Source: Candidatus Kapaibacterium sp. (GTDB lineage Bacteria > Bacteroidota > Ignavibacteria > Kapaibacteriales > UBA2268). Taken from it: a stretch of DNA of 64,000 nt. A program made the translations under genes and the position numbers. Below are positions 1 to 64,000 of this stretch, one piece after another. The notes beneath the pieces are model-generated. The model was not told the origin of the DNA and searched no databases. It saw only the letters and a program-made list of their open reading frames with translations. The stretch covers positions 17,715 to 81,714 of the forward strand of contig JAONBD010000001.1 of the NCBI GenBank assembly GCA_028376765.1. Reading direction: 5' to 3'. How positions within the stretch are numbered: position 1 is the first letter of the stretch; each line of letters opens with the position of its first letter.

Positions 1-852
1 AACTAGTATTTCTCTTTGATAATCAATTTCCACTATTTTATCTTCAAACGAGGTCCAACCTATCACTCCATCAAAACTTGGATTTTGATAGCCAATAGAA
101 ACTATTTTAATACTTTCCCAAGCCAAGTTTTCAACTTCTAATGTATTGGATGAACTAGTTTGAATCACATTTTTTCCACCAGCTCCGCTGTTTAAACTTT
201 CACCATCCATCAACATATTTACCTTGTTACCAACGAGCGAAGAAACTATTATAATTGAGTTTGCTCCAGTATCAAATACAAAATCTAAGTATGATGAATT
301 ATTAATTTTTCCTTTAATATGAATACGATGATCTTTTCCAACTCTGAAAGGAATTGTGTCATAAAAAAACATTTCTTTATCAATCTTTCTACTGTAACTC
401 AGAATCTTTTGTTCCACAAATGAGGCAGATTTAGTGGTATCAGTATTTATTCTTGTGTAAGCCTTTTCGCCATTATTTAAAAGAACTACAAAATCATACT
501 GTTTGTTTGGTTTTACAATAAAAGATATGGTGTCTATATCTGAATAAAAAAGAACAGTTTTTTCTCCTTTAAATATTTTTGGGACATACTCATCCAATTC
601 TAAATATGGAGAGATTGTCCATGAATCTTTATAATTGTTATTACCATCTTGAACACTTATAACAGGAGATTTAGATCTCAAAACTAATGAATCAACAAAT
701 TGAGAAGTCGCCCAATTATCCTTTTGAAAAACTTTCATATTTTGAGTTTCTTTTATAATAAATTGTTTAGATTTACTCTTAGAATTGTCGTCTGATGAGC
801 AGCTCATAATAATGATAATTAGCACAATTTTTATAAAAAAGGTTCTATTCAT
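1..852 (-). CDS. Lipoprotein with retropepsin-like (clan AA) aspartic peptidase domain; 5'-partial, gene runs off window start
   Basis: Translated by hand on the minus strand from the ATG at 852 with no stops down to position 1. The N-terminus is MNRTFFIKIVLIIIIMSCSS (signal peptide plus lipobox Cys). There is a DFVFDTGAN (D-T-G) active-site motif. It is absent from the ORF track because no stop lies in the window. Confidence 0.6.
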   Translation of the reverse strand, partial: MNRTFFIKIVLIIIIMSCSSDDNSKSKSKQFIIKETQNMKVFQKDNWATSQFVDSLVLRSKSPVISVQDGNNNYKDSWTISPYLELDEYVPKIFKGEKTVLFYSDIDTISFIVKPNKQYDFVVLLNNGEKAYTRINTDTTKSASFVEQKILSYSRKIDKEMFFYDTIPFRVGKDHRIHIKGKINNSSYLDFVFDTGANSIIIVSSLVGNKVNMLMDGESLNSGAGGKNVIQTSSSNTLEVENLAWESIKIVSIGYQNPSFDGVIGWTSFEDKIVEIDYQREILV

Positions 853-899
853 TTATTACTTGTAAAATTGAAATTAATTAATAAGAGACTCCAAGTCCT

Positions 900-1481
900 T
901 TAAAGTATTTTATTGAAAGAGTATATCTTTTCAATCACATAGTGTATTGTTCTTATTGCATCAATTGCGTGATTGCTCCAATGATGCCTAAAATCGAATT
1001 TCATTCCCCACATAGCATTCTCTATGCTTTCTTCAGTGTTCAAGTCAAAAATCATAAGCTGATATTTGATGTCTTTATAAATATCCATTACATCATCTAA
1101 CAAATCTCCCATTACAGGTGATTCGTTTCCAAAGACGTTTTCAGTTGGGTCAAAAATTGTCCAATAGCATTGATTTTCTCCAAGTAGTTTGCTTGTTCGA
1201 TTCTTTATATTTTCAAATTCTTTGTTATCCAGCTTTTCTTCAAAATCTATATTCGAATCTAAGTCTATCGTTTGCAGATTTATTCCATTTGTATATAGTT
1301 CAAGAAGCAACTTCTGTAGTTCGACCAAATAATTAGAATCATTTTTGTCATTTGTTTCGAGTAATTCACAATATGCTCGACACGACCCTAAAAAGTCTTG
1401 AAATTCCTTTTCTTGAAATAATTTGGCTGTAGCTCTTCCTATCCCTGAACTAGCTCCTGTAATTAAAATTGTTTTATTCAT
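900..1481 (-). CDS. Hypothetical protein; the first ~25 aa carry an SDR-type Rossmann motif (ILITGASSGIGRATAKLF) and the remainder is unrelated
   Basis: 193-aa ORF. The TGxxxGxG motif is at the N-terminus. The rest lacks SDR catalytic motifs (no YxxxK), so it may be chimeric or a remnant. Confidence 0.45.
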   Translation of the reverse strand: MNKTILITGASSGIGRATAKLFQEKEFQDFLGSCRAYCELLETNDKNDSNYLVELQKLLLELYTNGINLQTIDLDSNIDFEEKLDNKEFENIKNRTSKLLGENQCYWTIFDPTENVFGNESPVMGDLLDDVMDIYKDIKYQLMIFDLNTEESIENAMWGMKFDFRHHWSNHAIDAIRTIHYVIEKIYSFNKIL

Positions 1482-1676
1482 TATAGTATTGTTTTTGTTT
1501 AAAATACAAATGTCAGAAACATTAACTCGAAAAATTTATAGATTTCTCGGAAAGACGAATAGATATTACTAAAGTGAATTTATTTAGTGAGATTGGTGTT
1601 CATTGTGCCTAACGTTTAGTATATGCGGAGTGCGACCGTTTAGGGAGCATTACCGCATATACATTGTTGTAAGCAG

Positions 1677-2729
1677 TTATCTTTTAATTAATTTGTATGT
1701 TGTCTGATTGGTATTGCTTAGGATGGTCAAATAGTATATCCCTGATTTTGTTTCTGGTATTTTTATAGTTCCTGAACATTTTCCTTCAGTAATATTTCGC
1801 CCTAAAATGTCATAAATGATGAAGTATTCATCACCAAGCAGATTCTCGACAAAAATTTCATCTGAAAACGGATTCGGGTAAATTTTATACCCTTTTTCGA
1901 AAAGGTTCTCTTCAACACTTGTCAATGGAGTGCAGGAACTAACATCAATTTCGCTGTATAAATTTGGGTCTTGGTTTGGGTCTTCGACCGCATTAGCCAT
2001 CATTGAAATTTTAACAATTTCATCACTTGTAGAAAAGCATAATTGGTGAAAGTTATCGTTGTCGTTTATGTCTGCTATCGAAATTGGTACATGCGGAATT
2101 AGAACTCCTGAACTATCAGAATAACCAATATAGTATTGAAATAAGTCAGATTCGGTATCACCATTTATATACGGTGTAATGCCACCATTCCAAGCAACTT
2201 GAATCGTTTGTACTCCTGAATTACATTCATTCAGGTTACCATCAATTTTTTGGGCAAAAAATAAACTTGGACCATCAGCAAGCGGAATAACATTAGTGGT
2301 AGTGATTCCGTTTAGGTTTATGATTTCTGAACAAGCGGACTCTCCGGATATAGTAGCTGTTGTAAATAAATCATCCACAACTCTTACCTCAACAGGTGGA
2401 TTAGTAACAGCAGTTCCAAATTCACCTATCAATAGCACTGTTCGATTTTCACCGTTTTCATTTGCTGGTGCTAAAACAGCACACATCGGTATGTGTATAT
2501 TTCCAAGGCTATCCAAAACTTCAAAATCAGTTTCCGATAAACTGGATGCATCTAATGGGAATTTAAAATTAACAGGCATACCATCTAGCAGGCTTCCTGG
2601 TTGATTACATAATAAACTTGGTAGTCCATTATCAAGTCCAAAAAAAGCCGACACAAGAGTATCTTGTGATTTGGCATTTATAACAAAAGTTAAAATTGTT
2701 ATTACTGAAAGTAAGATTTTTCTTCTCAT
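1677..2729 (-). CDS. Secreted protein with T9SS (Por) C-terminal sorting domain
   Basis: N-terminal signal peptide MRRKILLSVITILTFVINAKSQ. The C-terminus KIYPNPFSDEIFVENL...YDILGRNI...GIYYLTI matches the T9SS CTD pattern. Confidence 0.65.
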   Translation of the reverse strand: MRRKILLSVITILTFVINAKSQDTLVSAFFGLDNGLPSLLCNQPGSLLDGMPVNFKFPLDASSLSETDFEVLDSLGNIHIPMCAVLAPANENGENRTVLLIGEFGTAVTNPPVEVRVVDDLFTTATISGESACSEIINLNGITTTNVIPLADGPSLFFAQKIDGNLNECNSGVQTIQVAWNGGITPYINGDTESDLFQYYIGYSDSSGVLIPHVPISIADINDNDNFHQLCFSTSDEIVKISMMANAVEDPNQDPNLYSEIDVSSCTPLTSVEENLFEKGYKIYPNPFSDEIFVENLLGDEYFIIYDILGRNITEGKCSGTIKIPETKSGIYYLTILSNTNQTTYKLIKR

Positions 2730-2805
2730 ATTTTTTGTCTTTATTATTACTGCTAACGTTTAATGTAAAATGCGTTTTAATGCATTTTTACATAGTGTTA
2801 ACCGT

Positions 2806-3927
2806 TTATTTTTTTATAAGTTTTCCAGCTGCGATTCGTTCCTTAGAATTCCATATTTCATAGAAATAAATACCGCTTGGTAGCTGATCTGTGACTATCG
2901 TTGTCAAGGTGGTAAATCTCTCTTTTAGAATTTTATTGGAAAGATTATCATATAGAACGAACATTGTGTTTTCATGTTTTAAATTCGATATATTTAGTTG
3001 GTCTGAAAAAGGATTTGGAAAAATTTTGAAAGTGTTGTTTCTTTCTTCAATCAATCCAGTTGTTACAGTACAAAAACTATCGAAAAAGTCTCCAATGATT
3101 GTGCTTTGATTAATATCTTTATTAGTAAAACCTAAAGGGCTAGGTGAATTAGATCCACTCCAAGTATGCCCCCCATTTGAGACTTTGTAAAATGTCACTT
3201 CACTGCCATTTACTCCACCACTGTAATAATATTTCTCAACGGTTGAACTATCTGTTAAATTTGAGTTTGGCACAGCTGTAAAGGAGGGAGAAGGATTACA
3301 GTTATTGTGCTGTACCCACCATTGTATGGTACTATCGACAGGTGAAATAGTAGGTGGTGACCCCATATATGGAACAGTATTGTCTTCTGTTCCATGAAAA
3401 TGCATGATTGGTATTTGTGGTGCTGATGCTGACTGGTTTTTAAGCAAATTTGTCATATTTCCTGACCCTACAGCTATAGCATTAACAACATGAGGTGTAT
3501 TATTTGCAAATTTACAGGTCATAAAACCACCTTGAGAAAATCCAGTAACTAACAACCAATTGTTGGTGGAATAATTTGAACGAATAGAATCTACTAAATT
3601 TGAAAGAAAATCAACATCTGAGTTATTAATTGTTTCCCATTTATTTAAATTACTATTCCCAATAGGCTTTCCATTTGGGTACACTAAGATAAAACCTTTA
3701 CTATCGGCAATATTATCAAACTGTGTTATGGATTGTTGCTGAGTTGCATTTGAAAGCAATCCATGTAGATTCAGAACGATTGGATATTGGTTGTTGGTTG
3801 AATACCCTGTTGGCAAATGAACAATGAAAGTTCTGTAAGTACTTTGGTCATAAATACTGTCAAGTTGAGCAAACAAAGGATTAGTATATATTACAATTTT
3901 AAAAAGTATTGCAAATGCTATTTTCAT
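2806..3927 (-). CDS. Secreted alpha/beta-hydrolase esterase (PHB-depolymerase/esterase-like, GFSQGG nucleophile elbow) with T9SS C-terminal sorting domain
   Basis: The ORF track extends to 4050, but the internal Met at 3927 begins a canonical signal peptide (MKIAFAILFKIVIYTNPLFAQ). It has a GxSxG motif (GFSQGG) and a C-terminus KIFPNPFSDQLNI...GIYFYEI. Confidence 0.6.
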   Translation of the reverse strand: MKIAFAILFKIVIYTNPLFAQLDSIYDQSTYRTFIVHLPTGYSTNNQYPIVLNLHGLLSNATQQQSITQFDNIADSKGFILVYPNGKPIGNSNLNKWETINNSDVDFLSNLVDSIRSNYSTNNWLLVTGFSQGGFMTCKFANNTPHVVNAIAVGSGNMTNLLKNQSASAPQIPIMHFHGTEDNTVPYMGSPPTISPVDSTIQWWVQHNNCNPSPSFTAVPNSNLTDSSTVEKYYYSGGVNGSEVTFYKVSNGGHTWSGSNSPSPLGFTNKDINQSTIIGDFFDSFCTVTTGLIEERNNTFKIFPNPFSDQLNISNLKHENTMFVLYDNLSNKILKERFTTLTTIVTDQLPSGIYFYEIWNSKERIAAGKLIKK

Positions 3928-4072
3928 AAATTTTGTTATTACGGTTAACGGTTCGGCTATGAATAGTTGCGTAGGTTGGCACTCAATTTTGCAAGTACAC
4001 ACTGAGCTGGAAATTCCGCAGGAATTTTCAAAGTATGAAAGAACAAGCAATTATTTATAGCCATTGTTGTGC

Positions 4073-4489
4073 TTAGTTTTTATTTTTTCTGAGATTAACA
4101 ATAGGGATTAAAAAAATCATTCCGTTAAAAACTGCGACCCCTATTAATAAATACCCAATCCATTGAAGATTAGCAGGAAGTGGCATTGGATCAATTATTT
4201 GATATAGTACACTAAAAATCCAGAATAGGAGAATGATTGATGACAAGGTCTTTATTACTGAAATATTCTCTTTTTGCTTAGACAAAAAATAACCTAGAAA
4301 TAAGGAAACAACCAACAGGTTAAAACTGAAATAGTTATTTAATGAATAAAGGGACCAGTTAATTGTCGGACTTTGTTGTTCAAGGTAATTTCCCCAGTTA
4401 TATTGATATGGTATGTAAAAATGGTACAGACCCATCAAGATTGTCTGAAAAGTACCAAATTTCAAAAGCAATAAATTCTTGTTTGTCAT
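4073..4489 (-). CDS. Hypothetical polytopic membrane protein
   Basis: 138-aa ORF with several hydrophobic segments and no recognisable motifs. Confidence 0.4.
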   Translation of the reverse strand: MTNKNLLLLKFGTFQTILMGLYHFYIPYQYNWGNYLEQQSPTINWSLYSLNNYFSFNLLVVSLFLGYFLSKQKENISVIKTLSSIILLFWIFSVLYQIIDPMPLPANLQWIGYLLIGVAVFNGMIFLIPIVNLRKNKN

Positions 4490-4621
4490 AAATTCAGGTT
4501 TCTTTTAAGTATTCAGTTTAATTAAGCACAACGGTAAAAATAAACACTATTGCTATTATCTACCATTATTTTATTAAGTTTATTCAAATATAGAAAATAA
4601 ATAAGAAATAAACAACTATAC

Positions 4622-5467
4622 ATGCCTTATCCTGAAATAATTAAGTTAATTGAAGATTTTAAAACATTCTTAACATTAAAAAGATATAGTAAAAGCTCTG
4701 TAGATACCTATTCTTCTATAGTTAATGGCTTTTTTAATTTTATAAAGCTATCTGATTATAAATTAGTAAACTCTAAAATAATAGAAAAGTTTCTAACCAA
4801 GAGAGTAATTGATGATAAAGTGTCATTTTCTACCCAAAAACAAATTATTGGGAGCTTCAAATTATTTTTTAATACTTTTCTAAACATGAATCTTGAAATT
4901 GATTATCTTAATCCAGAACGACATGAAAAAAAATTACCAAATGTACTTTCTCAAAATGAAGTAAAGAAAATATTTGAAAATACTCCTAACTTGAAACATA
5001 AGACTTTGCTTAATGCAATTTACGCTTGTGGCTTAAGAATGGAAGAAGTATTAAACCTGAAAATCCAAGATATTGATTCAGAAAGAATGAATCTGAAAAT
5101 TGTAAATTCAAAGGGTAACAAAGATAGATACGTTCCTTTATCTCATAAATTATTAGATTTATTACGAGTATATTATAAAAAATACAGACCAATAGATTAT
5201 GTGTTTGAAGGTCAAAATGGCGGGAAATACTCTGCTACCTCAGTTAGATCTATATATAAAAAGGCTGTAAAAAAAACTGGAATTAACAAAAAAGTCACAG
5301 TTCATACTTTAAGGCATAGTTATGCAACACACTTAATTGAAAATGGTTATGACATTCGAATTATTCAGGAATTAATGGGGCATAGCTCAATAAAGACAAC
5401 TCAAATTTATACTCATATCACTGAAATATCAAGAGATAAACTAGTTAGTCCACTCGATTTAATTTAA
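4622..5467 (+). CDS. Tyrosine site-specific recombinase (XerC/XerD / phage-integrase family)
   Basis: The C-terminal catalytic region HTLRHSYATHLIENGYDIRIIQELMGHSSIKTTQIYTH carries the R..H..R..Y signature. The N-terminal SAM-like core-binding domain is present. Confidence 0.85.
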   Translation: MPYPEIIKLIEDFKTFLTLKRYSKSSVDTYSSIVNGFFNFIKLSDYKLVNSKIIEKFLTKRVIDDKVSFSTQKQIIGSFKLFFNTFLNMNLEIDYLNPERHEKKLPNVLSQNEVKKIFENTPNLKHKTLLNAIYACGLRMEEVLNLKIQDIDSERMNLKIVNSKGNKDRYVPLSHKLLDLLRVYYKKYRPIDYVFEGQNGGKYSATSVRSIYKKAVKKTGINKKVTVHTLRHSYATHLIENGYDIRIIQELMGHSSIKTTQIYTHITEISRDKLVSPLDLI

Positions 5468-5596
5468 ATAGTTTCCAAACCATTTATAAAATATGGTTAA
5501 ACCATTTTCTTGTATTTTGTTTTGTGATTTGTAGCTTACGCCTAAAAAAGGTAGCCCCCACCTAAATCCTTTCACCTAAAGGTTGAGGGCTTGAAA

Positions 5597-5920
5597 AAAC
5601 GCAAAAAAGTGTTACCAAGTGTTACCAGTTCTTTGAAAAAAAGTCATTGATTGCATGCATCGAGCGAAGTTCACTCGAAATGCAAAAGCGAAAGAGATAC
5701 TCAAGCCTCAGCACGTCATTCAGACTGGAGCGTAGCGGAAGGAAGAATCCAGTAAAAACCAGCACATACTGGATTCTTCAATCGGACTGCTGTACTCTTT
5801 CTGAATGACGAGCCATTGAAAAAGTGGAAGTGGTAACACTTTTAAATGCGAAAAAGTGTTACCAAGTGTTACCAGTTCTTTGGAAAAACGCAAAAATGTG
5901 TTACCAAGTGTTACCAAATG
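5597..5920. repeat. Composite repeat region. It has three direct copies of a ~40-bp unit centred on the tandem decamer GTGTTACCAAGTGTTACCA (5608-5627, 5855-5874, 5897-5916), one short inverted copy (5829-5838) and a palindromic hairpin element (5713-5809).
   Basis: Seen directly in sequence. The reverse complement of 5700-5876 aligns at roughly 85-90% identity with 53497-53707. Confidence 0.75.
5713..5809. repeat. 97-nt near-perfect palindromic element. The outer 11-bp stem is CGTCATTCAGA/TCTGAATGACG and the inner stem is GAAGAATCCAGTA/TACTGGATTCTTC. It is a candidate structured ncRNA or MITE-like element.
   Basis: The stems are visible by eye. A second copy, inverted and 1.5x duplicated, lies at 53563-53706. 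Confidence 0.55.
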
Positions 5921-5949
5921 TGTGAAAAATAAAATCAAGACAAAATTGG

Positions 5950-5986
5950 TCTTACTTCCATTTGTCAAAAAATAATATTAACTTTG
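5950..5986 (+). promoter_or_regulatory. Putative Bacteroidota sigma-A-type promoter for the E1 gene (-33 TTTG at 5953-5956, -7 TAACTTTG at 5979-5986)
   Basis: It matches the TAnnTTTG -7 consensus with a TTTG about 22 bp upstream. It is located about 45 bp upstream of the ATG at 6029 and downstream of the repeat region. Confidence 0.4.
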
Positions 5987-6028
5987 TAAAATTTGTTAAA
6001 AATGTAAATATTGAAATCGGAGTAAAAA

Positions 6029-8086
6029 ATGGCCGTTAAACCCGGAAAGAAAGGAAGACCTTCAAAATCTCAAAATACTAGTATTTCAAAAGAAGAAAAA
6101 TTAAAAGCTTTAAAATTAATGATTACGGCTCGTAAGACCGATGAAAAGCACCTTACACTTGTAAAACAAGGTAAATCATTTTTTCACATTGGTGTTTCTG
6201 GTCACGAGTGTATTCAAGTAGCGATTGCTCAAAACTTGGAACAACGTGATTGGGGTTGGACTTATTACCGAGATATGGCATTTTCTTATGCTAAAGGTAT
6301 GACCCCACAGGATTACTTTATGCTAGCATTTGCAAAGAAAGATTGCCCTTCTACAGGTGGCCGTCAGATGCCAGGTCACTTCGGTAACCCTGCATTGAAC
6401 TTGCCAACTCAATCATCTCCTACTGGAACTCAGTTCCTATCGGCTGTTGGGACTGCATTAGCTGCCAAAAAAGCTGGTGTAAATGATGTTACCTACGTTG
6501 CTTCGGGTGAAGGAACAACTTCGCAAGGTGAGTTCTACGAGGCTGTTAACTGGGCAACAAGGGAAAAATTAGGTGTGATTTTCTGTATTCAAGATAATAA
6601 ATATGCTATATCTGTAAAATCAGAAGATCAAATTATGGGTGGTACCGTTTCAGATTTATTTGCTGGGTATGACGATCTATTAAAATTACATATCGATGGT
6701 ACTGATTATGAAGAATCAGTCGCTGCTGCAAAACAAGCAATAGAGTATATCAGAGCTGGCAAGGGACCAGTATTATTACATGCTGATGTAGAAAGATTAC
6801 TACCTCACTCTTCATCTGATGATCATAGAAAATATAGACCTTTAGACTCTTTAGAAGATGCAAAAGAATCGAGAGATTGTATTAAAAAGCTATCTGCTAA
6901 AATGTTAGCTGATGGAGATATAACAGAAGAAGAATTAGAAATATTAAGCAAAGCTGTAAATACAGAACTTACCGAAGCAATAGATTGGGCTTGGGAGCAA
7001 GAAGATCCATCTGCTGAAGATTCGATTAAAGAGAACTTTGCAGATCCTTCAACTAGAGATTTGCCTTACGCTGACGAATCATTAGAAATTACTGGTGCAC
7101 CAGCAGTTCTTGTTGATGGTGTGAACCATGCCTTAAAAGAAGAATTAGCCAGAAATGAAAAAATCTTAGTATTTGGTGAAGATATTGAAGATAATAAAGG
7201 TGGTGTTTTTACTGCCACTCGTGGTCTTTCTACTCAGTTTGGAAGAGAAAGAGTATTCAACTCTCCTCTTGCTGAAGCCTCAATAATGGGGGTTGCATTA
7301 GGATTGGCAGTTAGAGGGTATAAACCAGTTGTAGAAATTCAGTTTGGAGATTATATCTGGCCATCATTTATGCAATGGAAAAATGAAGTTGCTGCAATGA
7401 GGTTTAGATCTAACGGTGGATTTTCATCTGCTGTTGTATGCCGTGTTGCTGTTGGTGGATATATTCATGGTGGTCTTTGTCATTCACAAAATATTGAATC
7501 GATATTTTCTCATGTTCCTGGAATTATGATAGCATATCCATCAAATGCTGCAGATGCAAAGGGGCTTTTAAAAGCTGCTTGTAGAATGGAAGATCCAGTT
7601 TTATTCTGTGAACACAAAGGAATGTATAGACTTCCTTTTGCAAGAGTAAACGAACCTGACGAAAACTATTTATTACCATTCGGGAAAGGTAAAATTGTAA
7701 AAGAAGGTAGTGATGCAACGATTGTTACCTACGGAATGACTTTGAAACAATCAGTAGATGCAGTTAAGAAAATTGAAAAAGAAACTGGCAAATCAGTTGA
7801 AATCATTGACTTAAGAACTATAGTTCCTTGGGATAAAGAATTGGTTCTTGAATCAGTTAAGAAAACTGGTAGAGCAATTGTAATACATGAAGATACAATG
7901 ACAACATCTGTATCTGGAGAAGTAGTATCACACATTGCCGACGAATGTTTCCAATATTTGGATGCTCCTGTTAGAAGATTAACAGCTAAGGATTCTCACA
8001 TTCCTTATCACCCAAATTATGAAAATGATGTACTTCCAACAGAGGAAAAAGTAAAAGCAGCAGTCGAAAGCTTGCTAAATTTCTAA
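6029..8086 (+). CDS. 2-oxoacid dehydrogenase E1 component, fused alpha+beta subunits (pyruvate/branched-chain/acetoin dehydrogenase E1, TPP-dependent)
   Basis: The alpha part has a TPP-binding region (YVASGEGTTSQGEFYEAVNWA). The beta part has AEASIMGVALGLAVRGYKPVVEIQFGDYIWP and a C-terminal transketolase-like domain. 685 aa is typical of fused forms. Confidence 0.85.
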   Translation: MAVKPGKKGRPSKSQNTSISKEEKLKALKLMITARKTDEKHLTLVKQGKSFFHIGVSGHECIQVAIAQNLEQRDWGWTYYRDMAFSYAKGMTPQDYFMLAFAKKDCPSTGGRQMPGHFGNPALNLPTQSSPTGTQFLSAVGTALAAKKAGVNDVTYVASGEGTTSQGEFYEAVNWATREKLGVIFCIQDNKYAISVKSEDQIMGGTVSDLFAGYDDLLKLHIDGTDYEESVAAAKQAIEYIRAGKGPVLLHADVERLLPHSSSDDHRKYRPLDSLEDAKESRDCIKKLSAKMLADGDITEEELEILSKAVNTELTEAIDWAWEQEDPSAEDSIKENFADPSTRDLPYADESLEITGAPAVLVDGVNHALKEELARNEKILVFGEDIEDNKGGVFTATRGLSTQFGRERVFNSPLAEASIMGVALGLAVRGYKPVVEIQFGDYIWPSFMQWKNEVAAMRFRSNGGFSSAVVCRVAVGGYIHGGLCHSQNIESIFSHVPGIMIAYPSNAADAKGLLKAACRMEDPVLFCEHKGMYRLPFARVNEPDENYLLPFGKGKIVKEGSDATIVTYGMTLKQSVDAVKKIEKETGKSVEIIDLRTIVPWDKELVLESVKKTGRAIVIHEDTMTTSVSGEVVSHIADECFQYLDAPVRRLTAKDSHIPYHPNYENDVLPTEEKVKAAVESLLNF

Positions 8087-8097
8087 ATAATTAATTT

Positions 8098-8142
8098 AAT
8101 TACGCCTGTTTGTGCTCATCTACAGACAGGCGTAATTTTTTA
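8098..8142. terminator. Rho-independent terminator (12-bp stem AATTACGCCTGT/ACAGGCGTAATT followed by TTTT) between convergent genes
   Basis: A perfect inverted repeat spans 8098-8109 and 8126-8137, followed by the T-run 8137-8140. Confidence 0.7.
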
Positions 8143-8147
8143 ATAAA

Positions 8148-8588
8148 TCATTTAGAGTGATTCTCCCAACGCAATGTGGGAGTAAAAAGCTTACCATCAT
8201 TTGAAATTGGGGTGGCTTTTAAGACTAAATTAGAGCCTTCAAAGCTGTAGTACCTTTTAACTTTTGTTCCAATCCAATTGGGGAACAAGCTTTGTTCTAC
8301 TTTGTGAACCACAAAATTTCTTTTTTTATTAATTTCAAATTTCCCGAAATAAGAAATATAATTGTTGAAAGAATTAATAATTTCTGACTCTTTTCCCTTT
8401 CTATAATCTGGATTTTTGAAATTGGTTCTTTGGATTGAGCCTAATTGAGCAGACATAAGTCCATCATTTGTATAGATTAGGAGGCCATTCACTTCTTTTC
8501 CGATAGGGTAATATATTTCTCCATCATCAGATTCCATGGTCATTGAAATAAGGTTCCAATTGCCTAAAAATTTTTCAATCATTGTCAT
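8148..8588 (-). CDS. Hypothetical protein, lipocalin-like fold suspected
   Basis: 146 aa. The N-terminus LGNWNLISMTMESDDG... resembles lipocalin-like domain proteins, but the match is weak. Confidence 0.4.
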   Translation of the reverse strand: MTMIEKFLGNWNLISMTMESDDGEIYYPIGKEVNGLLIYTNDGLMSAQLGSIQRTNFKNPDYRKGKESEIINSFNNYISYFGKFEINKKRNFVVHKVEQSLFPNWIGTKVKRYYSFEGSNLVLKATPISNDGKLFTPTLRWENHSK

Positions 8589-8644
8589 TTTATTCTATTT
8601 GTTTAATTTTATAACTAAACAAAAATACAATTTCTAGGAAATGA

Positions 8645-9589
8645 ATGAAAAAGATATTAATAACTGGTGCATTAGGTCAAATAGGTTCGGAATTAAGTTT
8701 AGAATTAGCAAGGAGATATGGTCGAGATAATATAATCCTGACAGATATAAGAGAAGAGGCAATTCCAGCTTTATCTGATTTCAAATACTACAAGGTAGAT
8801 GTTAGAGATAAAGCATCTTTAAAAGAAATATTAGAAAATAATAAAATTGATTCAATTTTTCATTTAGCAGCCATTTTATCAGCAAATGGTGAAAAAAATC
8901 CCCAGTTTTGTTGGGATGTAAATATGAATGGCTCTTTGAATATTTTAGATTTAGGTATAGAATTAAAATTATCCAAAATTTTTATCCCTAGTTCTATTGC
9001 GGCCTTTGGAGATGGAATTGATGTGAAAAATACAATTCAAGATTCGGTGCTAAGACCGAGTACAATGTATGGAGTAACTAAAGTAGCAGGGGAATCAATT
9101 GGGAATTACTACTTCGAAAAATTTGGTTTGGATGTAAGAGGGCTTCGTTATCCAGGGATTATCTCCTCAGAGACATTGCCAGGTGGTGGTACTACTGATT
9201 ATGCAGTAGAGATCTTTTATGAGGCAATTAAGAATAAAAAATATGAATCGTTTTTAAAAGAAGATGCTGTATTGCCCATGATGTACATGCCAGATTGTAT
9301 TAATGCTACTATTCAATTGATGGAAGCTGATGTTAAGAATTTAAGAAGACATGCAGATTATAATTTGGCAGCAATTAGCTTTGCTCCAAAAGATTTGGCT
9401 CAAGAAATTAAAAAAATCATCCCTGAATTTGAGATTAGTTATAAGCCTGATTACAGGCAAGAAATAGCAGATAGTTGGCCTCAAACAATTGATGATTCTT
9501 ACGCTAGAAAAGATTGGGCATGGGAACACGAATTTGGGATTGAAGCTATTTGCAAAGATATGATAGATAAACTTTCTAAAAAATTGTAA
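8645..9589 (+). CDS. tdh: L-threonine 3-dehydrogenase, extended-SDR / NAD-dependent epimerase-dehydratase type
   Basis: The N-terminus is MKKILITGALGQIGSELSLEL. The ~315 aa length and YxxxK region (YGVTKVAGE) are typical of UDP-galactose-4-epimerase-like Tdh in Flavobacteria. Its partner enzyme Kbl is encoded at 24948. Confidence 0.65.
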   Translation: MKKILITGALGQIGSELSLELARRYGRDNIILTDIREEAIPALSDFKYYKVDVRDKASLKEILENNKIDSIFHLAAILSANGEKNPQFCWDVNMNGSLNILDLGIELKLSKIFIPSSIAAFGDGIDVKNTIQDSVLRPSTMYGVTKVAGESIGNYYFEKFGLDVRGLRYPGIISSETLPGGGTTDYAVEIFYEAIKNKKYESFLKEDAVLPMMYMPDCINATIQLMEADVKNLRRHADYNLAAISFAPKDLAQEIKKIIPEFEISYKPDYRQEIADSWPQTIDDSYARKDWAWEHEFGIEAICKDMIDKLSKKL

Positions 9590-9635
9590 TTTATTGGCAT
9601 AATATTTTCTTGATAATAAAAAAAAGGAAATCATT

Positions 9636-9797
9636 ATGCCACCTTCAATATTAAAAGGACTATTTGTACTTCTATTCTTATTTAGCTTTGTATTGGTAAC
9701 TCAGCCTAAAGCAATTTGGAGAATGCCATCTAGCTTATTTGGCAAAGTAACTAAGAAGAACGATTCTGTAGATCCAAACGACATCAAATTATTTTAA
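9636..9797 (+). CDS. Small hypothetical membrane protein (53 aa, MPPSILKGLFVLLFLFSFVLV...)
   Basis: Unlisted short ORF with an AAAGGAAA RBS-like motif 7 bp upstream and a single hydrophobic helix. Confidence 0.3.
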   Translation: MPPSILKGLFVLLFLFSFVLVTQPKAIWRMPSSLFGKVTKKNDSVDPNDIKLF

Positions 9798-9803
9798 TAC
9801 TTA

Positions 9804-10376
9804 GTGTTAAAGTATTCTTACATAGTGTTTGTAATTTCCACACTATTTATGGTGTCATGTAGTCCATCACCTAGATTTTCATCAAGAATATCCAATGTAG
9901 AAAAACAAAAGCAAGAGCTGACTGAAATTCCTCACAAACTGAAACAAACTAAAAGAAATTTTAAAACTAACAATATTAAACCAATTGCTAAATTCCCAAA
10001 GGTCGAAAATAATTTTGATTATTTAGTTTTTGAATCTGCTAAAGAATGGCTAGGAACTCCGTATAAATGGGGTGGTGATTCCAAAAATGGAGTTGATTGC
10101 TCGGCTTTTGTTAAAAATGTAATGAAAACAGTTGGTGTTGATCTGCCAAGAACAGCAATTAATCAGTTTGAATTTTCCAGCTCTATTAGTTTAAGAAATG
10201 CTAAAATTGGAGATTTAGTATTTTTTAGAAAATCAAACCAAGTAAGCCATGTAGGGATTTACTTAGGCAAAAATAGGTTTATACATTCTTCGACTAGCAA
10301 AGGTGTAATAATTAGCAGTCTTGATGATAGCTGGTATCAAGACAATTTTTATTCGGTCGGAAGAGTAAAATTTTAG
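9804..10376 (+). CDS. NlpC/P60 (C40) family cell-wall peptidase, lipoprotein
   Basis: Signal/lipobox ...STLFMVSCS. A conserved Cys (GVDCSAFV) and His (SHVGIYLG) are in NlpC/P60 order. Confidence 0.75.
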   Translation: MLKYSYIVFVISTLFMVSCSPSPRFSSRISNVEKQKQELTEIPHKLKQTKRNFKTNNIKPIAKFPKVENNFDYLVFESAKEWLGTPYKWGGDSKNGVDCSAFVKNVMKTVGVDLPRTAINQFEFSSSISLRNAKIGDLVFFRKSNQVSHVGIYLGKNRFIHSSTSKGVIISSLDDSWYQDNFYSVGRVKF

Positions 10377-10927
10377 TCAATAATATCGCCATATTTTTCA
10401 GGATATGCTGGTAGTGGTAATGATCCAGGTATTCCAGTTAATGGAAAATCCTTTCTTAATGGATACAGTGGTTCTCCTGACTCAGGGTCAACAAAATCTT
10501 CTGGCATATAGAATCTTCTTAAATCTGGATGATTTGTAAATGTAACACCATACATATCATAAGTTTCCCTTTCGTACCAGTTACAACTTTCCCAAATCGA
10601 CGACAAACTAGGGGAGCTTGGGTCTTCTTCTTCTAATGGTACTCTTAATCGGACTCTGTGGTTATGTGTAAGAGAGTATAAAATATAAATAAGGTCAAAC
10701 CTGTTTTTAGGTCTATTCCAGTCAATAGCTGTTACATCCAAACATTGTTCAAACTTAGTATCATTACTATCTCGAAGATCTTTGGCTACCTTTAATACTT
10801 TATCTTTAGGTACAGTTATTGTGAGTTGATCTCTGTAAATGTACGTTTCTGGTTCTTTAACTGTTTTTGAAACGATTGCGATAATCGTATCTCTATTATT
10901 GATTGAATTTTGTTTTTCCATATCCAC
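10373..10927 (-). CDS. nuoC: NADH-quinone oxidoreductase subunit C (complex I 30 kDa subunit)
   Basis: Motifs FDLIYILYS...HNHRVRLRV...WESCNWYERETYDMYGVTFTNHPDLRR...YPLRKDFPLTG are characteristic of NuoC/Nqo5. Confidence 0.75.
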   Translation of the reverse strand: MDMEKQNSINNRDTIIAIVSKTVKEPETYIYRDQLTITVPKDKVLKVAKDLRDSNDTKFEQCLDVTAIDWNRPKNRFDLIYILYSLTHNHRVRLRVPLEEEDPSSPSLSSIWESCNWYERETYDMYGVTFTNHPDLRRFYMPEDFVDPESGEPLYPLRKDFPLTGIPGSLPLPAYPEKYGDIID

Positions 10928-10957
10928 AAATTAATTTTAATTGCAAATTAGTAAAAA

Positions 10958-12238
10958 TTATTGAAATTTGATTTCATTAATTGATTTTTCAAAAATTGTT
11001 TGGTAATAGTTGAATTGTGTTACTGGGCATTCAAAGTAAATTACAATTAAAGTATCTTCATCTGCTGCAACAAATTCAACAGAAGCAATTGGCAAATCAC
11101 CTTTGTTTACTTGTCTTTTAGTATTGAATATCGTTACTTTTTTATTACCAATTGTTTTTATTTTTTGAGATGCTATTGCATAATCGTGATAATCTTTGGT
11201 ATTCTTCCCATTTGAACCTTTCCAAAATTCAATTAAAGCATCAGGACCAGATACTTGAAATCTCTCACCCATATTTTTAGATACTCTTACTTTCGCCCTA
11301 GCACCTAGTGGTTTTTCTTCATCTTTTTTGTAGACAGATATTTCAAATGTTTCTTCATTTTCATTTGGCTCATCAAAATTAGATCTATGCCAGCCATTTG
11401 GTAACATTAAGATTACATCTTTGTTTTTGGAAGCAAAAGTGGAATATTTAATATCTTTATATTCTTGAAAATTAACACCTGCAATCTCACGTAATTTTTG
11501 TCTATCAATTTCAGCAAGATTCTTTTTGCCAATCTTGTCGTAGGAAAGTGCTCTATTATTAATTGCTCTGTGATGGTTCGGATCAAATTGAATTGCAACT
11601 GTGTAGGACTGAATAGCTTTTTCATATTCTTTATTTTGAAAGAGACTATTTCCAAGTTCATACAATGATTCTTTATTTATAAAATCATTTTTGATTGCTT
11701 TTTGAAAATCATTGATTGCATTATTCCATTTTTCTTGTCTTTGAAATACTCTTCCACGATGGAAAAAAGCAGAGCCATTATTTGGACTTATTTTCAGAGC
11801 TTCGTTCAAATCTCCCATGGCTAGTTCAATTTCATTTTTACCAATTAAAGAGCTACCTCTATTAATATAAGCTTCAACAAATTTAGAATCTATAATTATT
11901 GCCCTGTCAAAATCAGTTAATGCAAGTTCAACTTCATCATTGTAACCATAGCAAAGGCCTCGGGTATTATATGCTTCTGCAAATCTATCATTAATTAATA
12001 TTGATTTAGTGAGGCTTTCAATTGCCAAATCCAATTTACCCTCGTTCATATAAGTGTATCCTTCCCAATAGAAAAGAATGTGATTGTTTGGATCTAGCTC
12101 AATACCTTTATCTATTGAATTGTGAGCTTCAATAAAATTTGCTTCTTGTATTGATTTTTGAGCTGATTCTATATATTTAACTAATTCAGGATTAATCGCG
12201 GTTTGTAGGTAAAAAAATAAGAGTATAAAATTCATCAT
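10958..12238 (-). CDS. TPR-repeat protein with signal peptide and uncharacterised C-terminal domain
   Basis: The N-terminal half has multiple 34-aa TPR-like repeats (AEAYNTRGLCYGY..., VEAYINRGSSL...). Confidence 0.65.
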   Translation of the reverse strand: MMNFILLFFYLQTAINPELVKYIESAQKSIQEANFIEAHNSIDKGIELDPNNHILFYWEGYTYMNEGKLDLAIESLTKSILINDRFAEAYNTRGLCYGYNDEVELALTDFDRAIIIDSKFVEAYINRGSSLIGKNEIELAMGDLNEALKISPNNGSAFFHRGRVFQRQEKWNNAINDFQKAIKNDFINKESLYELGNSLFQNKEYEKAIQSYTVAIQFDPNHHRAINNRALSYDKIGKKNLAEIDRQKLREIAGVNFQEYKDIKYSTFASKNKDVILMLPNGWHRSNFDEPNENEETFEISVYKKDEEKPLGARAKVRVSKNMGERFQVSGPDALIEFWKGSNGKNTKDYHDYAIASQKIKTIGNKKVTIFNTKRQVNKGDLPIASVEFVAADEDTLIVIYFECPVTQFNYYQTIFEKSINEIKFQ

Positions 12239-12843
12239 TTGCTAAGCCATTCGTTTAGTTTGTTATTATGTTCTGTTTTATCGAATCGGGAATTGTTATA
12301 AAAGCCCTTTAAGTATCTCTGACGATACGCTTCGTATAATGTTACAGCAACAGATACAGAAATATTTAAACTTTGTATCATACCTACTTGAGGGATAATA
12401 AAATTACCATCGGAAAGAGATAAAGCTTTTTCGGTAACTCCTTCGTGTTCATTACCAAAAACAAGAGCAATTTTCTGTGTAAAATCCATTTCATACAAAT
12501 CAACAGAATCTGTAGCTAAATGAGTTGTGAAAATAGTAAAACCATCTTTTTTAAGGTTAGTAAAACAGTCTTGTAAATCATTATAATAATTACAATTCAC
12601 CCATTTTTTTGCTGAAGCAGAAGACTGTTTCCCTAATTTCGGTTTAGTTTGTCCAGTATGGTATATTAAATCAACATCTAATATACCAGTAGCATCGCAA
12701 GATCTTAAAGCCGCCGAAATGTTATGAGGGTCATGAACATTTTCCATGACCACTTTCAAATCTGGTTGCCTATTACTAAGCACTCTCTCTACCTTTTCAA
12801 CTCTTTCTTTTGTTCGGATTTCAGTATAGTCTATATTGCTCAT
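12235..12843 (-). CDS. SpoU/TrmH-family RNA 2'-O-methyltransferase
   Basis: SPOUT motifs VFGNEHEGVT and IPQVGMIQSLNISVSVAVTLYE are present. Confidence 0.75.
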   Translation of the reverse strand: MSNIDYTEIRTKERVEKVERVLSNRQPDLKVVMENVHDPHNISAALRSCDATGILDVDLIYHTGQTKPKLGKQSSASAKKWVNCNYYNDLQDCFTNLKKDGFTIFTTHLATDSVDLYEMDFTQKIALVFGNEHEGVTEKALSLSDGNFIIPQVGMIQSLNISVSVAVTLYEAYRQRYLKGFYNNSRFDKTEHNNKLNEWLSK

Positions 12844-12853
12844 ATTTTATTAT

Positions 12854-14479
12854 TTATACACTTTGAAGACCAAGTAGTTCTTGCTTTTTTGCCTTAACAT
12901 CTTCGTCATGTAAAAACTCGTTATAGGTCATCATTTTATCTATTACACCATTAGGTGTTAATTCAATTATTCTGTTTGCAGTCGAATCAAGAAGGGCATG
13001 GTCATGTGAAGCTAATAAAATAACTTCAGAATATTTAACCAAAGCATCGTTTAACGATGATATAGCCTCTAAATCTAAGTGGTTTGTAGGATCATCAAGT
13101 ATTAAAGTATTCGCTCCAGAAAGCATAGTTTTTGATAACATGCACCTAACCTTTTCTCCTCCAGAAAGAACGTTTGTAGCTTTCAATGCTTCTTCTTGTG
13201 AAAACAGCATTCTACCTAAAAAGCTTCTGATGTAAGTTTCTTCAGAATCCTTAGAATATTGACGTAACCACTCTACAATCGGTAAGCCCATAGCAAACTC
13301 TTTGTTATGTTCTTTAGCAAAATATGAATTGCTAATAGTGACACCCCATTCAAAGCTTCCTGAATCTGCTTCTAATTCATTATTGATGATGTCAAAAAAT
13401 GCAGATATTGCTAAATCATTTTCACTTATGAAAGCAATTTTATCATTAGGATTAACTGTTAAGTTGAAATTTGAAAATAATTTTTCACCATTCAAAGTTT
13501 TAGATAGATTTTCAATATTTAAAATAATATTACCGCACTCTCTATCTGGTTTGAACTCAATATAAGGGAACCTTCTTGATGAGTGAGGCATATTTTCAAG
13601 ATCTAATTTATCAAGCATTTTCTTTCTTGAAGTTGCTTGTTTTGCTTTTGAGGCATTAGCACTAAACCTTGAAATAAAGTCTCTTAATTCTTTAGCTTTA
13701 TCTTCATTCTTACGTTGCTGATCTTTCTTCTGTCTTGTAATTAAGCGTACGGCTTCTTGCCAAAATGAGTAATTCCCAACAAAAGTATTTATTTGTTTGA
13801 AGTCAATATCTGCAATGTGTGTACATACCGAATCTAAAAAGTGTCTATCGTGAGAAACAACTATTACAGTATTATTAAATTTAATTAGGAAATCTTCGAG
13901 CCATTCAATTGATTGAATATCCAAATTATTTGTAGGCTCATCTAGTAATAATATGTCAGGGTTTCCAAAAAGAGCTTGGGCTAATAAAACCTTTACTTTT
14001 TCACCTGATTCTAAGTCTTTCATTTTTTTATCTAAATACTCAGAATTAAGCCCTAATCCAGATAATAGGGTACCAGCATCAGATTCTGCCTCATAGCCAT
14101 TCATTTCTGCAAATTCAGCTTCAATTTCACCCATTCTAATGCCTTCTTCTTCGGTGAATTCTGTTTTTGCGTAAAGCTCTTCTCTTTCTTTAGATAATTT
14201 AAATAAGCTCTTATGACCAATAATAACAGTATCTAATACTCTTTGCTCATCATATTCAAATTGATCCTGCTTTAAAACTGCAATTCTTTTTCCATGATCT
14301 ACTTGGATTTGCCCATCAGTAGGTTCTATTTCACCAGATAGGATTTTTAGAAAAGTAGATTTTCCAGCTCCATTAGCTCCGATGATTCCATAGCAATTTC
14401 CTGGGCTAAATTTTATATTAACTTCTTTAAAAAGTACTCGTTTACCAAATTGTACACTTAAATTTTGTGCAGATATCAT
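12854..14479 (-). CDS. ABC-F family ATPase (tandem ABC domains, no TMD; EttA/Uup-like)
   Basis: Two Walker A motifs (GANGAGKST; the second domain), LSGGEK signature motifs, and a charged linker between domains. Confidence 0.85.
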   Translation of the reverse strand: MISAQNLSVQFGKRVLFKEVNIKFSPGNCYGIIGANGAGKSTFLKILSGEIEPTDGQIQVDHGKRIAVLKQDQFEYDEQRVLDTVIIGHKSLFKLSKEREELYAKTEFTEEEGIRMGEIEAEFAEMNGYEAESDAGTLLSGLGLNSEYLDKKMKDLESGEKVKVLLAQALFGNPDILLLDEPTNNLDIQSIEWLEDFLIKFNNTVIVVSHDRHFLDSVCTHIADIDFKQINTFVGNYSFWQEAVRLITRQKKDQQRKNEDKAKELRDFISRFSANASKAKQATSRKKMLDKLDLENMPHSSRRFPYIEFKPDRECGNIILNIENLSKTLNGEKLFSNFNLTVNPNDKIAFISENDLAISAFFDIINNELEADSGSFEWGVTISNSYFAKEHNKEFAMGLPIVEWLRQYSKDSEETYIRSFLGRMLFSQEEALKATNVLSGGEKVRCMLSKTMLSGANTLILDDPTNHLDLEAISSLNDALVKYSEVILLASHDHALLDSTANRIIELTPNGVIDKMMTYNEFLHDEDVKAKKQELLGLQSV

Positions 14480-14546
14480 TTTTTTTTCCTATTTTGCTTT
14501 TAATTGTTACAAAATTAACTTTTATTTTAGAAAAAATACAATTGTA

Positions 14547-15629
14547 ATGTCAGATATTGTAATTATTGATGATGAGTCGTACATAACAGAGAGCTTAACA
14601 GAAATATTAAGCTTGGAAGATTATAATGTCATTCCATTTAATAATGGTTGGGATGCCATTGAATACGTAAAATCTAACCCATGTGATTTGGTTATAAGTG
14701 ATATAGAGATGCCTGAAATAAAAGGTTATGAGATTTTAGAAAAAATTAAGTCCGATTTGAAAACAGCTACAATCCCCTTTATTTTTCTATCTGGTTTGCA
14801 TCAAAACTATCAAATAAGAAAAGGAATGACACTTGGTGCCGATGATTACTTAACAAAACCTTTTGATTCTGAAATGCTAATTAAAAGTGTAAAAGCAAGA
14901 ATCGAAAAAAGTCTTAAATTTGAAGCGGTCGTACAAAGTAAAATTGATGAACTACGCCTTAGTATTTCTACTGTTTTGCCTCATGAATTGCTTACTCCTC
15001 TAAATGGGATCCTTGGTCCAATGCAGATGTTAATGGAAAGTTATGACGATTTTAATAAATCAGAAATCCAAGAGCTACACAAAGTAATATATTTCTGTGC
15101 TAATAGGCTTAAAAGTTTAATTTCTAATTTTCTATATTACAACGAACTTGAAAATAAATTAAATAATGGGTTCAAAACTGAATTTGTTATAACTTCATCA
15201 AACCAACATCTTTTAAAGATATCAGAAAGTATTGCATTCGGGAAAAATAGATCTAATGACTTAAAAGTTGATTTAGAAAACTATAATCATAAAATTGAAT
15301 TAGATGATTTCAAAAAGTTATTTTCAGAGCTAATATCTAATGCCTTTAAGTTCTCTTCGGAAGGCAGTGAAGTAGTTATTTCAAATAAGAAAATAGAAAA
15401 AGTAATTTGTTACTCTATTCGTGATAATGGAAGAGGAATGAATTCCACCGAGATTTCTGATATAGGAGCTTACAAGCAATTTGACAGGTCAAAATTTGAA
15501 CAACAAGGATTAGGACTTGGGCTTTATTTGGTTAAAAGAATTAGCGAACTCTACAGTTTAAATGTTGAATTTAAAAGCGAACCTAATCGCTATACCGAAG
15601 TATTAATTTCAATCCCACATCATGATTGA
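14547..15629 (+). CDS. Hybrid response-regulator/histidine kinase (N-terminal REC, then HisKA + HATPase_c)
   Basis: REC motifs are present (DLVISDIEMP, the conserved Asp). An H-box LPHELLTPLNGILG is followed by an ATPase region (IRDNGRGM..GLGLGLY). Confidence 0.7.
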   Translation: MSDIVIIDDESYITESLTEILSLEDYNVIPFNNGWDAIEYVKSNPCDLVISDIEMPEIKGYEILEKIKSDLKTATIPFIFLSGLHQNYQIRKGMTLGADDYLTKPFDSEMLIKSVKARIEKSLKFEAVVQSKIDELRLSISTVLPHELLTPLNGILGPMQMLMESYDDFNKSEIQELHKVIYFCANRLKSLISNFLYYNELENKLNNGFKTEFVITSSNQHLLKISESIAFGKNRSNDLKVDLENYNHKIELDDFKKLFSELISNAFKFSSEGSEVVISNKKIEKVICYSIRDNGRGMNSTEISDIGAYKQFDRSKFEQQGLGLGLYLVKRISELYSLNVEFKSEPNRYTEVLISIPHHD

Positions 15630-16593
15630 TAACTATTTAGTGACAGGTGCAAATGGTTTTATCGGAAGCTTAGTAGTCGATTCCCTGCTCCAGCAAGGAA
15701 AAAATGTTTTTGCTTTGGTCAGAAATAACTCCAATCTAAAATGGCTCAAAGATAAAAATATTCAATTGATATATGGATCATTGGATAATCTTGAAAATGT
15801 TAAACCAATTTTGGATAAAATTAATTATGTTATCCATGCTGCAGGAATTGTTCAAGCAAAAAACAAAAAAGAATTTTATAAAATTAATGTAATCGGAACA
15901 ATTAATCTTTGTAAGCTTTTTAAAAATTCTCAATTAAAGAAATTTATTTACATAAGTAGTTTAACTGCCGCTGGGCCTTCTAGCAGTATACAGCCTAAGT
16001 TAGAAGATGAAAGATCGAATCCAATTACTGATTATGGGATTAGTAAAATTGAAGCAGAGAGTATTGTTGCTAGTTCTAGTTTTGATTATCTGATTTTAAG
16101 ACCTGGAGCAGTTTTTGGAATTAGAGATAAAGCAATGTATTCAGTCTTTAAAATGGCTTCGAAAGGAATATTTGTAAAAACTGGCAGAAAAGAGAAATTT
16201 GTTTCAATGATTGATGGCCCGCAACTGGCAAATTTAATTGTTTACTCAGCAACAAGTGTTGTAAAAAAACAGATAATAAATTGTGCATTTCAAGAGCCAA
16301 TTAGTCTTGATAAATTTAATAAGCTCCTTAAAGAAATTTTTAAAAAAAATATTATAACATTGAGAGTTCCTGATTTAATGTTAAAATTTGTTGGATTTTT
16401 AAACGAAACATTTTCCAAATTCCTTGGAATAACTCCTGTTTTTGATAGAGATAAAGCTAAAGATATTTCTCAAATTTATTGGGTTGGGTCTACACTTAAG
16501 CTAAAAAATAAATTGTGCTGGGAACCTAAATATAATTTTGAAGAAGCTGTAGGGCAAACAATTGATTGGTACAAAAAGAATAATTGGCTGTGA
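15622..16593 (+). CDS. NAD-dependent epimerase/dehydratase family protein
   Basis: The N-terminus is VTGANGFIGSLVVDSL. The start overlaps the upstream stop by 8 bp. Confidence 0.7.
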   Translation: MIDNYLVTGANGFIGSLVVDSLLQQGKNVFALVRNNSNLKWLKDKNIQLIYGSLDNLENVKPILDKINYVIHAAGIVQAKNKKEFYKINVIGTINLCKLFKNSQLKKFIYISSLTAAGPSSSIQPKLEDERSNPITDYGISKIEAESIVASSSFDYLILRPGAVFGIRDKAMYSVFKMASKGIFVKTGRKEKFVSMIDGPQLANLIVYSATSVVKKQIINCAFQEPISLDKFNKLLKEIFKKNIITLRVPDLMLKFVGFLNETFSKFLGITPVFDRDKAKDISQIYWVGSTLKLKNKLCWEPKYNFEEAVGQTIDWYKKNNWL

Positions 16594-18506
16594 AAAAAAT
16601 ATGGGTATATATAATTATTCTTATGATAGGTATGCTAGCTTTATCATTTTTTATTGCAAGCCTACTTAGGCAAGAGAATAGCCCAGAGATTTCAAGTAAG
16701 TTTATAGCAAATGAAACAGTTATTAACTTTAATCAATTTGGAGTCCCTTTTATTTCTGGAAATGAACCTAATCAGAAATATTATCAGCTAGGAATATGTC
16801 ATGCTAAAGATCGACTTCTCCAAATGGATTATTATTTGTCAATCTGTTTGGGTCTTATGAGCGAAAGATTTTCTGAGAAGTACATTTTGCACGATTATAT
16901 TTCTAGAAGATTAAAATTATCCAAACTAGCCAAAGATATCTACTTGAACTCAAGTAAAAAGGAGAAAGAAATTTTAAAGGCCTATACATCTGGGGTTAAT
17001 GATTTTATCGAATCTTCGCAATCTACATTTGAACTTGCGATATTCAACGTCGAACCTCTTAGATGGGAACCTTGGCACCCAGTTCTGATTAACTTGCTCA
17101 TCGAAATGTCGAACGTAAATATATTTGACAACTTAAAGACTTATTCCAAAATATATAATACTTTTGATGCTGATATCTACAATAAAGTTTTGGAAACAGG
17201 TGGCTTAGAAAATGATTTCGATGTTTTCTATGGCTTGAAATCAAGTTATTTGAAATTGATCTATGATTATTTTAATGAATTACCAAAGATAAGCTTCGAG
17301 GATATAAATTTCAAATCAGAACAGAATCTGGATACCTACTTTTATTACTCACAGAAAGCAAATTTGAAAAAGGGGAATGAAGCTTATTTAGCAGTTTTTG
17401 ATTCGACTATAAATCTATCTATACCAGGAAACCCACTTTCACTGTGCGAAATTGATTCAAACTTTTCTATTTATAGAAATAGGAAGTTAAAAGTAAATTT
17501 GGAAAAGATTCAAAACGATGGTGTAAATTTTCTGCTACAGGATTCGATCTTAGAAGTTAAGTACTTAATTGACACCATTAAATCTAAAGAGAATAAGATT
17601 TCTTACTTGCTTGATAATACAGACTATAACATTATTAACTTTAATGATAATACATATATTCTTTCAATTAATTTAACTTACGACTCCATCAAAAGTTATG
17701 ATATTTCAGAAAACCCATTTGTTAAAAAAAGGGTGAAATCATTACTAAAAAATGTAGTAAAGTTGACTCCTATTGAAACTCAGTTGATTTCTAACGATAA
17801 TTATTCAGTATTTTATTCGAGCTTTAAAGATCAGTTTTACAAAATTATGGTTAACTTTAACACAGTTTTGTCCAACGAAGAGAAGTTATTTATAAAAGAA
17901 GTTTATAATTGGAATTGCCTTGTTGAACCTTCAAGTAAAATTTTATTATTTCTTGATTCTCTTAAAATAGAAATATTTTCATATCTGACTAATAACTTAG
18001 CTGGTAAAACTAATACTGAAGTTAATTTATCTAATAGCTTTATTGATAATTTTGTAATTAATAGCCTAATAAATAACAGTATATATTTTGATGATAATAA
18101 TACTAATGATACTGAAAATAAAGATATAGTTATATTTAATATTTTTAAGAAAATTTATGGTAAAAAATTAGATGATAATGTTAAATATTTGAAAGCTAAA
18201 TCAATAGAATCTGAACTAATGGCTAACAAAGTTTCATTTTTCGATAAAGAATATTTACCAAAAGGTGATCCATATTCAATAAGGTATTTTAAAGAAGAAA
18301 ATCTGCCAATTGGAAACATAGTTAATTTAATTTATATCAAAGGTAGAAATGAATTATATTACCAAAATTTTTCAGGTCAGTCTGGAAATAAACTTTCAAA
18401 AAATTATTCTGATTTATTTCGAATATGGCAAACAGGTGGCTTTGTTAAATTTAACTTAGAAAACCCAGATTTTGATAGCCAATTAATAATTAAAAAAGTA
18501 AACTAA
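16584..18506 (+). CDS. Membrane-anchored penicillin-acylase-family (S45 Ntn-hydrolase) protein, compact and divergent
   Basis: N-terminal TM helix. A motif GICHAKDRLLQMDYY resembles the conserved AQDRLFQM of penicillin/AHL acylases, and a candidate Ser nucleophile sits in MSNVNIF. The assignment is tentative. Confidence 0.5.
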   Translation: MAVKKIWVYIIILMIGMLALSFFIASLLRQENSPEISSKFIANETVINFNQFGVPFISGNEPNQKYYQLGICHAKDRLLQMDYYLSICLGLMSERFSEKYILHDYISRRLKLSKLAKDIYLNSSKKEKEILKAYTSGVNDFIESSQSTFELAIFNVEPLRWEPWHPVLINLLIEMSNVNIFDNLKTYSKIYNTFDADIYNKVLETGGLENDFDVFYGLKSSYLKLIYDYFNELPKISFEDINFKSEQNLDTYFYYSQKANLKKGNEAYLAVFDSTINLSIPGNPLSLCEIDSNFSIYRNRKLKVNLEKIQNDGVNFLLQDSILEVKYLIDTIKSKENKISYLLDNTDYNIINFNDNTYILSINLTYDSIKSYDISENPFVKKRVKSLLKNVVKLTPIETQLISNDNYSVFYSSFKDQFYKIMVNFNTVLSNEEKLFIKEVYNWNCLVEPSSKILLFLDSLKIEIFSYLTNNLAGKTNTEVNLSNSFIDNFVINSLINNSIYFDDNNTNDTENKDIVIFNIFKKIYGKKLDDNVKYLKAKSIESELMANKVSFFDKEYLPKGDPYSIRYFKEENLPIGNIVNLIYIKGRNELYYQNFSGQSGNKLSKNYSDLFRIWQTGGFVKFNLENPDFDSQLIIKKVN

Positions 18507-20348
18507 ATGAACCTAAATAAGATATTAGATGATAAAATTCTACTATTCGATGGAGGAATGGGAACTGAGATTTATAAAAGAGGTGTTTTTATAAATAAGT
18601 GTTACGAGGAGTTAAATCTAAATAATCCAGGCTTAATTAGACAAATTCATGTAGAGTATCTCGAAGCTGGTGCCGATATTATTTCAACTAATACATTTGG
18701 TGCGAATAAAATAAAATTACAAAAATTTTCACTTTACGAGAGATTATATGAAATAAACTTTGAAGCTGCAAAAATGGCAAAGGAAGCCACCCAAGATAAT
18801 CAATATGTAGCTGGCTCTGTAGGGCCTTTGGGTACACAAATAGAACCATTAGGGCCTATTTCTTATAATGACGCAAAAGCAATCTTTAAGGAACAAATCA
18901 AGCCACTTTTAGATGGTGGAGTTGATTTGATTTTGTTTGAAACATTTATAAATCAAGAAGAGCTTAAAGCAGCAGTTGAAGCTGCAAAAGAATTGAAGGA
19001 TATTCCTACTATAGCACAACTTACCATTGATGATGATGGTACTACATTGCTAGGAACTGATATAAAAACTACAATCAACAACTTTGAAAAAATTAATACA
19101 GATGTATTAGGTGTAAACTGTACGGTTGGTCCAAGATCTATTCTTAACTGGCTTGAACAGGCAAGGAAATATACTGATAAAAGAATTTCTGTAATGCCTA
19201 ACGCTGGTAAACCAGAAAATATTAATGGTAGAAATATCTATTTAACCTCTCCCGAATATTTAGGAGAGTATTTAAAACACTTTGCATCAGCCGGAGCTAA
19301 TATAATTGGTGGATGCTGTGGTACTGGACCCGAGCATATTCAGAAAATGAGAAATATGCTTAACTCACTAAATAGGTCAGACATTTCAAATGATTATAAA
19401 AAAGAAATAAATATCTCTAATGATATTAAAGAACAAATGATTGAAATCCATGATAAATCCGATTTAGGGTCATCAATTTCTAATCAAAAATTTGTAAAAT
19501 TTGTAGAGCTATTAGCTCCAAAAGGTATTGATTACCAAAATGTACTTGAAAAATCACAGCAAATGAAGGATATTGGGATTGATATTATTAATATTCCCGA
19601 TGGGCCAAGAGCAAGCGCTAGGATGTCTGCATCTGCTTTAGCAATTTTATTACAACAGCATGTTGGAATCGAAACTGTTCTGCACTTTGTATGCCGTGAT
19701 AAAAATATAATTGGGATTCAATCAGATCTAATGGGGTATTATGCCCTTGGCTTAAAAAATATTCTTGCAATTACTGGTGACCCGCCAAAACTTGGAACTT
19801 ATCCAGATGCAACTGCGGTATACGATGTTGATTCTATTGGATTAGTAAATATCATTAATAGATTAAATCATGGTAAGGACTTAGCTGGAGATCCGATAGG
19901 AAAGCCAACAGGCTTTACAATTGGTGTTGGTTGTAACCCCGGAGCCGTAGATTTAGATAAAGAAATAGAAAGATTATATTGGAAAAAAGATGCTGGTGCA
20001 GAGTATGCAGTTACTCAACCTGTATTTGATTCGGAAGTATTCCTTCGTTTTTTGGATAAAATTTCGCATATTAACATTCCTATTATAGCAGGAATATGGC
20101 CTTTAGTCTCAATTCGTAATGCAGAATTTATGAACAATGAAGTACCTGGAGTAGATGTGCCATCATCAATTCTCAAAAAAATGAGAACGTTTGAAGGTAA
20201 TAAAGAAGGTAGTTTAAAAATGGGTATAGAAATTGCAGTGGAGTCTATAGAAGAGATTAAAAACAAAATTGCTGGGGTACAGATATCTGCTCCTTTTGGT
20301 AGAGTATCCACAGTAATTGATATATTAACAAATTTTCCAAAATTATGA
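18507..20348 (+). CDS. metF: Bifunctional homocysteine S-methyltransferase domain / 5,10-methylenetetrahydrofolate reductase
   Basis: The N-terminal Hcy-binding (S-methyltransferase) domain has LLFDGGMGTEI...GADIISTNTF...GGCCGTGPEHI. The C-terminal MTHFR domain has ILAITGDPP...GVGCNPGA. Confidence 0.8.
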   Translation: MNLNKILDDKILLFDGGMGTEIYKRGVFINKCYEELNLNNPGLIRQIHVEYLEAGADIISTNTFGANKIKLQKFSLYERLYEINFEAAKMAKEATQDNQYVAGSVGPLGTQIEPLGPISYNDAKAIFKEQIKPLLDGGVDLILFETFINQEELKAAVEAAKELKDIPTIAQLTIDDDGTTLLGTDIKTTINNFEKINTDVLGVNCTVGPRSILNWLEQARKYTDKRISVMPNAGKPENINGRNIYLTSPEYLGEYLKHFASAGANIIGGCCGTGPEHIQKMRNMLNSLNRSDISNDYKKEINISNDIKEQMIEIHDKSDLGSSISNQKFVKFVELLAPKGIDYQNVLEKSQQMKDIGIDIINIPDGPRASARMSASALAILLQQHVGIETVLHFVCRDKNIIGIQSDLMGYYALGLKNILAITGDPPKLGTYPDATAVYDVDSIGLVNIINRLNHGKDLAGDPIGKPTGFTIGVGCNPGAVDLDKEIERLYWKKDAGAEYAVTQPVFDSEVFLRFLDKISHINIPIIAGIWPLVSIRNAEFMNNEVPGVDVPSSILKKMRTFEGNKEGSLKMGIEIAVESIEEIKNKIAGVQISAPFGRVSTVIDILTNFPKL

Positions 20349-20719
20349 ATGTCTTAATAGCTGAAGATTCTCCAACAATGAGAAGAGTAGTAACTGGAAT
20401 AGTTTCTCAAGCATTTCCAGATACAGAAATGTTTGAAGCAGGTGATGGTAAAGTTGCTTGGGATTTATTAAAAATTGAAGAAATAGACTTAGTTCTAAGT
20501 GATTGGCTTATGCCAGAAATGAATGGACTGGAACTAATAAAGAGCATCCGATCTAACGAAAGGCTTAAAAATTTGCCATTTGTAATGGTTTCCACAAAAG
20601 GGATGAAACAAGATATTATTGAAGCAATAAGAGCTGGTGTTTCTGATTATTGTGTTAAACCTATTCAACCCCTAATTCTTGAAAATAAAATAAAAAATGC
20701 ACTAGCAAAAGGACAATAA
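20345..20719 (+). CDS. Single-domain CheY-like response regulator
   Basis: REC motifs are present (DLVLSDWLMPEMNGLEL, K near the C-terminus). The start overlaps the metF-fusion stop. Confidence 0.8.
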   Translation: MNVLIAEDSPTMRRVVTGIVSQAFPDTEMFEAGDGKVAWDLLKIEEIDLVLSDWLMPEMNGLELIKSIRSNERLKNLPFVMVSTKGMKQDIIEAIRAGVSDYCVKPIQPLILENKIKNALAKGQ

Positions 20720-20726
20720 CAATAAA

Positions 20727-21506
20727 ATGAAATTGATAATTTGGATCTTAGTATTCTCATCTTTTCATGTTTTTGCTCAAAATAAAGATTCAATTATTAC
20801 CCAGCAAAAAATTGATAGATTAGAACTAAAGCTTGTTTATATGAGTGAAAGACTAGATAGTGTTGTAGGCTATAATGAAAAATTAATGCAAAATAATTAT
20901 TCATTAAGAAATAGGCTTATGGAGTATGAAGTTAAAGATGATTTTTTTGATTCAGCTTTTAATAGTCAATCCTATAGATTTACTTTGATTGTAGCTTCTC
21001 TATTTACCCTAACTCTTATCCTTGTTTATGCTTCTTATAATTATCAATCAAAAATGCTTAACGATAAGTTTGGAGGGCAGATATTATCGCAAAAAAGATC
21101 ATTTGTTGAACTTCGTGGTAAAATAGAAGATTTAGAATATAATATGTATATTTCATTAGGGAATATTAGTAATCTTTTATCGGAGTTCCATCTCAAAAAC
21201 AAAAACCCATTTCTCTCAATTAAATACGCACTTATATCTTCTAATTATATATTTCAGGCAACTAAAATTGATAATAGAAAAAGAGAAGATAAAAAAAGGT
21301 GGGAAAATGCCTGCCTTACAATGTTAGTAATTGCATTTGATACTATTAATAAATTACAGATTAATGAGACCTACATTAATGCTTTTCGAACTCAACAGGA
21401 CGAGTTGTTTGAACAATTGTCAGCAGTATCGATAAGTAAAAATTCAGAAATCCATGAATATGCAACTAGAATAAAGTTAGTAATTAAGGATATAGTTAAA
21501 AGTTAA
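20727..21506 (+). CDS. Hypothetical signal-peptide/TM protein with coiled-coil segments
   Basis: 259 aa. It has an N-terminal signal peptide and an internal TM helix, with no recognised motifs. Confidence 0.4.
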   Translation: MKLIIWILVFSSFHVFAQNKDSIITQQKIDRLELKLVYMSERLDSVVGYNEKLMQNNYSLRNRLMEYEVKDDFFDSAFNSQSYRFTLIVASLFTLTLILVYASYNYQSKMLNDKFGGQILSQKRSFVELRGKIEDLEYNMYISLGNISNLLSEFHLKNKNPFLSIKYALISSNYIFQATKIDNRKREDKKRWENACLTMLVIAFDTINKLQINETYINAFRTQQDELFEQLSAVSISKNSEIHEYATRIKLVIKDIVKS

Positions 21507-23404
21507 TGTGTGGAATAGCAGGAATATTAGACCTTAGATCACAAAGCAAATGCGATTTAGATTTGCTCAAGAAAATGAGTGATATAATAACTCACCGTGG
21601 ACCTGATTCTGATGGACAGTGGATTAGTTCCAATAAAATAATGGGTATGAGTTTTAGAAGGTTATCAATAATTGATTTATCCGAAAATGGAACTCAACCA
21701 ATGACCAGCCCTGATGGTCGATACACTATATCTTTTAATGGAGAAATATATAATCATCAAGAAATAAGACGGGAATTAGAGAGCGAATTTACCTACCGTG
21801 GTAATTCTGATACTGAAACAATCCTTTACGGCTTTCAAAAATATGGCAAGGATATTTTCCAAAAAATGCATGGAATGTGGGGGATTGCCATTTGGGATAA
21901 TTTAGAGAAGAAATTATTACTTTGTAGAGATAGAGTAGGAATCAAACCACTATATTATTATCATAAGGATGGTTTATTAGTTTATGGTTCAGAAATAAAA
22001 TCAATTCTTACACATCCAGATATTAAAACAGAATTAAATCTAAATGAACTCCCAAATTACTTGAATTATGGTATGAGTTCTAAAAATGAATCTCTTTTTG
22101 GTAATATCCAAAAGTTAGAATCTGCTCATTTCATGGAAATATCTTCTACGGAAATTAGAAAACAAAGATATTGGCATCCATTCGATAAATATGATTCCTC
22201 GCAATATAATCAGAAGGATGTGCAGAACAAGGTTATGGACTTATTAAGAGATTCAGTTAAGTCTAGAATGATGTCTGATGTTCCATTCGGGGTGTTTTTA
22301 TCAGGTGGTATTGATTCTAGTTTAAATGTCGCATTGATGGCTGAATTAATGGATAGACCAATTGATTCTTTCACCGTAGGTTTTAAAGAGCTTGAAAAGT
22401 TTAATGAATTAGAATATGCTCGTAAAATATCTAAAAAATTCCATACTAATCATCACGAAGTTTTAATCGATGAAAAAGATTCCTTTTCTATTTTATCCGA
22501 TTTAGCTTGGCACGAAGACGAGCCAAACTCTGATCCTGTTTGTATCCCATTATACTTTCTAAGCAAACTAACAAAAGAATCTGGCACTACTGTTATCCAA
22601 GTTGGAGAGGGGAGTGACGAGCAATTTGTTGGTTATAAATGGATGTTGCAAGGGTATAAATTTTTTAACTCATTATGGAGTTTATATAACCCAATACCTA
22701 AAGTATTGAAAAAAGGAATTTACGCCTTATCTAAACCAATAATGAAATCATTTGTTCCTAGTCTCGCTATTGAATATATGCGAAGATCTAGTAATAATGA
22801 GCCATTTTATTGGAGTGGTGTATCGGTATTTTCTCAATATGACCAAGAATCTTTACTTAGCGATAAAAAAATTTTAGGAAAGCCGGCTGAGTATGCTCTA
22901 TCTATTTACAAAGAAATTGAAGCTCTTTCCCCTAATGCAGACTATCTACAAAAGGTACTATATTTAGAATTAAAGCAAAGACTAGCAGAACTCTTATTAA
23001 TGAGAGTTGATAAGATTACAATGGCACATAGTTTAGAATCGAGAGTGCCGTTTTTAGATCATAGGCTATTAGAATTTACGACGAGCCTAAACGAAAAACA
23101 GAGAATGCCAGATACAAGTATCAGTAAATTTATTTTAAAAAAATCTGTTAAAGATATACTTCCACATGATGTTATATATAGAAAAAAAATGGGTTTTGCT
23201 GCACCAGTAGATAATTGGTTTAGAGGACCTTGGGAAAAATTTGCCGAGGATAGATTATTTCATTCTAGTTTCGCAAAATTAGGGTTATTAGATAATGATT
23301 ATTTAAAAAGTATGTTAAAGGCACATCAAAATGAGAAATCTAAATTGGGATCAAAAATTTACTCTCTAGTAAATCTTACCCTTTGGTACGATAGATTTTT
23401 TTAG
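21506..23404 (+). CDS. asnB: Asparagine synthase (glutamine-hydrolysing), AsnB family
   Basis: The N-terminus is MCGIAG (class II GATase Cys2). The synthetase domain carries SGGIDSS. Confidence 0.85.
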   Translation: MCGIAGILDLRSQSKCDLDLLKKMSDIITHRGPDSDGQWISSNKIMGMSFRRLSIIDLSENGTQPMTSPDGRYTISFNGEIYNHQEIRRELESEFTYRGNSDTETILYGFQKYGKDIFQKMHGMWGIAIWDNLEKKLLLCRDRVGIKPLYYYHKDGLLVYGSEIKSILTHPDIKTELNLNELPNYLNYGMSSKNESLFGNIQKLESAHFMEISSTEIRKQRYWHPFDKYDSSQYNQKDVQNKVMDLLRDSVKSRMMSDVPFGVFLSGGIDSSLNVALMAELMDRPIDSFTVGFKELEKFNELEYARKISKKFHTNHHEVLIDEKDSFSILSDLAWHEDEPNSDPVCIPLYFLSKLTKESGTTVIQVGEGSDEQFVGYKWMLQGYKFFNSLWSLYNPIPKVLKKGIYALSKPIMKSFVPSLAIEYMRRSSNNEPFYWSGVSVFSQYDQESLLSDKKILGKPAEYALSIYKEIEALSPNADYLQKVLYLELKQRLAELLLMRVDKITMAHSLESRVPFLDHRLLEFTTSLNEKQRMPDTSISKFILKKSVKDILPHDVIYRKKMGFAAPVDNWFRGPWEKFAEDRLFHSSFAKLGLLDNDYLKSMLKAHQNEKSKLGSKIYSLVNLTLWYDRFF

Positions 23405-24852
23405 AAATTATCTTCCAAAATTGATTGATATTTATACAAATAATCTTCATTTATTTTATAAACAGTGAAGTTTTGGCTCTGGTTTAAAGAACTAGCAATA
23501 TCAAATAAATAATTTTTAAAAAATTCTGAATGTCCAATAAATATAAAGTCAGAATTTAAGATAGAAATATCTACCATTTTATAATCCAAGCTTATTAATT
23601 GATATAGCTTTAGATTAGAACTAGAATTAAAATAATAGGTTGAATCCAGACCTTTGTTATATGAAAATAGTTTCACTTGGATTGGCAGGCTTTGATCAAA
23701 AGCAATCTTAGAATTATTGGGAATTTCTAGTTTTTCAAGTTCATCAAAAAGCTGATCTCCTTTAACAATTGTTCCGTAATTAGAAGAAAATCCAAACATC
23801 ATTCTTTCAGATTGTAGTTGCAATTTTGAAACTGGTCTCTTATCTGATTTCATTTTATTATAGTAAACTGGGAAAATAGAAGGTGATAGGAAGTAAATAA
23901 TTAAATTTAATAAAATTGCAACGTAGAGTCTTGTTAGTTTAGGTTTGAATAAAATAAGCGATTGTACAATTATAGGTACTGTGATTAGCATGAAATAGCC
24001 TTTATTATAATGCATTAAGGCAAAAAATATAAGACCTGGCAGAATGCTTAAAATCAGCTCAATTCTAAATTTACCAAGAAACTTAGCCCTAAATAAGAAT
24101 AAAGTAGTTATAAAGAAGAATAAACCAAATGAAGACATTTTAACAAGATTTTTTAAAGTCGTGCTTTCAGGGATTGGATTTTTGTTTGTGTACAAATCGA
24201 TGTATTCGCTAAGGCCACCTGTACTTTCTATCAATGAATAAAGCCAACTCGATAATACTATCATTGAAAGAATAGAACTTAATATTAAATTCCTAGTAAT
24301 GCCTTTTGTTCTAATATATATAACAATGTTATAAAATATTATAGGAGCTAAAAGCACCCCAGAGCTTTGCCTGTATCCCATTCCTATTGCTAAAATTATT
24401 GGAGTAAGAAATAAATATTTGTTATTTGTCACTAAATATAAAATGATAACCGAAAAAAATAAATCAAAAGCATAATACTCAGTGATTGAAGTATAAAACC
24501 ATATACCAGGGATTGAATAAATAAATAATACACTAATGAAATGATAATTTACTTTATAATGCTTTAATATAAAATAAGAAAATGGAATGCTAGCTAAAGT
24601 CCAAAATAAATTAATTGTAATCAATGACTTATGATAATCATTGATGAGATAGTTCACTAAATAAATCAATTTGCAATAAAGAATAGATCCGGGCAAGTGG
24701 GGAGAACCACCCTTTAAATCAAAACTTATAGAACCAAAAATATAATTAATTGGATCAATTGATTGATAGGTGTTTTCTCCCTCCAACAAAAATATTCGGG
24801 TTAGAAATACTATAAAAATTAGTGATAAAATATATTTAGAATCTTTTCCCAT
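23401..24852 (-). CDS. Polytopic membrane protein, GT-C-like (ArnT/PMT-type glycosyltransferase suspected)
   Basis: 483 aa with at least 10 hydrophobic segments. It is convergent with and overlaps the asnB stop. The family assignment is tentative. Confidence 0.4.
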   Translation of the reverse strand: MGKDSKYILSLIFIVFLTRIFLLEGENTYQSIDPINYIFGSISFDLKGGSPHLPGSILYCKLIYLVNYLINDYHKSLITINLFWTLASIPFSYFILKHYKVNYHFISVLFIYSIPGIWFYTSITEYYAFDLFFSVIILYLVTNNKYLFLTPIILAIGMGYRQSSGVLLAPIIFYNIVIYIRTKGITRNLILSSILSMIVLSSWLYSLIESTGGLSEYIDLYTNKNPIPESTTLKNLVKMSSFGLFFFITTLFLFRAKFLGKFRIELILSILPGLIFFALMHYNKGYFMLITVPIIVQSLILFKPKLTRLYVAILLNLIIYFLSPSIFPVYYNKMKSDKRPVSKLQLQSERMMFGFSSNYGTIVKGDQLFDELEKLEIPNNSKIAFDQSLPIQVKLFSYNKGLDSTYYFNSSSNLKLYQLISLDYKMVDISILNSDFIFIGHSEFFKNYLFDIASSLNQSQNFTVYKINEDYLYKYQSILEDNF

Positions 24853-24947
24853 CCAGAGTAATATTAAATTTCAATATTCATTAAGCTTTATTCGTATCTA
24901 CTTTTTTAATAAATTAGTACAATATCATTTGATAAACAAGGAAATTT

Positions 24948-26189
24948 ATGTACACAAAAATGAAACAATTTCTTAAATCAGAAATTACTTCGCTTCATGA
25001 TCAAAATTTATACAAACACGAACGAGTTATTGAATCGGAACAAGGGCCCGAAATCACTGTAAGTGGAAAGCAAGTTCTAAACTTTTGTGCTAATAATTAT
25101 CTAGGGCTTTCTTCTCACCCCGATCTAGTAAAAGCAGCACACGACGAGATTGATAAAAGAGGCTTTGGACTTTCGTCTGTTAGGTTTATATGTGGAACTC
25201 AAGACGACCATTTATTACTTGAAAAGAAAATGAGTGAGTTTTTTGGAGCTGATGACACAATCCTATTTTGCTCAGCTTTCGACGCTAATGGTGCTTTTTT
25301 CGAACCATTATTCGGTAAAGAAGATGCTATAATAACTGATTCATTAAACCATGCATCTATTATTGATGGGATTAGGCTATCAAAGGCACAAAGATGGATT
25401 TTTAATCACGGAGATATGAGTGGTACGGAGTCCCTGGATAAATCAACGGGTAAAACATTAAAGGGGTTAGAAAAATGTTTGCAAGAGGCAAAAGATTGTC
25501 GCTTCAAGGTTATAGTGACCGATGGTGTTTTTTCAATGGATGGAGATATCGCTAAACTAGATGAAATTTGTGATTTAGCTGATAAATATGATGCTTTAGT
25601 ATTTGTTGATGAGTGTCATGCATCTGGTTTTATGGGTAAAACAGGCAGAGGAACTCACGAACATTTCAACGTTATGGATAGGGTAGATGTTATTTCAACT
25701 ACTTTTGGAAAAGCATTAGGAGGTGCTTCAGGTGGATGCCTTTCTGGAAAAAAAGAAATAATTGAATGGCTAAGAAATAAAGCTAGACCGTATTTATTTT
25801 CAAATACACTAGCCCCAGCAGTTGTTGGAGCTACATTGAAATGCCTTGAAATTCTTACTGAATCTACAACTCTTAGAGATACTTTGATGGATAACACAAA
25901 ATATTTCAGAGAGAAAATGAACCTTTTAGGTTTTGATATTATTCCTGGAATTCACCCCATTACTCCTGTAATGTTCAGAAATTTTGATAATAGCTCTGCT
26001 TTAGCAGTGAAGTTTGCAGATAGAATGCTGGAAGAAGGGATTTATGTAATAGCTTTTTCTTTTCCAGTAGTACCACGGAAAATGGATAGAATTAGAGTAC
26101 AGATTTCGGCGGCTCATAGCAGAGAGCAAATCGATAAATGTATATCCGCATTTGAAATGATAGGAAAAGAACTTAATGTGATTTCTTAA
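24948..26189 (+). CDS. kbl: 2-amino-3-ketobutyrate CoA ligase (glycine C-acetyltransferase)
   Basis: PLP-dependent AOS-family motifs are present (ICGTQ, SFTKALGGASGG with the Lys). The true start may be the Met at 24960. Confidence 0.85.
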   Translation: MYTKMKQFLKSEITSLHDQNLYKHERVIESEQGPEITVSGKQVLNFCANNYLGLSSHPDLVKAAHDEIDKRGFGLSSVRFICGTQDDHLLLEKKMSEFFGADDTILFCSAFDANGAFFEPLFGKEDAIITDSLNHASIIDGIRLSKAQRWIFNHGDMSGTESLDKSTGKTLKGLEKCLQEAKDCRFKVIVTDGVFSMDGDIAKLDEICDLADKYDALVFVDECHASGFMGKTGRGTHEHFNVMDRVDVISTTFGKALGGASGGCLSGKKEIIEWLRNKARPYLFSNTLAPAVVGATLKCLEILTESTTLRDTLMDNTKYFREKMNLLGFDIIPGIHPITPVMFRNFDNSSALAVKFADRMLEEGIYVIAFSFPVVPRKMDRIRVQISAAHSREQIDKCISAFEMIGKELNVIS

Positions 26190-26201
26190 TTCAACAAAGA
26201 A

Positions 26202-26235
26202 AAGCCACCTGAAAAGGTGGCTTAAATTTTTATTC
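26202..26235. terminator. Bidirectional rho-independent terminator (AAGCCACC/GGTGGCTT stem) between kbl and rpsR
   Basis: An 8-bp perfect stem with a 6-nt loop, flanked by T-rich tracts on both strands. Confidence 0.6.
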
Positions 26236-26252
26236 TAAGTTTAGATTTCTAC

Positions 26253-26525
26253 TTAGTTAATATCTTGTGCTACGAAAGGCATCAAAGCTAGATGTCTTGC
26301 ATACTTAATTGCACGAGAGATAGCTTTTTGCTGAGTAGAAGTAACACCAGTAATTCTTCTAGGAAGTATTTTACCTTGATCGTTTGTAAATTTACCTAAA
26401 AATTTAATATCTAAATGATCAATTGGTTTTTGACCTTTGATTGGATTAACTTTTTTAGTTTTAGCAGTTTTCTTTTTTTGCTGACCTTGCATGCCAGTTT
26501 GCATTGGATGTATAACTGATGACAT
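26253..26525 (-). CDS. rpsR: 30S ribosomal protein S18
   Basis: GKILPRRITGVTSTQQKAISRAIKYARHLALMPF matches the S18 core. Confidence 0.7.
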   Translation of the reverse strand: MSSVIHPMQTGMQGQQKKKTAKTKKVNPIKGQKPIDHLDIKFLGKFTNDQGKILPRRITGVTSTQQKAISRAIKYARHLALMPFVAQDIN

Positions 26526-26758
26526 TATTTATCCCCTTTTTTCATTAATTGCTGAGCCTTTTCAAAACGTTTCTTGAATCTATCAACACGTCCTGCTGTA
26601 TCTACAAGCATTTGTTTACCAGTATAAAATGGGTGAGATTTTGAATCAATCTCTAAAACCATTTTGTCGTTTTTATAGCATGAACGAGTTTTGTAAGTAG
26701 AACCGTCAGTCATTACTACTTCAATAACTTTATATGCTGGGTGAATACCTTTTTTCAT
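26525..26758 (-). CDS. rpmE: 50S ribosomal protein L31, Cys-poor (type B-like) form
   Basis: MKKGIHPAYK...HPFYTGKQ...GRVDRFKKRF matches L31. The CxxC zinc-ribbon pairs are absent. Confidence 0.8.
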   Translation of the reverse strand: MKKGIHPAYKVIEVVMTDGSTYKTRSCYKNDKMVLEIDSKSHPFYTGKQMLVDTAGRVDRFKKRFEKAQQLMKKGDK

Positions 26759-26769
26759 TTTTAAGCCTT

Positions 26770-26940
26770 AAATATCTACTTTTGTTACATCATTTGGATT
26801 ATCCATTAATACTAATCTTTCTTTTAGTCTTAATGTACCTCTTTTCTCGTCCTGAAACCATTTTAATACTTTAACAGGAAATTTTTCGGCAGCTTCGCCT
26901 TTTTTTAGTTTATCACCAAATGTTTGTTTCTTTGCCATTA
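26770..26940 (-). CDS. Small DUF4295-like protein (56 aa, MAKKQTFGDKLKKGE...)
   Basis: Unlisted short ORF upstream of rpmE. It resembles the short MAKK... proteins that accompany rpmB/rpmG in Bacteroidota. Confidence 0.35.
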
Positions 26941-27030
26941 CGTTTCTTGATTTTATAAAAAAGTTTTTCTTTATTTGTCTAAATAAAGAGCTACAAATAT
27001 AATTAAAAATATTAACATTGCAAATAATAA

Positions 27031-28338
27031 TTATTCATTTTCTGTGTTAGTGCTATCCGATTGATTAATATTACTTTTAGAAACATCAGATTTATAAAAA
27101 TATTCAGGCGTTGAGCCATGCAAAACAGTATCTTTGGTAATAACACACTTGCTTATATCTTTATTGTCGGGTATATCAAACATTATATCATTCATCATTA
27201 TTTCTGTTACAGCTCTTAGACCTCTGGCTCCAGTTTTTCTGATTTTTGCTTTTTTTATAATCTCTTCTAAGGCTTCATCTGTAAACTCTAGTTCAACATC
27301 ATCCATCATTAAAAGCTTTTTGTATTGTAATAATAATGCATTTTTTGGGGTTAATAGAATTGATCTTAACGCCTTATCAGATAGTTCTTCTAGATATGTT
27401 ACAAGTGGCATTCTTCCAACAATTTCTGGAATGAACCCAAATTTTATTAAATCGTCTGATTCAACAAACTTTAGAACATCACTATTTTCTTCTACTAGGG
27501 TACTTTCGCCAACAGTAAATCCTATGGTTGTATCTTTTAATCTCTGAGCAATAATTTTTTCGAGTCCAACAAATGCACCACCACAAATAAAAAGAATATT
27601 TTTTGTATCAAGATATAAGAGAGACTGTTCTGGGTGTTTTCTCCCACCTTTTGGAGGGATTCCAATTTTAGTACCTTCAAGCATCTTTAAAAGTGCTTGT
27701 TGCACTCCTTCGCCAGATACATCTCTAGTAATAGAAGCAGATTCAGATTTTCTTGATATTTTATCAATTTCATCTATATATATGATTCCCTTTTCAGCCT
27801 TCTTCTCATCGTAATCAGCACTCTGTACTAGATTAAGAAGAACCGATTCAACATCATCACCAACATAGCCAGACTCGGTAATAGTTGTAGCATCTGCAAT
27901 TGCAAATGGTACATTTAAAATCTTTGCAAGTGTTTTAGCAAGTAGAGTCTTTCCTGATCCAGTTGGACCTAATAATAGGATATTTGATTTTTCAATTTCA
28001 ACTTCTGAATACTGTCCTGTAGTGTCTTCCTGAGAATATATCCTTTTGTAATGATTATATACGGCAACCGATAATACTCTTTTAGCATAATCTTGCCCAA
28101 TTACATAATCATCAAGTTTTTTCTTGATGTCCGAAGGAATTGGTAGATTCTGACTCTTTATATCAACTGACTTAGAATTGTTACCTGAAGCATTTTGTTT
28201 GATAATGTCTAATGCATTATCTACACAAAAGTTACAGATGAAAACGTTGTTGGGACCTTCTATTAATGAACTTACATCTCTAGAAGATCTATCACAAAAA
28301 GAACAATGAAGTTCACTAGAATATTTTTTACTTGCCAT
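27031..28338 (-). CDS. clpX: ATP-dependent Clp protease ATP-binding subunit ClpX
   Basis: N-terminal C4 zinc finger (CSFCDRS...CNFC). Walker A GPTGSGKT is present, along with the sensor/IGF-loop region. Confidence 0.9.
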
Positions 28339-28942
28339 TAGGGTTTATTTTTTCATCAGAATTTTCAAGAATTTTATCAATGATGCCATATTCTACTGCT
28401 TTAGTAGGTGACATATATCTGTCTCTATCAGCATCAGTCTTTACTTCTTCGACAGTTTTACCAGTATGACTAGATATTATTCCAAATAATTGATCTCTAA
28501 TTCGTAACATTTCACGGGTATATATTTCAATATCATCAGCTTGACCTTGAGTACCACCCATCGGCTGATGCATCAAAATTCTTGAATGAGGTAAAGAAAA
28601 TCTTTTTCCTTTTGCTCCAGATGTTAATAAAATCTGAGCCATTGAAGCCGCAGTACCAATACAAATTGTTGCCACATCTGGCTTAACAAATTGAATTGTG
28701 TCATAAATTGCAAGACCTGCACTAACAGATCCACCTGGGGAATTTATATAAAGATTTATATCTTTTTTGGGGTCAATACTAGATAAATAAAGTAATTGAG
28801 CTATAATAACTGAAGCTACAGCGTCATCTATGGGAGTTGTTATAAAAACAATTCTTTCTTTTAATAACATAGAGAAAATGTCATAACCTCTTTCACCACG
28901 TGAGGTTTGCTCTACTACATTAGGAATAACTAAATTTTGCAT
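28328..28942 (-). CDS. clpP: ATP-dependent Clp protease proteolytic subunit ClpP
   Basis: Ser/His/Asp context is present (GTAASMAQ..., HQPMGG). It lies immediately upstream of clpX in the same orientation. Confidence 0.9.
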
Positions 28943-29007
28943 TGATTTCCTTTTTAATATTTATTTTATTGTGAAGCTAGTAACGTAATACCAGTTTTTT
29001 GAGTTTA

Positions 29008-29757
29008 TTACATTGACATCTTCTTAAAAATTGATTCGGGAACAGCCTTAATAATTGCCATAATATACCTCCAAAACCAAGGAGTATATAAAACATCTTT
29101 TCCGTTTAATATTGCAGAATGAATAGACTTTCCAACGGCATCTGCTTTTGCAAATAGCAGACCTTTTTTCATATTAGTGGTCATTGGCGTATCTGTTGGT
29201 CCAGGTTTAATTGTTAAAATATTAACATTAGAATTAATCAACCTATTCCTTAATCCTTGTAGAAAAAGGGAAACTCCACCTTTTGCTGACCCATATATAT
29301 AATTACTTTGCCTTCCCCTTTCGCCAGCAACAGAGCTTATTACTGCTAGTGTCCCATAGCCTTGCTTTTCAAAATTTGTTGCAGCAATTGTAGATAGAGA
29401 AATTACACTAGTACAGTTAATATTAAAATGATGTAATGTTTTTATGTGATCTTTTCTGATCTCATCATTTTCTGGTAATGTACCATGTGCAATTAAAACA
29501 CAATCTAAACCATCCATTTTAGTTTTAGCATTTTCAATTAATTGATTATGCTTGTCAAATTCTAGAGCATTAATTTGCTCCAAATAGAAAGTGGCTTTTG
29601 GGCTTCTAACTTTCAAATCATCTCTCACTATTTCTAGCTTTTGCAGGTTACTGCCAGCTAGATACAATTGAGTTCCTTCTTGATTAAAGTTTTTAGCTGT
29701 TTCTTGAGCAATTTTCGAACTTGCCCCAAAAATCAATATTTTCTTTATTTTATTCAT
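29008..29757 (-). CDS. SDR-family oxidoreductase
   Basis: KILIFGASSKIAQETA glycine motif. YGSAK catalytic motif. Confidence 0.7.
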   Translation of the reverse strand: MNKIKKILIFGASSKIAQETAKNFNQEGTQLYLAGSNLQKLEIVRDDLKVRSPKATFYLEQINALEFDKHNQLIENAKTKMDGLDCVLIAHGTLPENDEIRKDHIKTLHHFNINCTSVISLSTIAATNFEKQGYGTLAVISSVAGERGRQSNYIYGSAKGGVSLFLQGLRNRLINSNVNILTIKPGPTDTPMTTNMKKGLLFAKADAVGKSIHSAILNGKDVLYTPWFWRYIMAIIKAVPESIFKKMSM

Positions 29758-29763
29758 TTATTT

Positions 29764-30750
29764 TTACGCAATTTCACCCATAACAAATGGGTTGTGAATT
29801 TTAGTATTTTCCAAAATTAAATCAACATTTTCTTTTTTTGCAATTAATATCATACCAACTCCAAGATTGAAAACGTGTCTCATTTCAGATTCTTCAACAT
29901 CTCCAACTGCTTGAATCAATTGAAATATGAAAGGTCGTTCCCAACTATCCCAATCAATTTTCATTTTTAAATCACCTGATAAAATTCTATTGGTGTTACC
30001 TTCAATCCCGCCACCAGTAATGTGGCTAATCCCTGTTAAGTGCTCTGATAGTACTAGGGGGTGAACCTCCTGCAAATATGATTTATGAATCGCAAGTAGT
30101 TCTGAAGCGAGAGTAGTTCCTCTTTCTTCAAAGTGGTGATCAATTTCAAAATTATTAAAAAGAACGTGGCGAGCTAGGCTATAACCGTTTGTATGAAGAC
30201 CTGATGATTGCAAACCAATCATAATATCTCCTTTTGATATTCTTGAGCCATTAATTGATTTGTTTTCATCTACGATACCAACAATTGAACCACTTAAGTC
30301 AAAATCGTCCTTTTGGTATAATCCAGGCATTTCTGCGGTTTCGCCACCAATTAAAGCACAATTATTTTCTTTACAAGCAGTTGCAAAACCACGAATAATA
30401 TCAGCACCATTTTTAGAGTCTAATTTCCCTGTTGCGTAATAATCTAAAAAGAAAAGTGGCTTTGCTCCACAACATAAAATATCATTTACGCAATGATTTA
30501 CTAAATCTTGCCCAACAGTAGAATAAATTCCAGACTTTACAGCTACCATTATTTTTGTACCAACTCCATCAACACTCGAAACCAAAATTGGCTTTTCATA
30601 ATCTTTGAAATCAGCTTTGTAGAAGCCACCAAAAAGTCCTATATCAGAGAGAACATTTTTATTATGAGTTTCTTTAATTGAACCTTTTACACTATCGAGC
30701 ATTTGTTCGCTAGCTGATATATCTACGCCAGCATCTTTATAACTTGCCAT
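29764..30750 (-). CDS. purM: Phosphoribosylformylglycinamidine cyclo-ligase (AIR synthetase)
   Basis: The N-terminus is MASYKDAGVDI. The PurM-type ATP-binding fold and its length are consistent. Confidence 0.85.
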   Translation of the reverse strand: MASYKDAGVDISASEQMLDSVKGSIKETHNKNVLSDIGLFGGFYKADFKDYEKPILVSSVDGVGTKIMVAVKSGIYSTVGQDLVNHCVNDILCCGAKPLFFLDYYATGKLDSKNGADIIRGFATACKENNCALIGGETAEMPGLYQKDDFDLSGSIVGIVDENKSINGSRISKGDIMIGLQSSGLHTNGYSLARHVLFNNFEIDHHFEERGTTLASELLAIHKSYLQEVHPLVLSEHLTGISHITGGGIEGNTNRILSGDLKMKIDWDSWERPFIFQLIQAVGDVEESEMRHVFNLGVGMILIAKKENVDLILENTKIHNPFVMGEIA

Positions 30751-30754
30751 TTTA

Positions 30755-31508
30755 TTACCTTACTTTTTCCCACTTTTTTGATATGGATTTCCCACTAAAT
30801 AAAACAGATACAGAATTAATAAACCATAGAAAAATTGTATTCAAGTATCCTTTTTTTCTGAACCTTCTTGGAGATTCAAAAACTACAATGTCGTTTGCAA
30901 ATTTAATTTTATATTTTTTTGCGACTTTATGAAAAAGATCAAAATCCTCTCCAGCAGCAATTGTTGAATTATATTTCCCCACCTCTTCAAAAATATCTTT
31001 TCTAATTATCTGACATTCGCCTCTGCCCATACCCATCCCTATAACATTTAGGAAATTGAAATAATTGTTAAAAATGAAATAAAAGAATTTATCTTTAAAA
31101 ATTATATCAGTTGGATTTGGCTCCACTCTGCCAGCAATAGCTTTAATATTTTTGTATTTACCTTTATTGATAGACCACTCTTCAATATTTTTTTAAAAAG
31201 TTGAATGTATCTTTAGGTAAAGTATCAGCATTAATAAAAACAAAATTTTGAGATTTAGCTTGATCTGCACCAATGTTCCTACCACCACCAATTGTTTGAT
31301 ATTGGTCTCTATCCCAAACTACAACTTTATCTGCATATTGCCTAGATATTGCAATTGTATTATCTTTGCTACCACCGTCGCTAACTATTATTTCAAAATT
31401 AAAGTTTTCTTTTTGTTCAAGCAATATTTTCAGCAAATTATCAATAACACCCTCTTCGTCTAAGGCTGGAATGATAATTGAGAAATTAATATTTGATGTA
31501 CTGTGCAT
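30755..31508 (-). pseudogene. GT2-family glycosyltransferase disrupted by a frameshift at an A7 (minus-strand) homopolymer
   Basis: The N-terminal fragment (31182-31508) ends FNFLKKY* and the C-terminal fragment (30755-31126+) is in another frame. Removing one A from the A7 run at 31188-31194 (plus-strand T7) fuses them into a ~250-aa GT2 protein (IIIPALDEEG...DGGSKD...GEDFDL). Confidence 0.55.
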
Positions 31509-31515
31509 AGAAATA

Positions 31516-32550
31516 TTATAATGCAAAAGGATATAATAAAAAATACCTTGGTGGTGCATCTTTACTAAATTCAATCGCAGGTGATGGCCATTTAAAAAGA
31601 TTTAGTGTTTGTTTAGTCCAGTTTAACCACCCTGGGCCTTTATCAGGTAGAATTTGGGTTAAATTAAAATCAAGTGCTACTATATATTTTGGTGATGCCA
31701 GTGCTGGTGGTTGATTACCCCAGTTATAACTGCTCACATCAACTTTAGAGTAATCGTGTTGGTTACATTCATTGCAAATATTTCTAACGGCATAACCAAG
31801 GCTTAAATCAATCCAAGATGGCCAATAATCTTTTAAATTATCAGGTAACATATTATGTATATTAAAACTAAGCCAAAAGGATTGCGAGCTGTAGTCATCA
31901 ACTATAAACAGATAGCCCTCACGCCTGTACTGTCCATGCCAATCAGCAGGTAGCATTGTGAATTTTGGAGTAATATTCTGAAGATAAGGGTAATAGTATT
32001 GCAAAATATAAAAAGCAGAACCTGCGGTATTAAAATATACATCTGTTGGGCTAAATCCAAAATTTGCACCAAATCCATCCATTACTTCAATATAATTGAG
32101 ATATAGCCAACCAAACATACCACCAAATAAAGTAGCGTGTTTAGGTTTCATACCTGCAACATACATAGCTTCTCCAAAAATGTAAGATGCTGTGTAACCA
32201 CTTAAAAAATGACCAGGTTTATCTACATAAAGGCTGTATGCACCATCTTCCTGAATTTTAAACTCGGCACCTTCTTTCCAAATGGTTTGTGATTGTGCAA
32301 TATGCTGAACAGTAAATAAGGTAGTGATACCACCTATCACTAAACCTGTTCTCAAGGGGTTTAAAGTAGTTTCTTTTCTTGGTTGCTCACCAAACAATGT
32401 GTAGCGATAGCTATTGGCGTATTTAAATTCCTCTTTTGGTATAAATAAGCTATCCTTAGAATATAATCCATTTGAATTCGTAAATATTAATAATATCAGT
32501 AAGATAAAATAGATTAGTATTTGGCTTGGTATTTGATTATTATGTTTCAA
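31516..32550 (-). CDS. Hypothetical secreted/outer-membrane protein
   Basis: 344 aa. It has a signal peptide and an aromatic-rich beta-type composition. Its end overlaps the GT2 start by 9 bp. Confidence 0.4.
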   Translation of the reverse strand: MKHNNQIPSQILIYFILLILLIFTNSNGLYSKDSLFIPKEEFKYANSYRYTLFGEQPRKETTLNPLRTGLVIGGITTLFTVQHIAQSQTIWKEGAEFKIQEDGAYSLYVDKPGHFLSGYTASYIFGEAMYVAGMKPKHATLFGGMFGWLYLNYIEVMDGFGANFGFSPTDVYFNTAGSAFYILQYYYPYLQNITPKFTMLPADWHGQYRREGYLFIVDDYSSQSFWLSFNIHNMLPDNLKDYWPSWIDLSLGYAVRNICNECNQHDYSKVDVSSYNWGNQPPALASPKYIVALDFNLTQILPDKGPGWLNWTKQTLNLFKWPSPAIEFSKDAPPRYFLLYPFAL

Positions 32551-32563
32551 ACGCTAAATTTAT

Positions 32564-33325
32564 ATGGAAGAATTACCTAAAATAATACAACGTTACAGAG
32601 AGAAAAAAGGTCTATCTCTCGACGAAATATCTGAAAAAACAAAGATAAGGAAATTTGTACTTAGTTCTATCGAATCAGGACAATTTGACAATTTACCTCC
32701 TGTCTATGGTAAATCTTTTGTAAAAACGGTTCTTACTTTATTAGAAGTACCAGAAGAAGAATACGCAGAACCCTATGCAGAACTTTCTAAATATTTAGGA
32801 ACAGTAAAAACTGTTTATAATCCAGTAAAAAATAACAATTATGGTAGTTTAGATAATTCTATGAAGTTATTCGGACTTAGCCTGTCTCCAACAGTTATTA
32901 ATTACTCAATATATAGTGCGATTGTATTAATAGTTGCGATTATTATATATTTAAGTATTTTTTCTAGTCCTGATAGCAATTCAGAGGATTTTCAAACTTC
33001 TGCACCTCCAACAGATTCAATAGAACTTGGTGGTGAGGATTTCCAAATATCTGCACCAATATTAGCAGATAGCATAACAATAGAAGCTTTTGCAATTGAC
33101 TCGGCTTGGATAAAAGTAGAAATTGATGGAAATTTAATAGATCAAGCGTTAATGGCACCAAATATGAAAAAGCAGTGGAGAGCAAAAGAATATTTTATCA
33201 TCCACCAAGGAAACATAGGTGGACTTGAAATTAAAAGAAATGGAAGAATTTTAGAACCATTTGGGTCGCCAGGAAGATCTGTTAAAAATGTTAAAGTTAC
33301 TAGAGATAAAATTATTTATAGATAG
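32564..33325 (+). CDS. RodZ-like protein (N-terminal XRE-type HTH, single TM, C-terminal DUF4115-like domain)
   Basis: HTH region KKGLSLDEISEKTKIRKFVLSSIESG. Central hydrophobic helix. C-terminal domain. Confidence 0.55.
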   Translation: MEELPKIIQRYREKKGLSLDEISEKTKIRKFVLSSIESGQFDNLPPVYGKSFVKTVLTLLEVPEEEYAEPYAELSKYLGTVKTVYNPVKNNNYGSLDNSMKLFGLSLSPTVINYSIYSAIVLIVAIIIYLSIFSSPDSNSEDFQTSAPPTDSIELGGEDFQISAPILADSITIEAFAIDSAWIKVEIDGNLIDQALMAPNMKKQWRAKEYFIIHQGNIGGLEIKRNGRILEPFGSPGRSVKNVKVTRDKIIYR

Positions 33326-33333
33326 AAACTTAT

Positions 33334-34314
33334 TTAATTATTTTCACTTCCATAAATATCATGAATCCTTATAATACCTTTTAATTCATTTGTATTATTT
33401 GTTACTGGCATCACACTTATTTGTGATTTCCTATTCTCCATCAGTCCAAGAGCCGTTCCAAGCAATTCGTTCTCGTTTACAGTAACAGGGTCACTTGTCA
33501 TAATATTATTAACTTTAGTCTGGTTAATATCATCATTATTTAGTAGAGATCTTCTAATATCACCATCGGTTAATATTCCAATTAACTTATCACTACTAAT
33601 GATACAAACACAGCCTAATCCTTTATTGGAAATTTCAATTATAGCATCTTTAAGGCTTGCATTCACTTCAATACACGGCATTGCTGAGCCACTTTTCATA
33701 ACATCAACAACTTTTAAAATGTTATTTCTTCCAAGCTGACCACTAGGATGATTAGCTGCAAAATCTCTTTGCCTAATTCCCTTTAATTCTACCAAGCAAG
33801 CACTAATTGCATCTCCCATAACTAGGGCTGCTGTTGTAGAACTTGTTGGGGCTAAATCTATTGGGCAAGATTCTTTCTTTATTTCCGTAAAGAGATGATG
33901 ATCTGATTTTTCGGCTAAAAAGGAATCTTGATTACTAGTTATTGAAACTACATTAATAGATCTATTTTTAATGTAGGGTAATAAATTTAATAATTCTGTG
34001 GTTGTACCACTTTTAGAAATCATAATTATTGAAGAGTTCTTTTCTGCAATTCCTAAATCTCCATGTAGTGCTTCTACGGGGTCCAAAAAAATTGATTTAA
34101 CACCATAGCTAGAAAGTGTGGCTGCAATTTTTTTTGAAATAAAGCCAGACTTACCAACACCTGTAGTCAAAATCAAGTCAGATTTGTTTAGGCTCATTAC
34201 AGCTTTTTCAAATGTTGAGTTGATTGTTTTTTCAATATCTAATAATGTACTTGCTTGAATATTAAATACATCTTTCGCACTTTTAATTAAATCCATATTT
34301 ATCCTGCTGGCCAA
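33334..34314 (-). CDS. kdsD: Arabinose-5-phosphate isomerase (KpsF/GutQ family; SIS + tandem CBS domains)
   Basis: The SIS motif region is present ([17 protein letters not shown]). Two C-terminal CBS domains follow. Confidence 0.8.
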
Positions 34315-34640
34315 TTAAATTTTCTGCCACCCATCAAATGAAGATGGATATGATACACTTCCTGTCCACCATCTTTATTACAATTAAATACCAGTCTATA
34401 TCCACTTTCATCTATATTAAGTTCTTTAGCAATATCTGCTGCTTTCCTTACTAGCTTACCAATTAATCTATCATCATTTTCTTGAATATCATTAATTGTA
34501 GAAATTTCTTTTTTGGGAATAATCAAGATATGATTTGGGGCTTGAGGGTTTATATCTTTGAATGCAATTACTTCTTCATCCTCATATAATATATCAGCCG
34601 GGATTTCTTTGTTAATTATTTTTGTGAAAATTGTTGGCAA
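34299..34640 (-). CDS. HIT-family (histidine triad) hydrolase
   Basis: C-terminal HIHLHLMGG triad motif. Confidence 0.8.
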
Positions 34641-34643
34641 GAT

Positions 34644-35764
34644 TTACTCCATTACTCTTTTACATATTGCAAATTTACCATAATCATTTATATCTCGAAA
34701 AAAGAAATAGTAAATATCTTTACCTTCTTTAATTTTATATTTGATTCTAATTTCCTTAGCTCCCAAAAAGTAGTTTCTAGATTTTACAATTGCTCCAGTA
34801 TTTTTTATTTCTGATAGATTTAATTTGTTTAAACCATCCATTTTTATAATTTCAAATTTTGAAAAATGATTGATGTTTTTTGATTCGTTTGATAAATAGA
34901 AATAAGTATTTGGAGCAATCTTATTAATGTTGTTTTCCGTTGCAATTTTATCAGAAATTCCTAGTTTCAAAACCTGAGGCTCGGCTTCATATAAATACTT
35001 CCCTTCATTGGAAAAAGTTGTGTTTGAGTCTTTGTTGGAATAGCTACTCAGAATATTCTTATCTAAATCGACTGCACAATAATTTGCTCCAAAATTACAG
35101 GTTAGTAGCTCCTTGATTTCATTTTGGTATTTTATAGCATGAAAATTAATATTATAATTTAAACTTTTTGAAACTGATGATAAGTCCAACATAGGGGAGA
35201 GCTTGAATAGAAATTTATTTGATTTCAATACAATTAAATCAAAAATTTCGACAAGATTAGGTTCGCAGTCTTTTAGTGCAAAAACTTTTCTTGTATTGCT
35301 CCTACGAGCAGGGTCAGCATATATCAAGTCCACCTTGTTTGTATTTTTTAAATAATCTAATGAGTCTTGATTTCTAATTTCAATATTTTTAATATTTAAT
35401 AAATTAATATTATATCTGAAAATATCCGAAAGAATTTTATTTTTTTCTATATAGATTACTTTATTAAAACTATCGGCTAATTTAATGGAGTCTATTCCCA
35501 AGCCACCAGTCATATCGATGGCTACATCACCTGTTGTAATTGAAGATTTATAGTCAGCAGTAGATTCGCTGCTGCATTGTTCTAAAGATATTTGTGAGGG
35601 TAAAACTAAATCAAAATTATTTGCAAATAATGGGAGTTTTGTACTAGCTTTTTGGCGTCCGGCAATTTGCTCTAAAATAAACTTATCAGTACCTTTTAAT
35701 GCTAGGCTTCTTACATCGGAATTGAGATTAGACTGTATAAATTCTTTTTGGGCTTTATTAATCA

Positions 35765-35765
<1 letters not shown>
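34644..35765 (-). CDS. Putative class I SAM-dependent methyltransferase (THUMP-like/RsmD-like architecture)
   Basis: DMTGGLGIDS (glycine-rich SAM loop) and LIYADPARR motifs. The assignment is tentative. Confidence 0.45.
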
Positions 35766-37829
<2,064 letters not shown>

Positions 37830-37843
37830 ATAAAAAGTTGTAA

Positions 37844-38470
37844 TTAAAGTGAGGCTAATTTTTCATTTATTGTTTCCAGTAGAAAATGTTCAAACCTACC
37901 ATTTGATTTCCAAAAATGAACTTCGTTGGTAATCTGATCTTCTCTACCACTAATTTCACCCCTAATTAACATATATACAGACTCATCTTCTTGCTCTTTT
38001 AAAATTATTTTATACTGCATTCTTCCATTGCCCCAATCTGCACCTCTAATCACAGGTACTTTATAGCTGTATTTCCATAAGCTATCTGCCACATCTTCAT
38101 CTTTTTCCATCATAGCAAATATGCAATATTCAGAAACAAGCTTACCTTTAAACAAAGCATTTTCATCTTGTCTGGAGGATTTCTGAGCGACAGCACACCC
38201 GTATTCATCTAGAGATTCTATGCAAGCATTCCAAACTTCATCAAAGAAAAAATCGGTATATGTTTGTTCAAATTTTTCACGATAATATTTAAGATTTTCT
38301 TCATCGGTACCTTCAAGCTTTTTCAGCCCTTTATCCATATTTTCTTTCATTCTTCCAAAGAAACCTTTTTTCTCTTTTTTTTCCTCTTTTTCTTCTTCTG
38401 AAAAGGCAGTATTCAAGCTAAAAGAAAAAGTAATTGCAACTAATGCTAGAATTTGTAAAATGTTTTTCAT
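37844..38470 (-). CDS. Hypothetical secreted protein
   Basis: Signal peptide MKNILQILALVAITFSFSLNTAFS. No known motifs. Confidence 0.45.
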   Translation of the reverse strand: MKNILQILALVAITFSFSLNTAFSEEEKEEKKEKKGFFGRMKENMDKGLKKLEGTDEENLKYYREKFEQTYTDFFFDEVWNACIESLDEYGCAVAQKSSRQDENALFKGKLVSEYCIFAMMEKDEDVADSLWKYSYKVPVIRGADWGNGRMQYKIILKEQEDESVYMLIRGEISGREDQITNEVHFWKSNGRFEHFLLETINEKLASL

Positions 38471-38481
38471 GTCTGTAATTC

Positions 38482-41400
38482 CTAATTATTTCTGTTCAAT
38501 TGTACCGATACTATTTTGGATAAACCTTCTTCTTGCTGAGTAATACCATAAAGGTTATCAGCTGCTTCCATTGTCTTCTTATTATGTGTAACGACAAGGA
38601 ATTGAGTATTGTTGCTAAATTTTTTGATTAGGTTAACATATCTACCGATATTGTTATCATCTAATGGTGCATCAACTTCATCTAAAATACAAAAAGGTGA
38701 AGGCTTAACCAAATAAATGGCAAATAAAAGTGCAATAGCAGTTAATGTTTTTTCGCCACCAGAAAGCATATCTATTGAGTGTGGTTTCTTTCCAGGTGGT
38801 TTTGCCATGATGCTAAGATCTGCATCTAAGGGGTTTTCTCCATCTAGAGATATATCACATTCACCCTCTTCATTAAATAAAGTCTGAAATAATTCTTTGA
38901 AATTTATTCTGACTTTTTCAAAAGTAGAAGTAAGAAGCTCTTCAGCAGTTTTGTTTACTTCCTTAATGGTAGTAAGTAAGGTGTTTTTAGCCTTGCTTAG
39001 ATCATCTATTTGAGTCTCGTAGAACATCAACCGTTGGTTTTCTACCTCATAATCTTCTAAAGCCATGAAATTAACATTTCCAATTGAAGAAAGTTTTTGT
39101 TTAAGATCTTTTATAATTTCTCTTAATTCCTCGGCTGGAATGTTAGATTGTATTTCTACTAATTTATCCAAATCTAATTCATATTTTTCAGATGAATTAT
39201 TTAAAATTGATTCAATTTTTGTTTTTATTTCTGTTAATTCTATTTCAGCTTTATGAAGTTTAGAATTAAGAGAGTTGATTTCTGAATTAGTGTTGTTTTT
39301 CTCCTTTTCTAATTGCTCTAATTCAAGGTTGATTTCCTTAAGTTTAGAAACTAATACTTCCGATTCAGTTTTAGAATATTCAATCTCTTCAGAATATTTT
39401 GCAATATTAACTTTAGCCAAACTCGCATCATTTGATATTTGTTCAGTTACATCAATATTGCTTTTATAATCTTTTTCAGATTTATTTAACCTACGTTTAT
39501 TAGCTTCAATAGAGTTAGTTATATTGATTTTTTCGTTTTCTAAATTATTGATTTTGTTATTTAAGTTGACACTAGTAATATGAAGTGTTTGCAATTTTTT
39601 TCTAGTTTCAACTAGCTCTAGTTCAAAGCCATGGTTGGATTTATTCTTTTGCTTAATTTCATTTTCAATTTTACTAATCTCATTTTCTAAATTAGATACT
39701 TGCTCAAGTGATACTTTGTTCCCAGAAAGTTCAGTTCTTTCGTTCAGAGCCTTCTGAAGGTTTTCGGTAAATATCTCAACCTTGTTTTTTATAGAATTAT
39801 AGTCAATATTAATTTTTGATAATTTTCTTTCATTGTTGGTAATTTCAACTTTACTTGAGTTTAGCTTTTGTTTTATTGAATTAATATTAATTGAATTAAG
39901 CAATTCACTTTTTTCTGATATCTGCGTTCTTTTAGAATTAATTTCATCATTTACATCAACAATACTTTTATTAAGCTTTTCAATTTTTTCAATTTTTCCA
40001 AAATCGGATTTAGCTTTTTCAATACCACCTAAAATTATTTCTCCATTAGATGTGAAAATATCACCTTCTAATGTTACAGCTTTCGCAATTTTTCCGCTAG
40101 AAACTAAATCAATACCGACATTTATATTTTCAACAAGAGCAATATTCCCAAAAGCATTTCTTAAATAATTTCTAATATTATCGGGAACTCTAGGCAGCTC
40201 CGAAATAAAAGCAATAATTCCATCAATTTCTGGTTGTTTATTAGTATTAACTATTTTATCTGTTAATATAAAAGATTGCTTTCCTTTCTTTGCTTCATTG
40301 AGGATCTTGCCTGCATCAAATGCTTTTTCTATATTATCCAAAACAATAGAATCTGAAAATTTATCGAGAACAGACTGAAAAGCTAAAATGTATTTAGAAT
40401 CAACACCCATAATTGCAGCTAGAGTATTATAATTATCATTCCATTTGCTCGATAGTAAAAACCCAGAATTGGATGATTTATCAACAGAACTTTCCCAAAA
40501 TGATAATTCTCTATTAAACTCATTTAATTGTGATTTTGAATCATTTAATTGAGAATGTAATATTTCCAATTCTTCTTTTATCGTTGTGATTTTGTTTGAA
40601 TTAACTTCTAATTCAACCTCAAGTTTATCTCTGACTTTGGATTGTTGGCTTATTGAAATATTTAAAGAATTAATTTCATTTTCAAAATTAGAAATTCCAT
40701 TGTTTTGTTCATTTATCTTTCTTTCAATCTCTTTAATTTGGTTGTCATTTTTTTGGACATTATCATCGTATCTATTCTTTTTGAATTTTAATTCGGATAT
40801 ATTACTTCTAAATTTGTTTATTTGCTGATTTAAAGAATCGATTTCAATTTTTATTTCTTTCGAGTTTATTTCTATTTTTTTCTCAATTTCTTTTTGAGAA
40901 TTTATTTGCTTAATGACAGAGTCTTTTTCCTTGTAAATATCTTCTTTTTCGATTGATATTTGATTGATTCGATCTTCTTTTTTTCGGTTTGAATTTATGG
41001 AAGATTCTTTTTCTTGGAGATACCTTTCAATTTCACGTTTGATATTTTTTTCTTTTACTTCAGATACAGCTAATAGCTGCTTGCTATCAGAGAGTTTTGC
41101 TTGAATGGTACTGATCTTTATTCTTAAGTCTTTATTCTTGTCATCAATCTCTTTTTTCTGAACATTTTTATCTGAAAGATCTTTAGCGAGTCCTTCAAAT
41201 AATTTATTGATTTTCTCAGAAGAGAGATTTAAATCTGCGATGTTAGTTTCTACAATAGATAGGTTCTTATTTAGTGACCTAATATCAATAGCATAAAGTT
41301 GAATTTCATTTTCTTTTAGTTCTTCTGTAAATTTATTATATCGTCTAGTTTTTGCAGCTTGTCTTGATAGGGAATTTACATTTTTTCGAACTTCAACAAC

Positions 41401-41982
41401 AATATCTTCTACTCTTTCTAAATCTTCTTCTACTCTTTTTAGTTTCCGTTCAGATTCTTTTCTTCTAACTTTATATTTAGTAATTCCGGCAGCTTCTTCA
41501 AGTAAGTTTTTTCTATCTTCATTTCTTCCAGAAAGAAGGTTCTCTACCATTTTTAATTCAATTACAGAATAGGAGTCTGGCCCCATTCCGGTATCCATAA
41601 ATAAGTTATTAATATCTTTTAATCTACAATTAGCTTTATTAAGTAAGTATTTAGAATCTCCATTTCTATTTATTCTACGAGCAACTGATACATTCTGAAA
41701 TTCACTCGGAAGTAATTGTTTGTTATTTTCGATTGTTAAAACTACCTCTGCAATTCCAGACTGCTTTCGGTGTTTAGTACCATTAAAAATGATATTTTCC
41801 ATATTATCAGATCTAAGAACATTAGATTTTTGCTCGCCTAATACCCATCTGATAGCATCCACAATATTAGATTTACCACAACCATTGGGACCTACAAGGC
41901 AAGTTATTCCTTCCGAAAAAGTAAATTTTGTTTTGATTCCAAATGATTTGAAACCAATAATATCAAGTTCACTTAAAAACAA
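38482..41982 (-). CDS. smc: Chromosome segregation protein SMC
   Basis: N-terminal Walker A GPNGCGKSN. Long coiled coils with a central hinge. C-terminal LSGGEK signature and Walker B DEVDAPLD. Confidence 0.9.
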   Translation of the reverse strand: MFLSELDIIGFKSFGIKTKFTFSEGITCLVGPNGCGKSNIVDAIRWVLGEQKSNVLRSDNMENIIFNGTKHRKQSGIAEVVLTIENNKQLLPSEFQNVSVARRINRNGDSKYLLNKANCRLKDINNLFMDTGMGPDSYSVIELKMVENLLSGRNEDRKNLLEEAAGITKYKVRRKESERKLKRVEEDLERVEDIVVEVRKNVNSLSRQAAKTRRYNKFTEELKENEIQLYAIDIRSLNKNLSIVETNIADLNLSSEKINKLFEGLAKDLSDKNVQKKEIDDKNKDLRIKISTIQAKLSDSKQLLAVSEVKEKNIKREIERYLQEKESSINSNRKKEDRINQISIEKEDIYKEKDSVIKQINSQKEIEKKIEINSKEIKIEIDSLNQQINKFRSNISELKFKKNRYDDNVQKNDNQIKEIERKINEQNNGISNFENEINSLNISISQQSKVRDKLEVELEVNSNKITTIKEELEILHSQLNDSKSQLNEFNRELSFWESSVDKSSNSGFLLSSKWNDNYNTLAAIMGVDSKYILAFQSVLDKFSDSIVLDNIEKAFDAGKILNEAKKGKQSFILTDKIVNTNKQPEIDGIIAFISELPRVPDNIRNYLRNAFGNIALVENINVGIDLVSSGKIAKAVTLEGDIFTSNGEIILGGIEKAKSDFGKIEKIEKLNKSIVDVNDEINSKRTQISEKSELLNSININSIKQKLNSSKVEITNNERKLSKINIDYNSIKNKVEIFTENLQKALNERTELSGNKVSLEQVSNLENEISKIENEIKQKNKSNHGFELELVETRKKLQTLHITSVNLNNKINNLENEKINITNSIEANKRRLNKSEKDYKSNIDVTEQISNDASLAKVNIAKYSEEIEYSKTESEVLVSKLKEINLELEQLEKEKNNTNSEINSLNSKLHKAEIELTEIKTKIESILNNSSEKYELDLDKLVEIQSNIPAEELREIIKDLKQKLSSIGNVNFMALEDYEVENQRLMFYETQIDDLSKAKNTLLTTIKEVNKTAEELLTSTFEKVRINFKELFQTLFNEEGECDISLDGENPLDADLSIMAKPPGKKPHSIDMLSGGEKTLTAIALLFAIYLVKPSPFCILDEVDAPLDDNNIGRYVNLIKKFSNNTQFLVVTHNKKTMEAADNLYGITQQEEGLSKIVSVQLNRNN

Positions 41983-42432
41983 TTAATTGCCGCTCCCAGT
42001 AGATCCAAAACCAGCAGCCCCTCTTTCAGTTTCTTCAAGATGCTCTACTTCAACAAGTTCAGCCTTTTCGAACCTCGCAATTACCATTTGAGCAATTCTA
42101 TCACCCCTTTTTATTACTTGAGTTTCCTTTGAGAAATTTGCTAAAATTACTTTTATTTCACCTCTGTAGTCACTATCTACAGTCCCAGGTGAGTTTAAGC
42201 AAAAAAGGCCTTGTTTTAAAGAAAGACCACTTCTTGATCTTATCTGACATTCATAATTATTGGGTACAGCAATGGCAATTCCTGTTGATATTAAACTAAC
42301 TTCCCCAGCTTTTATCGAAATATTTTCTTGGATTGCTGCGTACAAATCCATTCCAGAAGCACCATCTGTTTGCCTGAAAGGTAAGGCTAAGTCATTGAAA
42401 TTATTTGAAATTCTTTTTACTTGTATTTTCAT
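41983..42432 (-). CDS. dut: dUTP diphosphatase
   Basis: The motifs GASGMDL, RSGL and GTVDSDYRGE are characteristic of trimeric dUTPase. Confidence 0.9.
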   Translation of the reverse strand: MKIQVKRISNNFNDLALPFRQTDGASGMDLYAAIQENISIKAGEVSLISTGIAIAVPNNYECQIRSRSGLSLKQGLFCLNSPGTVDSDYRGEIKVILANFSKETQVIKRGDRIAQMVIARFEKAELVEVEHLEETERGAAGFGSTGSGN

Positions 42433-42506
42433 TCTCTAATTTTGTTATTAAAACGACCACAAATATACAAAATAGGAGCATTATGCTAATAATAGATATT
42501 TTTAAA

Positions 42507-43271
42507 TCATCTATCGGTTTCGTTAAGCAGTTTAGTATTTTTTCTGATAGACCTAATTAAAAGATAAATAACAGCTGTTGCTATTGTTGAATACAATTGC
42601 CAATTATACTCTATTGTGAAATCTTGATGTTTAATAGAATCGCCAATTACTTGAAAAATCCAAAAAAGTAGAAATAGAGCAAAAAGACCATTTTTTTCTT
42701 TTTTTAATATTTTTTTCCAACTAAATGAAATAATGTTGCTTTTATATGAAAAGAACTTTGGTAAAAAAGGAGGTGTCTTTTCAGCCCATTTTAAGTAAGT
42801 ATCACCAAATTTCACTCTCAAAAAAGCTTCTTCTGAGTAAACTATTCGTTCATAATATATCCAAAACACTAAGGAAAATAATGCAGTAAACCAAAGATTA
42901 TCAGTAAGTAAGGCAACAGAAACCCACATAAGATAGTTCCCAAGATAGAGAGGGTTTCTTATTAATGAATAAATACCTGTGGTATTTAACTTGTCAGCAA
43001 CTTGACCTTGAGAAGTATTTCTTCCAGAGGTATTTCGGGGGGTGTAACCAACAGTAATTATTCTAACAAATAATCCGAGCAGACCAACTGATAATGAAAA
43101 TAAGACTGGGATATTTTGTGATAATTCATCACCAGCTTGTACTGCCATTACATCTTGATATACTTTTAGACCAATACCAAAAATTATTAATATAAGGGGT
43201 AGGTTGCTTCTATATCGAAATAAGAAGTCGCCCTGCTTTTGAAGTTCTTCACGAAGTGCCATTTTCACCAA
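42507..43271 (-). CDS. Membrane methyltransferase of the ICMT/PEMT family
   Basis: GIYSLIRNPLYLGNYLMW region, followed by an extra C-terminal TM extension. Confidence 0.55.
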   Translation of the reverse strand: MVKMALREELQKQGDFLFRYRSNLPLILIIFGIGLKVYQDVMAVQAGDELSQNIPVLFSLSVGLLGLFVRIITVGYTPRNTSGRNTSQGQVADKLNTTGIYSLIRNPLYLGNYLMWVSVALLTDNLWFTALFSLVFWIYYERIVYSEEAFLRVKFGDTYLKWAEKTPPFLPKFFSYKSNIISFSWKKILKKEKNGLFALFLLFWIFQVIGDSIKHQDFTIEYNWQLYSTIATAVIYLLIRSIRKNTKLLNETDR

Positions 43272-43512
43272 ATTGATTTAATATTATCATAATTTAATGA
43301 AATTTCGGAAAAAAACGAACTTTTGTTGTACTTTAATAAAAACAAAGGTGTTAATGCGATTATTAAATAGAATTCTGATTCATTAAAGTTTTATAATTTA
43401 AACACTTAAAAAAAATATCTAGGGTTGTATTCTTAAATTATCCCTCAATCTAATAATTAAGTTCTAGTGTAGAATTTAAATGTTAGATAAGCTGTAAATT
43501 TCACTATACTTT

Positions 43513-44811
43513 TTAATTTCTTATATTTAATAACTCTTGTTCTAGTTCATTTTTTGCATCAGAATCTATTCCCGTTAAGGTTCCCCTCAATAAATCATTG
43601 TTTTCGTAAGGGTCATCAGTAAGATTATATAATTCATGATTATCTGTCGACTCTACAATTAGTTTGTATTCACCATTACTAATTGTCCAAAAATCATTAG
43701 TACCATCATTCATTTCAGAATATTGATAATTTCTAATATTAGAGTTTTGTGTAAACAGAGATCTAAAGCTTTTACTATCATGGATTTCTGAGGTGCTGAT
43801 TCCAGCAATTTCTGAAATAGTAGAGTATAGATCGGTGCTTGTAATTAGATTGTTATCTGATCCAATGCGAGAAACATTACTCCCACTAACAAATAGCGGA
43901 ACATTAATGCCACCTTGATATAATGAGCCTTTTGACTTTCTATTTGAATAAGGAGATTGTGCCACTTGACCCGGAGACCCATTATCGCCCATAAAAATTA
44001 TAATAGTATTCTGTTTTTGTTCTTCAGGAATACTATCTAATAATCTAGCTATTTGAAAATCAATTGCTTCGATAGCTGCCATATAATAGGGGGTTGGGTC
44101 AACTCCATCAACATAATCTGGAAGAGCACCTTGACTGTGCATGCTGCTAGGTGGATTGTGGAAAGGTGTATGAGGGGCATTGTAAGCTAACCACAAAAAC
44201 CATGGCTTAGATTGATTATTAATCCAATCGATTGATAAATCTGTGAAATGCTCTGTAATATAGCTAGTTTGATTTGTTGTTGTTCCATCTTCCGATTTTT
44301 GCCATTGATAATAATCATTAGCGGCTCCACGAATTAAACCAACATAATAATCAATTCCAAAGCTTTCAGGATTTGCATTTAAATTATTACCTGATAAATG
44401 CCATTTACCAACAATAGCATTAGCATATTTATTGCTAGTTTGATCGCTAATATACTTTTGAAGTGTTACTTCCGATTCGGATAACCTATCGCCTGCAAAC
44501 TTAACTCCAGTTCTATATCCATATTTACCTGTAATTATTGAAGCTCTTGTTGGAGTACAAGTAGGGTAAACCCAAAAATTATTAAAATTTATTCCCGATA
44601 ATCTAATCGAATCTAATGTAGGCGTATTAGGTTTGATACTACCTTCGGAATAACCATTAATTGCATCTTTGCCTAGATCATCAGCAATTATTAGCAATAT
44701 GTTCGGAGAATTAATCGACTGGTTTATATCAATATTATCATCAGAATCGCATCCTGAAAGATTGAATAAGAATAATAAAATTGCGATACAATAACTTGAT
44801 TTTTTTATCAT
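43513..44811 (-). CDS. Sulfatase-family lipoprotein (formylglycine-dependent arylsulfatase type)
   Basis: Lipobox LFNLSGC. Sulfatase signature CTPTRASIITGKY (C-x-P-x-R) and the metal-binding N-terminus ADDLGKD. Confidence 0.8.
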   Translation of the reverse strand: MIKKSSYCIAILLFLFNLSGCDSDDNIDINQSINSPNILLIIADDLGKDAINGYSEGSIKPNTPTLDSIRLSGINFNNFWVYPTCTPTRASIITGKYGYRTGVKFAGDRLSESEVTLQKYISDQTSNKYANAIVGKWHLSGNNLNANPESFGIDYYVGLIRGAANDYYQWQKSEDGTTTNQTSYITEHFTDLSIDWINNQSKPWFLWLAYNAPHTPFHNPPSSMHSQGALPDYVDGVDPTPYYMAAIEAIDFQIARLLDSIPEEQKQNTIIIFMGDNGSPGQVAQSPYSNRKSKGSLYQGGINVPLFVSGSNVSRIGSDNNLITSTDLYSTISEIAGISTSEIHDSKSFRSLFTQNSNIRNYQYSEMNDGTNDFWTISNGEYKLIVESTDNHELYNLTDDPYENNDLLRGTLTGIDSDAKNELEQELLNIRN

Positions 44812-44882
44812 GGCTTATATGGTTTATTTATTCTGAAATTTTACGTCTCAAAAATAATAACTAAAAAACTGAAAAATAAGCA

Positions 44883-44910
44883 AAGCTTGTAAAAATTAAT
44901 TTACAAGCTT
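44883..44910 (-). terminator. Rho-independent terminator for the giant gene (11-bp perfect stem AAGCTTGTAAA/TTTACAAGCTT)
   Basis: A near-perfect 28-bp palindrome, followed on the minus strand by TGCTTATTTTTCAGTTTTTT. Confidence 0.6.
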
Positions 44911-44934
44911 ATTGTTTATTTTAAAAACTCTACT

Positions 44935-47900
44935 TTATTCATGCTCCATGATAATTATTGGGATTCTTGTAATTGAATTATCATTCTGTACTTCAATAAA
45001 ATATAATCCTGATGGGAAATCTAAATTAAGTTTATAAGTTCCTTTAAAATCAATATCATAATTTGCGATAGTTAATCCAGCAGAATTATATAATCTTTTA
45101 ATTTTATTTGTTCTATTAAGCTTACCATTAACCATAACAAAATTTGTTGCTGGTTGCGGGTAAACTTGTATATTATTAGCGCTTAGTTCTTCTTTCTCTA
45201 TTAGACTTGAAATAATATTATCTTCATCAACATCTTCAATTTCAAAATCATTAGTAATTTTAAATGCTCTAAAAATTAAATTATTTGATGGTTCAGAAAA
45301 TATTTCACCATTGATTGGGTCGAAAGTATTTCCTTGATTCATAATTTCGTTTGATAATAGGAAGAAAGTATTATTATTTATAATATCTAGGTCATAATGC
45401 CAAGTCTTTGTTGGTTCTTCACTAAAATACTCATTAGAGTTTAAGTGGGTTAGTTCAATTGGATCGTTAATATCTACACTTAGTATATCATTTTCACCTA
45501 AATGTGAATCATCTAAAATGTTGGTTTTATGTTCTTCGAACATCACAACAGCTAATGAATCTGAAACTGTAACCCTAATATCTCTTGGGTAGGAATCTTC
45601 CAATTTATGTACTAAAGAGTTAGATTCCCATATTCTTTGAGATTCGTTCCAATGATAAACTAAAATTTGATCGGCATCTTTATCGTTCATGTCATGTACT
45701 GAAACTGCAAGCAAACCCTTTCCATTAAAAATATCAGAGTCAACATCATTTATCATAAAGCTTTCATCTGATTCAAGAAAAATGTTAGGCGAAGACCATG
45801 CACTACCATCCCAGTAAGATGATAGTAATTGTTGTGAATTGCCAAAATCACTTGATGATTTCCAAGTTACTAAGCATTGATCATCGCTTGTCCTTAAAAG
45901 ATTTAAATCAGTTTCAGTCCCTTCAGTTTCATAAATAATTTCTGGATTGGAATGAGTGAAATTTGTTCCATCAAAATCAATAGTAGCATAATAAACGTCT
46001 GATGTCCCAGTTTCAGAATTGGCAACAAACCAAGAAAGCATTGCTTGGTTATCCGATAAAGCAGCAACATAAGGCCTTCCTTCAACTCTTCCTTTATCAA
46101 AAGTTTCAAAATCATCTTCGATAGGGGATATATGTAATAGCTCCTTAGTTCCAAGATCATATACTGCAAACCAAATATCAGTTGTATTAAATAGATATTC
46201 TAAGCTTACATTATCTGGAACATTTGTAGTATTGTGTCTATTTTGCATCCAAGTAACATATACTTTATTGTTATTTATACTTACCTTTGGATTGCTCATA
46301 CCAGAAGAATTTTCTGAAATAACAGTTGAGTTCAAAAATTTATTGGATTCTTTTTCAAAATACGAAATCATTAGCTTGGCAGATTTAGTTTTGATATCTT
46401 GTTCTAGCCAGCAAGCAACTAAATTATCATTATCAGAATCTAATTCTGGTTGTGGCGAGGTAGGGCTATCATAACTAAAGCTAGCTTGCCCGCTTTGCTC
46501 ACCCTCTTGTAATTTGTAACCCTTTGGTTTTGCACCTAAACCGCTTGGCCATCCAACTGGTGTTGGAATAATTGTTGGTATTTGATTATCAGTTAAATGA
46601 AATGTGTGTATCAGTTCAGGACCAAAAATAGTTTTTTTAACAAGTCCCCAACAAAAAGAAGCTGTTGCTTTTGCAAATATCTGATTGCTAACCGAAGAAT
46701 ACTTTCTGTAAGATGGGTAAGGTAAATCATGATTCATTGAAATATTTCCAAATAAAAACCTTATTGTTACAGATACATGAGCGTCTGCCAAACCAGAAAG
46801 TAAATTTGCATCAATTCCTATCGCAAGTCCTAATCCAAGTTGAGAGTAAGCAAAAGATGCAATATCTGTATTGTTTTCATCTGGATTTTCTTGATTGAAA
46901 CTTCCAGCATCTAGTTTGCCAATATTCCCCCAAGAATTAGCATCTGATCTTACATTCAGAAACTGACCCTTAGATAAAGCATAAGCTAAATTTATATCAA
47001 TATTAATCTGAAATAAATCGGCTATTTGTAATCTTCTTTCTTCTTTTAATATTTCTCTAACCTTATTTAAGGTGCCTATTATACCCGGACCTAAAAGATT
47101 ACCCTGAACAGAATATGAATTGAAGTGACTAAAATTAATATTATTTTTATTATCAAGTAAATTTGAATAATTATCAATAGTAAAAACTTTTTCAGATACA
47201 TTCACACCAAAAACATTATCCTGATAGCTAATTGTGGGCTTGTCAAGAATAGATAGTTTTCTAGTCTTAGTGTCATAATTAAGTTTGATTTTTAGCTTAG
47301 AAAATGGCAACGAAATACCTTTACCTCCAAGGACTGGAAGAGCACTAGGGAGGTCGTAAGACCTAATTGCATCAGAATTTAAATAGTAGCTAGCTGGAAT
47401 TGGTTTTACCGCAAATGGGTCAAATATTTTACTATCAGTTGCTGCAATATAGCTAGTAACTTCAGGCTTATCCAAAAAACCTTCTAATTCAAAACTTATA
47501 TTTTCATCATTTATAGTTATGTTGCTATAGCTCATATTAGAATTAAACCAATCAGGTCTTGTTCTGTTTACATTTATTGGGTAGGAAATAGATGTATCAG
47601 GAATCGGATTGTCATCAAAATATGATTCTAAAATTAAATAGGAATGTGGAGATTTTAATTTTGACACATCATATGTAAAAAATGATTGTTTTGTATTTGT
47701 ACTATTTATAGGAATAGTAATTGTATCACCTAGAGCCTGGTTAGCTATATTAACTGCCCTAACAACGAATTTCGAAACAGCATCTTCTTGATTCCCAATC
47801 GAAAACTTTCTTACATCACTCATTGTATTTGGTGCAATTGCTTCAAAAATATTACTAAAATCACCATTCAATTTAGGAGGTATTCCAGGGCGAGCTAAAA

Positions 47901-50900
47901 GTGGAAAGTAGAATGAATAAGGCTGGTTTAAATAAGTAAATTGACATTCAACCCAAGAACCTGCTTTAGCAGAAGCAGTTTTAAAAGGAATTTGTACTTT
48001 GCTGCCAGGTGTGAAACTAGGACTAATTGTTTCCAAAATTTGCTTGTTTGGCTCATTTGGATTCCTATCGTAAATTGTTAGTTTAGTGTTTTCAGCTCCA
48101 TTGAATTGCTCGGAGAAGAATTCTAGCTCAATTTGATCTTCATTTCCTTCAGTGAAGAAACCAAAACCTCCATTTGATTTCATAAACAATGGAATATCAG
48201 TTCCATTGGATTCTACATTTAATATCCAGTTAAATAAAGTGGGTTCAGTTTTATCTGTTTCATAAATGTTGAGACTCATTTCATAATTTCCTTCTGATAA
48301 CCTGCCCATATTTAGGGGTAAAACTAAAGAAGACAAAAAGTTATTCTGATTAAACAAAAAGTTACTTTTAGAGATAAAGCCACTACCATAAAAAATACCA
48401 AAATCACTTAATTCACTTGATAATGATTTATTGTAAAGATTTAAATATAGAAATCCATTTAAGTCTTGCTCATAGTAGTTATCTTCAGAAAATTCTAAAT
48501 ATGATAGTACAGATTCAGAATTAATAATAAAGTCGGAATCATGCATAGTTTTAATAATATCATTATAGTCTAATGCCTTTGACCAGAAACTGAAAGCTGA
48601 AATCTCTCCATCAATTGATAGGCTATTATCAAGGGTTTCATTATAGCCAATATTAATGTTGTATTCTTGAACTTCGCTTAAGTTAATACTTTCATTATCT
48701 AGGGCAAGAGTTTTTACTAATGTACCATTGATAAAGATATTCATAGTTCTTCCACCTTCAACAGTACAAGTAAAATGAGTCCATACATTGTTATTAAATG
48801 ACTGAATGGTTTGGATTGATTCATTATTGACTTGAAAAACAATATTTCCAGCTGAATTTAAATTTACCTGAGCAAATTTAGAATAGTCTTGCTCTTCTTC
48901 GGGGCCATCAATCTGCTGATTAAAGCTAACAAAAGATTGATTTAAATCAGATTTAGTTTTGAACCACCCAGTAAATGAAAAATTACCAAATCCCAAAAAG
49001 TTTGCGGTTTCTGAACCAGATCTTGAATAAATAGAGACACTATCGCCATACAGCTCTAAAGACCTGTTTGTTAGCTCATTAGCTGACGTAAAACTTCTTT
49101 GGGTCAAATCTGAAATATCGTATAAATAAGTAGGATCTAAAAACCATTTACATTGCCCACCATAAGTAAGGTCTAAATTTTCAATGTAATCTAAGCCAGT
49201 TCCTTTAAAATCCCAATAGTGGTTTAGATAAAATGGATTATTATAAATGTTTTCAGATAAATTAAAACTAAATAAATTATTAATTTCTGATTCTCCAAGT
49301 GGAGTTTTTGATACAGCAACTTCACCCAAATTACCTATAAAACTTCTATCGACTGAAATAGGATTAGCTTGGAATTGCCCAGAATTTCCGAAAATCCAAT
49401 ATCCAACAAAATCCTCTGTAACATTTTGGGATGAGCTTCCATTATCGCTTACTAATTCAGCTTCTTTATTTCCATCAACATACAATTGATATTTGGTAGA
49501 TTGAGCTTCACCACCAGTAAAATTGCTTTCGTAAGAAACAACAACATGGTGCCATTCATTATCGTTAAATGTATTTTCTGAACTTATAATAAAAGGATTT
49601 CCGCCATCTTTATTGATATTATAAAAGTTAAGTTTTCCATCTTTTAAATAAATGAATTTGCTTACTTGATCAGGAGAATTTATATCATTGGTAGTTTGGT
49701 AAGAAACTATTGATCCATCTTTCTTTGATGTCTTAAATTTTGCACTAATTGAATAACCAGATATCTCATCATTTTCCGTAAAGTTAATTTTATCAGTATT
49801 TTTAGTGATTGCAAACTGTTGGTCAGCATCTGAAAATTGTAAAATATATCTTTTATAATTTTCAAGGTTAAAGTCAATATCTACTTTATTTGTATTTTCC
49901 GGCATTCCTTCAAATTTAAATATTTCATAAATATTCTGTCCATTTGTATAGCTTATTGTATCTGGAATATTTACTTCATACTTAGCATCAAAAGGTAATA
50001 AGCTTTCTAGTAATGGATATGGTGTTTTCAGCTCTACCGTTATGAGTGTATCAGATAGAAAAACTCCATTTGGGTCAAGAGCTTGGGCGTGAATAAATCT
50101 TGTAAAAGGGTTTATATTTGCAAAGTCAATAATTGTTTCAGCTATAGGGTAACCCCGATCGCTATTTACTTGCAAGATTGTATCTTTTACAATTCTATTA
50201 TTATAGGTAAGTATTTTTAATTCAACAGTTTCACAATTGGAAAATGATGGTTCAATACTAATGGTTACGGGAGTTATTTTCTTCTGATTTGTATCAATTG
50301 GGTTATTTGGTCGCCTATCAAAATTTATGGGATTTAGAGAAATTCTTGGCGAATTAGGTATAACTTCTATTTGATGAAATACCTCAAGTCCATCTGTTGG
50401 ACCACCATCTGCCATTACAATAGCTTCCATTATTGATGTGCCAGTTGGAATAGTATCCATTTGAATTGAAAAAACAGCGTCAGTAATTTCGCTTTGATGA
50501 TATTGAGGAAGAATTGTATCGTTATAAACAGTTCCATCATTTGATGCTAGTGAAATGAATACTTTCCTTGTTCTTGGTGGTAAATCGAAAACTCTGAATC
50601 TATGAGCAAAACGATCTTCAAATTCGGGCCATTGGTCTGATGGGTTATCTACTCTTTCAAAATTATTTGAAAAAAACTCCCAAGTATTCCTTTCAGATCC
50701 AATATACATTTCAGGAGGTTGAATATTTAATGATAATAATTCTTCTTCACCATTTATCAAACCATTTTCTTGGAAGACGGTAATTTTAAGTTGAGAGCCC
50801 AAAACTAATGGTAGGTTCTCTAAATCTAGTACCCACTCAGCATTTGTTAATTCGGTTCCAGTTAATGTTTTTATTGTTTCTTGAGAATTATCAAGTCTGT

Positions 50901-52545
50901 TGCCATGATAATCAACAAGTTCTAAAACTAACTTATTAGTATTATTTGAAATAGAATCAATAGTAATTGTATCTTTTATATTTTTTGTGCCTATCCGGTA
51001 CGGTTGGAAATTTCTCGCCGATGTAACATGAATTTTTAAAGGGTAGATGCTTATAGCTTTCTCGATTTCAAATCCTATTCCAGGATTCTCAGAAGTATTT
51101 GCATTAACAATAATCGATGATTTTAAGCTCAAATCACTAATATTATGGCTATAAGTTTCATCTGAACTTGTATTATCAAAGTATACTGAATCAATTGTTT
51201 CTTGATTAATATAATCATAAGTTTTTATGTTTACATTATCAAAATAATTTGCGTCAGATACAGTATAGTTATTAGTTTTTGTATAAGTAGCCTTAAAAGG
51301 ACCAAAACCATTATCCGAACTTAAAGTGAAATTGTTGTAAAGATCGCCAAGTAATATTTTTTGCTTATGCCTAGCTAATGGAATTGCTGCCTGCAAGGAA
51401 CCATCGTTAGTATTATAATTAGTTATTATTACTTTCTCAATTTCATCATTATCATCTAAAAGGAAAATGGCAAATTTTCTTGGGTTTATAGTATTATTAT
51501 CATCGGTAAAAGTATCTTCAATATCATTTAAGGTTAATGTTATATCAATTGATTGAATATTCTCGGACCAAATAGTCATTGTGTCAATACTTAAATGGTA
51601 TATATTCCCATCATCTACTTTGGTATATCCCCTTGGAGCGTCGGTGGGATTAGTGATCAAAGCAAATGAACTTTTGCTAAAGGCTTGGTCAAGACTAAAA
51701 TATCTAAATCGTTTTTTACTTTTAGGATTACCGTAGGTAAGTAGTTCTAAATAACCATAGTATCTATCTAATTCATTTACTTCAAAACAATCTGAATCAA
51801 TTATTTCGGAATATACTGACTCATAATTAGTAGCTTGACCTTCAAATGTCTCCTTAATTAACCTTGTTCCATAAGGGTCGGGTGGACTGGTAAAAAACAA
51901 ATCATTATCGAACATCGAATACGTTAGATTATTTAAATATAAAACATCTGATTCACTGTAGGTTCCGTGTAAACTAATTGGATATATATTAACTTGATCG
52001 ATTTGCCCTTTGAAACCATGATGATTGCTAGTTCTAATTCCATCAACAATATTTCCCTTTGGCAAATTTCCAAAAATTAGTTTTTGAGGTCTGTTATAAG
52101 AAAACTCAATTATTGTACTTTGTGGATTTGATAAGTTACCAGAAACAAATAGTTTACGAAAATCTTGTGAAATGGATAGATGGTTCCATACTCCAAACTT
52201 TATATTAGATTGTAAAGTTATACTTTTACGCCCTAAATTTTCAATAAAATCGTTCAAAAAATGGAATGTAATGTCACCATTTGGTTCTAATTCAACTCTC
52301 CAAAAATCATCCATTTCAGTTCTGTTAAGTTCATCTAGTGCCCCATTAGTAGGATTTGCACCTACTATATTGCCTGGTTTAAGGGGCTTAAACCAAAAGC
52401 TAATTGTCCAATCTTGCCTATCTAAAAGATCAGTGTCATTAAAAATGACGCTAGAGCTATCAGTTTCTAAGTAAACTGCTGGATTTGCCTGTCCCAATAG
52501 AATTGATCCATTTATTAAAAGCAAAATTGTAATAATTAGTTTCAT
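44935..52545 (-). CDS. Giant (2536 aa) secreted multi-LamG/concanavalin-A-like-domain protein with T9SS C-terminal sorting domain
   Basis: Signal peptide MKLIITILLLINGSILLGQA. There are at least three LamG-like segments (DWTISFWFKP..., WHHVVVSYES...YQLYVDGN..., VWTHFTCTVEGG...IFINGT). The C-terminus IQVYPQPATNFVMVNG...GLYFIEVQ is a T9SS CTD. Confidence 0.8.
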   Translation of the reverse strand: MKLIITILLLINGSILLGQANPAVYLETDSSSVIFNDTDLLDRQDWTISFWFKPLKPGNIVGANPTNGALDELNRTEMDDFWRVELEPNGDITFHFLNDFIENLGRKSITLQSNIKFGVWNHLSISQDFRKLFVSGNLSNPQSTIIEFSYNRPQKLIFGNLPKGNIVDGIRTSNHHGFKGQIDQVNIYPISLHGTYSESDVLYLNNLTYSMFDNDLFFTSPPDPYGTRLIKETFEGQATNYESVYSEIIDSDCFEVNELDRYYGYLELLTYGNPKSKKRFRYFSLDQAFSKSSFALITNPTDAPRGYTKVDDGNIYHLSIDTMTIWSENIQSIDITLTLNDIEDTFTDDNNTINPRKFAIFLLDDNDEIEKVIITNYNTNDGSLQAAIPLARHKQKILLGDLYNNFTLSSDNGFGPFKATYTKTNNYTVSDANYFDNVNIKTYDYINQETIDSVYFDNTSSDETYSHNISDLSLKSSIIVNANTSENPGIGFEIEKAISIYPLKIHVTSARNFQPYRIGTKNIKDTITIDSISNNTNKLVLELVDYHGNRLDNSQETIKTLTGTELTNAEWVLDLENLPLVLGSQLKITVFQENGLINGEEELLSLNIQPPEMYIGSERNTWEFFSNNFERVDNPSDQWPEFEDRFAHRFRVFDLPPRTRKVFISLASNDGTVYNDTILPQYHQSEITDAVFSIQMDTIPTGTSIMEAIVMADGGPTDGLEVFHQIEVIPNSPRISLNPINFDRRPNNPIDTNQKKITPVTISIEPSFSNCETVELKILTYNNRIVKDTILQVNSDRGYPIAETIIDFANINPFTRFIHAQALDPNGVFLSDTLITVELKTPYPLLESLLPFDAKYEVNIPDTISYTNGQNIYEIFKFEGMPENTNKVDIDFNLENYKRYILQFSDADQQFAITKNTDKINFTENDEISGYSISAKFKTSKKDGSIVSYQTTNDINSPDQVSKFIYLKDGKLNFYNINKDGGNPFIISSENTFNDNEWHHVVVSYESNFTGGEAQSTKYQLYVDGNKEAELVSDNGSSSQNVTEDFVGYWIFGNSGQFQANPISVDRSFIGNLGEVAVSKTPLGESEINNLFSFNLSENIYNNPFYLNHYWDFKGTGLDYIENLDLTYGGQCKWFLDPTYLYDISDLTQRSFTSANELTNRSLELYGDSVSIYSRSGSETANFLGFGNFSFTGWFKTKSDLNQSFVSFNQQIDGPEEEQDYSKFAQVNLNSAGNIVFQVNNESIQTIQSFNNNVWTHFTCTVEGGRTMNIFINGTLVKTLALDNESINLSEVQEYNINIGYNETLDNSLSIDGEISAFSFWSKALDYNDIIKTMHDSDFIINSESVLSYLEFSEDNYYEQDLNGFLYLNLYNKSLSSELSDFGIFYGSGFISKSNFLFNQNNFLSSLVLPLNMGRLSEGNYEMSLNIYETDKTEPTLFNWILNVESNGTDIPLFMKSNGGFGFFTEGNEDQIELEFFSEQFNGAENTKLTIYDRNPNEPNKQILETISPSFTPGSKVQIPFKTASAKAGSWVECQFTYLNQPYSFYFPLLARPGIPPKLNGDFSNIFEAIAPNTMSDVRKFSIGNQEDAVSKFVVRAVNIANQALGDTITIPINSTNTKQSFFTYDVSKLKSPHSYLILESYFDDNPIPDTSISYPINVNRTRPDWFNSNMSYSNITINDENISFELEGFLDKPEVTSYIAATDSKIFDPFAVKPIPASYYLNSDAIRSYDLPSALPVLGGKGISLPFSKLKIKLNYDTKTRKLSILDKPTISYQDNVFGVNVSEKVFTIDNYSNLLDNKNNINFSHFNSYSVQGNLLGPGIIGTLNKVREILKEERRLQIADLFQINIDINLAYALSKGQFLNVRSDANSWGNIGKLDAGSFNQENPDENNTDIASFAYSQLGLGLAIGIDANLLSGLADAHVSVTIRFLFGNISMNHDLPYPSYRKYSSVSNQIFAKATASFCWGLVKKTIFGPELIHTFHLTDNQIPTIIPTPVGWPSGLGAKPKGYKLQEGEQSGQASFSYDSPTSPQPELDSDNDNLVACWLEQDIKTKSAKLMISYFEKESNKFLNSTVISENSSGMSNPKVSINNNKVYVTWMQNRHNTTNVPDNVSLEYLFNTTDIWFAVYDLGTKELLHISPIEDDFETFDKGRVEGRPYVAALSDNQAMLSWFVANSETGTSDVYYATIDFDGTNFTHSNPEIIYETEGTETDLNLLRTSDDQCLVTWKSSSDFGNSQQLLSSYWDGSAWSSPNIFLESDESFMINDVDSDIFNGKGLLAVSVHDMNDKDADQILVYHWNESQRIWESNSLVHKLEDSYPRDIRVTVSDSLAVVMFEEHKTNILDDSHLGENDILSVDINDPIELTHLNSNEYFSEEPTKTWHYDLDIINNNTFFLLSNEIMNQGNTFDPINGEIFSEPSNNLIFRAFKITNDFEIEDVDEDNIISSLIEKEELSANNIQVYPQPATNFVMVNGKLNRTNKIKRLYNSAGLTIANYDIDFKGTYKLNLDFPSGLYFIEVQNDNSITRIPIIIMEHE

Positions 52546-52749
52546 TTATTTTCCTTCTTAGTTGATATTTTTAAATTTAAAATATGAATAATATTATTGA
52601 ATTACAAATGAAATAAATGCCATTTGATTTTTTATCCAAAAGCTATAAAACTAATATGAAAAAGGAATGAGATTAACCTAGAATGAGAGCTTCAAAATAT
52701 TTAAAAATTTGGAATCAAAATATAAAATTAATAAGATGAGTATTGAAAA

Positions 52750-53406
52750 TCAGCCTAATTTCCAACCATTGTCAGAAATTGTTTTCCTAATTGCCGAAAT
52801 TAAATAATAACGCCTTTCATCATTGAGCGTAGAACCAAATGAAATTCTTTTTGCTCCTTCAAAAAATATGCTAGTTCCTCTTTTTGAGTTTCTGAAGTGT
52901 GAAGATTTTTCACTTATTTTTGAAATATCAGCCCAATCAAATCTCTTCTTTAAACCAACCTTACCAATTCCTTTGAAAATCTTACCACCCTGACTATTTA
53001 ATGTGATTTCTACTTTTCCCCAAATAGACATGAGAGCTAGACTCCAAAAAATAATAGAACCAATCAAAAATGGTATTCCAAAAAGTGATAGTAGTAAATC
53101 AAATTTTGCATTATATATTTGAGAGCCATAAATACCGCCAATAGAAGCTCCAGACCAAATTAACATAAATGGAACTAAGAAAAATGCAATAGCTGAGCGG
53201 GTTGATGCTCCAATTGTAGTATTGTTATAATCAGAAATTATCCAAGTTCCATTTGGAGAATCTTGAATATTAAAATTATAATCGAAAGTACTATTAAGGC
53301 TTTCAGATATTACAAATACATTATTACACGCAGAACACCTAGCAATATCCGATTGAATATTGATATATTCAGATTTTATTCCTGAATTACATTTTGGACA
53401 TTTCAT
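52750..53406 (-). CDS. Hypothetical membrane protein with N-terminal CxxC...CxxC zinc-ribbon
   Basis: MKCPKCNSG...CSACNNVF, followed by three hydrophobic helices. Confidence 0.5.
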   Translation of the reverse strand: MKCPKCNSGIKSEYINIQSDIARCSACNNVFVISESLNSTFDYNFNIQDSPNGTWIISDYNNTTIGASTRSAIAFFLVPFMLIWSGASIGGIYGSQIYNAKFDLLLSLFGIPFLIGSIIFWSLALMSIWGKVEITLNSQGGKIFKGIGKVGLKKRFDWADISKISEKSSHFRNSKRGTSIFFEGAKRISFGSTLNDERRYYLISAIRKTISDNGWKLG

Positions 53407-53494
53407 TGATATTTTTTAATTCCATTTATTGATAATGATTTAATAAAAAATATTGAGAAAATCTTGATTATCATTTTTATCTCAATTTATAAGT

Positions 53495-53707
53495 AATCTG
53501 GTAACACTTGGTAACACTTTTTCGCTTTTAAAAGTGTTACCACTTCCCTTTTTTAACTGGCTCGTCATTCAGAAGGAGGACGACAGTCCGACTAAAGAAT
53601 CCAGTATGGGCAGGTTTTCACTGGATTCTTCGCTTCGCTCTGAATGACGTGGAACAGCTAGTTTTTACTGGATTCTTCCTTCCGCTTCGCTCAAGTCTGA
53701 ATGACGG
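53495..53707. repeat. Inverted copy of the 5597-5920 composite repeat. It has an inverted double decamer at 53498-53517, a direct GTGTTACCAC at 53534-53543 and a palindromic hairpin element at 53563-53649 plus a partial duplicate to 53706.
   Basis: 53497-53707 aligns with the reverse complement of 5700-5876. Confidence 0.75.
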
Positions 53708-53961
53708 GCGTCTTGCAGAATGTTTCTACCGCAGTATTCGTTGGCTCTTTTTTGGGCGTAAGCTACCAAAGCCAAAACAAAATACAAGAAAAGCATTTAT
53801 CCATATTTTGCAAACCGTTTATAAAATATTGGGGTGAAAATTTGCATATCAAATTAGTATTAAATTTATCTAATTATTCAACTTAAAAAAATTTGAATTT
53901 ATTTTGTATATTAGACCTAACAGTATTCTTTAAATTTTTGAAAAAGTAAAACAGTCAAAAA

Positions 53962-56900
53962 ATGAATTTAGAACTTATTTTAAATAGAATAGATCTCTTT
54001 GTTGTTGAAATCATATTAAATGATAACAAATTTAATATAATAGACTTGAACAAAACAGCCGAAATGGTCTTTGCTAACCATAGCAAAGAAGAATTTTTAA
54101 GAAATATTGATGGTAAGTTAAAAGAGTGTTTTTACACAAAAAATGAGCTTAATACTGAACTTCAAATTGGAGATTTCTTTTTTAATTTTGAGCTTATTCC
54201 AATTAATGAAATTATACATTGTATTGGGAAAGATGTAACTAATGAGCTTCAATTAAAGCAAAAAATTACTCATGTCTCTTATGACATGGGGGAAAGAATT
54301 AAAGAGCTAAATTTATTAAATCAAGTTTCTGTGATTACTGAAAAGGTAGTAAAAGATTATGAAACAGTTTTTAGTGAAATTGTGAAATTAATCCCTCCAG
54401 CTTGGCAATTTCCTCAAATTACAAGTGCAAGAATAGAATTTTTAGATCAAATTCATGAAAGCGAAAACTTTAAAGAAAGCCAATGGTTATTAACTCAAGA
54501 TTTAGAATACAATGGCTTACCTTTAGGATCAATCGAAATATATTATAAAGAGAAAAAACCTTTAGCTTATAAAGGCCCATTTTTAGAAGAAGAAATCAAT
54601 CTACTTAATACCCTTTGCAGGTATATTGTGAGCTTCTACGAACGAAAATCCAACGCAACAAACATAAGAGATCTAAATAAAAACTTGGAAGAGCTTGTTG
54701 CAAAACAAACAACAGAATTATCAATGCAAACGACAGCATTAAATCAATCTGCAATAGTTTCTCTGGGGGATCGAAAAGGTAATATTATCGAGGTAAATGA
54801 TTATTTCTGTAAAATTTCCAAATTTGATAGAAATGAATTAATTGGAAAAAATCACAACATAATCAATAGCGGGTTTCACTCTAGAGAATTTTGGTTGGAC
54901 TTCTGGAATACTATTAAAAGAGGAAAAACTTGGAAGGGCCGAGTAAAAAACAAGGCAAAAGATGGTAGCTATTACTGGACTGAAACAGTAGTCGTACCTC
55001 AATTAAATGACAAAGGTTACCCCCACAAATTTCTTTCTATCCGCCTAGATATTACTGAACAAATTAAGGTTCAAGAGAATATTAAGAAACTTTCTGTTGC
55101 AATGGATCAAAATCCTGCTGCGGTTTTTATCACTAATACAAAAGGCGAAATTGAATATATCAACCCACAATTTACTGCAATAACAGGCTATTCTATTGAA
55201 GAAGCAGATGGGAAAACACCAAGTCTATTGTCATCAGGGTTAACACCACCAAAAGTTTATTCCAATCTTTGGAAGACTATTCAATCTGGCAAAATATGGA
55301 GAGGTGAGCTTCAAAATAAACATAAAGATGGAACAATATTTTGGGCAAGTATATCAATCTCAAATGTAAAAAATGAAAAAGGGGAAGTAACTCACTTTAT
55401 TGCAATTGAAGAAGACATATCTGAGCGAAAAGAGCAAGAAAAAATTATTAAAGAAAGCGAAGAAAGATTCAGCTCAATGTTGTCAAATGTTCCAGGTGTA
55501 ATATTTAGATGTAAGCTAGATAAAGATTGGACAATGTTATTCATGAGTGATAAAGTTAATGAATTGATTGGCTACCCTAAGGAAGCATACTTAAAAGGAA
55601 AGCTTACATTTAATGATACAATTCATCCTGATGATAGAGAATTTGTTGCAGATCAAATTGAAACACAGCTGAAGAATAATAATTCGTACACAATTGAATA
55701 CCGGATCATAACAGCTTTAGGCGATGTTAAATGGATTAGCGAGCAAGGAACAGTATCCTCTGAAAATAATAAAGAGAAATTGCTCGATGGCGCAATGTTC
55801 GATATCACTGGAAGGAAAGAAGCAGAGCAGGGAAAGGAGCAGGATAAACAAATGATCGAGCTTGCAGTTCAAAGCGGTGGACTTGCTATTTGGGAATGGA
55901 ATTTGGAAGATGATGAGCTAAGTGCAAATGACACTTGGTACAAAATGTTCGATATAAAAAAGGATAACAAGAATAAGGTTGATGAGTATGATTCTAGAAT
56001 ACATCACGATGATGTTGAAATCGTTGAAAAAACATTTTTAGATCACATCACTGGCAAATCAAATAAATATGAACTTGAATTCAGGTACTTGTCTAGAGAT
56101 ATGCAGAGCTACAAATGGATTTCTGGAATTGGTAAAATAGTAAAGTGGAATGAAGATGGGTCTCCATTAATTTTCATGGGTATAAATCAAGATATATCAA
56201 GACGGAAAGAGCAAGAGAATGAAATACTAAAAAGTAAAGAGAGATTTAAAATCGCTACAGAAAGTGCTGGTCTTGCAACTTGGGAGTGGTTTGTTAAGGA
56301 AGATAAAACTGTTGCTTCAGAAAAGTATCTTGATGTATTTGGATTTGATCCCGCAATAGTAAAAGTATCTGATGAATGGGCAAAGAGATTACATCCTGAT
56401 GATTCGGAAGCAACATTCCAAGCACTGACCGATCATCTAGAAGGTAAAACGGAGTCATATTACTCTGAATTCAGATATAGACATCCTAAGTATGAGCAGT
56501 ATATTTGGCTAAGTGGAGCAGGTAAAGTTGTTGAGAAATATGATGATGGATCACCTAAAATTTTAATGGGAATTAATGAGGATATAACGGAGAGAAAAGA
56601 AGCTGAAGAAAAACTTAAGGTTTCAGAAGAACAGCTCAATTACGCACTTGAAGCTACTGGAGAAGGCGTTTGGGATTGGTTTATTCCAGAAGAAAAGGTG
56701 AAACATAATATTACATGGTGTGATATTCTCCAAGTTGATTATGATAAAGTGGAACATGGAATGGATTTCTTCGCTCAATTAATTTATGAGGAAGATCGCG
56801 AAGAAGTGATGGCGAAAGTCAATGATTGTTTGGAAGGGAAAGCCGATTATAAGTCTACTCACAGAATGATAAATCCTGATGGAAGGATAATATGGGTTGA

Positions 56901-59900
56901 TGACAAAGGAATTGTAGTTCAAAGGGGAAATAAGGGTGAGCCATTGCGAATGGTAGGATCCATAACTGATATAACAGATAGAATAGAAAATGAAAAAGCA
57001 ATTACTTTTGAAAAGAATAAAGCTCAACTTCTAAAAGATATTGCTCTTGAAGCTTATAATTCAGATCTTATAGATGGAATTATAACTCTTTCATTAACAT
57101 ATGTAGCAAAATTTAAAAACTGGCCAGTAGGCCATGCCTATATTTTGAATAATGATAAAACAATTCTAAAACCTTCTGGTTTATGGTATTCAAATAGCAA
57201 ATACAATTCTGAAAATTTTATTGAAATAACAAACAATACAGATTTCAAAATTGGTACAGGTTTACCAGGAAGAGTATGGAAAACTAAAAAAGCTGCTTGG
57301 ATAGAAAATGTACTCTTAGATAATAATTTTCCTAGAAATAAAGCTGCAAAAGAACTGGGAGTAAAAGGAGGTTTTGCTTTCCCAATTATAATTGATAACC
57401 AAGTTTTTGGTGTTCTGGAATTTTTCTCAAAAGAAGAAGAAAAACCAGATGATGATTTACTAGATTTAGTAGAACAAATTGGGATACAACTAGGTTTTGC
57501 TATTGATAAAAAAATCTCAGAAGAGGAAATAATAAAAGCAGGCCTAACCAGTAAAACAGCACTTGATTTAAGTAAATCTGGTGCTTGGGAAGTTGAAGTT
57601 GCTGGTGTTGAAATGCAAGACATGAAATTTAAGGTTACAGATGAACTGATAACTCTACTTGGTGTTAAAAGTTTTAAAAATGGTTACGTGAATATCTCTG
57701 ATTATATGAGAGTAATTCAAGAAGTTAGCCCTGAAGATGCAAAATTAGTTATGGAAAATATGGCTAATACACTTCAAGGAGAGTCTAATGATTATGATAT
57801 AACTCATAAATATAAAAAAGAAACAAATGATGAAATAGTTTGGATCCGGAATAAGGGAACGGTAATAAGAGATGAAAATGGTTATCCAGTTAGAATGATG
57901 GGTGTAGCTCAGGATATTACGGATATAAAAAATGCTGAAGAAGAATTAAAAAGAAATAATATACTAGTAGAAAATGCTCTTGATTTATCAAAATCTGCTT
58001 TTTGGTATACTGATTTAAATAATCCAGAATATTATGTTTCCTCTGACAAATTAGAAGAAATATTTGGAGAAGAACATAAACCTGATTACAAATACTACCT
58101 CGAAGAAGATTGGCTAAAAAGAATTTCAGAGATAAGCCCTGAATTAGCAGATGCTGCTGGTGTTAACTATAACGAAGCAATAGAAGGCAAAAGACCTAGA
58201 TACGATGTGATATATCCTTATAAGCGTCCTAAAGATGGTAAAGTTATTTGGGCTCATGCAATAGGCGAGGTAGTAAGAGATGACAATGGAAAACCCATAG
58301 AAGTCTTAGGAGTTGTCCAAGATATTACAGATGAAAAACAAAAAGAAGAAGAATTAATTGAAAACAGGGCTTTGATGCAGTCCCTTTATGATTCTATACC
58401 TGATCTGATTTTTGCAAAAAATACCAGTGGAAATTACGTACAAGCAAATACGGCATTTAAGAAGTTCATAGGTATGGAAAATAATGATGTAATAGGCAAA
58501 ACTGATTATGATTTATTCCCTAAAGATACGGCTGATTTTTTCAGAGAGAATGACAAAAAAATGTTGGACCAAGGCTTTAAGAGAAATAACGAGGAATGGG
58601 TAGATTATCCTGATGGGAGCAAGGTCTTACTTGATACTTTAAAAACACCATTTTTTGATTTAAATGGCACATTATTAGGTTTGTTAGGTATAAGCCGAGA
58701 TATTACCGAACGAAACAAAGCTCAAGAAAAGCTTGAAAAAGCAATTCAAGCAGCTGACGCTGCTAATTCAGCAAAATCTCAATTCCTTGCTAATATGAGC
58801 CATGAGATCAGAACTCCAATGAATGCAATTATTGGATTAACTCATCTAGCTTTGAAGACAGACTTGGATAAAAAACAACACGATTATTTATCAAAAGTTG
58901 AAAAATCTGCTAAATCTCTTCTAGGGATTATAAATGACATTCTTGATTTTTCTAAGATAGAAGCTGGTAAATTATCAGTTGAACATATCGAGTTTGATAT
59001 TGAACAGGTAATCGATACAGTTTCTAACCTAATAACATTCAAAGCTCAGCAAAAAGGTCTTGAACTTGTATTTGGTATTGATCACGAAATCCCAGTAAAT
59101 CTAGTTGGTGACCCTTTGCGATTAGGTCAGATTATTACTAATCTTTGTTCAAATTCTGTGAAATTTACTGATAATGGAGAAATCTTTGTTTATGTTAAAA
59201 GAGTAATGGATAGCTCTAAAGAAATTAAACTTGAATTCTCTGTGAAAGATACTGGTATTGGAATGACACAAGACCAAGTAAATAAACTTTTCCAATCATT
59301 CACCCAAGCTGATAGCTCTACTACTAGAAAGTATGGTGGAACTGGACTTGGACTTACTATATCTAAAAGTTTAGTAGAGATGATGAATGGAGATATATGG
59401 ATTGAATCTGAACCTGATGTTGGTACGACTTTCTATTTCACTGCTGTTTTTGATAGATCTAATAACGAAAGAGATAGAACATTTACTCCAAGTGTAGATT
59501 TAAGAGGTATGAAGGTTCTTATTTGTGATGATAATTCAACTTCATTAAAAGTTCTGCAAGAAGCATTAGAATCTTTTTCTTTTGAAGTTCATACTGTTAG
59601 TTCGGGTAGCGAAGCAATAGGTGAATTGCAGAGGTCTAAAGACCAACCTTATGAACTAGTGCTGATGGATTGGAATATGCCTGAAATGGATGGTATTGAA
59701 ACTTCAGATATAATTAAGCATGATGCATTAATTCCTCAAATACCAGTTGTAATTATGGTTACAGCCTATGATAGAGAAGAATTAATTAGTCAGGCCAATA
59801 AAGTAGGTATAGATGCTTTCCTTGTGAAGCCAGTTAACTACTCCTTACTATTTGATACAATAATGGAATTGTTTGGTAAGGGCAATACTAAGAGATCTAG

Positions 59901-60972
59901 AAAACATAAAGACGGAACAAAACATGAATTTGCTCTAAATGAAATAAAAGGTGCAAATATATTGTTGGTAGAAGATAATGAAATCAACCAACAAGTCGCA
60001 ACTGAACTTTTTGAAAGTTCTGGTTTTAATGTTGATGTTGCAGATAATGGGCAAATTGCTGTTGATAAGGTTAAAGAAAATGGTCCAGAAGCTTATGATA
60101 TAGTATTAATGGATCTTCAAATGCCAGTTATGGATGGTTATACTTCTACTAAAACAATTAGGCAGGATTATACATCAGAACAAATTAAAATTGTTGCTAT
60201 GACAGCAGATGCTATGGTCGGTATCAAGGAAAAGTGTATTGATGTTGGAATGCAAGATTTTGTTACTAAACCAATTGATCCTGATGAAGTTTTTGGTGCA
60301 TTGGTAAAGTGGATCAAGCCAAGAGAAGGAATGGTTCAAAATGTTAAAAAATCAGATGCGAAATCTGATATTACTATCCCTGATCTTAATTCAATTAATA
60401 CTGAATCTGGACTAAAGCGATTGGCTGATAACAAAAAATTATACTTATCATTATTAAGTAAATTTTTAAAAAAGAATGAGGACTTCATATCCGACTTAAT
60501 TACTGATTTTGATAAAAATGACAGAGAAGCTTCTGTTAGAAAAGCCCATACATTAAAAGGCGTTTCAGGAAATATTGGTGCTGAAAAAGTGTTTAATCAT
60601 TCTAAAACAATGGAAGATAAATTAAACGAAGATTCTTTTATTCCAGTTAGTGGTAATACTTTTGAGCTGAAAAATGCAATTGATGAGGTAATTAAAGAAC
60701 TGAAAGAAAAATTAGTAGAAAATAGCAATTCCGAATCAAACGATGATAAAAAATTGGATAAAGCAGAGCTATCTAAATTATTTAATATCCTTTTGGATTT
60801 ACTTAGTGAAGATGATTTTGATTCATCAAACACCTTAGATGAAATACTAGATCTTGATGGGTTAGGCACATTACGATTGAAATTTGAATCTATAAAAGAC
60901 TCAGTTTCCGGTTACGACTTTGAAGAAGCTTTAGAAAAAGCAGAAGAATTGAAAAAGGATGTTGATGTATAA
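53962..60972 (+). CDS. Giant cytoplasmic multi-sensor unorthodox hybrid histidine kinase (roughly 10 PAS/PAC plus a GAF domain, then HisKA, HATPase_c, two REC domains, C-terminal HPt)
   Basis: No signal or TM segment. There are repeated PAC-like motifs (...KDGS/T..W......). The GAF region is near 57.2-57.5 kb. The H-box ANMSHEIRTPMNAIIGL is near 58.8 kb, with G1/G2 boxes (DTGIGM, GGTGLGL). REC Asp contexts are LVLMDWNMPEMDG and IVLMDLQMPVMDG. The HPt motif is KAHTLKGVSGNIGA. Confidence 0.85.
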   Translation: MNLELILNRIDLFVVEIILNDNKFNIIDLNKTAEMVFANHSKEEFLRNIDGKLKECFYTKNELNTELQIGDFFFNFELIPINEIIHCIGKDVTNELQLKQKITHVSYDMGERIKELNLLNQVSVITEKVVKDYETVFSEIVKLIPPAWQFPQITSARIEFLDQIHESENFKESQWLLTQDLEYNGLPLGSIEIYYKEKKPLAYKGPFLEEEINLLNTLCRYIVSFYERKSNATNIRDLNKNLEELVAKQTTELSMQTTALNQSAIVSLGDRKGNIIEVNDYFCKISKFDRNELIGKNHNIINSGFHSREFWLDFWNTIKRGKTWKGRVKNKAKDGSYYWTETVVVPQLNDKGYPHKFLSIRLDITEQIKVQENIKKLSVAMDQNPAAVFITNTKGEIEYINPQFTAITGYSIEEADGKTPSLLSSGLTPPKVYSNLWKTIQSGKIWRGELQNKHKDGTIFWASISISNVKNEKGEVTHFIAIEEDISERKEQEKIIKESEERFSSMLSNVPGVIFRCKLDKDWTMLFMSDKVNELIGYPKEAYLKGKLTFNDTIHPDDREFVADQIETQLKNNNSYTIEYRIITALGDVKWISEQGTVSSENNKEKLLDGAMFDITGRKEAEQGKEQDKQMIELAVQSGGLAIWEWNLEDDELSANDTWYKMFDIKKDNKNKVDEYDSRIHHDDVEIVEKTFLDHITGKSNKYELEFRYLSRDMQSYKWISGIGKIVKWNEDGSPLIFMGINQDISRRKEQENEILKSKERFKIATESAGLATWEWFVKEDKTVASEKYLDVFGFDPAIVKVSDEWAKRLHPDDSEATFQALTDHLEGKTESYYSEFRYRHPKYEQYIWLSGAGKVVEKYDDGSPKILMGINEDITERKEAEEKLKVSEEQLNYALEATGEGVWDWFIPEEKVKHNITWCDILQVDYDKVEHGMDFFAQLIYEEDREEVMAKVNDCLEGKADYKSTHRMINPDGRIIWVDDKGIVVQRGNKGEPLRMVGSITDITDRIENEKAITFEKNKAQLLKDIALEAYNSDLIDGIITLSLTYVAKFKNWPVGHAYILNNDKTILKPSGLWYSNSKYNSENFIEITNNTDFKIGTGLPGRVWKTKKAAWIENVLLDNNFPRNKAAKELGVKGGFAFPIIIDNQVFGVLEFFSKEEEKPDDDLLDLVEQIGIQLGFAIDKKISEEEIIKAGLTSKTALDLSKSGAWEVEVAGVEMQDMKFKVTDELITLLGVKSFKNGYVNISDYMRVIQEVSPEDAKLVMENMANTLQGESNDYDITHKYKKETNDEIVWIRNKGTVIRDENGYPVRMMGVAQDITDIKNAEEELKRNNILVENALDLSKSAFWYTDLNNPEYYVSSDKLEEIFGEEHKPDYKYYLEEDWLKRISEISPELADAAGVNYNEAIEGKRPRYDVIYPYKRPKDGKVIWAHAIGEVVRDDNGKPIEVLGVVQDITDEKQKEEELIENRALMQSLYDSIPDLIFAKNTSGNYVQANTAFKKFIGMENNDVIGKTDYDLFPKDTADFFRENDKKMLDQGFKRNNEEWVDYPDGSKVLLDTLKTPFFDLNGTLLGLLGISRDITERNKAQEKLEKAIQAADAANSAKSQFLANMSHEIRTPMNAIIGLTHLALKTDLDKKQHDYLSKVEKSAKSLLGIINDILDFSKIEAGKLSVEHIEFDIEQVIDTVSNLITFKAQQKGLELVFGIDHEIPVNLVGDPLRLGQIITNLCSNSVKFTDNGEIFVYVKRVMDSSKEIKLEFSVKDTGIGMTQDQVNKLFQSFTQADSSTTRKYGGTGLGLTISKSLVEMMNGDIWIESEPDVGTTFYFTAVFDRSNNERDRTFTPSVDLRGMKVLICDDNSTSLKVLQEALESFSFEVHTVSSGSEAIGELQRSKDQPYELVLMDWNMPEMDGIETSDIIKHDALIPQIPVVIMVTAYDREELISQANKVGIDAFLVKPVNYSLLFDTIMELFGKGNTKRSRKHKDGTKHEFALNEIKGANILLVEDNEINQQVATELFESSGFNVDVADNGQIAVDKVKENGPEAYDIVLMDLQMPVMDGYTSTKTIRQDYTSEQIKIVAMTADAMVGIKEKCIDVGMQDFVTKPIDPDEVFGALVKWIKPREGMVQNVKKSDAKSDITIPDLNSINTESGLKRLADNKKLYLSLLSKFLKKNEDFISDLITDFDKNDREASVRKAHTLKGVSGNIGAEKVFNHSKTMEDKLNEDSFIPVSGNTFELKNAIDEVIKELKEKLVENSNSESNDDKKLDKAELSKLFNILLDLLSEDDFDSSNTLDEILDLDGLGTLRLKFESIKDSVSGYDFEEALEKAEELKKDVDV

Positions 60973-62140
60973 TAGCAGAATATTAATTGTTGATGATACC
61001 CCAGAGAATATAGATGTATTAGGTAATATTCTTAAGGATTACAAGAAAAGTGTTGCCTTGAATGGCAAAAAAGCAATTAAAATTGCAAACGAAAAATCAC
61101 CAGACCTTATTTTACTTGATATTATGATGCCTGGTATGGATGGTTTTGAAGTTTGTAAAATCCTAAAGGTAAATCCAAAAACAAAAGATATTCCTATAAT
61201 TTTTATTACAGCAAAAAATCAAGTTGAAGATGAAACTAAAGGACTTGAACTTGGAGCAGTTGACTTTATTTCTAAACCAATCTCACCACCATCTGTTTTG
61301 GCAAGGGTAAAAACACACCTTGAGTTAAGTAGGTCTAGAAACGAATTAACAACAAAAAACTCTAAATTACAAGAATTAAACAACCATATTTTAGAGTCGC
61401 TATCCTACGCTAAATTAATTCAAAAATCAGTTCTGCCCTGGGAATCCCAAATAGATAAATTATTTAAAGATTATTTTATTCTTTTTAAACCACAGGATAT
61501 TGTATCAGGGGATTATTATTGGATGCAACAAAATGATAAATATTCTTGGTTAGCAGTATGTGATTGTACAGGGCATGGAGTTCCAGGGGCTATGTTATCA
61601 ATGATAGGTTCAAAGATTATGGATGATTGTATATTGAGTGAACAGATTTATGATTGTGATTTAATTTTAGAAAAATTTGATAAAAAGTTTTCCGATTCCC
61701 TTAATAAAAGTGAAAATGCAAATTATTTGAGAGACACAATTGATGTTTGTTTAATCAGAGTTGATAAAAAATCGAAGCTAATTCAGTTTTCAGGTGCAAA
61801 ACGACCACTACTTTTTATTAAAGATTCAGAATTACACGAAGTAAAAGGATCTAGAAAAGCTATTGGAGATTATTTTAAGAATACAAATTCTTTTGAGAGT
61901 CATGAACTTGATGTATCAGAAGTTAGCTATTTGTATTTAACTAGTGATGGTTTTCCAGATCAAAATGATCAGTTTGGAAAAAAACTTGGTTCCAAAAAAT
62001 TTAAAGAGCTTTTATTGAGCCACCACAACAAAAAAAGTTTAGAACAGAAGAATACTTTGTTGGGAGAACTTCATAATTTCCAAAAACAAGAATCTCAGAG
62101 AGATGATATAACGATAATCGGATGGAACCCAAATGAATGA
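60959..62140 (+). CDS. Response regulator with PP2C-type (SpoIIE/RsbU-like) Ser/Thr phosphatase output domain
   Basis: N-terminal REC (LILLDIMMPGMDGFEV). C-terminal PP2C motifs SGDYYW...DCTGHGV...DGF...DDITIIG. The start overlaps the kinase stop by 14 bp. Confidence 0.8.
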   Translation: MLMYNSRILIVDDTPENIDVLGNILKDYKKSVALNGKKAIKIANEKSPDLILLDIMMPGMDGFEVCKILKVNPKTKDIPIIFITAKNQVEDETKGLELGAVDFISKPISPPSVLARVKTHLELSRSRNELTTKNSKLQELNNHILESLSYAKLIQKSVLPWESQIDKLFKDYFILFKPQDIVSGDYYWMQQNDKYSWLAVCDCTGHGVPGAMLSMIGSKIMDDCILSEQIYDCDLILEKFDKKFSDSLNKSENANYLRDTIDVCLIRVDKKSKLIQFSGAKRPLLFIKDSELHEVKGSRKAIGDYFKNTNSFESHELDVSEVSYLYLTSDGFPDQNDQFGKKLGSKKFKELLLSHHNKKSLEQKNTLLGELHNFQKQESQRDDITIIGWNPNE

Positions 62141-62497
62141 AATAAATAAAATACTCATTGTTGATGATACTCCCGAAAACATTGATGTTCTTGGTGAAAT
62201 TCTAAAAGATCATAAAAAGTTTGTTGCCCTTAATGGAGAAAAAGCTCTAAAAATTGCTGAAAACAAATTACCAGATTTAATTTTACTTGATATTATGATG
62301 CCTGGTATGGATGGTTTTGAAGTTTGCTCCAAGCTTAAAGAAAATACGATAACTAAAAATATACCAGTTATTTTTATTACAGCAAAAAACCAGATCGAAG
62401 ATGAAACAAGGGGTTTAGAGCTAGGTGCAGTGGATTTCATTTCAAAACCAATTAGCCCTCCTATAGTATTGGCAAGAATAAAAAATCATCTTGAATT
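60977..62497 (+). repeat. Tandem paralogous REC-domain coding segments (60977-61320 and 62154-62497), about 80% aa / 75-80% nt identical, including an identical 44-bp stretch
   Basis: MLMYNSRILIVDDTPENIDVLGNILKDYKK... versus MNEINKILIVDDTPENIDVLGEILKDHKK.... TTACTTGATATTATGATGCCTGGTATGGATGGTTTTGAAGTTTG is identical in both. Confidence 0.8.
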
Positions 62498-63536
62498 AAT
62501 AAGTTCCAGAAATATATTGGAAATTAATAATAAAGAACTCGAATCTACACTGGTAGAGCTTAAACAAACTCAGTCTCAATTAATTCAAAATGAAAAAATG
62601 GCAGCTCTAGGTCAGCTTGTTGCAGGGGTTGCACATGAGATAAATACTCCACTAGGTGCTATTAAGTCTTCAAATTCTAATCAAATTGTGAACGTAGAAT
62701 TTATAGTAAATACTCTTCCTAAAGTTTTATCTCAACTGAACCAAGACCAACTTGATGCCTATCAAAATTTATTAAAATCAGGGTCAAAATCCCAACAGGT
62801 TTTGAGCTCACGAGAAGAGAGACAGCTAAAAAAATCACTTAAGCTTCAGCTTAAAGAAAACTCTTTTAACGAATCGTTTGCAGAAAATTTAGCTAATGCT
62901 GGAATCTATGAGATTGATAGTGATACAAAACAAATTTTATCCCTTAATTCAGAAGAAATAATTAAATCTTTATCAAAGATTAATGGGCTAAAAACATCAG
63001 CTGAAATTATTAAATTAGCTTTAGATAAAGTTAGCAAAATTGTATTTGCTTTGAAAAATTTCTCTCGACATGATTTTTCTGAGACAAAAGCTTACGCTAA
63101 TTTGTCAAGTGGGCTGGATTCTGTATTAATTATATATAATAATCAGATAAAGCAAGGGGTTGAAATTGTAAAAGATTATTCCTTTACCTCACAAATTATG
63201 TGCTATGAAGACCAACTTAATCAAGTTTGGACTAATATTATACATAATGCACTACAGGCTATGAAAAATAGCGGAACCATAGAAATAAAAACAATACTAG
63301 AAGGTGATATGGTTAAAGTCTCTATTTCTGATAATGGGCCTGGTATCCCAGAAGATATACAGAAAAAGATTTTTGATCCCTTTTTCACAACTAAAGAAGC
63401 TGGCGAAGGTACTGGAATTGGACTTGATATTGCAACAAAAATTATTGCAAAGCACGAAGGAAGAATTACATTTGAGTCCCAAATTGGTAAGGGAACAACA
63501 TTTTACATTTATCTACCGGCATTAACAAATGAATAA
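62133..63536 (+). CDS. Hybrid response-regulator/histidine kinase (REC + HisKA + HATPase_c)
   Basis: REC domain, then the H-box LVAGVAHEINTPLGAI and ATPase motifs (DNGPGI, GTGIGL). Overlaps the upstream stop by 8 bp. Confidence 0.8.
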   Translation: MNEINKILIVDDTPENIDVLGEILKDHKKFVALNGEKALKIAENKLPDLILLDIMMPGMDGFEVCSKLKENTITKNIPVIFITAKNQIEDETRGLELGAVDFISKPISPPIVLARIKNHLELISSRNILEINNKELESTLVELKQTQSQLIQNEKMAALGQLVAGVAHEINTPLGAIKSSNSNQIVNVEFIVNTLPKVLSQLNQDQLDAYQNLLKSGSKSQQVLSSREERQLKKSLKLQLKENSFNESFAENLANAGIYEIDSDTKQILSLNSEEIIKSLSKINGLKTSAEIIKLALDKVSKIVFALKNFSRHDFSETKAYANLSSGLDSVLIIYNNQIKQGVEIVKDYSFTSQIMCYEDQLNQVWTNIIHNALQAMKNSGTIEIKTILEGDMVKVSISDNGPGIPEDIQKKIFDPFFTTKEAGEGTGIGLDIATKIIAKHEGRITFESQIGKGTTFYIYLPALTNE

Positions 63537-64000
63537 ACCCCTAATAATATGTGTTGATGATGAAAAAATTATTCTGGATAGTTTAAAGCTTGAATTGAGT
63601 AGTACTTTTAGAGATTTAGTTGAAATTGAAGTTGCTGAATCTGCCGATGAAGCTCTTGAAATAATTGAAGAAGAAACAGAAAATGGTAGAGAAATCCCAA
63701 TTATTATTTCGGATTATGTTATGCCAGGTATGAAAGGCGACGAATTTCTAATAAACTGTTCTAAAACTCTTCCCAAGACAAAAAGAATTTTACTAACTGG
63801 ACAGGCAACAGCCGAAGGTGTTGGTAATGCGGTTATAAATGCTGGTTTGTATCGCTTTATTTCCAAACCTTGGGAAAAAGAGGATTTAGAACTAACTATC
63901 TCTGAAGCTTTTAGAAGTTTTTACAAAGATAAAAAAATTGCTCTTCAAGAATCAAAGCTAGAAGAACTAAATAGAATTTTGCAGGTAAAAATAGCCGAAC
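63529..64000 (+). CDS. Response regulator (REC domain followed by a coiled-coil); 3'-partial, runs off window end
   Basis: ATG at 63529 overlapping the upstream stop (ATGAATAA). REC motifs CVDDE...ISDYVMPGMKG...K. Open to position 64000. Confidence 0.7.
   Translation, partial: MNKPLIICVDDEKIILDSLKLELSSTFRDLVEIEVAESADEALEIIEEETENGREIPIIISDYVMPGMKGDEFLINCSKTLPKTKRILLTGQATAEGVGNAVINAGLYRFISKPWEKEDLELTISEAFRSFYKDKKIALQESKLEELNRILQVKIAE

Follow-up and report, generated by a model that had tools for sequence, protein, structure and literature searches.

A composite repeat flanks a 47.6-kb segment

A modular non-coding repeat is present in two diverged copies, in opposite orientation, at the ends of a 47.6-kb segment of the window (the whole 64-kb stretch of DNA that was analyzed), and the best explanation, which is a tentative one, is that they represent a protein-binding repeat at the flank of an integrase gene and one ectopic duplicate of it. 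The inverted copies had been proposed in an initial sequence-only reading, and a repeat search of the window confirms this proposal and reveals that they are larger than first reported. The left copy spans 5468-5930 and the right copy 53485-53830; both are intergenic, with a copy length of 350-460 nt. Inverted pairing is found between 5734-5875 and 53498-53639 (142 nt, 88%), between 5711-5763 and 53657-53709 (pair I3; 53 nt, 92%) and between 5467-5550 and 53747-53830 (pair I2; 84 nt, 81%), the last of which is absent from the initial reading. The left copy, which had been placed about 130 bp past the stop of the recombinase gene, actually starts at the stop codon (5467), and the 130 bp correspond to the distance to the first decamer.

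Both copies are composed of a module A, a hairpin of approximately 90 nt (hairpin C) and GTGTTACCA boxes, so that the decamer arrays and the palindromic hairpin module previously ascribed to each copy are confirmed by the box counts and the folds. The decamer GTGTTACCA occurs exactly 10 times in the window (0.23 expected), and all 10 occurrences are within the two repeat loci. In the left copy, module A (5468-5550, + strand) directly follows the recombinase stop and contributes to pair I2. It is followed by module y (5551-5604, +), which contains CACCTAAA twice and a small hairpin and is confined to the left copy; a terminator-like hairpin is located on the minus strand at 5563-5549. Box B1 (5605-5627, +) consists of the half-site AAAAGTGTTACCA and a second decamer in 10-bp register, with no adjoining inverted partner. 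Module z (5653-5683, +), as read from the sequence, is a small hairpin with GAGCGAAG and is likewise present in the left copy only. Hairpin C (5714-5810, +) has an outer stem CGTCATTCAGA/TCTGAATGACG and an inner stem GAAGAATCCAGT/ACTGGATTCTTC, the latter being one of the four perfect palindromes in the window, and its DNA fold reaches -26 kcal/mol (z = -5.35 vs shuffles). The copy continues with B2 (5852-5874) and B3 (5894-5916), tandem 42-nt units (5852-5916, +) that each contain two GTGTTACCA decamers; they form the direct repeat family D2 and are reported by Tandem Repeats Finder with a period of 10.

In the right copy, on the minus strand, B2 (53499-53521) with two decamers and hairpin C (53563-53649; fold z = -4.1 vs shuffles) are accompanied by C' (53661-53706), an extra 5' half of hairpin C that matches the 5' arm of the left hairpin at 92% identity (pair I3). 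Module A (53747-53830; pair I2) is separated by 131 bp from the start of a hybrid histidine-kinase gene, and no recombinase remnant is found beside it. The right copy shares A, C and a full 34-bp site with the left one, lacks y, B1 and z, and carries an additional half hairpin, which indicates that it is a true duplicate rather than half of a reciprocal exchange.

Such a mosaic could also arise if the repeat belongs to a passive dispersed family of the REP, BIME, BOX or MITE kind, two members of which fall in the window by chance and in opposite orientation, with the boxes bound by a host or mobilizing protein unrelated to the integrase. This alternative is possible but doubtful, and the finding would then be ordinary. 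Similar to E. coli BIME/REP, pneumococcal BOX elements and MITEs, the repeat is intergenic and non-coding in both copies, has modules that are present, absent or duplicated between copies (including the extra half hairpin), forms strong hairpins, and contains a GCGAAG-type motif that recurs throughout the element. However, reading of the sequence at the ends (5468/~5930 and 53485/53830) reveals no terminal inverted repeats and no target-site duplications, and the 64-kb window holds two copies, and the position of one of them next to an integrase gene is shared across genera. Additionally, the repeat is absent from 46 kb of three relatives whose E1 is 88-89% identical, and scans of genomes, metagenomes and viral sequences (the source MAG not being among them) yielded only chance matches or unrelated decamer arrays.

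The adjacent recombinase and its homologues

The left copy abuts a gene encoding a tyrosine recombinase of 281 aa (4622-5467, +), as the initial reading stated, and the enzyme is catalytically intact, judging from the R, K, H-x-x-R, H and Y residues, which are all present in invariant alignment columns. Pfam assigns Phage_int_SAM_4 and Phage_integrase; the domains are thus a SAM-like core-binding domain and a catalytic domain only, with no arm-binding domain, and the protein is a simple tyrosine recombinase, a type of enzyme that acts on core sites with inverted arms. Its proposed membership of the XerC/D family is contradicted by the scores for TIGR02224 (183, cut-off 335) and TIGR02225 (190, cut-off 330), and the protein is instead integron-integrase-like. 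NCBIfam NF040815 is passed (226.9, cut-off 220), and the best PDB match and best solved relative is IntI4 (Vibrio cholerae IntIA, 2A3V; E = 4e-41). Unlike integron integrases, however, it scores below the cut-off of TIGR02249 (218.5 vs 265, matched in two stretches), and IntI residues ~213-244 are unmatched, which reflects the absence of the IntI-specific additional domain (the insertion in the I2 helix region). The homologues located beside cassette arrays likewise lack the insertion over 281 alignment columns.

The stretch that follows an integrase homologue (61%) in another genus (locus L013) is homologous to modules A, y and B1 and collinear with them, with z = 4.7 and 0 of 300 shuffles in a chained local alignment, whereas controls give z = 0.1 to 2.3. 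This recurrence next to an integrase argues against a passive dispersed family and suggests that the left copy may be the native 3' flank of the integron-type integrase gene, in which case the right copy would be the ectopic duplicate. In L013, a 62-nt duplication of A, which includes the last integrase codons, flanks one gene. By contrast, the closest integrase homologue (73%, L009-L012) has a downstream spacer of 95 nt with a terminator and without the repeat, which counts against the native-flank interpretation and is compatible with a dispersed family. The explanation as a whole is also weakened by the lack of sequence similarity between the composite repeat and the attI-like and attC-like sites of the window (z at most 1.1), and by the finding that integrase homologues across the family show no enrichment of GTTACC in their vicinity.

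Tandem decamers directly 3' of an integrase gene, in a 10-bp register, resemble the P' arm sites of phage lambda, and identical tandem decamers are located between integrase and tRNA genes in three unrelated elements (L005, L006 and L024). The boxes could accordingly have served as arm-type sites for a lambda-type integrase whose gene lies elsewhere, and would then be att-arm relics of an integrative element. This possibility is very improbable: the adjacent recombinase has no arm-binding domain, the two loci share no direct-repeat att core other than matches that arise from the palindromic modules, the DNA between the copies contains housekeeping genes, and no tRNA gene is present in the window. 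In L024, moreover, the decamers are oriented the other way with respect to the integrase gene.

Paired 34-bp sites and constraint on the boxes

Each copy contains one full site that resembles lox or FRT, at 5831-5864 on the left (TGGTAACACTTTT-AAATGCGA-AAAAGTGTTACCA; fold z = -6.0) and at 53509-53542 on the right (TGGTAACACTTTT-TCGCTTTT-AAAAGTGTTACCA). Both sites, which the initial reading did not mention, are formed by an inverted box and the next direct box: the inverted 13-bp arms match perfectly and enclose an asymmetric spacer of 8 bp. The two sites represent two of just four perfect palindromes in 64 kb. The left site is 364 bp downstream of the recombinase gene. Read on the opposite strand, the right spacer is AAAAGCGA, and the right site is thus inverted relative to the left one. 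The spacers AAATGCGA and AAAAGCGA differ at one of eight positions (position 4), and the crossover sequences of the two complete inverted sites are thus not identical.

The 34-bp site is located in the best-conserved part of the repeat, in which 49 of 51 nt are identical, compared with 144 of 175 (82%) over the remainder (Fisher p = 0.0125). Together with the 10 of 10 identical GTGTTACCA boxes, this conservation indicates a constraint on the boxes. The constrained core would be the box AAAAGTGTTACCA, which is present once per copy in the 34-bp site and additionally as half-sites in 10-bp register; hairpin C and module A are located next to the boxes in what would be a protein-binding repeat. 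The protein that binds the boxes may be a simple tyrosine recombinase, with the adjacent one as the most economical candidate, and each copy may then serve as a secondary, att-like double-stranded site.

The likeness to Cre/loxP and Flp/FRT extends to the 34-bp length, the 13-8-13 arrangement of inverted arms on either side of an asymmetric spacer, the inverted site pair that would invert the intervening DNA, and a candidate enzyme that is simple and has no arm-binding domain. In contrast to those systems, the spacers here differ by one base, the sites are embedded in a 350-460-nt composite with half-sites and hairpins, and the enzyme is IntI/XerA-like.

Direct repeats in a 10-bp register combined with a palindrome are a typical operator layout, which raises the alternative that the decamers and the palindrome are operators of a shared cis-regulatory module for E1 on the left and for the genes of a 218-aa protein and of LamG/T9SS proteins on the right. 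This layout is indeed observed, and in both copies B2/B3 face the adjacent start codon from ~95-115 nt upstream; a conserved TAACTTTG box that belongs to E1 itself is also retained immediately past the repeat. However, the homology exceeds 340 nt including the hairpins, which is far beyond what an operator needs, the E1 relatives do not have the module, the neighboring response regulators have no DNA-binding domain, and the homologous module in L013 faces the 3' ends of convergent genes. A regulatory role of this type is therefore unlikely.

Proposed inversion of the segment or of a local switch

Because the two full sites are mutually inverted, recombination between them would invert the segment, and the initial reading considered such an inversion, driven by the recombinase, for the whole 47.6 kb. 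The inverted 13-8-13 sites and the simple, intact tyrosine recombinase adjoining one of them stand in its favor, but several other observations speak against it. Spacer heterology blocks exchange in Cre- and Flp-type systems, and the 8-19% divergence between the copies indicates that they are not homogenized. Pfam confirms the housekeeping interior that had been described (E1, ABC-F, ClpX, ClpP, LigA and SMC); the genes are intact at both junctions, where neither a promoter nor a split gene is found, and relatives gave no synteny support for an inversion. The GC skew at fourfold sites provides evidence in both directions: its strand-linked term is not the same within the segment as beyond it (likelihood ratio p = 0.01), and the model prefers a boundary at 53.96 kb, whereas the best left boundary in the model is 24.9 kb and not 5.9 kb, and the repeat-defined segment ranks 33rd of 858. 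It is thus improbable that the recombinase actively controls an inversion of all 47.6 kb by way of the two 34-bp sites. Exchange between the full sites, if it occurs, would be at most rare and essentially one-way, and would not constitute a phase switch.

The initial reading also suggested a local switch between 5608 and 5829, and the left copy, unlike the right one, indeed has a perfect 13-nt inverted repeat at 5605-5617 (+) and 5831-5843 (-). It is directly 3' of the recombinase gene, and its 213-bp spacing is typical of invertons; in these respects the locus resembles E. coli fimS with FimB/FimE and the invertible promoters of Bacteroides. In those invertons, unlike here, a promoter motif is present. 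The local segment contains no TAnnTTTG box on either strand and no ORF of note, a motif scan finds this box in neither copy, and B1 has no second arm, so that one end is a half-site only. The right copy has no B1, yet its remainder is conserved. The larger segment differs from known invertons in consisting of 47.6 kb of core genes. A local inverton is consequently highly unlikely, and an active inversion switch of any kind is considered unlikely.

An attI-like motif and cassettes upstream of the integrase

The usual targets of the integrase apparently lie on the other side of its gene, which is flanked there by an attI-like motif, cassettes bounded by attC-like sites, and an outward promoter box. 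The attI-like motif TTTATTTTTACCGTTGTGC (4526-4544) and the outward TATATTTG promoter box (4585-4592) together span 4526-4592 on the minus strand, in the gap that separates the recombinase from the first upstream gene. The motif, a candidate attI, is conserved across 5 homologue loci and ends in AACGTT/ACCGTT, and the region upstream of the recombinase is 86% identical over 58 nt to that of L010-L012. At the attI-like position, GTGTTACCA / GATGTTACCAG is found in L111 and L029; these loci are mutually related, which makes this a weak lead.

Imperfect attC-like palindromes with AAC/GTT cores, in one orientation and between genes, are found at 2751-2803 and 1607-1674 on the minus strand. The former pairs R'' GGTTAAC with R' GTTAGCA and ends in TAAACGTTAG (z = -2.0), an exact 10-mer that occurs twice in the window (0.085 expected). 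The latter ends in TAAACGTTAGGC (z = -2.5), and its GTTAGGC fits the canonical integron core GTTRRRY. A scan with a simple attC descriptor is noisy and missed both of these sites. The composite repeat was considered as an attC or attI in its own right and rejected: the ends of hairpin C have no AAC/GTT cores, no similarity to the att-like sites is found, and the repeat is on the opposite side of the gene.

The likeness to integrons thus lies in the attI-like motif, the outward promoter box and the attC-like palindromes ending in GTTAGGC or GTTAGCA, upstream and on the opposite strand, in addition to the gene-attC-gene-attC arrays of the relatives L029, L013 and L015; an attC array is also present in L065. 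Independently of the repeat, attC-type arrays are therefore located beside integrases without the IntI-defining insertion, both in the window and in relatives. Integrons are reported to require this insertion for their function (PMC8138268). Arrays of this kind would not be scored as complete integrons by standard finders, and they bear on the evolution of IntI from Xer-like enzymes.

A more far-reaching reading, which is distinctly improbable, is that a short integron-type integrase without the insertion acts on folded attC cassettes on one side of its gene and on double-stranded lox-like 34-bp sites on the other, where the second, inverted site at a distance of 47.6 kb would allow the integron platform to invert or otherwise rearrange a large block of the core chromosome. 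If the boxes are targets of the adjacent enzyme, the integron platform would possess a second, lox-like class of sites able to rearrange the core chromosome, and the capture of cassettes would be connected with large-scale genome plasticity in a phylum that has received little study (Kapabacteria).

The cassette-like genes occupy 1677-4489 on the minus strand, opposite to the recombinase, and encode products of 138, 414 and 350 aa. The 138-aa product matches no Pfam family, the 414-aa product is an esterase with a T9SS tail, and the 350-aa product also carries a T9SS tail.

The inverted repeat and its modules

The inverted homology that the sequence-only reading placed between 5597-5920 and 53495-53707 is borne out by a repeat search of the window and proves more extensive, as three inverted pairs are found. 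Positions 5734-5875 pair with 53498-53639 (142 nt, 88% identity) and 5711-5763 with 53657-53709 (53 nt, 92%), and an additional pair, absent from the earlier description, joins 5467-5550 to 53747-53830 (84 nt, 81%). Because the last pair starts at 5467, the repeated DNA begins at the final base of the recombinase stop codon and not approximately 130 bp beyond it, as had been proposed. The repeat is confirmed, and the interpretation first placed on it is partly supported.

The left copy consists of module A (5468-5550), module y (5551-5604), B1 (5605-5627), module z (5653-5683), hairpin C (5714-5810), an inverted box (5831-5843), B2 (5852-5874) and B3 (5894-5916). The right copy, on the minus strand, contains module A (53747-53830), a half hairpin C' (53661-53706), hairpin C (53563-53649), the inverted box between hairpin C and B2, and B2 (53499-53521). 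Module A, hairpin C, the inverted box and B2 are common to both copies, y, B1, z and B3 exist only in the left copy and the extra half hairpin only in the right; the two copies are therefore true but mosaic duplicates. The decamer arrays and hairpin module attributed to each copy are also present: the window holds 10 exact occurrences of GTGTTACCA (0.23 expected), every one within the two loci, and the fold of hairpin C has z = -5.4 in the left copy and -4.1 in the right. A search of the whole window against Rfam returns zero matches at the gathering threshold, and the left locus yields chance-level matches only (E up to 1). No conserved or convincing small ORF is found in the repeat, and no tRNA gene in the window.

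A 34-bp site with the layout of loxP and FRT

Together with the first box of B2, the inverted box composes a 34-bp site in which perfect 13-bp inverted repeats flank an asymmetric 8-bp spacer, the 13-8-13 layout that is the architecture of loxP and FRT. The site reads TGGTAACACTTTT-AAATGCGA-AAAAGTGTTACCA at 5831-5864 and, on the plus strand, TGGTAACACTTTT-TCGCTTTT-AAAAGTGTTACCA at 53509-53542. The two spacers differ at one base (AAATGCGA versus AAAAGCGA), and the direction of the asymmetric spacer shows the sites to be mutually inverted. B1 and B3 are half-sites that lack an inverted partner. A count of perfect palindromes over all 64 kb (arms of at least 11 nt, spacers of 3-12 nt) yields four, compared with 0-3 in shuffled sequences: the two 34-bp sites, the inner stem of hairpin C and a terminator-like hairpin at 44883.

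The copies are identical at 49/51 nt around the site versus 144/175 in the remaining repeat (Fisher p = 0.0125), and all ten 9-mers are identical, which indicates that the boxes are the constrained part of the repeat. This constraint points to protein binding. A shared operator module is another way to read such boxes, and one that we consider improbable.

The recombinase is of the integron type

The 281-aa protein has a SAM-like core-binding domain and a catalytic domain, with a complete catalytic set that is invariant across the family alignment. Its earlier assignment to the XerC/D family does not hold, as the XerC and XerD equivalog scores are far below their cut-offs. The protein scores above the cut-off of NF040815 (“site-specific tyrosine recombinase/integron integrase”) and matches TIGR02249 (integron integrase) in two stretches, below the cut-off. 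Among solved structures its closest relative is IntI4, a Vibrio integron integrase (2A3V, E = 4e-41), which also matches in two stretches, followed by XerA. In contrast to IntI4, the protein has no counterpart of IntI residues ~213-244, the IntI-specific insertion.

An integron-like platform upstream of the recombinase gene

Upstream of the gene, on the opposite strand, lies an outward TATATTTG box (4585-4592). Over 58 nt, the upstream stretch matches the loci of a 73% identical integrase homologue at 86% identity, which would exceed the expectation for coding DNA at that protein identity. An upstream motif ending in ACCGTTGTGC aligns with CAACGTTAGCAG, AAACGTTAGTAGC, AAACGTTATAGGC and AACCGTTGGCAG in four other loci, and in each locus this attI-like motif directly precedes a different first gene. 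Two imperfect palindromes, at 2751-2803 (ending TAAACGTTAGCA) and 1607-1674 (ending TAAACGTTAGGC), occupy gaps between minus-strand genes and share the exact 10-mer TAAACGTTAG, which occurs nowhere else in the window (0.085 expected). GTTAGGC is the canonical integron core. An attC descriptor written by hand was both too strict and too noisy for use; in approximately 90 homologue loci, AACGTT[AG][GT] gives 15 upstream matches on the opposite strand versus 2 on the same strand.

Related arrangements exist in other contigs. Locus L029 carries a gene-hairpin-gene-hairpin array with sites of ~105-130 nt (TTTGGC...GCCAAG..AAACGTTAGC), L013 has two such sites on either side of a 152-aa gene, and the layouts of L015, L065, L027, L110 and L111 are similar; a more distant clade (L035-L042) has GTTR sites downstream on the same strand. 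The integrases beside cassette arrays align with the window protein over 281 columns with zero insertions. No description of cassette arrays with insertion-less integrases was found in the part of the literature searched, and tools that require the IntI insertion would not score such arrays as complete integrons.

This platform (window 900-5467; L029 3000-6819, L013 2300-4730, L015 5400-10000, and also L110 and L111) combines an insertion-less integrase with an attI-like motif, a TAnnTTTG box facing outward, and small opposite-strand genes between which lie attC-type hairpins ending AAACGTTAG. It recurs in other metagenomic contigs with equally short, 48-61% identical integrases, and one of these contigs, of 1.2 Mb, resembles a CPR genome. 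An identical integrase (P0026) is present in several samples (L111, L112, L113) with the same downstream genes, and in two of these three contigs the assembly stops ~540-560 nt upstream of the integrase, close to where the first cassette gene ends, which is consistent with strain-variable cassette arrays that disrupt assembly. Additionally, L015 contains 86-98-nt units of 97% identity between cassette-like genes (5531-5616, 7412-7509 and 9750-9902); they read GTTAGAC...GGCTAAC on both strands, with a GTTAG core start and a CTAAC end, and are possibly ORF-less mini-cassettes.

Relation of the repeat to the integrase

Several observations connect the repeat with the integrase. Module A abuts the integrase stop codon, and the region downstream of the 61% identical integrase of L013 is collinearly homologous to A-y-B1, including CAAAAAAGTGTGAAAAAGTGTTACC and GGTTCTTTGAAA; the chained local alignment has z = 4.7 with 0/300 shuffles reaching its score, versus z = 0.1 to 2.3 for four controls. 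In L013, two copies of a 62-nt piece of A, including the final integrase codons, lie on either side of a 214-aa gene. In L111 and L029 the attI-like position holds GTGTTACCA / GATGTTACCAG, which counts as one weak observation because these loci are mutually related. However, only a 95-nt spacer with a terminator lies downstream of the 73% homologue, GTTACC is not enriched near integrase genes across the family, and no similarity is detectable between the composite and the attI-like or attC-like sites of the window. The genes that neighbor the integrase homologues were sought in the window and are absent.

We tentatively regard the composite as a modular, protein-binding, non-coding repeat that flanks an integron-type integrase gene on its 3' side and has a single ectopic duplicate, now diverged. 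The integrase would bind the boxes and could plausibly use the 34-bp lox-like sites as secondary targets. A passive dispersed family with two members in the window is a possible but rather unlikely alternative.

Integrase ends are duplicated in two loci: L026 (8069-8188 and 9939-10058; the 5' end with the attI-like motif) and L013 (5562-5623 and 6467-6528; the 3' end with module A). In each case one or two genes lie between the duplicated pieces, a pattern suggesting that recombination or insertion has occurred repeatedly on both sides of these integrase genes.

Occurrences outside the window

In scans that did not include the source genome, 19-mers give 8 single matches in GTDB representative genomes, all in unrelated taxa, and 25-mers give zero in metagenomes. 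Viral scans return zero matches for the hairpin and the 34-bp site; the 9 viral 19-mer matches are all unrelated decamer arrays, in origin-like regions beside primase/helicase genes or as arm sites beside an integrase and a tRNA. Three of the 19-mer matches, the tandem decamers of L005, L006 and L024, are arm-type sites, one known role for such arrays. It is highly improbable that the window boxes are likewise arm sites of another integrase, as this role requires an arm-binding domain, which the enzyme in the window lacks.

An identical GTGTTACCAAGTGTTACCA array (L005 508-526, L006 377-395, L024 12243-12272) lies between a lambda-type integrase gene and apparently the same tRNA gene in these unrelated contigs (Myxococcota, a deltaproteobacterium and an IMG/VR contig), an arrangement suggestive of a family of integrative elements that target tRNA genes and carry this arm-type site. 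In intergenic regions of the IMG/VR contigs L019-L023, clusters of GGTAACAC/GTGTTACC boxes in both orientations adjoin genes for primase, helicase or primase-polymerase; they constitute iteron-like arrays and are probably replication origins.

Inversion of the bracketed segments

The geometry of the two inverted sites permits inversion of the 47.6-kb segment, as had been suggested, but an operating switch is unsupported by the tests run. One base is heterologous between the spacers, the copies have diverged by 8-19%, the TAnnTTTG promoter box is absent from both, and the interior consists, as already recognized, of core metabolism and maintenance genes (E1, ABC-F, ClpX, ClpP, LigA, SMC); we therefore consider an active switch very doubtful. 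The proposed local switch of ~200 bp would be a 213-bp inverton between 13-nt inverted repeats at 5605 and 5831; one of its ends is a half-site, it lacks a promoter, and its chances appear slight.

In three relatives whose E1 is 88-89% identical, nothing but E1 is shared with the window; the genes around E1 differ from one relative to the next, and the 46 kb from these relatives contains no repeat module. The comparison is neutral on a past inversion. Bulk GC skew goes with the coding strand and is uninformative. In a fourfold-site G-versus-C model, the strand-linked term differs inside versus outside the segment (p = 0.01), a hint of a discontinuity; its best boundaries lie at 24.9 kb and 53.96 kb, and the repeat-defined segment ranks 33/858. 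The plus-strand fourfold skew is positive at 25-53 kb and near zero or negative elsewhere (small counts), even in two plus-strand genes embedded in a minus-strand block, and a compositional discontinuity at ~24.9 and 53.96 kb is possible on these small counts.

Other neighboring genes

The right copy adjoins a gene for a 218-aa zinc-ribbon/membrane protein (52750-53406, minus strand). Its best homologues, at most 65% identical, are in Flavobacteriia and Cytophagia, in contrast to the 88-89% reached by the best non-self homologues of E1; the gene may be horizontally acquired, and its homologues hint at an accessory gene. The protein is 100% identical to MDC1067579.1 and E1 to MDC1067540.1, both entries of a Candidatus Kapabacteria MAG. 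Additionally, a 300-nt direct repeat of 76% identity (60979-61278 and 62150-62449) coincides with the receiver domains of two neighboring response-regulator genes, where the fusion partner is SpoIIE in one case and a histidine kinase in the other; a 2336-aa multi-PAS hybrid kinase is encoded upstream of them.

Follow-up and report, generated by a model that had tools for sequence, protein, structure and literature searches.

A probable branched His-Asp phosphorelay headed by a giant soluble kinase in Candidatus Kapabacteria

Operon organization

The window, by which we mean the whole 64-kb stretch of Candidatus Kapabacteria DNA that was analysed, closes with a run of + strand genes with open reading frames at 53962-60972, 60959-62140 and 62133-63536, followed by an open frame that extends from 63529 to the window end. 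Genes 1-3 are on record as MDC1067580-82 on one contig of a Candidatus Kapabacteria MAG. Taken as longest ORFs, the genes overlap by 14, 8 and 8 bp, which are the values given in a preliminary description of this DNA, but the NCBI version of gene 2 (MDC1067581.1, 391 aa, 100% identical) begins at the second ATG, 60965, which makes every one of the three junctions an 8-bp ATGnATrA overlap. On the + strand these stop-start overlaps read ATGTATAA between genes 1 and 2 (60965..60972), ATGAATGA between genes 2 and 3 (62133..62140) and ATGAATAA between genes 3 and 4 (63529..63536). The gene 2/3 overlap is kept in three related loci (L088, L089 and L090) and the gene 3/4 overlap likewise in three (L084, L089 and L090), while genes 1 and 2 in L088 are adjacent without overlap. 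In L084 a fifth gene, also carrying a receiver (REC) domain, is seen 3′ of the gene 4 orthologue. Judged by this gene order, the operon is tightly packed and comprises at least five genes, not the four originally described.

Upstream of gene 1, a 555-bp intergenic region (53407..53961, read on the + strand) is the presumed promoter region of the operon, the neighbouring gene (52750-53406) lying on the opposite strand. Within it lie a perfect hairpin of 13 bp (53509-53542) and, at 53560-53709, a nested palindromic element rich in GC. No promoter could be called within 53407..53961, where a sigma-70 scan gave no more sites than in shuffled sequences; a terminator scan of the same region was uninformative and Rfam returned no known RNA.

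Gene 1 encodes a giant soluble unorthodox kinase

Gene 1 (53962..60972, + strand, MDC1067580.1) is confirmed as an ORF of 2336 aa and was classified from Pfam and NCBIfam matches as a soluble unorthodox sensor histidine kinase. No transmembrane segment is predicted in it and no 19-residue window reaches a Kyte-Doolittle value of 1.6, in line with the cytoplasmic location first proposed. Pfam searches of the full-length protein and of its 130-aa segments find nine PAS domains, one GAF, HisKA, HATPase_c, two REC and one Hpt.

The sensory part had been described as roughly ten PAS domains plus a GAF. The GAF stands, while the PAS count comes to nine plus a 240-aa N-terminal region (aa 1-240, 53962..54681, + strand) to which no fold could be assigned. 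This region has no Pfam match at E<=1, scores a probability of only 0.2 in hhalign against a profile of the nine PAS domains of the same protein and shows no significant BLAST match to the protein's own GAF; its single-sequence AF2 model (pLDDT 35.6) is unusable. A count of ten PAS was therefore rejected as unproven. PAS1-PAS6 follow at aa 241-1010 (54682..56991, + strand, from Pfam segments). PAS1 and PAS2 carry a NifL-like GK(N/T)xx(I/L)(I/L)xS motif, PAS4 and PAS5 share 40% identity, and the NifL model scores 225 bits on the protein with its best stretch at aa 379-536. The GAF occupies aa 1011-1190 (56992..57531, + strand; GAF_2, 2.4e-15, 57.4 bits), and PAS7-PAS9, again by Pfam, aa 1191-1600 (57532..58761, + strand).

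The transmitter has the order HisKA-HATPase-REC-REC-HPt that had been proposed, and each of its domains is supported by Pfam. Within the kinase core (58771..59442, + strand), HisKA (aa 1604-1669, 77 bits) contains the phospho-acceptor H1614 in an HEIRTP motif, and HATPase_c (aa 1716-1827, 103 bits) has its N, G1 and G2 boxes. Two tandem receivers (59515..60297, + strand) lie at aa 1852-1970 and 2000-2112, scoring 85.6 and 98.8 bits, with acceptors Asp1903 in REC1 and Asp2051 in REC2 and complete DD/D/T/K signatures in both. The HPt domain (60451..60690, + strand; aa 2164-2243) scores 38.6-43.5 bits (best 3.9e-11) against a cut-off of 24.6 and has the histidine of the HxxKG motif, His2196 in HTLKG; an acidic tail of ~90 aa follows it. 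Gene 1 is thus an unorthodox HisKA-HATPase-REC-HPt hybrid kinase with all phospho-sites intact. Its top NCBIfam matches are BarA (512.6 bits, cut-off 890), ArcB (470.5 bits, cut-off 838) and TorS, all below the equivalog cut-offs, and orthology to BarA, ArcB, TorS, LuxQ or LetS is not supported, every score falling under the curated cut-off.

Gene 2 encodes a receiver fused to a SiaA-type PP2C

Gene 2 (60965..62140, + strand; alternative ATG at 60959) combines a REC domain (Pfam, 100 bits; residues D10/D11, D52, T82 and K104, with Asp52 as acceptor) with a SpoIIE/PP2C domain (59 bits), and by Pfam the protein ends after the PP2C, with no RsbW-like kinase domain. The sole PDB sequence match of the PP2C is the SiaA PP2C structure 6K4E (E=1.2e-40), to which the motifs SGDYY, DCTGHG, TSDG and RDDIT align with the metal-binding motifs intact. 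SiaA is also the best NCBIfam match (6.6e-57), over the PP2C part; against the full-length SiaA model gene 2 reaches 193 bits with a cut-off of 700, matching only positions 395-655, as its N-terminus is a receiver. The HPt of gene 1 and the REC-PP2C of gene 2 had been named as the assignments on which the preliminary description could be overturned, and both hold.

By these matches the PP2C is classed as SiaA-type and not RsbU/STAS-type, which would make a SiaC-like protein its expected target. A tblastn search of the 64-kb window with three queries each for SiaB and SiaC gave neither protein (best E=0.05), and no STAS or anti-sigma domain was found among the ~40 window ORFs scanned, which agrees with the earlier remark that the window holds no evident target of the phosphatase.

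Relatives of gene 2 (L081-L083) have as neighbours a kinase of the SiaB family (95.7 bits, cut-off 85) and a protein resembling SiaC (1.2e-35), and further relatives are fused to DUF6272, the family of the adjacent SiaB-type kinases. The Sia-like module of these relatives terminates in a triple AAA+ protein. We had considered the Sia-module relatives, ~50% identical, as orthologues of gene 2; this was tempered, since the PP2C domains alone share only 35-43% identity.

Gene 3 encodes a receiver-controlled histidine kinase

Gene 3 (62133..63536, + strand, 467 aa, MDC1067582.1) is a REC-controlled histidine kinase, as anticipated, with Asp53 in the receiver and His168 in the H-box HEINT. Pfam detects REC and HATPase_c, and HisKA at 21.3 bits lies below its cut-off of 26.9. 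The AF2 model (pLDDT 83) has the arrangement REC, long helix, DHp and CA, with a continuous alphaS/DHp helix (109-193) that bears H168 and a helical insert of ~80 aa in the DHp hairpin, which is variable and fast-evolving. D53 is invariant in 40 homologues, and the protein also has an HExxT phosphatase motif. The best PDB fold match of the model is LvrB (8vc9, E=3.8e-22, ~22% identity), while orthology to LvrB is not supported (115 bits against a curated cut-off of 500). Members of this kinase family were also found in Ignavibacteria, cyanobacteria and sulfur bacteria, and one 4.49-Mb genome has two paralogues.

Gene 4 is cut by the window end

The fragment of gene 4 contained in the window (63529..64000, + strand, 157 aa) covers a REC domain of what we call the KPW class, with Asp62, and the start of a coiled-coil linker, as assigned from Pfam, NCBIfam and orthology. 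Its best model match is NosR (1.1e-31, model positions 1-149). The orthologue P0244 from L084, which has the same gene 3 neighbour, is 88% identical over the first 155 aa of the fragment; P0244 matches HD_5 at 39 bits and NosR positions 1-415 at 2.8e-51 (175 bits against a cut-off of 400). In eight of nine aligned sequences the HD dyad is missing, the ninth, P0261, being poorly aligned and kinase-like. By orthology, then, the full gene 4 product would be ~417 aa long, a REC followed by a degenerate HD-GYP-like domain of which the window holds the REC part only. The "further REC protein" of the preliminary description is correct for the portion visible in the window, but the whole protein is probably not a bare receiver. 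The fifth gene, known from L084, is probably another REC-kinase, and its N-terminus belongs to the same KPW class as the gene 4 REC.

When the gene 4 fragment was used as query in a word-index search, all matches were short or truncated and their outputs were mixed (HisKA, cyclase, GGDEF, TM), so that none could be named for gene 4; an exhaustive search of representatives settled the matter. A scan for relatives based on the HD-like portion of the orthologue gave none, and JGI metagenomes contain no exact copy of a 45-mer taken from the end of the window.

Receiver classes and transmitters in related loci

Over 118 aa, the receivers of genes 2 and 3 share 81% identity, whereas with the gene 4 REC, and with the receivers of gene 1 itself, each shares only ~30%. 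A recent duplication was considered as the source of this similarity and rejected, given that the REC-PP2C proteins of many other organisms are equally close: the class shows 66-86% identity across dozens of REC-PP2C proteins, and the receivers of the closest gene 3 homologues are 73-86% identical.

The gene 1 transmitter is likewise shared with other kinases, with 60-69% identity in the HK core, 59-73% in REC2 and 32-49% in the HPt, in combination with quite different sensors: TPR, Fe-hydrogenase-like plus PAS, dCache/HAMP/PAS and CHASE8/PAS. Transmitter and gene 2/3 receiver class recur together in Ignavibacteria and Kapabacteria. KPW-class REC proteins, for their part, follow gene 3-type kinases in six loci (L084-L087, L089 and L090), and such receivers, like the related kinases, also occur in cyanobacteria and sulfur bacteria. 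The kinase-to-kinase cassette is found again in Kapabacteria and in two metagenome contigs; the circuit had been called unusually deep, and for this lineage its depth is not unusual. In a single scan of GTDB genomes, generic REC motifs dominated the output and all matches were distant (<=38% identity); when its 80 loci were re-analysed, the gene 3-type kinase part was present in only two.

A probable branched two-tier phosphorelay

On the observed domains, catalytic and phospho-acceptor residues, overlaps, gene order and co-occurrence of transmitter and receiver class we build a model that we hold to be probable, a branched two-tier His-Asp phosphorelay encoded by this operon of at least five genes. 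We infer in it all phosphotransfer arrows, what the PP2C acts on, the final cellular output, and that phosphorylation activates and does not inhibit. At tier 0, gene 1 would integrate cytoplasmic signals through its nine PAS domains, its GAF and the 240-aa N-terminus, autophosphorylate on His1614 and pass the phosphate through Asp1903 or Asp2051 to His2196 of its own HPt. At tier 1 this HPt would donate to two near-identical receivers, those of genes 2 and 3. Phosphorylation of gene 2 would switch the SiaA-type PP2C, which most likely acts on a SiaC-like switch protein that carries phospho-threonine and whose gene lies outside the window, and phosphorylation of gene 3 would turn on an LvrB-type kinase through an alphaS coiled-coil mechanism. 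At tier 2, His168 of gene 3 would phosphorylate the KPW-class receivers of gene 4, with its supposedly non-catalytic HD-GYP-like domain as in NosR, and of gene 5. Given its HExxT motif, gene 3 may in addition act as a phosphatase on these receivers. Overlap of stop and start codons would hold the stoichiometry of the partners fixed. The idea that the HPt passes phosphate to the receivers encoded after it, with one branch to a PP2C and another to a second kinase, had been put forward at the outset, and the comparative evidence is consistent with it, the phosphotransfer itself staying at the level of a proposal.

That the receivers of genes 2 and 3 are so alike is not in itself proof of a shared donor, since the class is very conserved, is present on many proteins and comes with several paralogues per genome, gene 3-type kinases included. 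Cross-talk with other kinases is possible. One may therefore picture genes that are co-transcribed without forming a linear relay, in which most of the phosphate on the gene 2 and gene 3 receivers comes from other kinases, as in a many-to-one multikinase network, and the gene 1 HPt serves an unlinked response regulator; the window itself encodes two further REC proteins and another REC-kinase. We consider this improbable in view of gene context. The same HK core-REC-REC-HPt transmitter type lies immediately upstream of the receiver class in five other, independent loci despite unrelated sensors, ahead of gene 3-type kinases in L085-L087 and of REC-PP2C modules in L082-L083. Besides, relatives (L088-L090) that are only 51-67% identical keep the end of gene 1 followed by genes 2, 3 and 4 in this order, and the gene 2/3 and 3/4 overlaps persist at this distance as well, the merely adjacent genes 1 and 2 of L088 being the exception.

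Two near-identical receivers competing for one HPt could also mean that one of them is a phosphate sink, for example that the REC-PP2C drains the HPt and so sets the threshold or timing of gene 3, the PP2C being constitutive or without a role. Stand-alone receivers often act as sinks (CheY-type), and in L082 and L083 a stand-alone REC is placed between the kinase and the REC-PP2C, although it is only ~50% identical to the gene 2/3 class. We regard this as unlikely: the metal-binding motifs of its PP2C are all intact and align with the SiaA structure, and characterised REC-PP2C proteins such as HsbR are switched by phosphorylation (PMC6482189).

Least likely of all, and by a good measure doubtful, is that the PP2C acts inside the operon, removing Ser/Thr phosphates from relay proteins (the helical insert of gene 3, or gene 4) in place of a SiaC-type switch, since the absence of SiaB and SiaC from the 64 kb, the position of the PP2C between HPt kinase and gene 3 in this lineage, its diverged domain (35-43%) and the unusual fast-evolving insert of gene 3 would suit it, but the operon, as far as it is visible, lacks a gene for a Ser/Thr kinase, neither gene 3 nor gene 4 has a feature that would point to a phospho-site, and the closest structural and family match remains SiaA.

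Wider meaning

If the branched phosphorelay is wired as proposed, one operon would unite HPt to REC-PP2C switching (as in HptB-HsbR), REC-controlled kinases (LvrB) and a REC joined to a degenerate HD-GYP domain (NosR). It would offer a compact system for asking how one HPt splits phosphate between two near-identical receivers and would imply that SiaA-type phosphatases can receive phosphorelay input; the Sia-like switches of relatives connect to an AAA+ ATPase and not to c-di-GMP synthesis.

More tentatively, and with rather more doubt than conviction, we speculate that the locus exemplifies a modular kinase cascade, so far undescribed, of Ignavibacteria and Kapabacteria. A conserved HK-REC-REC-HPt transmitter with freely exchanged sensors would feed one dedicated, slowly evolving receiver class, which brings in a SiaA-type switch in some cases and a REC-controlled kinase in others, so that each tier splits into one effector and one next-tier kinase. 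Such a cascade would be a bacterial counterpart of a branched kinase cascade, without DNA-binding output in the visible module. As the source is an uncultured Kapabacteria MAG and all families are known, the value of the finding is comparative and hypothesis-generating, and no new principle is claimed.

Comparison with known systems

Every part of the operon comes from a known family, which makes it a well-built variant of known signalling systems and not a new kind. Gene 1 has in common with ArcB, BarA and TorS the HisKA-HATPase-REC-HPt transmitter with all its phospho-sites; it differs in being soluble, in having two receivers and in carrying nine PAS domains and a GAF in place of a membrane sensor. 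In RsbK-RsbY of Bacillus cereus a hybrid kinase phosphorylates a REC-PP2C receiver that drives a partner switch, and the SiaA N-terminus is a membrane/HAMP-type sensor, whereas that of gene 2 is a receiver.

Transfer from an HPt to a REC-PP2C is established for HptB-HsbR of P. aeruginosa (PMC6482189). By analogy, the HptB-HsbR-HsbA and RsbK-RsbY pathways, with an HPt or a hybrid kinase acting on a REC-PP2C receiver, would resemble the step from gene 1 to gene 2. Unlike gene 2, HsbR ends in an RsbW-like kinase domain and has a STAS partner, HsbA, encoded next to it, and the HPt is here a domain of the gene 1 kinase instead of a separate protein such as HptB, the PP2C being SiaA-type. SiaABC(D) of P. 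aeruginosa is a threonine-phosphorylation partner switch (PMC7647112), and the PP2C of SiaA is matched by that of gene 2 over its whole length with the catalytic motifs conserved. SiaB, SiaC and SiaD are all missing from the window, and the module of the gene 2 relatives ends in the triple AAA+ protein and not in a diguanylate cyclase.

LvrB is the prototype of kinases turned on by REC phosphorylation (PMC13269768). In the LvrA-LvrB-LvrC pathway of pathogenic Leptospira an upstream kinase phosphorylates the N-terminal REC of LvrB, which in turn phosphorylates a response regulator (PMC13269768, PMC5863495). Gene 3 shares with LvrB the REC-DHp-CA architecture and the acceptor Asp and His, and differs from it by the extra ~80-aa helical DHp insert; in addition, the upstream kinase here bears its own HPt and the downstream regulator is predicted to be REC plus HD-GYP-like instead of REC plus anti-sigma.

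For the step from gene 3 to gene 4 the nearest parallel is NosK-NosR of Burkholderia, in which a sensor-less kinase phosphorylates a regulator made of a REC and a degenerate HD-GYP domain (PMC12570481). Both kinases lack a classical sensor, have an HEINx H-box and are paired, for gene 3 by prediction, with a REC plus degenerate HD-GYP partner, and NosR is the best family model for the gene 4 REC and for its full-length 88%-identical orthologue, with a score below the cut-off. Differently from NosK-NosR, no NosP/FIST gene accompanies the kinase, whose input here is a receiver domain, and where the HD motif of NosR is altered to HG-GTP, the HD dyad of the gene 4 relatives is fully lost in eight of the nine aligned.

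Operon layout

Four reading frames on the plus strand, as the preliminary description had them, make up the visible part of the signalling operon: gene 1 (53962-60972, 2336 aa, MDC1067580.1), a giant PAS/GAF hybrid kinase; gene 2 (60959-62140 as the longest ORF, MDC1067581.1), a REC-PP2C protein; gene 3 (62133-63536, MDC1067582.1), a putatively REC-controlled kinase; and gene 4, a REC protein whose frame is still open at the window end (from 63529, 157-aa fragment). In NCBI nr the three records share one Candidatus Kapabacteria contig of 91,813 bp, and the upstream neighbour of gene 1, OAQ99_00315, is in divergent orientation. The NCBI annotation of gene 2 begins at its second ATG, position 60965 (391 aa), and with this start each of the 1/2, 2/3 and 3/4 junctions is an 8-bp overlap of the pattern ATGnATrA; of the 14-, 8- and 8-bp overlaps initially reported, the last two stand and the first shortens to 8 bp. 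G+C content of the operon region is ~30-35%, with GC and AT skews positive and steady along the plus strand.

An exhaustive representative search returned P0244, a 417-aa orthologue of gene 4 with 88% identity to the first 155 aa of the fragment. In its locus on a small contig (L084), the P0244 gene shares its first 8 bp with the 3' end of a gene 3 orthologue (76% identity), and 5 bases past its stop lies a fifth gene that begins with a receiver of the gene 4 (KPW) class. Since P0244 consists of REC plus HD_5 and is followed by this fifth gene, gene 4 would be more than a bare receiver, and the operon, judged by this neighbourhood, is of at least five genes instead of four.

Sensor kinase

Gene 1 was scanned with Pfam both at full length and as 130-aa segments. 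Nine PAS domains were counted (six in aa 241-1010, three in aa 1191-1600) where roughly ten had been proposed, and the single GAF is confirmed at aa 1011-1190. The transmitter was entirely recovered as described: HisKA (aa 1604-1669), HATPase_c (aa 1716-1827), two receivers (aa 1852-1970 and 2000-2112) and an Hpt exceeding the Pfam cut-off (aa 2164-2243), with N, G1 and G2 boxes and all phospho-sites present, namely H1614 (HEIRTP), D1903, D2051 and H2196 (HTLKG). Because no segment reaches a TM-like hydrophobicity score, a soluble protein is predicted, in agreement with the cytoplasmic location suggested earlier. For aa 1-240, neither Pfam, a profile built from its nine PAS domains nor single-sequence structure prediction (pLDDT 35.6) gave an assignment.

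PAS1 and PAS2 share the NifL-like motif GK(N/T)xx(I/L)(I/L)xS, as GKNHNIINS (54844-54870, plus strand, aa 295-303) and GKTPSLLSS (55210-55236, plus strand, aa 417-425), and a NifL model matches this region with 225 bits. This suggests, as a lead and not a result, that both are flavin-binding redox-sensing domains. The most similar PAS pairs inside the protein are PAS4/PAS5, PAS7/PAS8 and PAS1/PAS2, a sign of internal duplication.

Output proteins

Gene 2 is a REC-PP2C protein as proposed, with complete receiver residues (D10/D11, D52, T82, K104) and every PP2C metal-binding motif. Its top curated model is SiaA (6.6e-57, limited to the PP2C part), and among PDB sequences (E<=0.001) the sole match of the PP2C is 6K4E, the SiaA PP2C structure from P. 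aeruginosa, at full length with motifs aligned (1.2e-40). By these comparisons the phosphatase domain is specifically SiaA-like. Obvious targets for it had been noted as absent from the window; indeed, Pfam found no SiaB, SiaC, AAA+ partner, STAS or anti-sigma among ~40 window ORFs, and tblastn with SiaB-like and SiaC-like proteins over the 64 kb gave nothing below E=0.05.

The REC-HisKA/HATPase assignment of gene 3 also holds: a receiver (D53) is fused to a histidine kinase, modelled with AlphaFold from 40 homologues (pLDDT 83). A single unbroken helix (aa 109-193) bears H168; the DHp hairpin is then filled by an ~80-aa helical insert (aa 194-273, window 62712-62951), after which come the second DHp helix (aa 274-311) and an ordinary CA domain. 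Since this insert splits the DHp in the model, the Pfam HisKA match is sub-threshold and confined to the H-box. The insert is predicted with good confidence and is poorly conserved (19-37% identity among homologues versus 63-85% for the H-box helix). Among PDB folds the closest is LvrB at full length (8vc9, E=3.8e-22), the prototype kinase turned on by phosphorylation of its own N-terminal receiver (PMC13269768). Gene 3 may be bifunctional, given that its H-box HEINT conforms to H-E/D-x-x-T/N, given for NosK as a phosphatase motif (PMC12570481).

The gene 4 fragment is a receiver (D62) with a 'KPW' motif, only ~30% identical to the gene 2 and gene 3 receivers and of a separate class. Its best curated match is the NosR family N-terminus, and P0244 spans the whole NosR model (2.8e-51, below cut-off). 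Where HD-GYP enzymes carry ...HDIGK, the gene 4 family alignment reads ...ASL(I/L/F)(C/S)x(I/L)G..., the HD dyad being absent from 8 of 9 sequences. With the dyad replaced, the HD-like domain should be non-catalytic, as in NosR and HnoD-type proteins.

Related loci

Kinases of the gene 3 family (45-64% identity) occur in Kapabacteria, Ignavibacteria, cyanobacteria and Beggiatoa-like bacteria. At three loci (L085-L087) the gene immediately upstream of theirs encodes an HPt-bearing hybrid kinase, and downstream come 0-2 REC + HD_5 genes and then a KPW-REC-HisKA-HATPase of ~380 aa. Three others (L081:10001-16130, from a 6.9-Mb assembly, and two relatives, L082:10001-16162 and L083:10001-16164, one of these two from an Ignavibacteriaceae MAG) hold a Sia-type module in the order REC-PP2C of the gene 2 family, SiaB-family kinase, SiaC-like protein, small ORF (82-100 aa) and a protein of ~1250 aa that carries three AAA+ modules of the SpoVK/CbbX/EccA type. 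Such a module would form a Sia-like partner switch with an AAA+ ATPase, instead of a diguanylate cyclase, as its apparent output. About 30 of the listed gene 2 homologues are fusions of DUF6272, the SiaB-type kinase family, with REC and PP2C (563-576 aa).

The L082 and L083 modules are also downstream of a large hybrid kinase, and at all five kinase-bearing loci (L082, L083, L085-L087) this kinase has the gene 1-type transmitter (core 60-69%, REC2 59-73%, HPt 32-49% identity) while the sensors are unrelated (TPR, Fe-hydrogenase-like plus PAS, dCache/HAMP/PAS, CHASE8/PAS). The sensor of L087:1983-6011 matches Fe-hydrogenase large-subunit and 4Fe-4S ferredoxin families and one PAS, a possible redox- or H2-linked input into a gene 1-type cascade. 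Receivers of gene 2- and gene 3-type proteins are 66-86% identical to their counterparts in the window, even where the attached PP2C is at 35-43%. The window operon places both outputs, kinase cassette and Sia-type REC-PP2C, behind one transmitter, and this combined order is kept in a second lineage (L088-L090, 51-67% identity) together with the 8-bp overlaps, except at the gene 1/2 junction of L088, where the genes are adjacent. A DNA-binding domain is absent from the cassette as far as it is visible, and from its relatives as well.

Other features of the window

A nested palindromic element, GC-rich in an AT-rich genome, has two intergenic copies (53560-53709 and 5714-5810), with arms CGTCATTCAGA ... 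AAGAATCCAGTA / TACTGGATTCTT ... TCTGAATGACG. For the copy that precedes gene 1, the folding energy is -61.2 kcal/mol (z = -4.2); the 11-mer occurs 5 times against 0.75 expected, and Rfam returned no match. The element resembles a dispersed REP/MITE-like repeat. At 53499-53542, two tandem copies of TGGTAACACT precede a perfect 13-bp hairpin and a T-rich tail, terminator-like for the plus strand although between divergent genes. A 2536-aa protein with several LamG/concanavalin-like domains (44935-52545, minus strand) matches the T9SS C-terminal sorting domain weakly (22.8 bits, below the 27-bit cut-off), and the 218-aa ORF after its gene (52750-53406) had no Pfam match. Such a giant neighbour with a T9SS tail is in keeping with an organism of the Bacteroidota group.

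Two further signalling genes are surrounded by housekeeping genes: a 360-aa REC-HisKA-HATPase (14547-15629), which shares 8 bp with the NAD-dependent epimerase gene downstream of it, and a 124-aa single-domain REC (20345-20719), whose gene has a 4-bp overlap with the 3' end of a homocysteine S-methyltransferase-MTHFR fusion gene. Compared with the operon receivers, those of these two genes reach only 26-34% identity.

Proposed phosphorelay and its parallels

The most economical reading is a five-step relay, in which all phosphotransfer arrows come from domain anatomy and conserved neighbourhood. Signals reaching the PAS/GAF array would lead gene 1 to autophosphorylate at H1614, and the phosphoryl group would pass through an internal Asp to H2196 of the HPt, which would then serve both D52 (gene 2) and D53 (gene 3) in parallel. 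Once phosphorylated, gene 2 would change the threonine phosphorylation of a SiaC-like switch protein encoded outside the window. Phosphorylated gene 3 would autophosphorylate at H168 and supply the KPW-class receivers of genes 4 and 5, with gene 4 as a putative non-catalytic HD-GYP-like effector. The interpretation in the preliminary description largely survives, corrected in its PAS count, gene 1/2 overlap, gene number, gene 4 domains and the SiaA-like nature of the PP2C.

Environmental bacteria commonly have multi-PAS hybrid kinases and multikinase relays, and every component here belongs to a described family. Each step also has a characterised analogue: HptB to HsbR for the HPt and the gene 2 and gene 3 receivers (PMC6482189), SiaABC for gene 2 and a SiaC-like protein (PMC7647112), LvrA, LvrB and LvrC for the kinase-to-kinase step (PMC13269768), and NosK to NosR for gene 3 and genes 4 and 5 (PMC12570481). 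What is new is the assembly of these parts in one translationally coupled operon, a SiaA-type phosphatase fed by a REC domain, and the finding that this type of transmitter and this receiver class recur as a pair.

Follow-up and report, generated by a model that had tools for sequence, protein, structure and literature searches.

Gene content and organization of the locus

The window (the whole 64-kb stretch of DNA that was analysed, with a GC content of 31%) ends with four consecutive genes located on the plus strand (Table 1). The first of them encodes a giant hybrid sensor histidine kinase, in which Pfam recognises eight PAS_3 domains, followed in the list of matches by PAS_9, GAF_2, HisKA, HATPase_c, two Response_reg domains and Hpt. 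It was the histidine phosphotransfer (HPt) domain of this protein that served as a tblastn query against the 64-kb window, where no second HPt copy was found. The next two genes, hereafter g1 and g2, both begin with a receiver (REC) domain, designated here as the A type, which is joined to a SpoIIE/PP2C phosphatase in g1 and to a histidine kinase in g2. The fourth gene, g3, starts with a REC of a different, KPW or B type, and is cut by the window end.

Table 1. Features of the locus, with positions counted from the first nucleotide of the window.
Feature	Position	Strand	Basis or content
Giant hybrid sensor histidine kinase, 2336 aa	53962..60972	+	ORF and Pfam
Internal REC domains of the hybrid kinase (n=2)	about 59512-59862 and 59959-60303	+	Pfam
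C-terminal HPt of the hybrid kinase	60451..60690	+	Pfam PF01627, aa 2164-2243, E 1.3e-9
g1, REC-SpoIIE/PP2C response regulator (SiaA-like)	60965..62140	+	Pfam, NCBI protein match
A-type REC of g1	60977..61330	+	ungapped alignment to g2 REC
47-nt identical run, two copies	61109..61155 and 62280..62326	+	encodes ILLDIMMPGMDGFEV(C)
g2, A-type REC fused to histidine kinase	62133..63536	+	Pfam
A-type REC of g2	62148..62501	+	ungapped alignment to g1 REC
g3, B-type REC (KPW type), cut by window end	63529..64000	+	Pfam Response_reg

The start of g1 given in Table 1 is that of the NCBI entry, whereas the ORF itself opens at position 60959. The protein product of g1 (391 aa) matches an NCBI protein of Candidatus Kapabacteria with 100% identity, and that of g2 likewise has a 100% match in NCBI. 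Each gene of the series begins within the last nucleotides of the preceding one: the start of g1 overlaps the stop of the hybrid kinase by 8 nt (ATGTATAA), as do the start of g2 and the stop of g1 (ATGAATGA), and the start of g3 and the stop of g2 (ATGAATAA), so that all three junctions are of the form ATGnnTAA or ATGAATGA. Since 8-nt overlaps are present at every junction, the hybrid kinase, g1, g2 and g3 constitute one translationally coupled operon of four genes.

The phosphatase part of g1 was recognised by the SpoIIE model of Pfam (PF07228) with an E-value of 7.5e-16 and a score of 59.1 bits against a cutoff of 25. The metal-binding motifs of PP2C phosphatases (GDYY, DCTGHG, SDG and RDDIT) are retained and align with those of PDB entry 6k4e, the structure of SiaA, which the PP2C domain of g1 matches with an E-value of 1.2e-40. 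In agreement with this, the PP2C domain of g1 is most like that of SiaA from the SiaABCD system of P. aeruginosa (PMC7647112, PMC8457831). The match of g1 to the NCBIfam model of SiaA (NF038263) is, however, confined to the PP2C part and reaches 193.5 bits (6.5e-57) against an equivalog cutoff of 700 bits. Moreover, a tblastn search with DUF6272 and SiaC proteins revealed no homologs of SiaB/DUF6272 or SiaC in the 64-kb window, and no SiaD-like gene is found there either. The possibility that g1 is a SiaA equivalog or a member of a SiaABCD system was therefore rejected, given both the score and the absence of the partner genes from the window. The two proteins also differ at the N-terminus, where SiaA has a membrane/HAMP portion and g1 a receiver domain. 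In other genomes, meanwhile, REC-PP2C homologs of g1 are followed, as in SiaABCD, by genes for DUF6272 and SiaC (PF09345), or have DUF6272 fused at their N-terminus.

The product of g2 belongs to a large REC-HK family, the homologs of which are about 470 aa long. Its HATPase_c domain is detected with an E-value of 7.2e-28 (97.7 bits), and the HisKA match (2.8e-4, 21.3 bits) stays under the cutoff of 26.9 bits. Features of a histidine kinase are nevertheless present, the H-box AHEINTPLGAI (H168) being invariant in the family alignment. As for g3, its REC part matches the NCBIfam model of a NosR-family REC c-di-GMP phosphodiesterase (1.1e-31) and is 56-70% identical to the RECs of the REC-HD_5 genes which follow REC-HK genes in three other loci (L004, L090 and L091). 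Judging from this sequence similarity, g3 probably encodes a c-di-GMP phosphodiesterase of the REC-HD-GYP type.

Similarity and age of the two A-type receivers

The first ~120 aa of g1 and g2 had been described as about 80% identical, and this figure proved accurate: in an ungapped alignment the two RECs share 81% of their amino acids over 118 aa and 80% over 120 aa, with a nucleotide identity of 74.6%. Both of them are matched by Response_reg of Pfam far above the gathering cutoff of 30.2 bits (8.3e-29 and 100.4 bits for g1, 7.7e-28 and 97.3 bits for g2), and both keep the functional quintet of receiver domains, which comprises an acidic pair, the phospho-Asp, a Thr/Ser, a Phe/Tyr and a Lys (PMC9981736), in the form of DD, D, T, F and K. 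The upstream hybrid kinase contributes two further RECs to the window, g3 one, and two more lie elsewhere; all of these are just 29-34% identical to those of g1 and g2. Hence, the likeness of the pair is real and lies far above the generic REC level, and the generic Pfam REC consensus could be ruled out as its source. On this point the preliminary description was right, although the likeness is accounted for by the consensus of a subfamily, as detailed below.

The same description took the similarity as a sign of recent duplication or gene conversion, a view which is contradicted by the synonymous sites. Identity between the two RECs amounts to 80%, 87% and 49% at the first, second and third codon positions, respectively. 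The Nei-Gojobori method yields a pS of 0.69, a saturated dS of about 1.9, a dN of 0.15 and a dN/dS of about 0.08, values that speak against a recent copy. Outside an identical run of 47 nt, considered separately below, the same codon is used at 38 of the 82 identical residues, and 39.8 would be expected by chance if codons were drawn independently according to the codon usage of the window; no residual synonymous similarity between the g1 and g2 RECs is thus detectable outside the run.

Comparison with a related locus of another organism, assembled from overlapping Logan contigs (L003 and L007/L008), led to the same outcome. In this relative the genes are arranged identically, as an HPt-bearing kinase, a REC-PP2C gene (P0002), a REC-HK gene (P0122) and a g3-like REC; the 8-nt overlaps recur, and the relative's PP2C and kinase domains are 51.5% and 56.8% identical, respectively, to those of the window. 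When the four RECs of the two genomes were compared in all six pairs, identity was found to be 80-86% at the amino acid level, 75-77% at the nucleotide level and 47-54% at third positions, with the same codon used in about 52% of cases. The REC paralogs residing within one genome share 81% (window) or 85% (relative) of their residues, and RECs from different genomes share 80.5-85.6%. Since RECs of one genome do not resemble one another more than RECs taken across the two genomes, the REC-PP2C/REC-HK tandem was in place before the window organism and the relative diverged. No sign of concerted evolution of the whole domain was seen among these four RECs.

A recent duplication of the REC, or its recent homogenisation by gene conversion over the whole length, would readily explain why adjacent genes exhibit 81% amino acid identity and an identical run of 47 nt. 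Such an event seems extremely improbable, however, in view of the saturated dS, the low third-position identity and the chance-level codon identity outside the run, as well as the fact that the tandem is also present in the relative, the output domains of which are only 52-57% identical to those of the window and the REC paralogs of which are no closer mutually than to the window genes. In addition, the residues on which the two RECs agree are all common ones in the wider families. Had the idea of a recent duplication held, the locus would have shown a pathway in the act of splitting through duplication of a domain, at a stage when the copies were still not insulated from one another.

Conservation of the A-type receiver and the 47-nt run

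The likeness of the two RECs is by no means peculiar to the pair, a possibility that was ruled out by the comparison with wider families, and instead extends over a whole subfamily. The RECs of 72 REC-PP2C homologs, mostly of the Ignavibacteria type, are on average 73.6% (66.7-80.5%) identical to the REC of g1, and the PP2C domains of these homologs are on average 38% identical to that of g1. Across the two families the situation is similar: identity of the g1 REC to the RECs of the closest REC-HK homologs has a mean of 70% and a maximum of 83%, and that of the g2 REC to the RECs of REC-PP2C homologs has a mean of 73% and a maximum of 86%. About 14 of 114 positions distinguish the consensus REC of the REC-PP2C family from that of the REC-HK family, and the two are about 87% identical. 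Among the 94 columns that are identical in g1 and g2, the shared residue is the majority residue of both families in 73 and of one family in 16, and in five more it occurs at a frequency of 20-50%. In none of the 94 columns is the shared residue rare in the two families alike, which is at odds with the earlier claim that the identity includes non-conserved positions.

A search with the REC alone as a query returned short or fragmentary proteins, the source names of which come from several phyla. The consensus of 120 such short homologs is 75% identical to the g1 REC and 71% identical to the g2 REC, and JGI lists some of those at 57-76% identity as regulators of the RpfG or PleD family. Likewise, the A-type REC is matched by the PleD family of NCBIfam, and its closest counterpart among solved structures is the first receiver of PleD (E about 5e-25). 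In cyanobacterial and proteobacterial REC-HK homologs REC identity falls to about 50%, while that of the kinase core stays at about 46%. Due to this drop, the extreme conservation of the REC is seen to be a trait of the Kapabacteria/Ignavibacteria group, within which the A-type subtype is joined to at least two outputs, a SiaA-like PP2C and a histidine kinase.

The 81% identity between the two RECs hence reflects strong purifying selection acting on the whole REC subtype and not recent copying. The g1 and g2 RECs are probably ancient paralogs of a single, exceptionally slow-evolving, PleD/RpfG-like subtype, placed in a four-gene HPt phosphorelay operon. An old split, after which both copies have remained nearly unchanged, is the pattern to be expected if both receivers have to go on binding a donor of one kind.

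A somewhat different history is suggested by the neighbour-joining tree of 130 RECs, in which the four RECs of the two genomes fall together among the kinase-type RECs, away from the main REC-PP2C clade. In such a case, a copy of the REC of the kinase next to it would have given rise to, or taken the place of, the REC of the PP2C gene already in the common ancestor, which would still make the event an old duplication. In line with this, the REC of the relative's PP2C gene is 86% identical to the REC of g2 and 80.5% identical to that of its own ortholog g1, and it is only in the window genome and the relative that a PP2C gene is found within the cassette. However, the four-REC group received 15% in the bootstrap (200 replicates), with no pairing within it above 37%, and the profile log-likelihood ratio places both g1 (+28 bits) and P0002 (+26 bits) on the REC-PP2C side, with g2 (+7.6) and P0122 (+0.9) within the kinase range. 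One must also bear in mind that 114 columns with about 80% identity throughout provide too weak a signal to decide the matter. Simple ancient paralogy fits these data at least as well as an old, lineage-specific replacement of the REC, and the latter is considered unlikely.

The preliminary description also reported an identical DNA stretch of 44 nt. The stretch does exist, but its length is 47 nt; it surrounds the codon of the phospho-acceptor Asp and is bounded by synonymous differences at both ends. In 20000 simulations, in which the proteins were kept and codons were assigned from window usage, a run of at least 47 nt had a P of about 1e-4, and 15 of the 16 codons of the run are the same in g1 and g2 compared with 9.3 expected (P 7e-4). 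Purifying selection at the protein level alone is therefore insufficient to account for the run, and, together with the synonymous differences flanking it, these values are the one argument for a recent and short gene-conversion tract (about 47 nt, covering the phospho-acceptor loop) between the otherwise ancient paralogs g1 and g2. On the other hand, the PP2C gene of the relative, which resides in a separate genome, has 45 of the 48 nt of this stretch in common with both window genes, sharing 13 of the 16 codons with g1 (P 0.03) and 14 with g2 (P 0.006). Because codons are shared with a gene of another genome, conversion inside the window genome alone does not explain the pattern. In the kinase gene of the relative, codon sharing in the same stretch is at the chance level. 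Furthermore, the encoded peptide is invariant, includes three Met codons and is otherwise written mostly in the favoured T/A-ending codons, both genomes having a GC content of 31%, and the run itself was chosen after the fact. A recent conversion between g1 and g2 is thus rather doubtful. The 47-nt run may stem either from conversion over a short tract or from an effect at the codon level, and the age of the REC domains cannot be read from it.

Proposed phosphate flow and comparison with known systems

Positions at which receivers contact their partners were mapped by comparison with the sequence of Spo0F, and the register between g2 and Spo0F was applied to both RECs (the automatic alignment of g1 shifted the gap in alpha1). 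The beta3-alpha3 and beta5-alpha5 loops turned out to be identical in g1 and g2. One residue differs (N/E at the equivalent of Spo0F position 21) in alpha1, the helix on which the specificity of response regulators chiefly depends (PMC2991266), and a single V/I exchange is found where alpha4 begins. The recognition surfaces, which had been called identical, are so in both contact loops but not in these two residues. Of the remaining differences between the two RECs, a few lie in alpha5 and most in alpha2, alpha3 and the alpha3-beta4 loop.

Bound together by their 8-nt overlaps, the genes of the operon hold one HPt and two intact A-type RECs with matching contact residues. It is plausible, on the grounds of adjacency and analogy, that the upstream HPt gives its phosphate to both A-type RECs. 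The common surface of the A-type REC, which is found in many genomes, does not in itself single out this HPt as the donor. Moreover, the HPt is far less conserved than the REC: it is 38-60% identical to its counterparts in the equivalent kinases of related loci, where the REC shows 73-87% identity. It could even be imagined that in Kapabacteria/Ignavibacteria the A-type REC serves as a near-invariant, universal socket, which is joined to different outputs (PP2C, kinase) and kept almost constant because many diverse hybrid-kinase HPts converge on it, giving rise to a many-to-many network in place of an insulated one. In that event, conversion tracts such as the 47-nt run would help to keep the phospho-acceptor loop alike between paralogs, but such a role of the A-type REC is judged to be unlikely.

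With the paralogous RECs seen as two receivers of one relay, signalling would start with autophosphorylation of the giant PAS/GAF hybrid kinase, from which the phosphate would pass from His to Asp and again to His, onto the kinase's own C-terminal HPt. The HPt would then most likely phosphorylate both A-type receivers. In the first branch, the REC of g1 would switch the PP2C phosphatase, which is expected to act on a phospho-Ser/Thr partner-switch protein for which the window holds no gene. In the second, the REC of g2 would switch the g2 kinase, and the latter in turn would phosphorylate the B-type receiver of g3, probably a REC-HD-GYP protein.

Another route has to be considered as well, in which the kinase core of g2 phosphorylates the REC of g1 or its own REC, so that g1 would be the cognate regulator of g2, and the REC of g2 would act as a phosphate sink or a feedback element. 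A kinase and a regulator encoded by adjacent, overlapping genes are usually cognate (PMC2991266), and a partner that docks one of the two RECs can dock the other, as they have the same alpha1 surface. The gene neighbourhoods, however, do not favour this route. In five related loci (L004, L005/L006, L089, L090 and L091) an A-type REC-HK gene stands directly after the gene of a large hybrid kinase that contains REC and HPt domains and is followed by REC-HD_5 (HD-GYP) and/or B-type REC-HK genes, and the PP2C gene is absent; only the window and the relative were found to have a REC-PP2C gene placed between the genes of the two kinases. Conversely, homologous REC-PP2C genes exist without any such kinase. 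Finally, a profile search of genome contigs, the listed matches of which are mostly cyanobacterial or deltaproteobacterial and do not include close relatives, showed that, in dozens of loci of several phyla among the matches listed, the g2-type kinase core has one or two g3-type (KPW) REC genes downstream of it, whether or not an A-type REC is attached to the core. The outputs of these g3-type RECs, among the same matches, include a cyclase, a kinase and, in L050, a PP2C. Since g3-type REC genes accompany the kinase core across phyla, g3 is the likely cognate regulator of the g2 core, and phosphate transfer from g2 to g1 or to its own REC is quite unlikely. A search of metagenome contigs with a degenerate DNA pattern for the junction between the PP2C end and the REC start gave no match.

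The HptB-HsbR-HsbA system of Pseudomonas aeruginosa (PMC6482189, PMC5085249) resembles the proposed first branch in that an HPt feeds a regulator with a partner-switch PP2C output. HsbR differs from g1 by its extra C-terminal kinase domain and by having its substrate, HsbA, encoded alongside. The g1 protein comprises only Response_reg and SpoIIE domains and ends 6 residues past the PP2C match, its assignment as a REC-PP2C-kinase of the HsbR type thereby being ruled out, and its PP2C resembles that of SiaA rather than that of HsbR. The branching itself has a counterpart in Caulobacter's CckA-ChpT-CtrA/CpdR pathway (PMC9981736), where a hybrid kinase acts through an HPt-type transferase on two receivers with different outputs. 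In Caulobacter these are a transcription factor and a proteolysis adaptor, and here they would be a PP2C phosphatase and a second kinase. Unlike in the CckA-ChpT pathway, the HPt of the present locus is fused to the kinase, and the two receivers are 81% identical paralogs that belong to one subtype.

The locus thus consists of known parts in a known design, one-input, two-output branching having already been documented elsewhere. It is a reasonable, though not exceptional, candidate for the study of a branched HPt phosphorelay in an uncultured lineage of Kapabacteria. As one branch would lead to a SiaA-like phosphatase and the other, through the g2 kinase, probably to an HD-GYP enzyme, both of them may bear on c-di-GMP or biofilm-type decisions. 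A REC-HD-GYP gene is also found after a hybrid kinase with an HPt in the case of RpfC/RpfG, an arrangement that recurs in the related cassettes. In contrast to RpfC/RpfG, the HD-GYP-type gene of this operon probably carries a B-type receiver, and the A-type receiver is found on the PP2C phosphatase and on the kinase.

Extent of the receiver module and REC-PP2C homologs

The likeness between the REC-SpoIIE/PP2C gene (g1) and the REC-histidine kinase gene (g2) that follows it extends, in weaker form, ∼14 residues beyond REC into the linker, so that the shared module may take in the first part of the helical segment leading to the output domain. Receivers of the g1/g2 subtype (A-type) are also joined to HPt in one chain, namely in four short proteins (P0263, P0307, P0318 and P0335; about 202–209 aa), whose REC is 63–65% identical to that of g1; three of the four are named RpfG-family regulator by JGI.

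Downstream of homologous REC-PP2C genes at two loci (L001, L002) lie genes for DUF6272, SiaC/PF09345, a conserved protein of ∼82–85 aa and a triple-AAA+ protein, none of which was found within the 64-kb window. In many other homologs DUF6272 is fused N-terminally (PF19788-REC-SpoIIE, about 567 aa). Its motif GGGIGxIE looks like that of a GHKL kinase, and the REC-PP2C, DUF6272 and SiaC set resembles a SiaABC-like partner switch under REC control.

Hybrid kinase cassettes and B-type receivers

A conserved cassette of Kapabacteria/Ignavibacteria-type genomes comprises a large hybrid kinase (REC + HPt), an A-type REC-HK (about 470 aa) and, at the 3′ end, genes for B-type REC-HD_5 (HD-GYP), B-type REC-HK or both. 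The REC-PP2C gene between hybrid kinase and REC-HK is present only in the window and in the Logan relative, whereas the five cassette loci listed in the table lack it. In the hybrid kinases of two of these (L005, L089), Fer4 and the [FeFe]-hydrogenase large-subunit domain Fe_hyd_lg_C precede PAS-HisKA-HATPase-REC-HPt, an arrangement that points to the fusion of a hydrogenase-like sensor with a phosphorelay kinase.

The B-type receivers, resembling that of the third gene (g3), represent a second conserved REC type with the signature LTGQA...YRFIxKPW, and follow the same kinase core as that of g2 in cyanobacteria, Bacteroidota and other phyla. Usually one single-domain REC is accompanied by one REC fused to an output that varies between loci: adenylate/guanylate cyclase, kinase or, in L050, a PP2C resembling the g1 phosphatase domain.

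Operon junctions and neighbouring genes

All three operon junctions in the window are 8-nt overlaps, the ATG of the next gene lying 5′ of the preceding stop; the PP2C/kinase and kinase/g3 junctions of the relative overlap likewise. Upstream of the operon, an ORF of 2536 aa, adjoined by a sulfatase gene, occupies the opposite strand; it encodes Laminin_G/concanavalin-like lectin domains and bears no relation to the receiver pair.

Coordinates of the features (L, homologous loci from other genomes)
Feature	Locus	Positions	Strand	Sequence
g1 linker	window	61331-61372		SRNELTTKNSKLQ
g2 linker	window	62502-62543		SRNILEINNKELE
Hybrid kinase/g1 overlap	window	60965-60972		ATGTATAA
g1/g2 overlap	window	62133-62140		ATGAATGA
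g2/g3 overlap	window	63529-63536		ATGAATAA
Lectin-domain ORF	window	44935-52545	(-)	
Sulfatase	window	43513-44811		
REC-PP2C, DUF6272, SiaC/PF09345	L001	10001-16130		
Same	L002	2993-9155		
Cassette	L004	785-8090		
Cassette	L005	1983-8654		
Cassette	L089	3592-10675		
Cassette	L090	72-9999		
Cassette	L091	58-9135		
Fer4/Fe_hyd_lg_C hybrid kinase, upstream of REC-HK	L005	1983-6011		
Same	L089	3592-7995		
g3-like REC genes after kinase core	L037	11035-13178		
Same	L064	11071-12653		
Same	L050	11057-13639		
Same	L068	6035-7360 and 19432-21012
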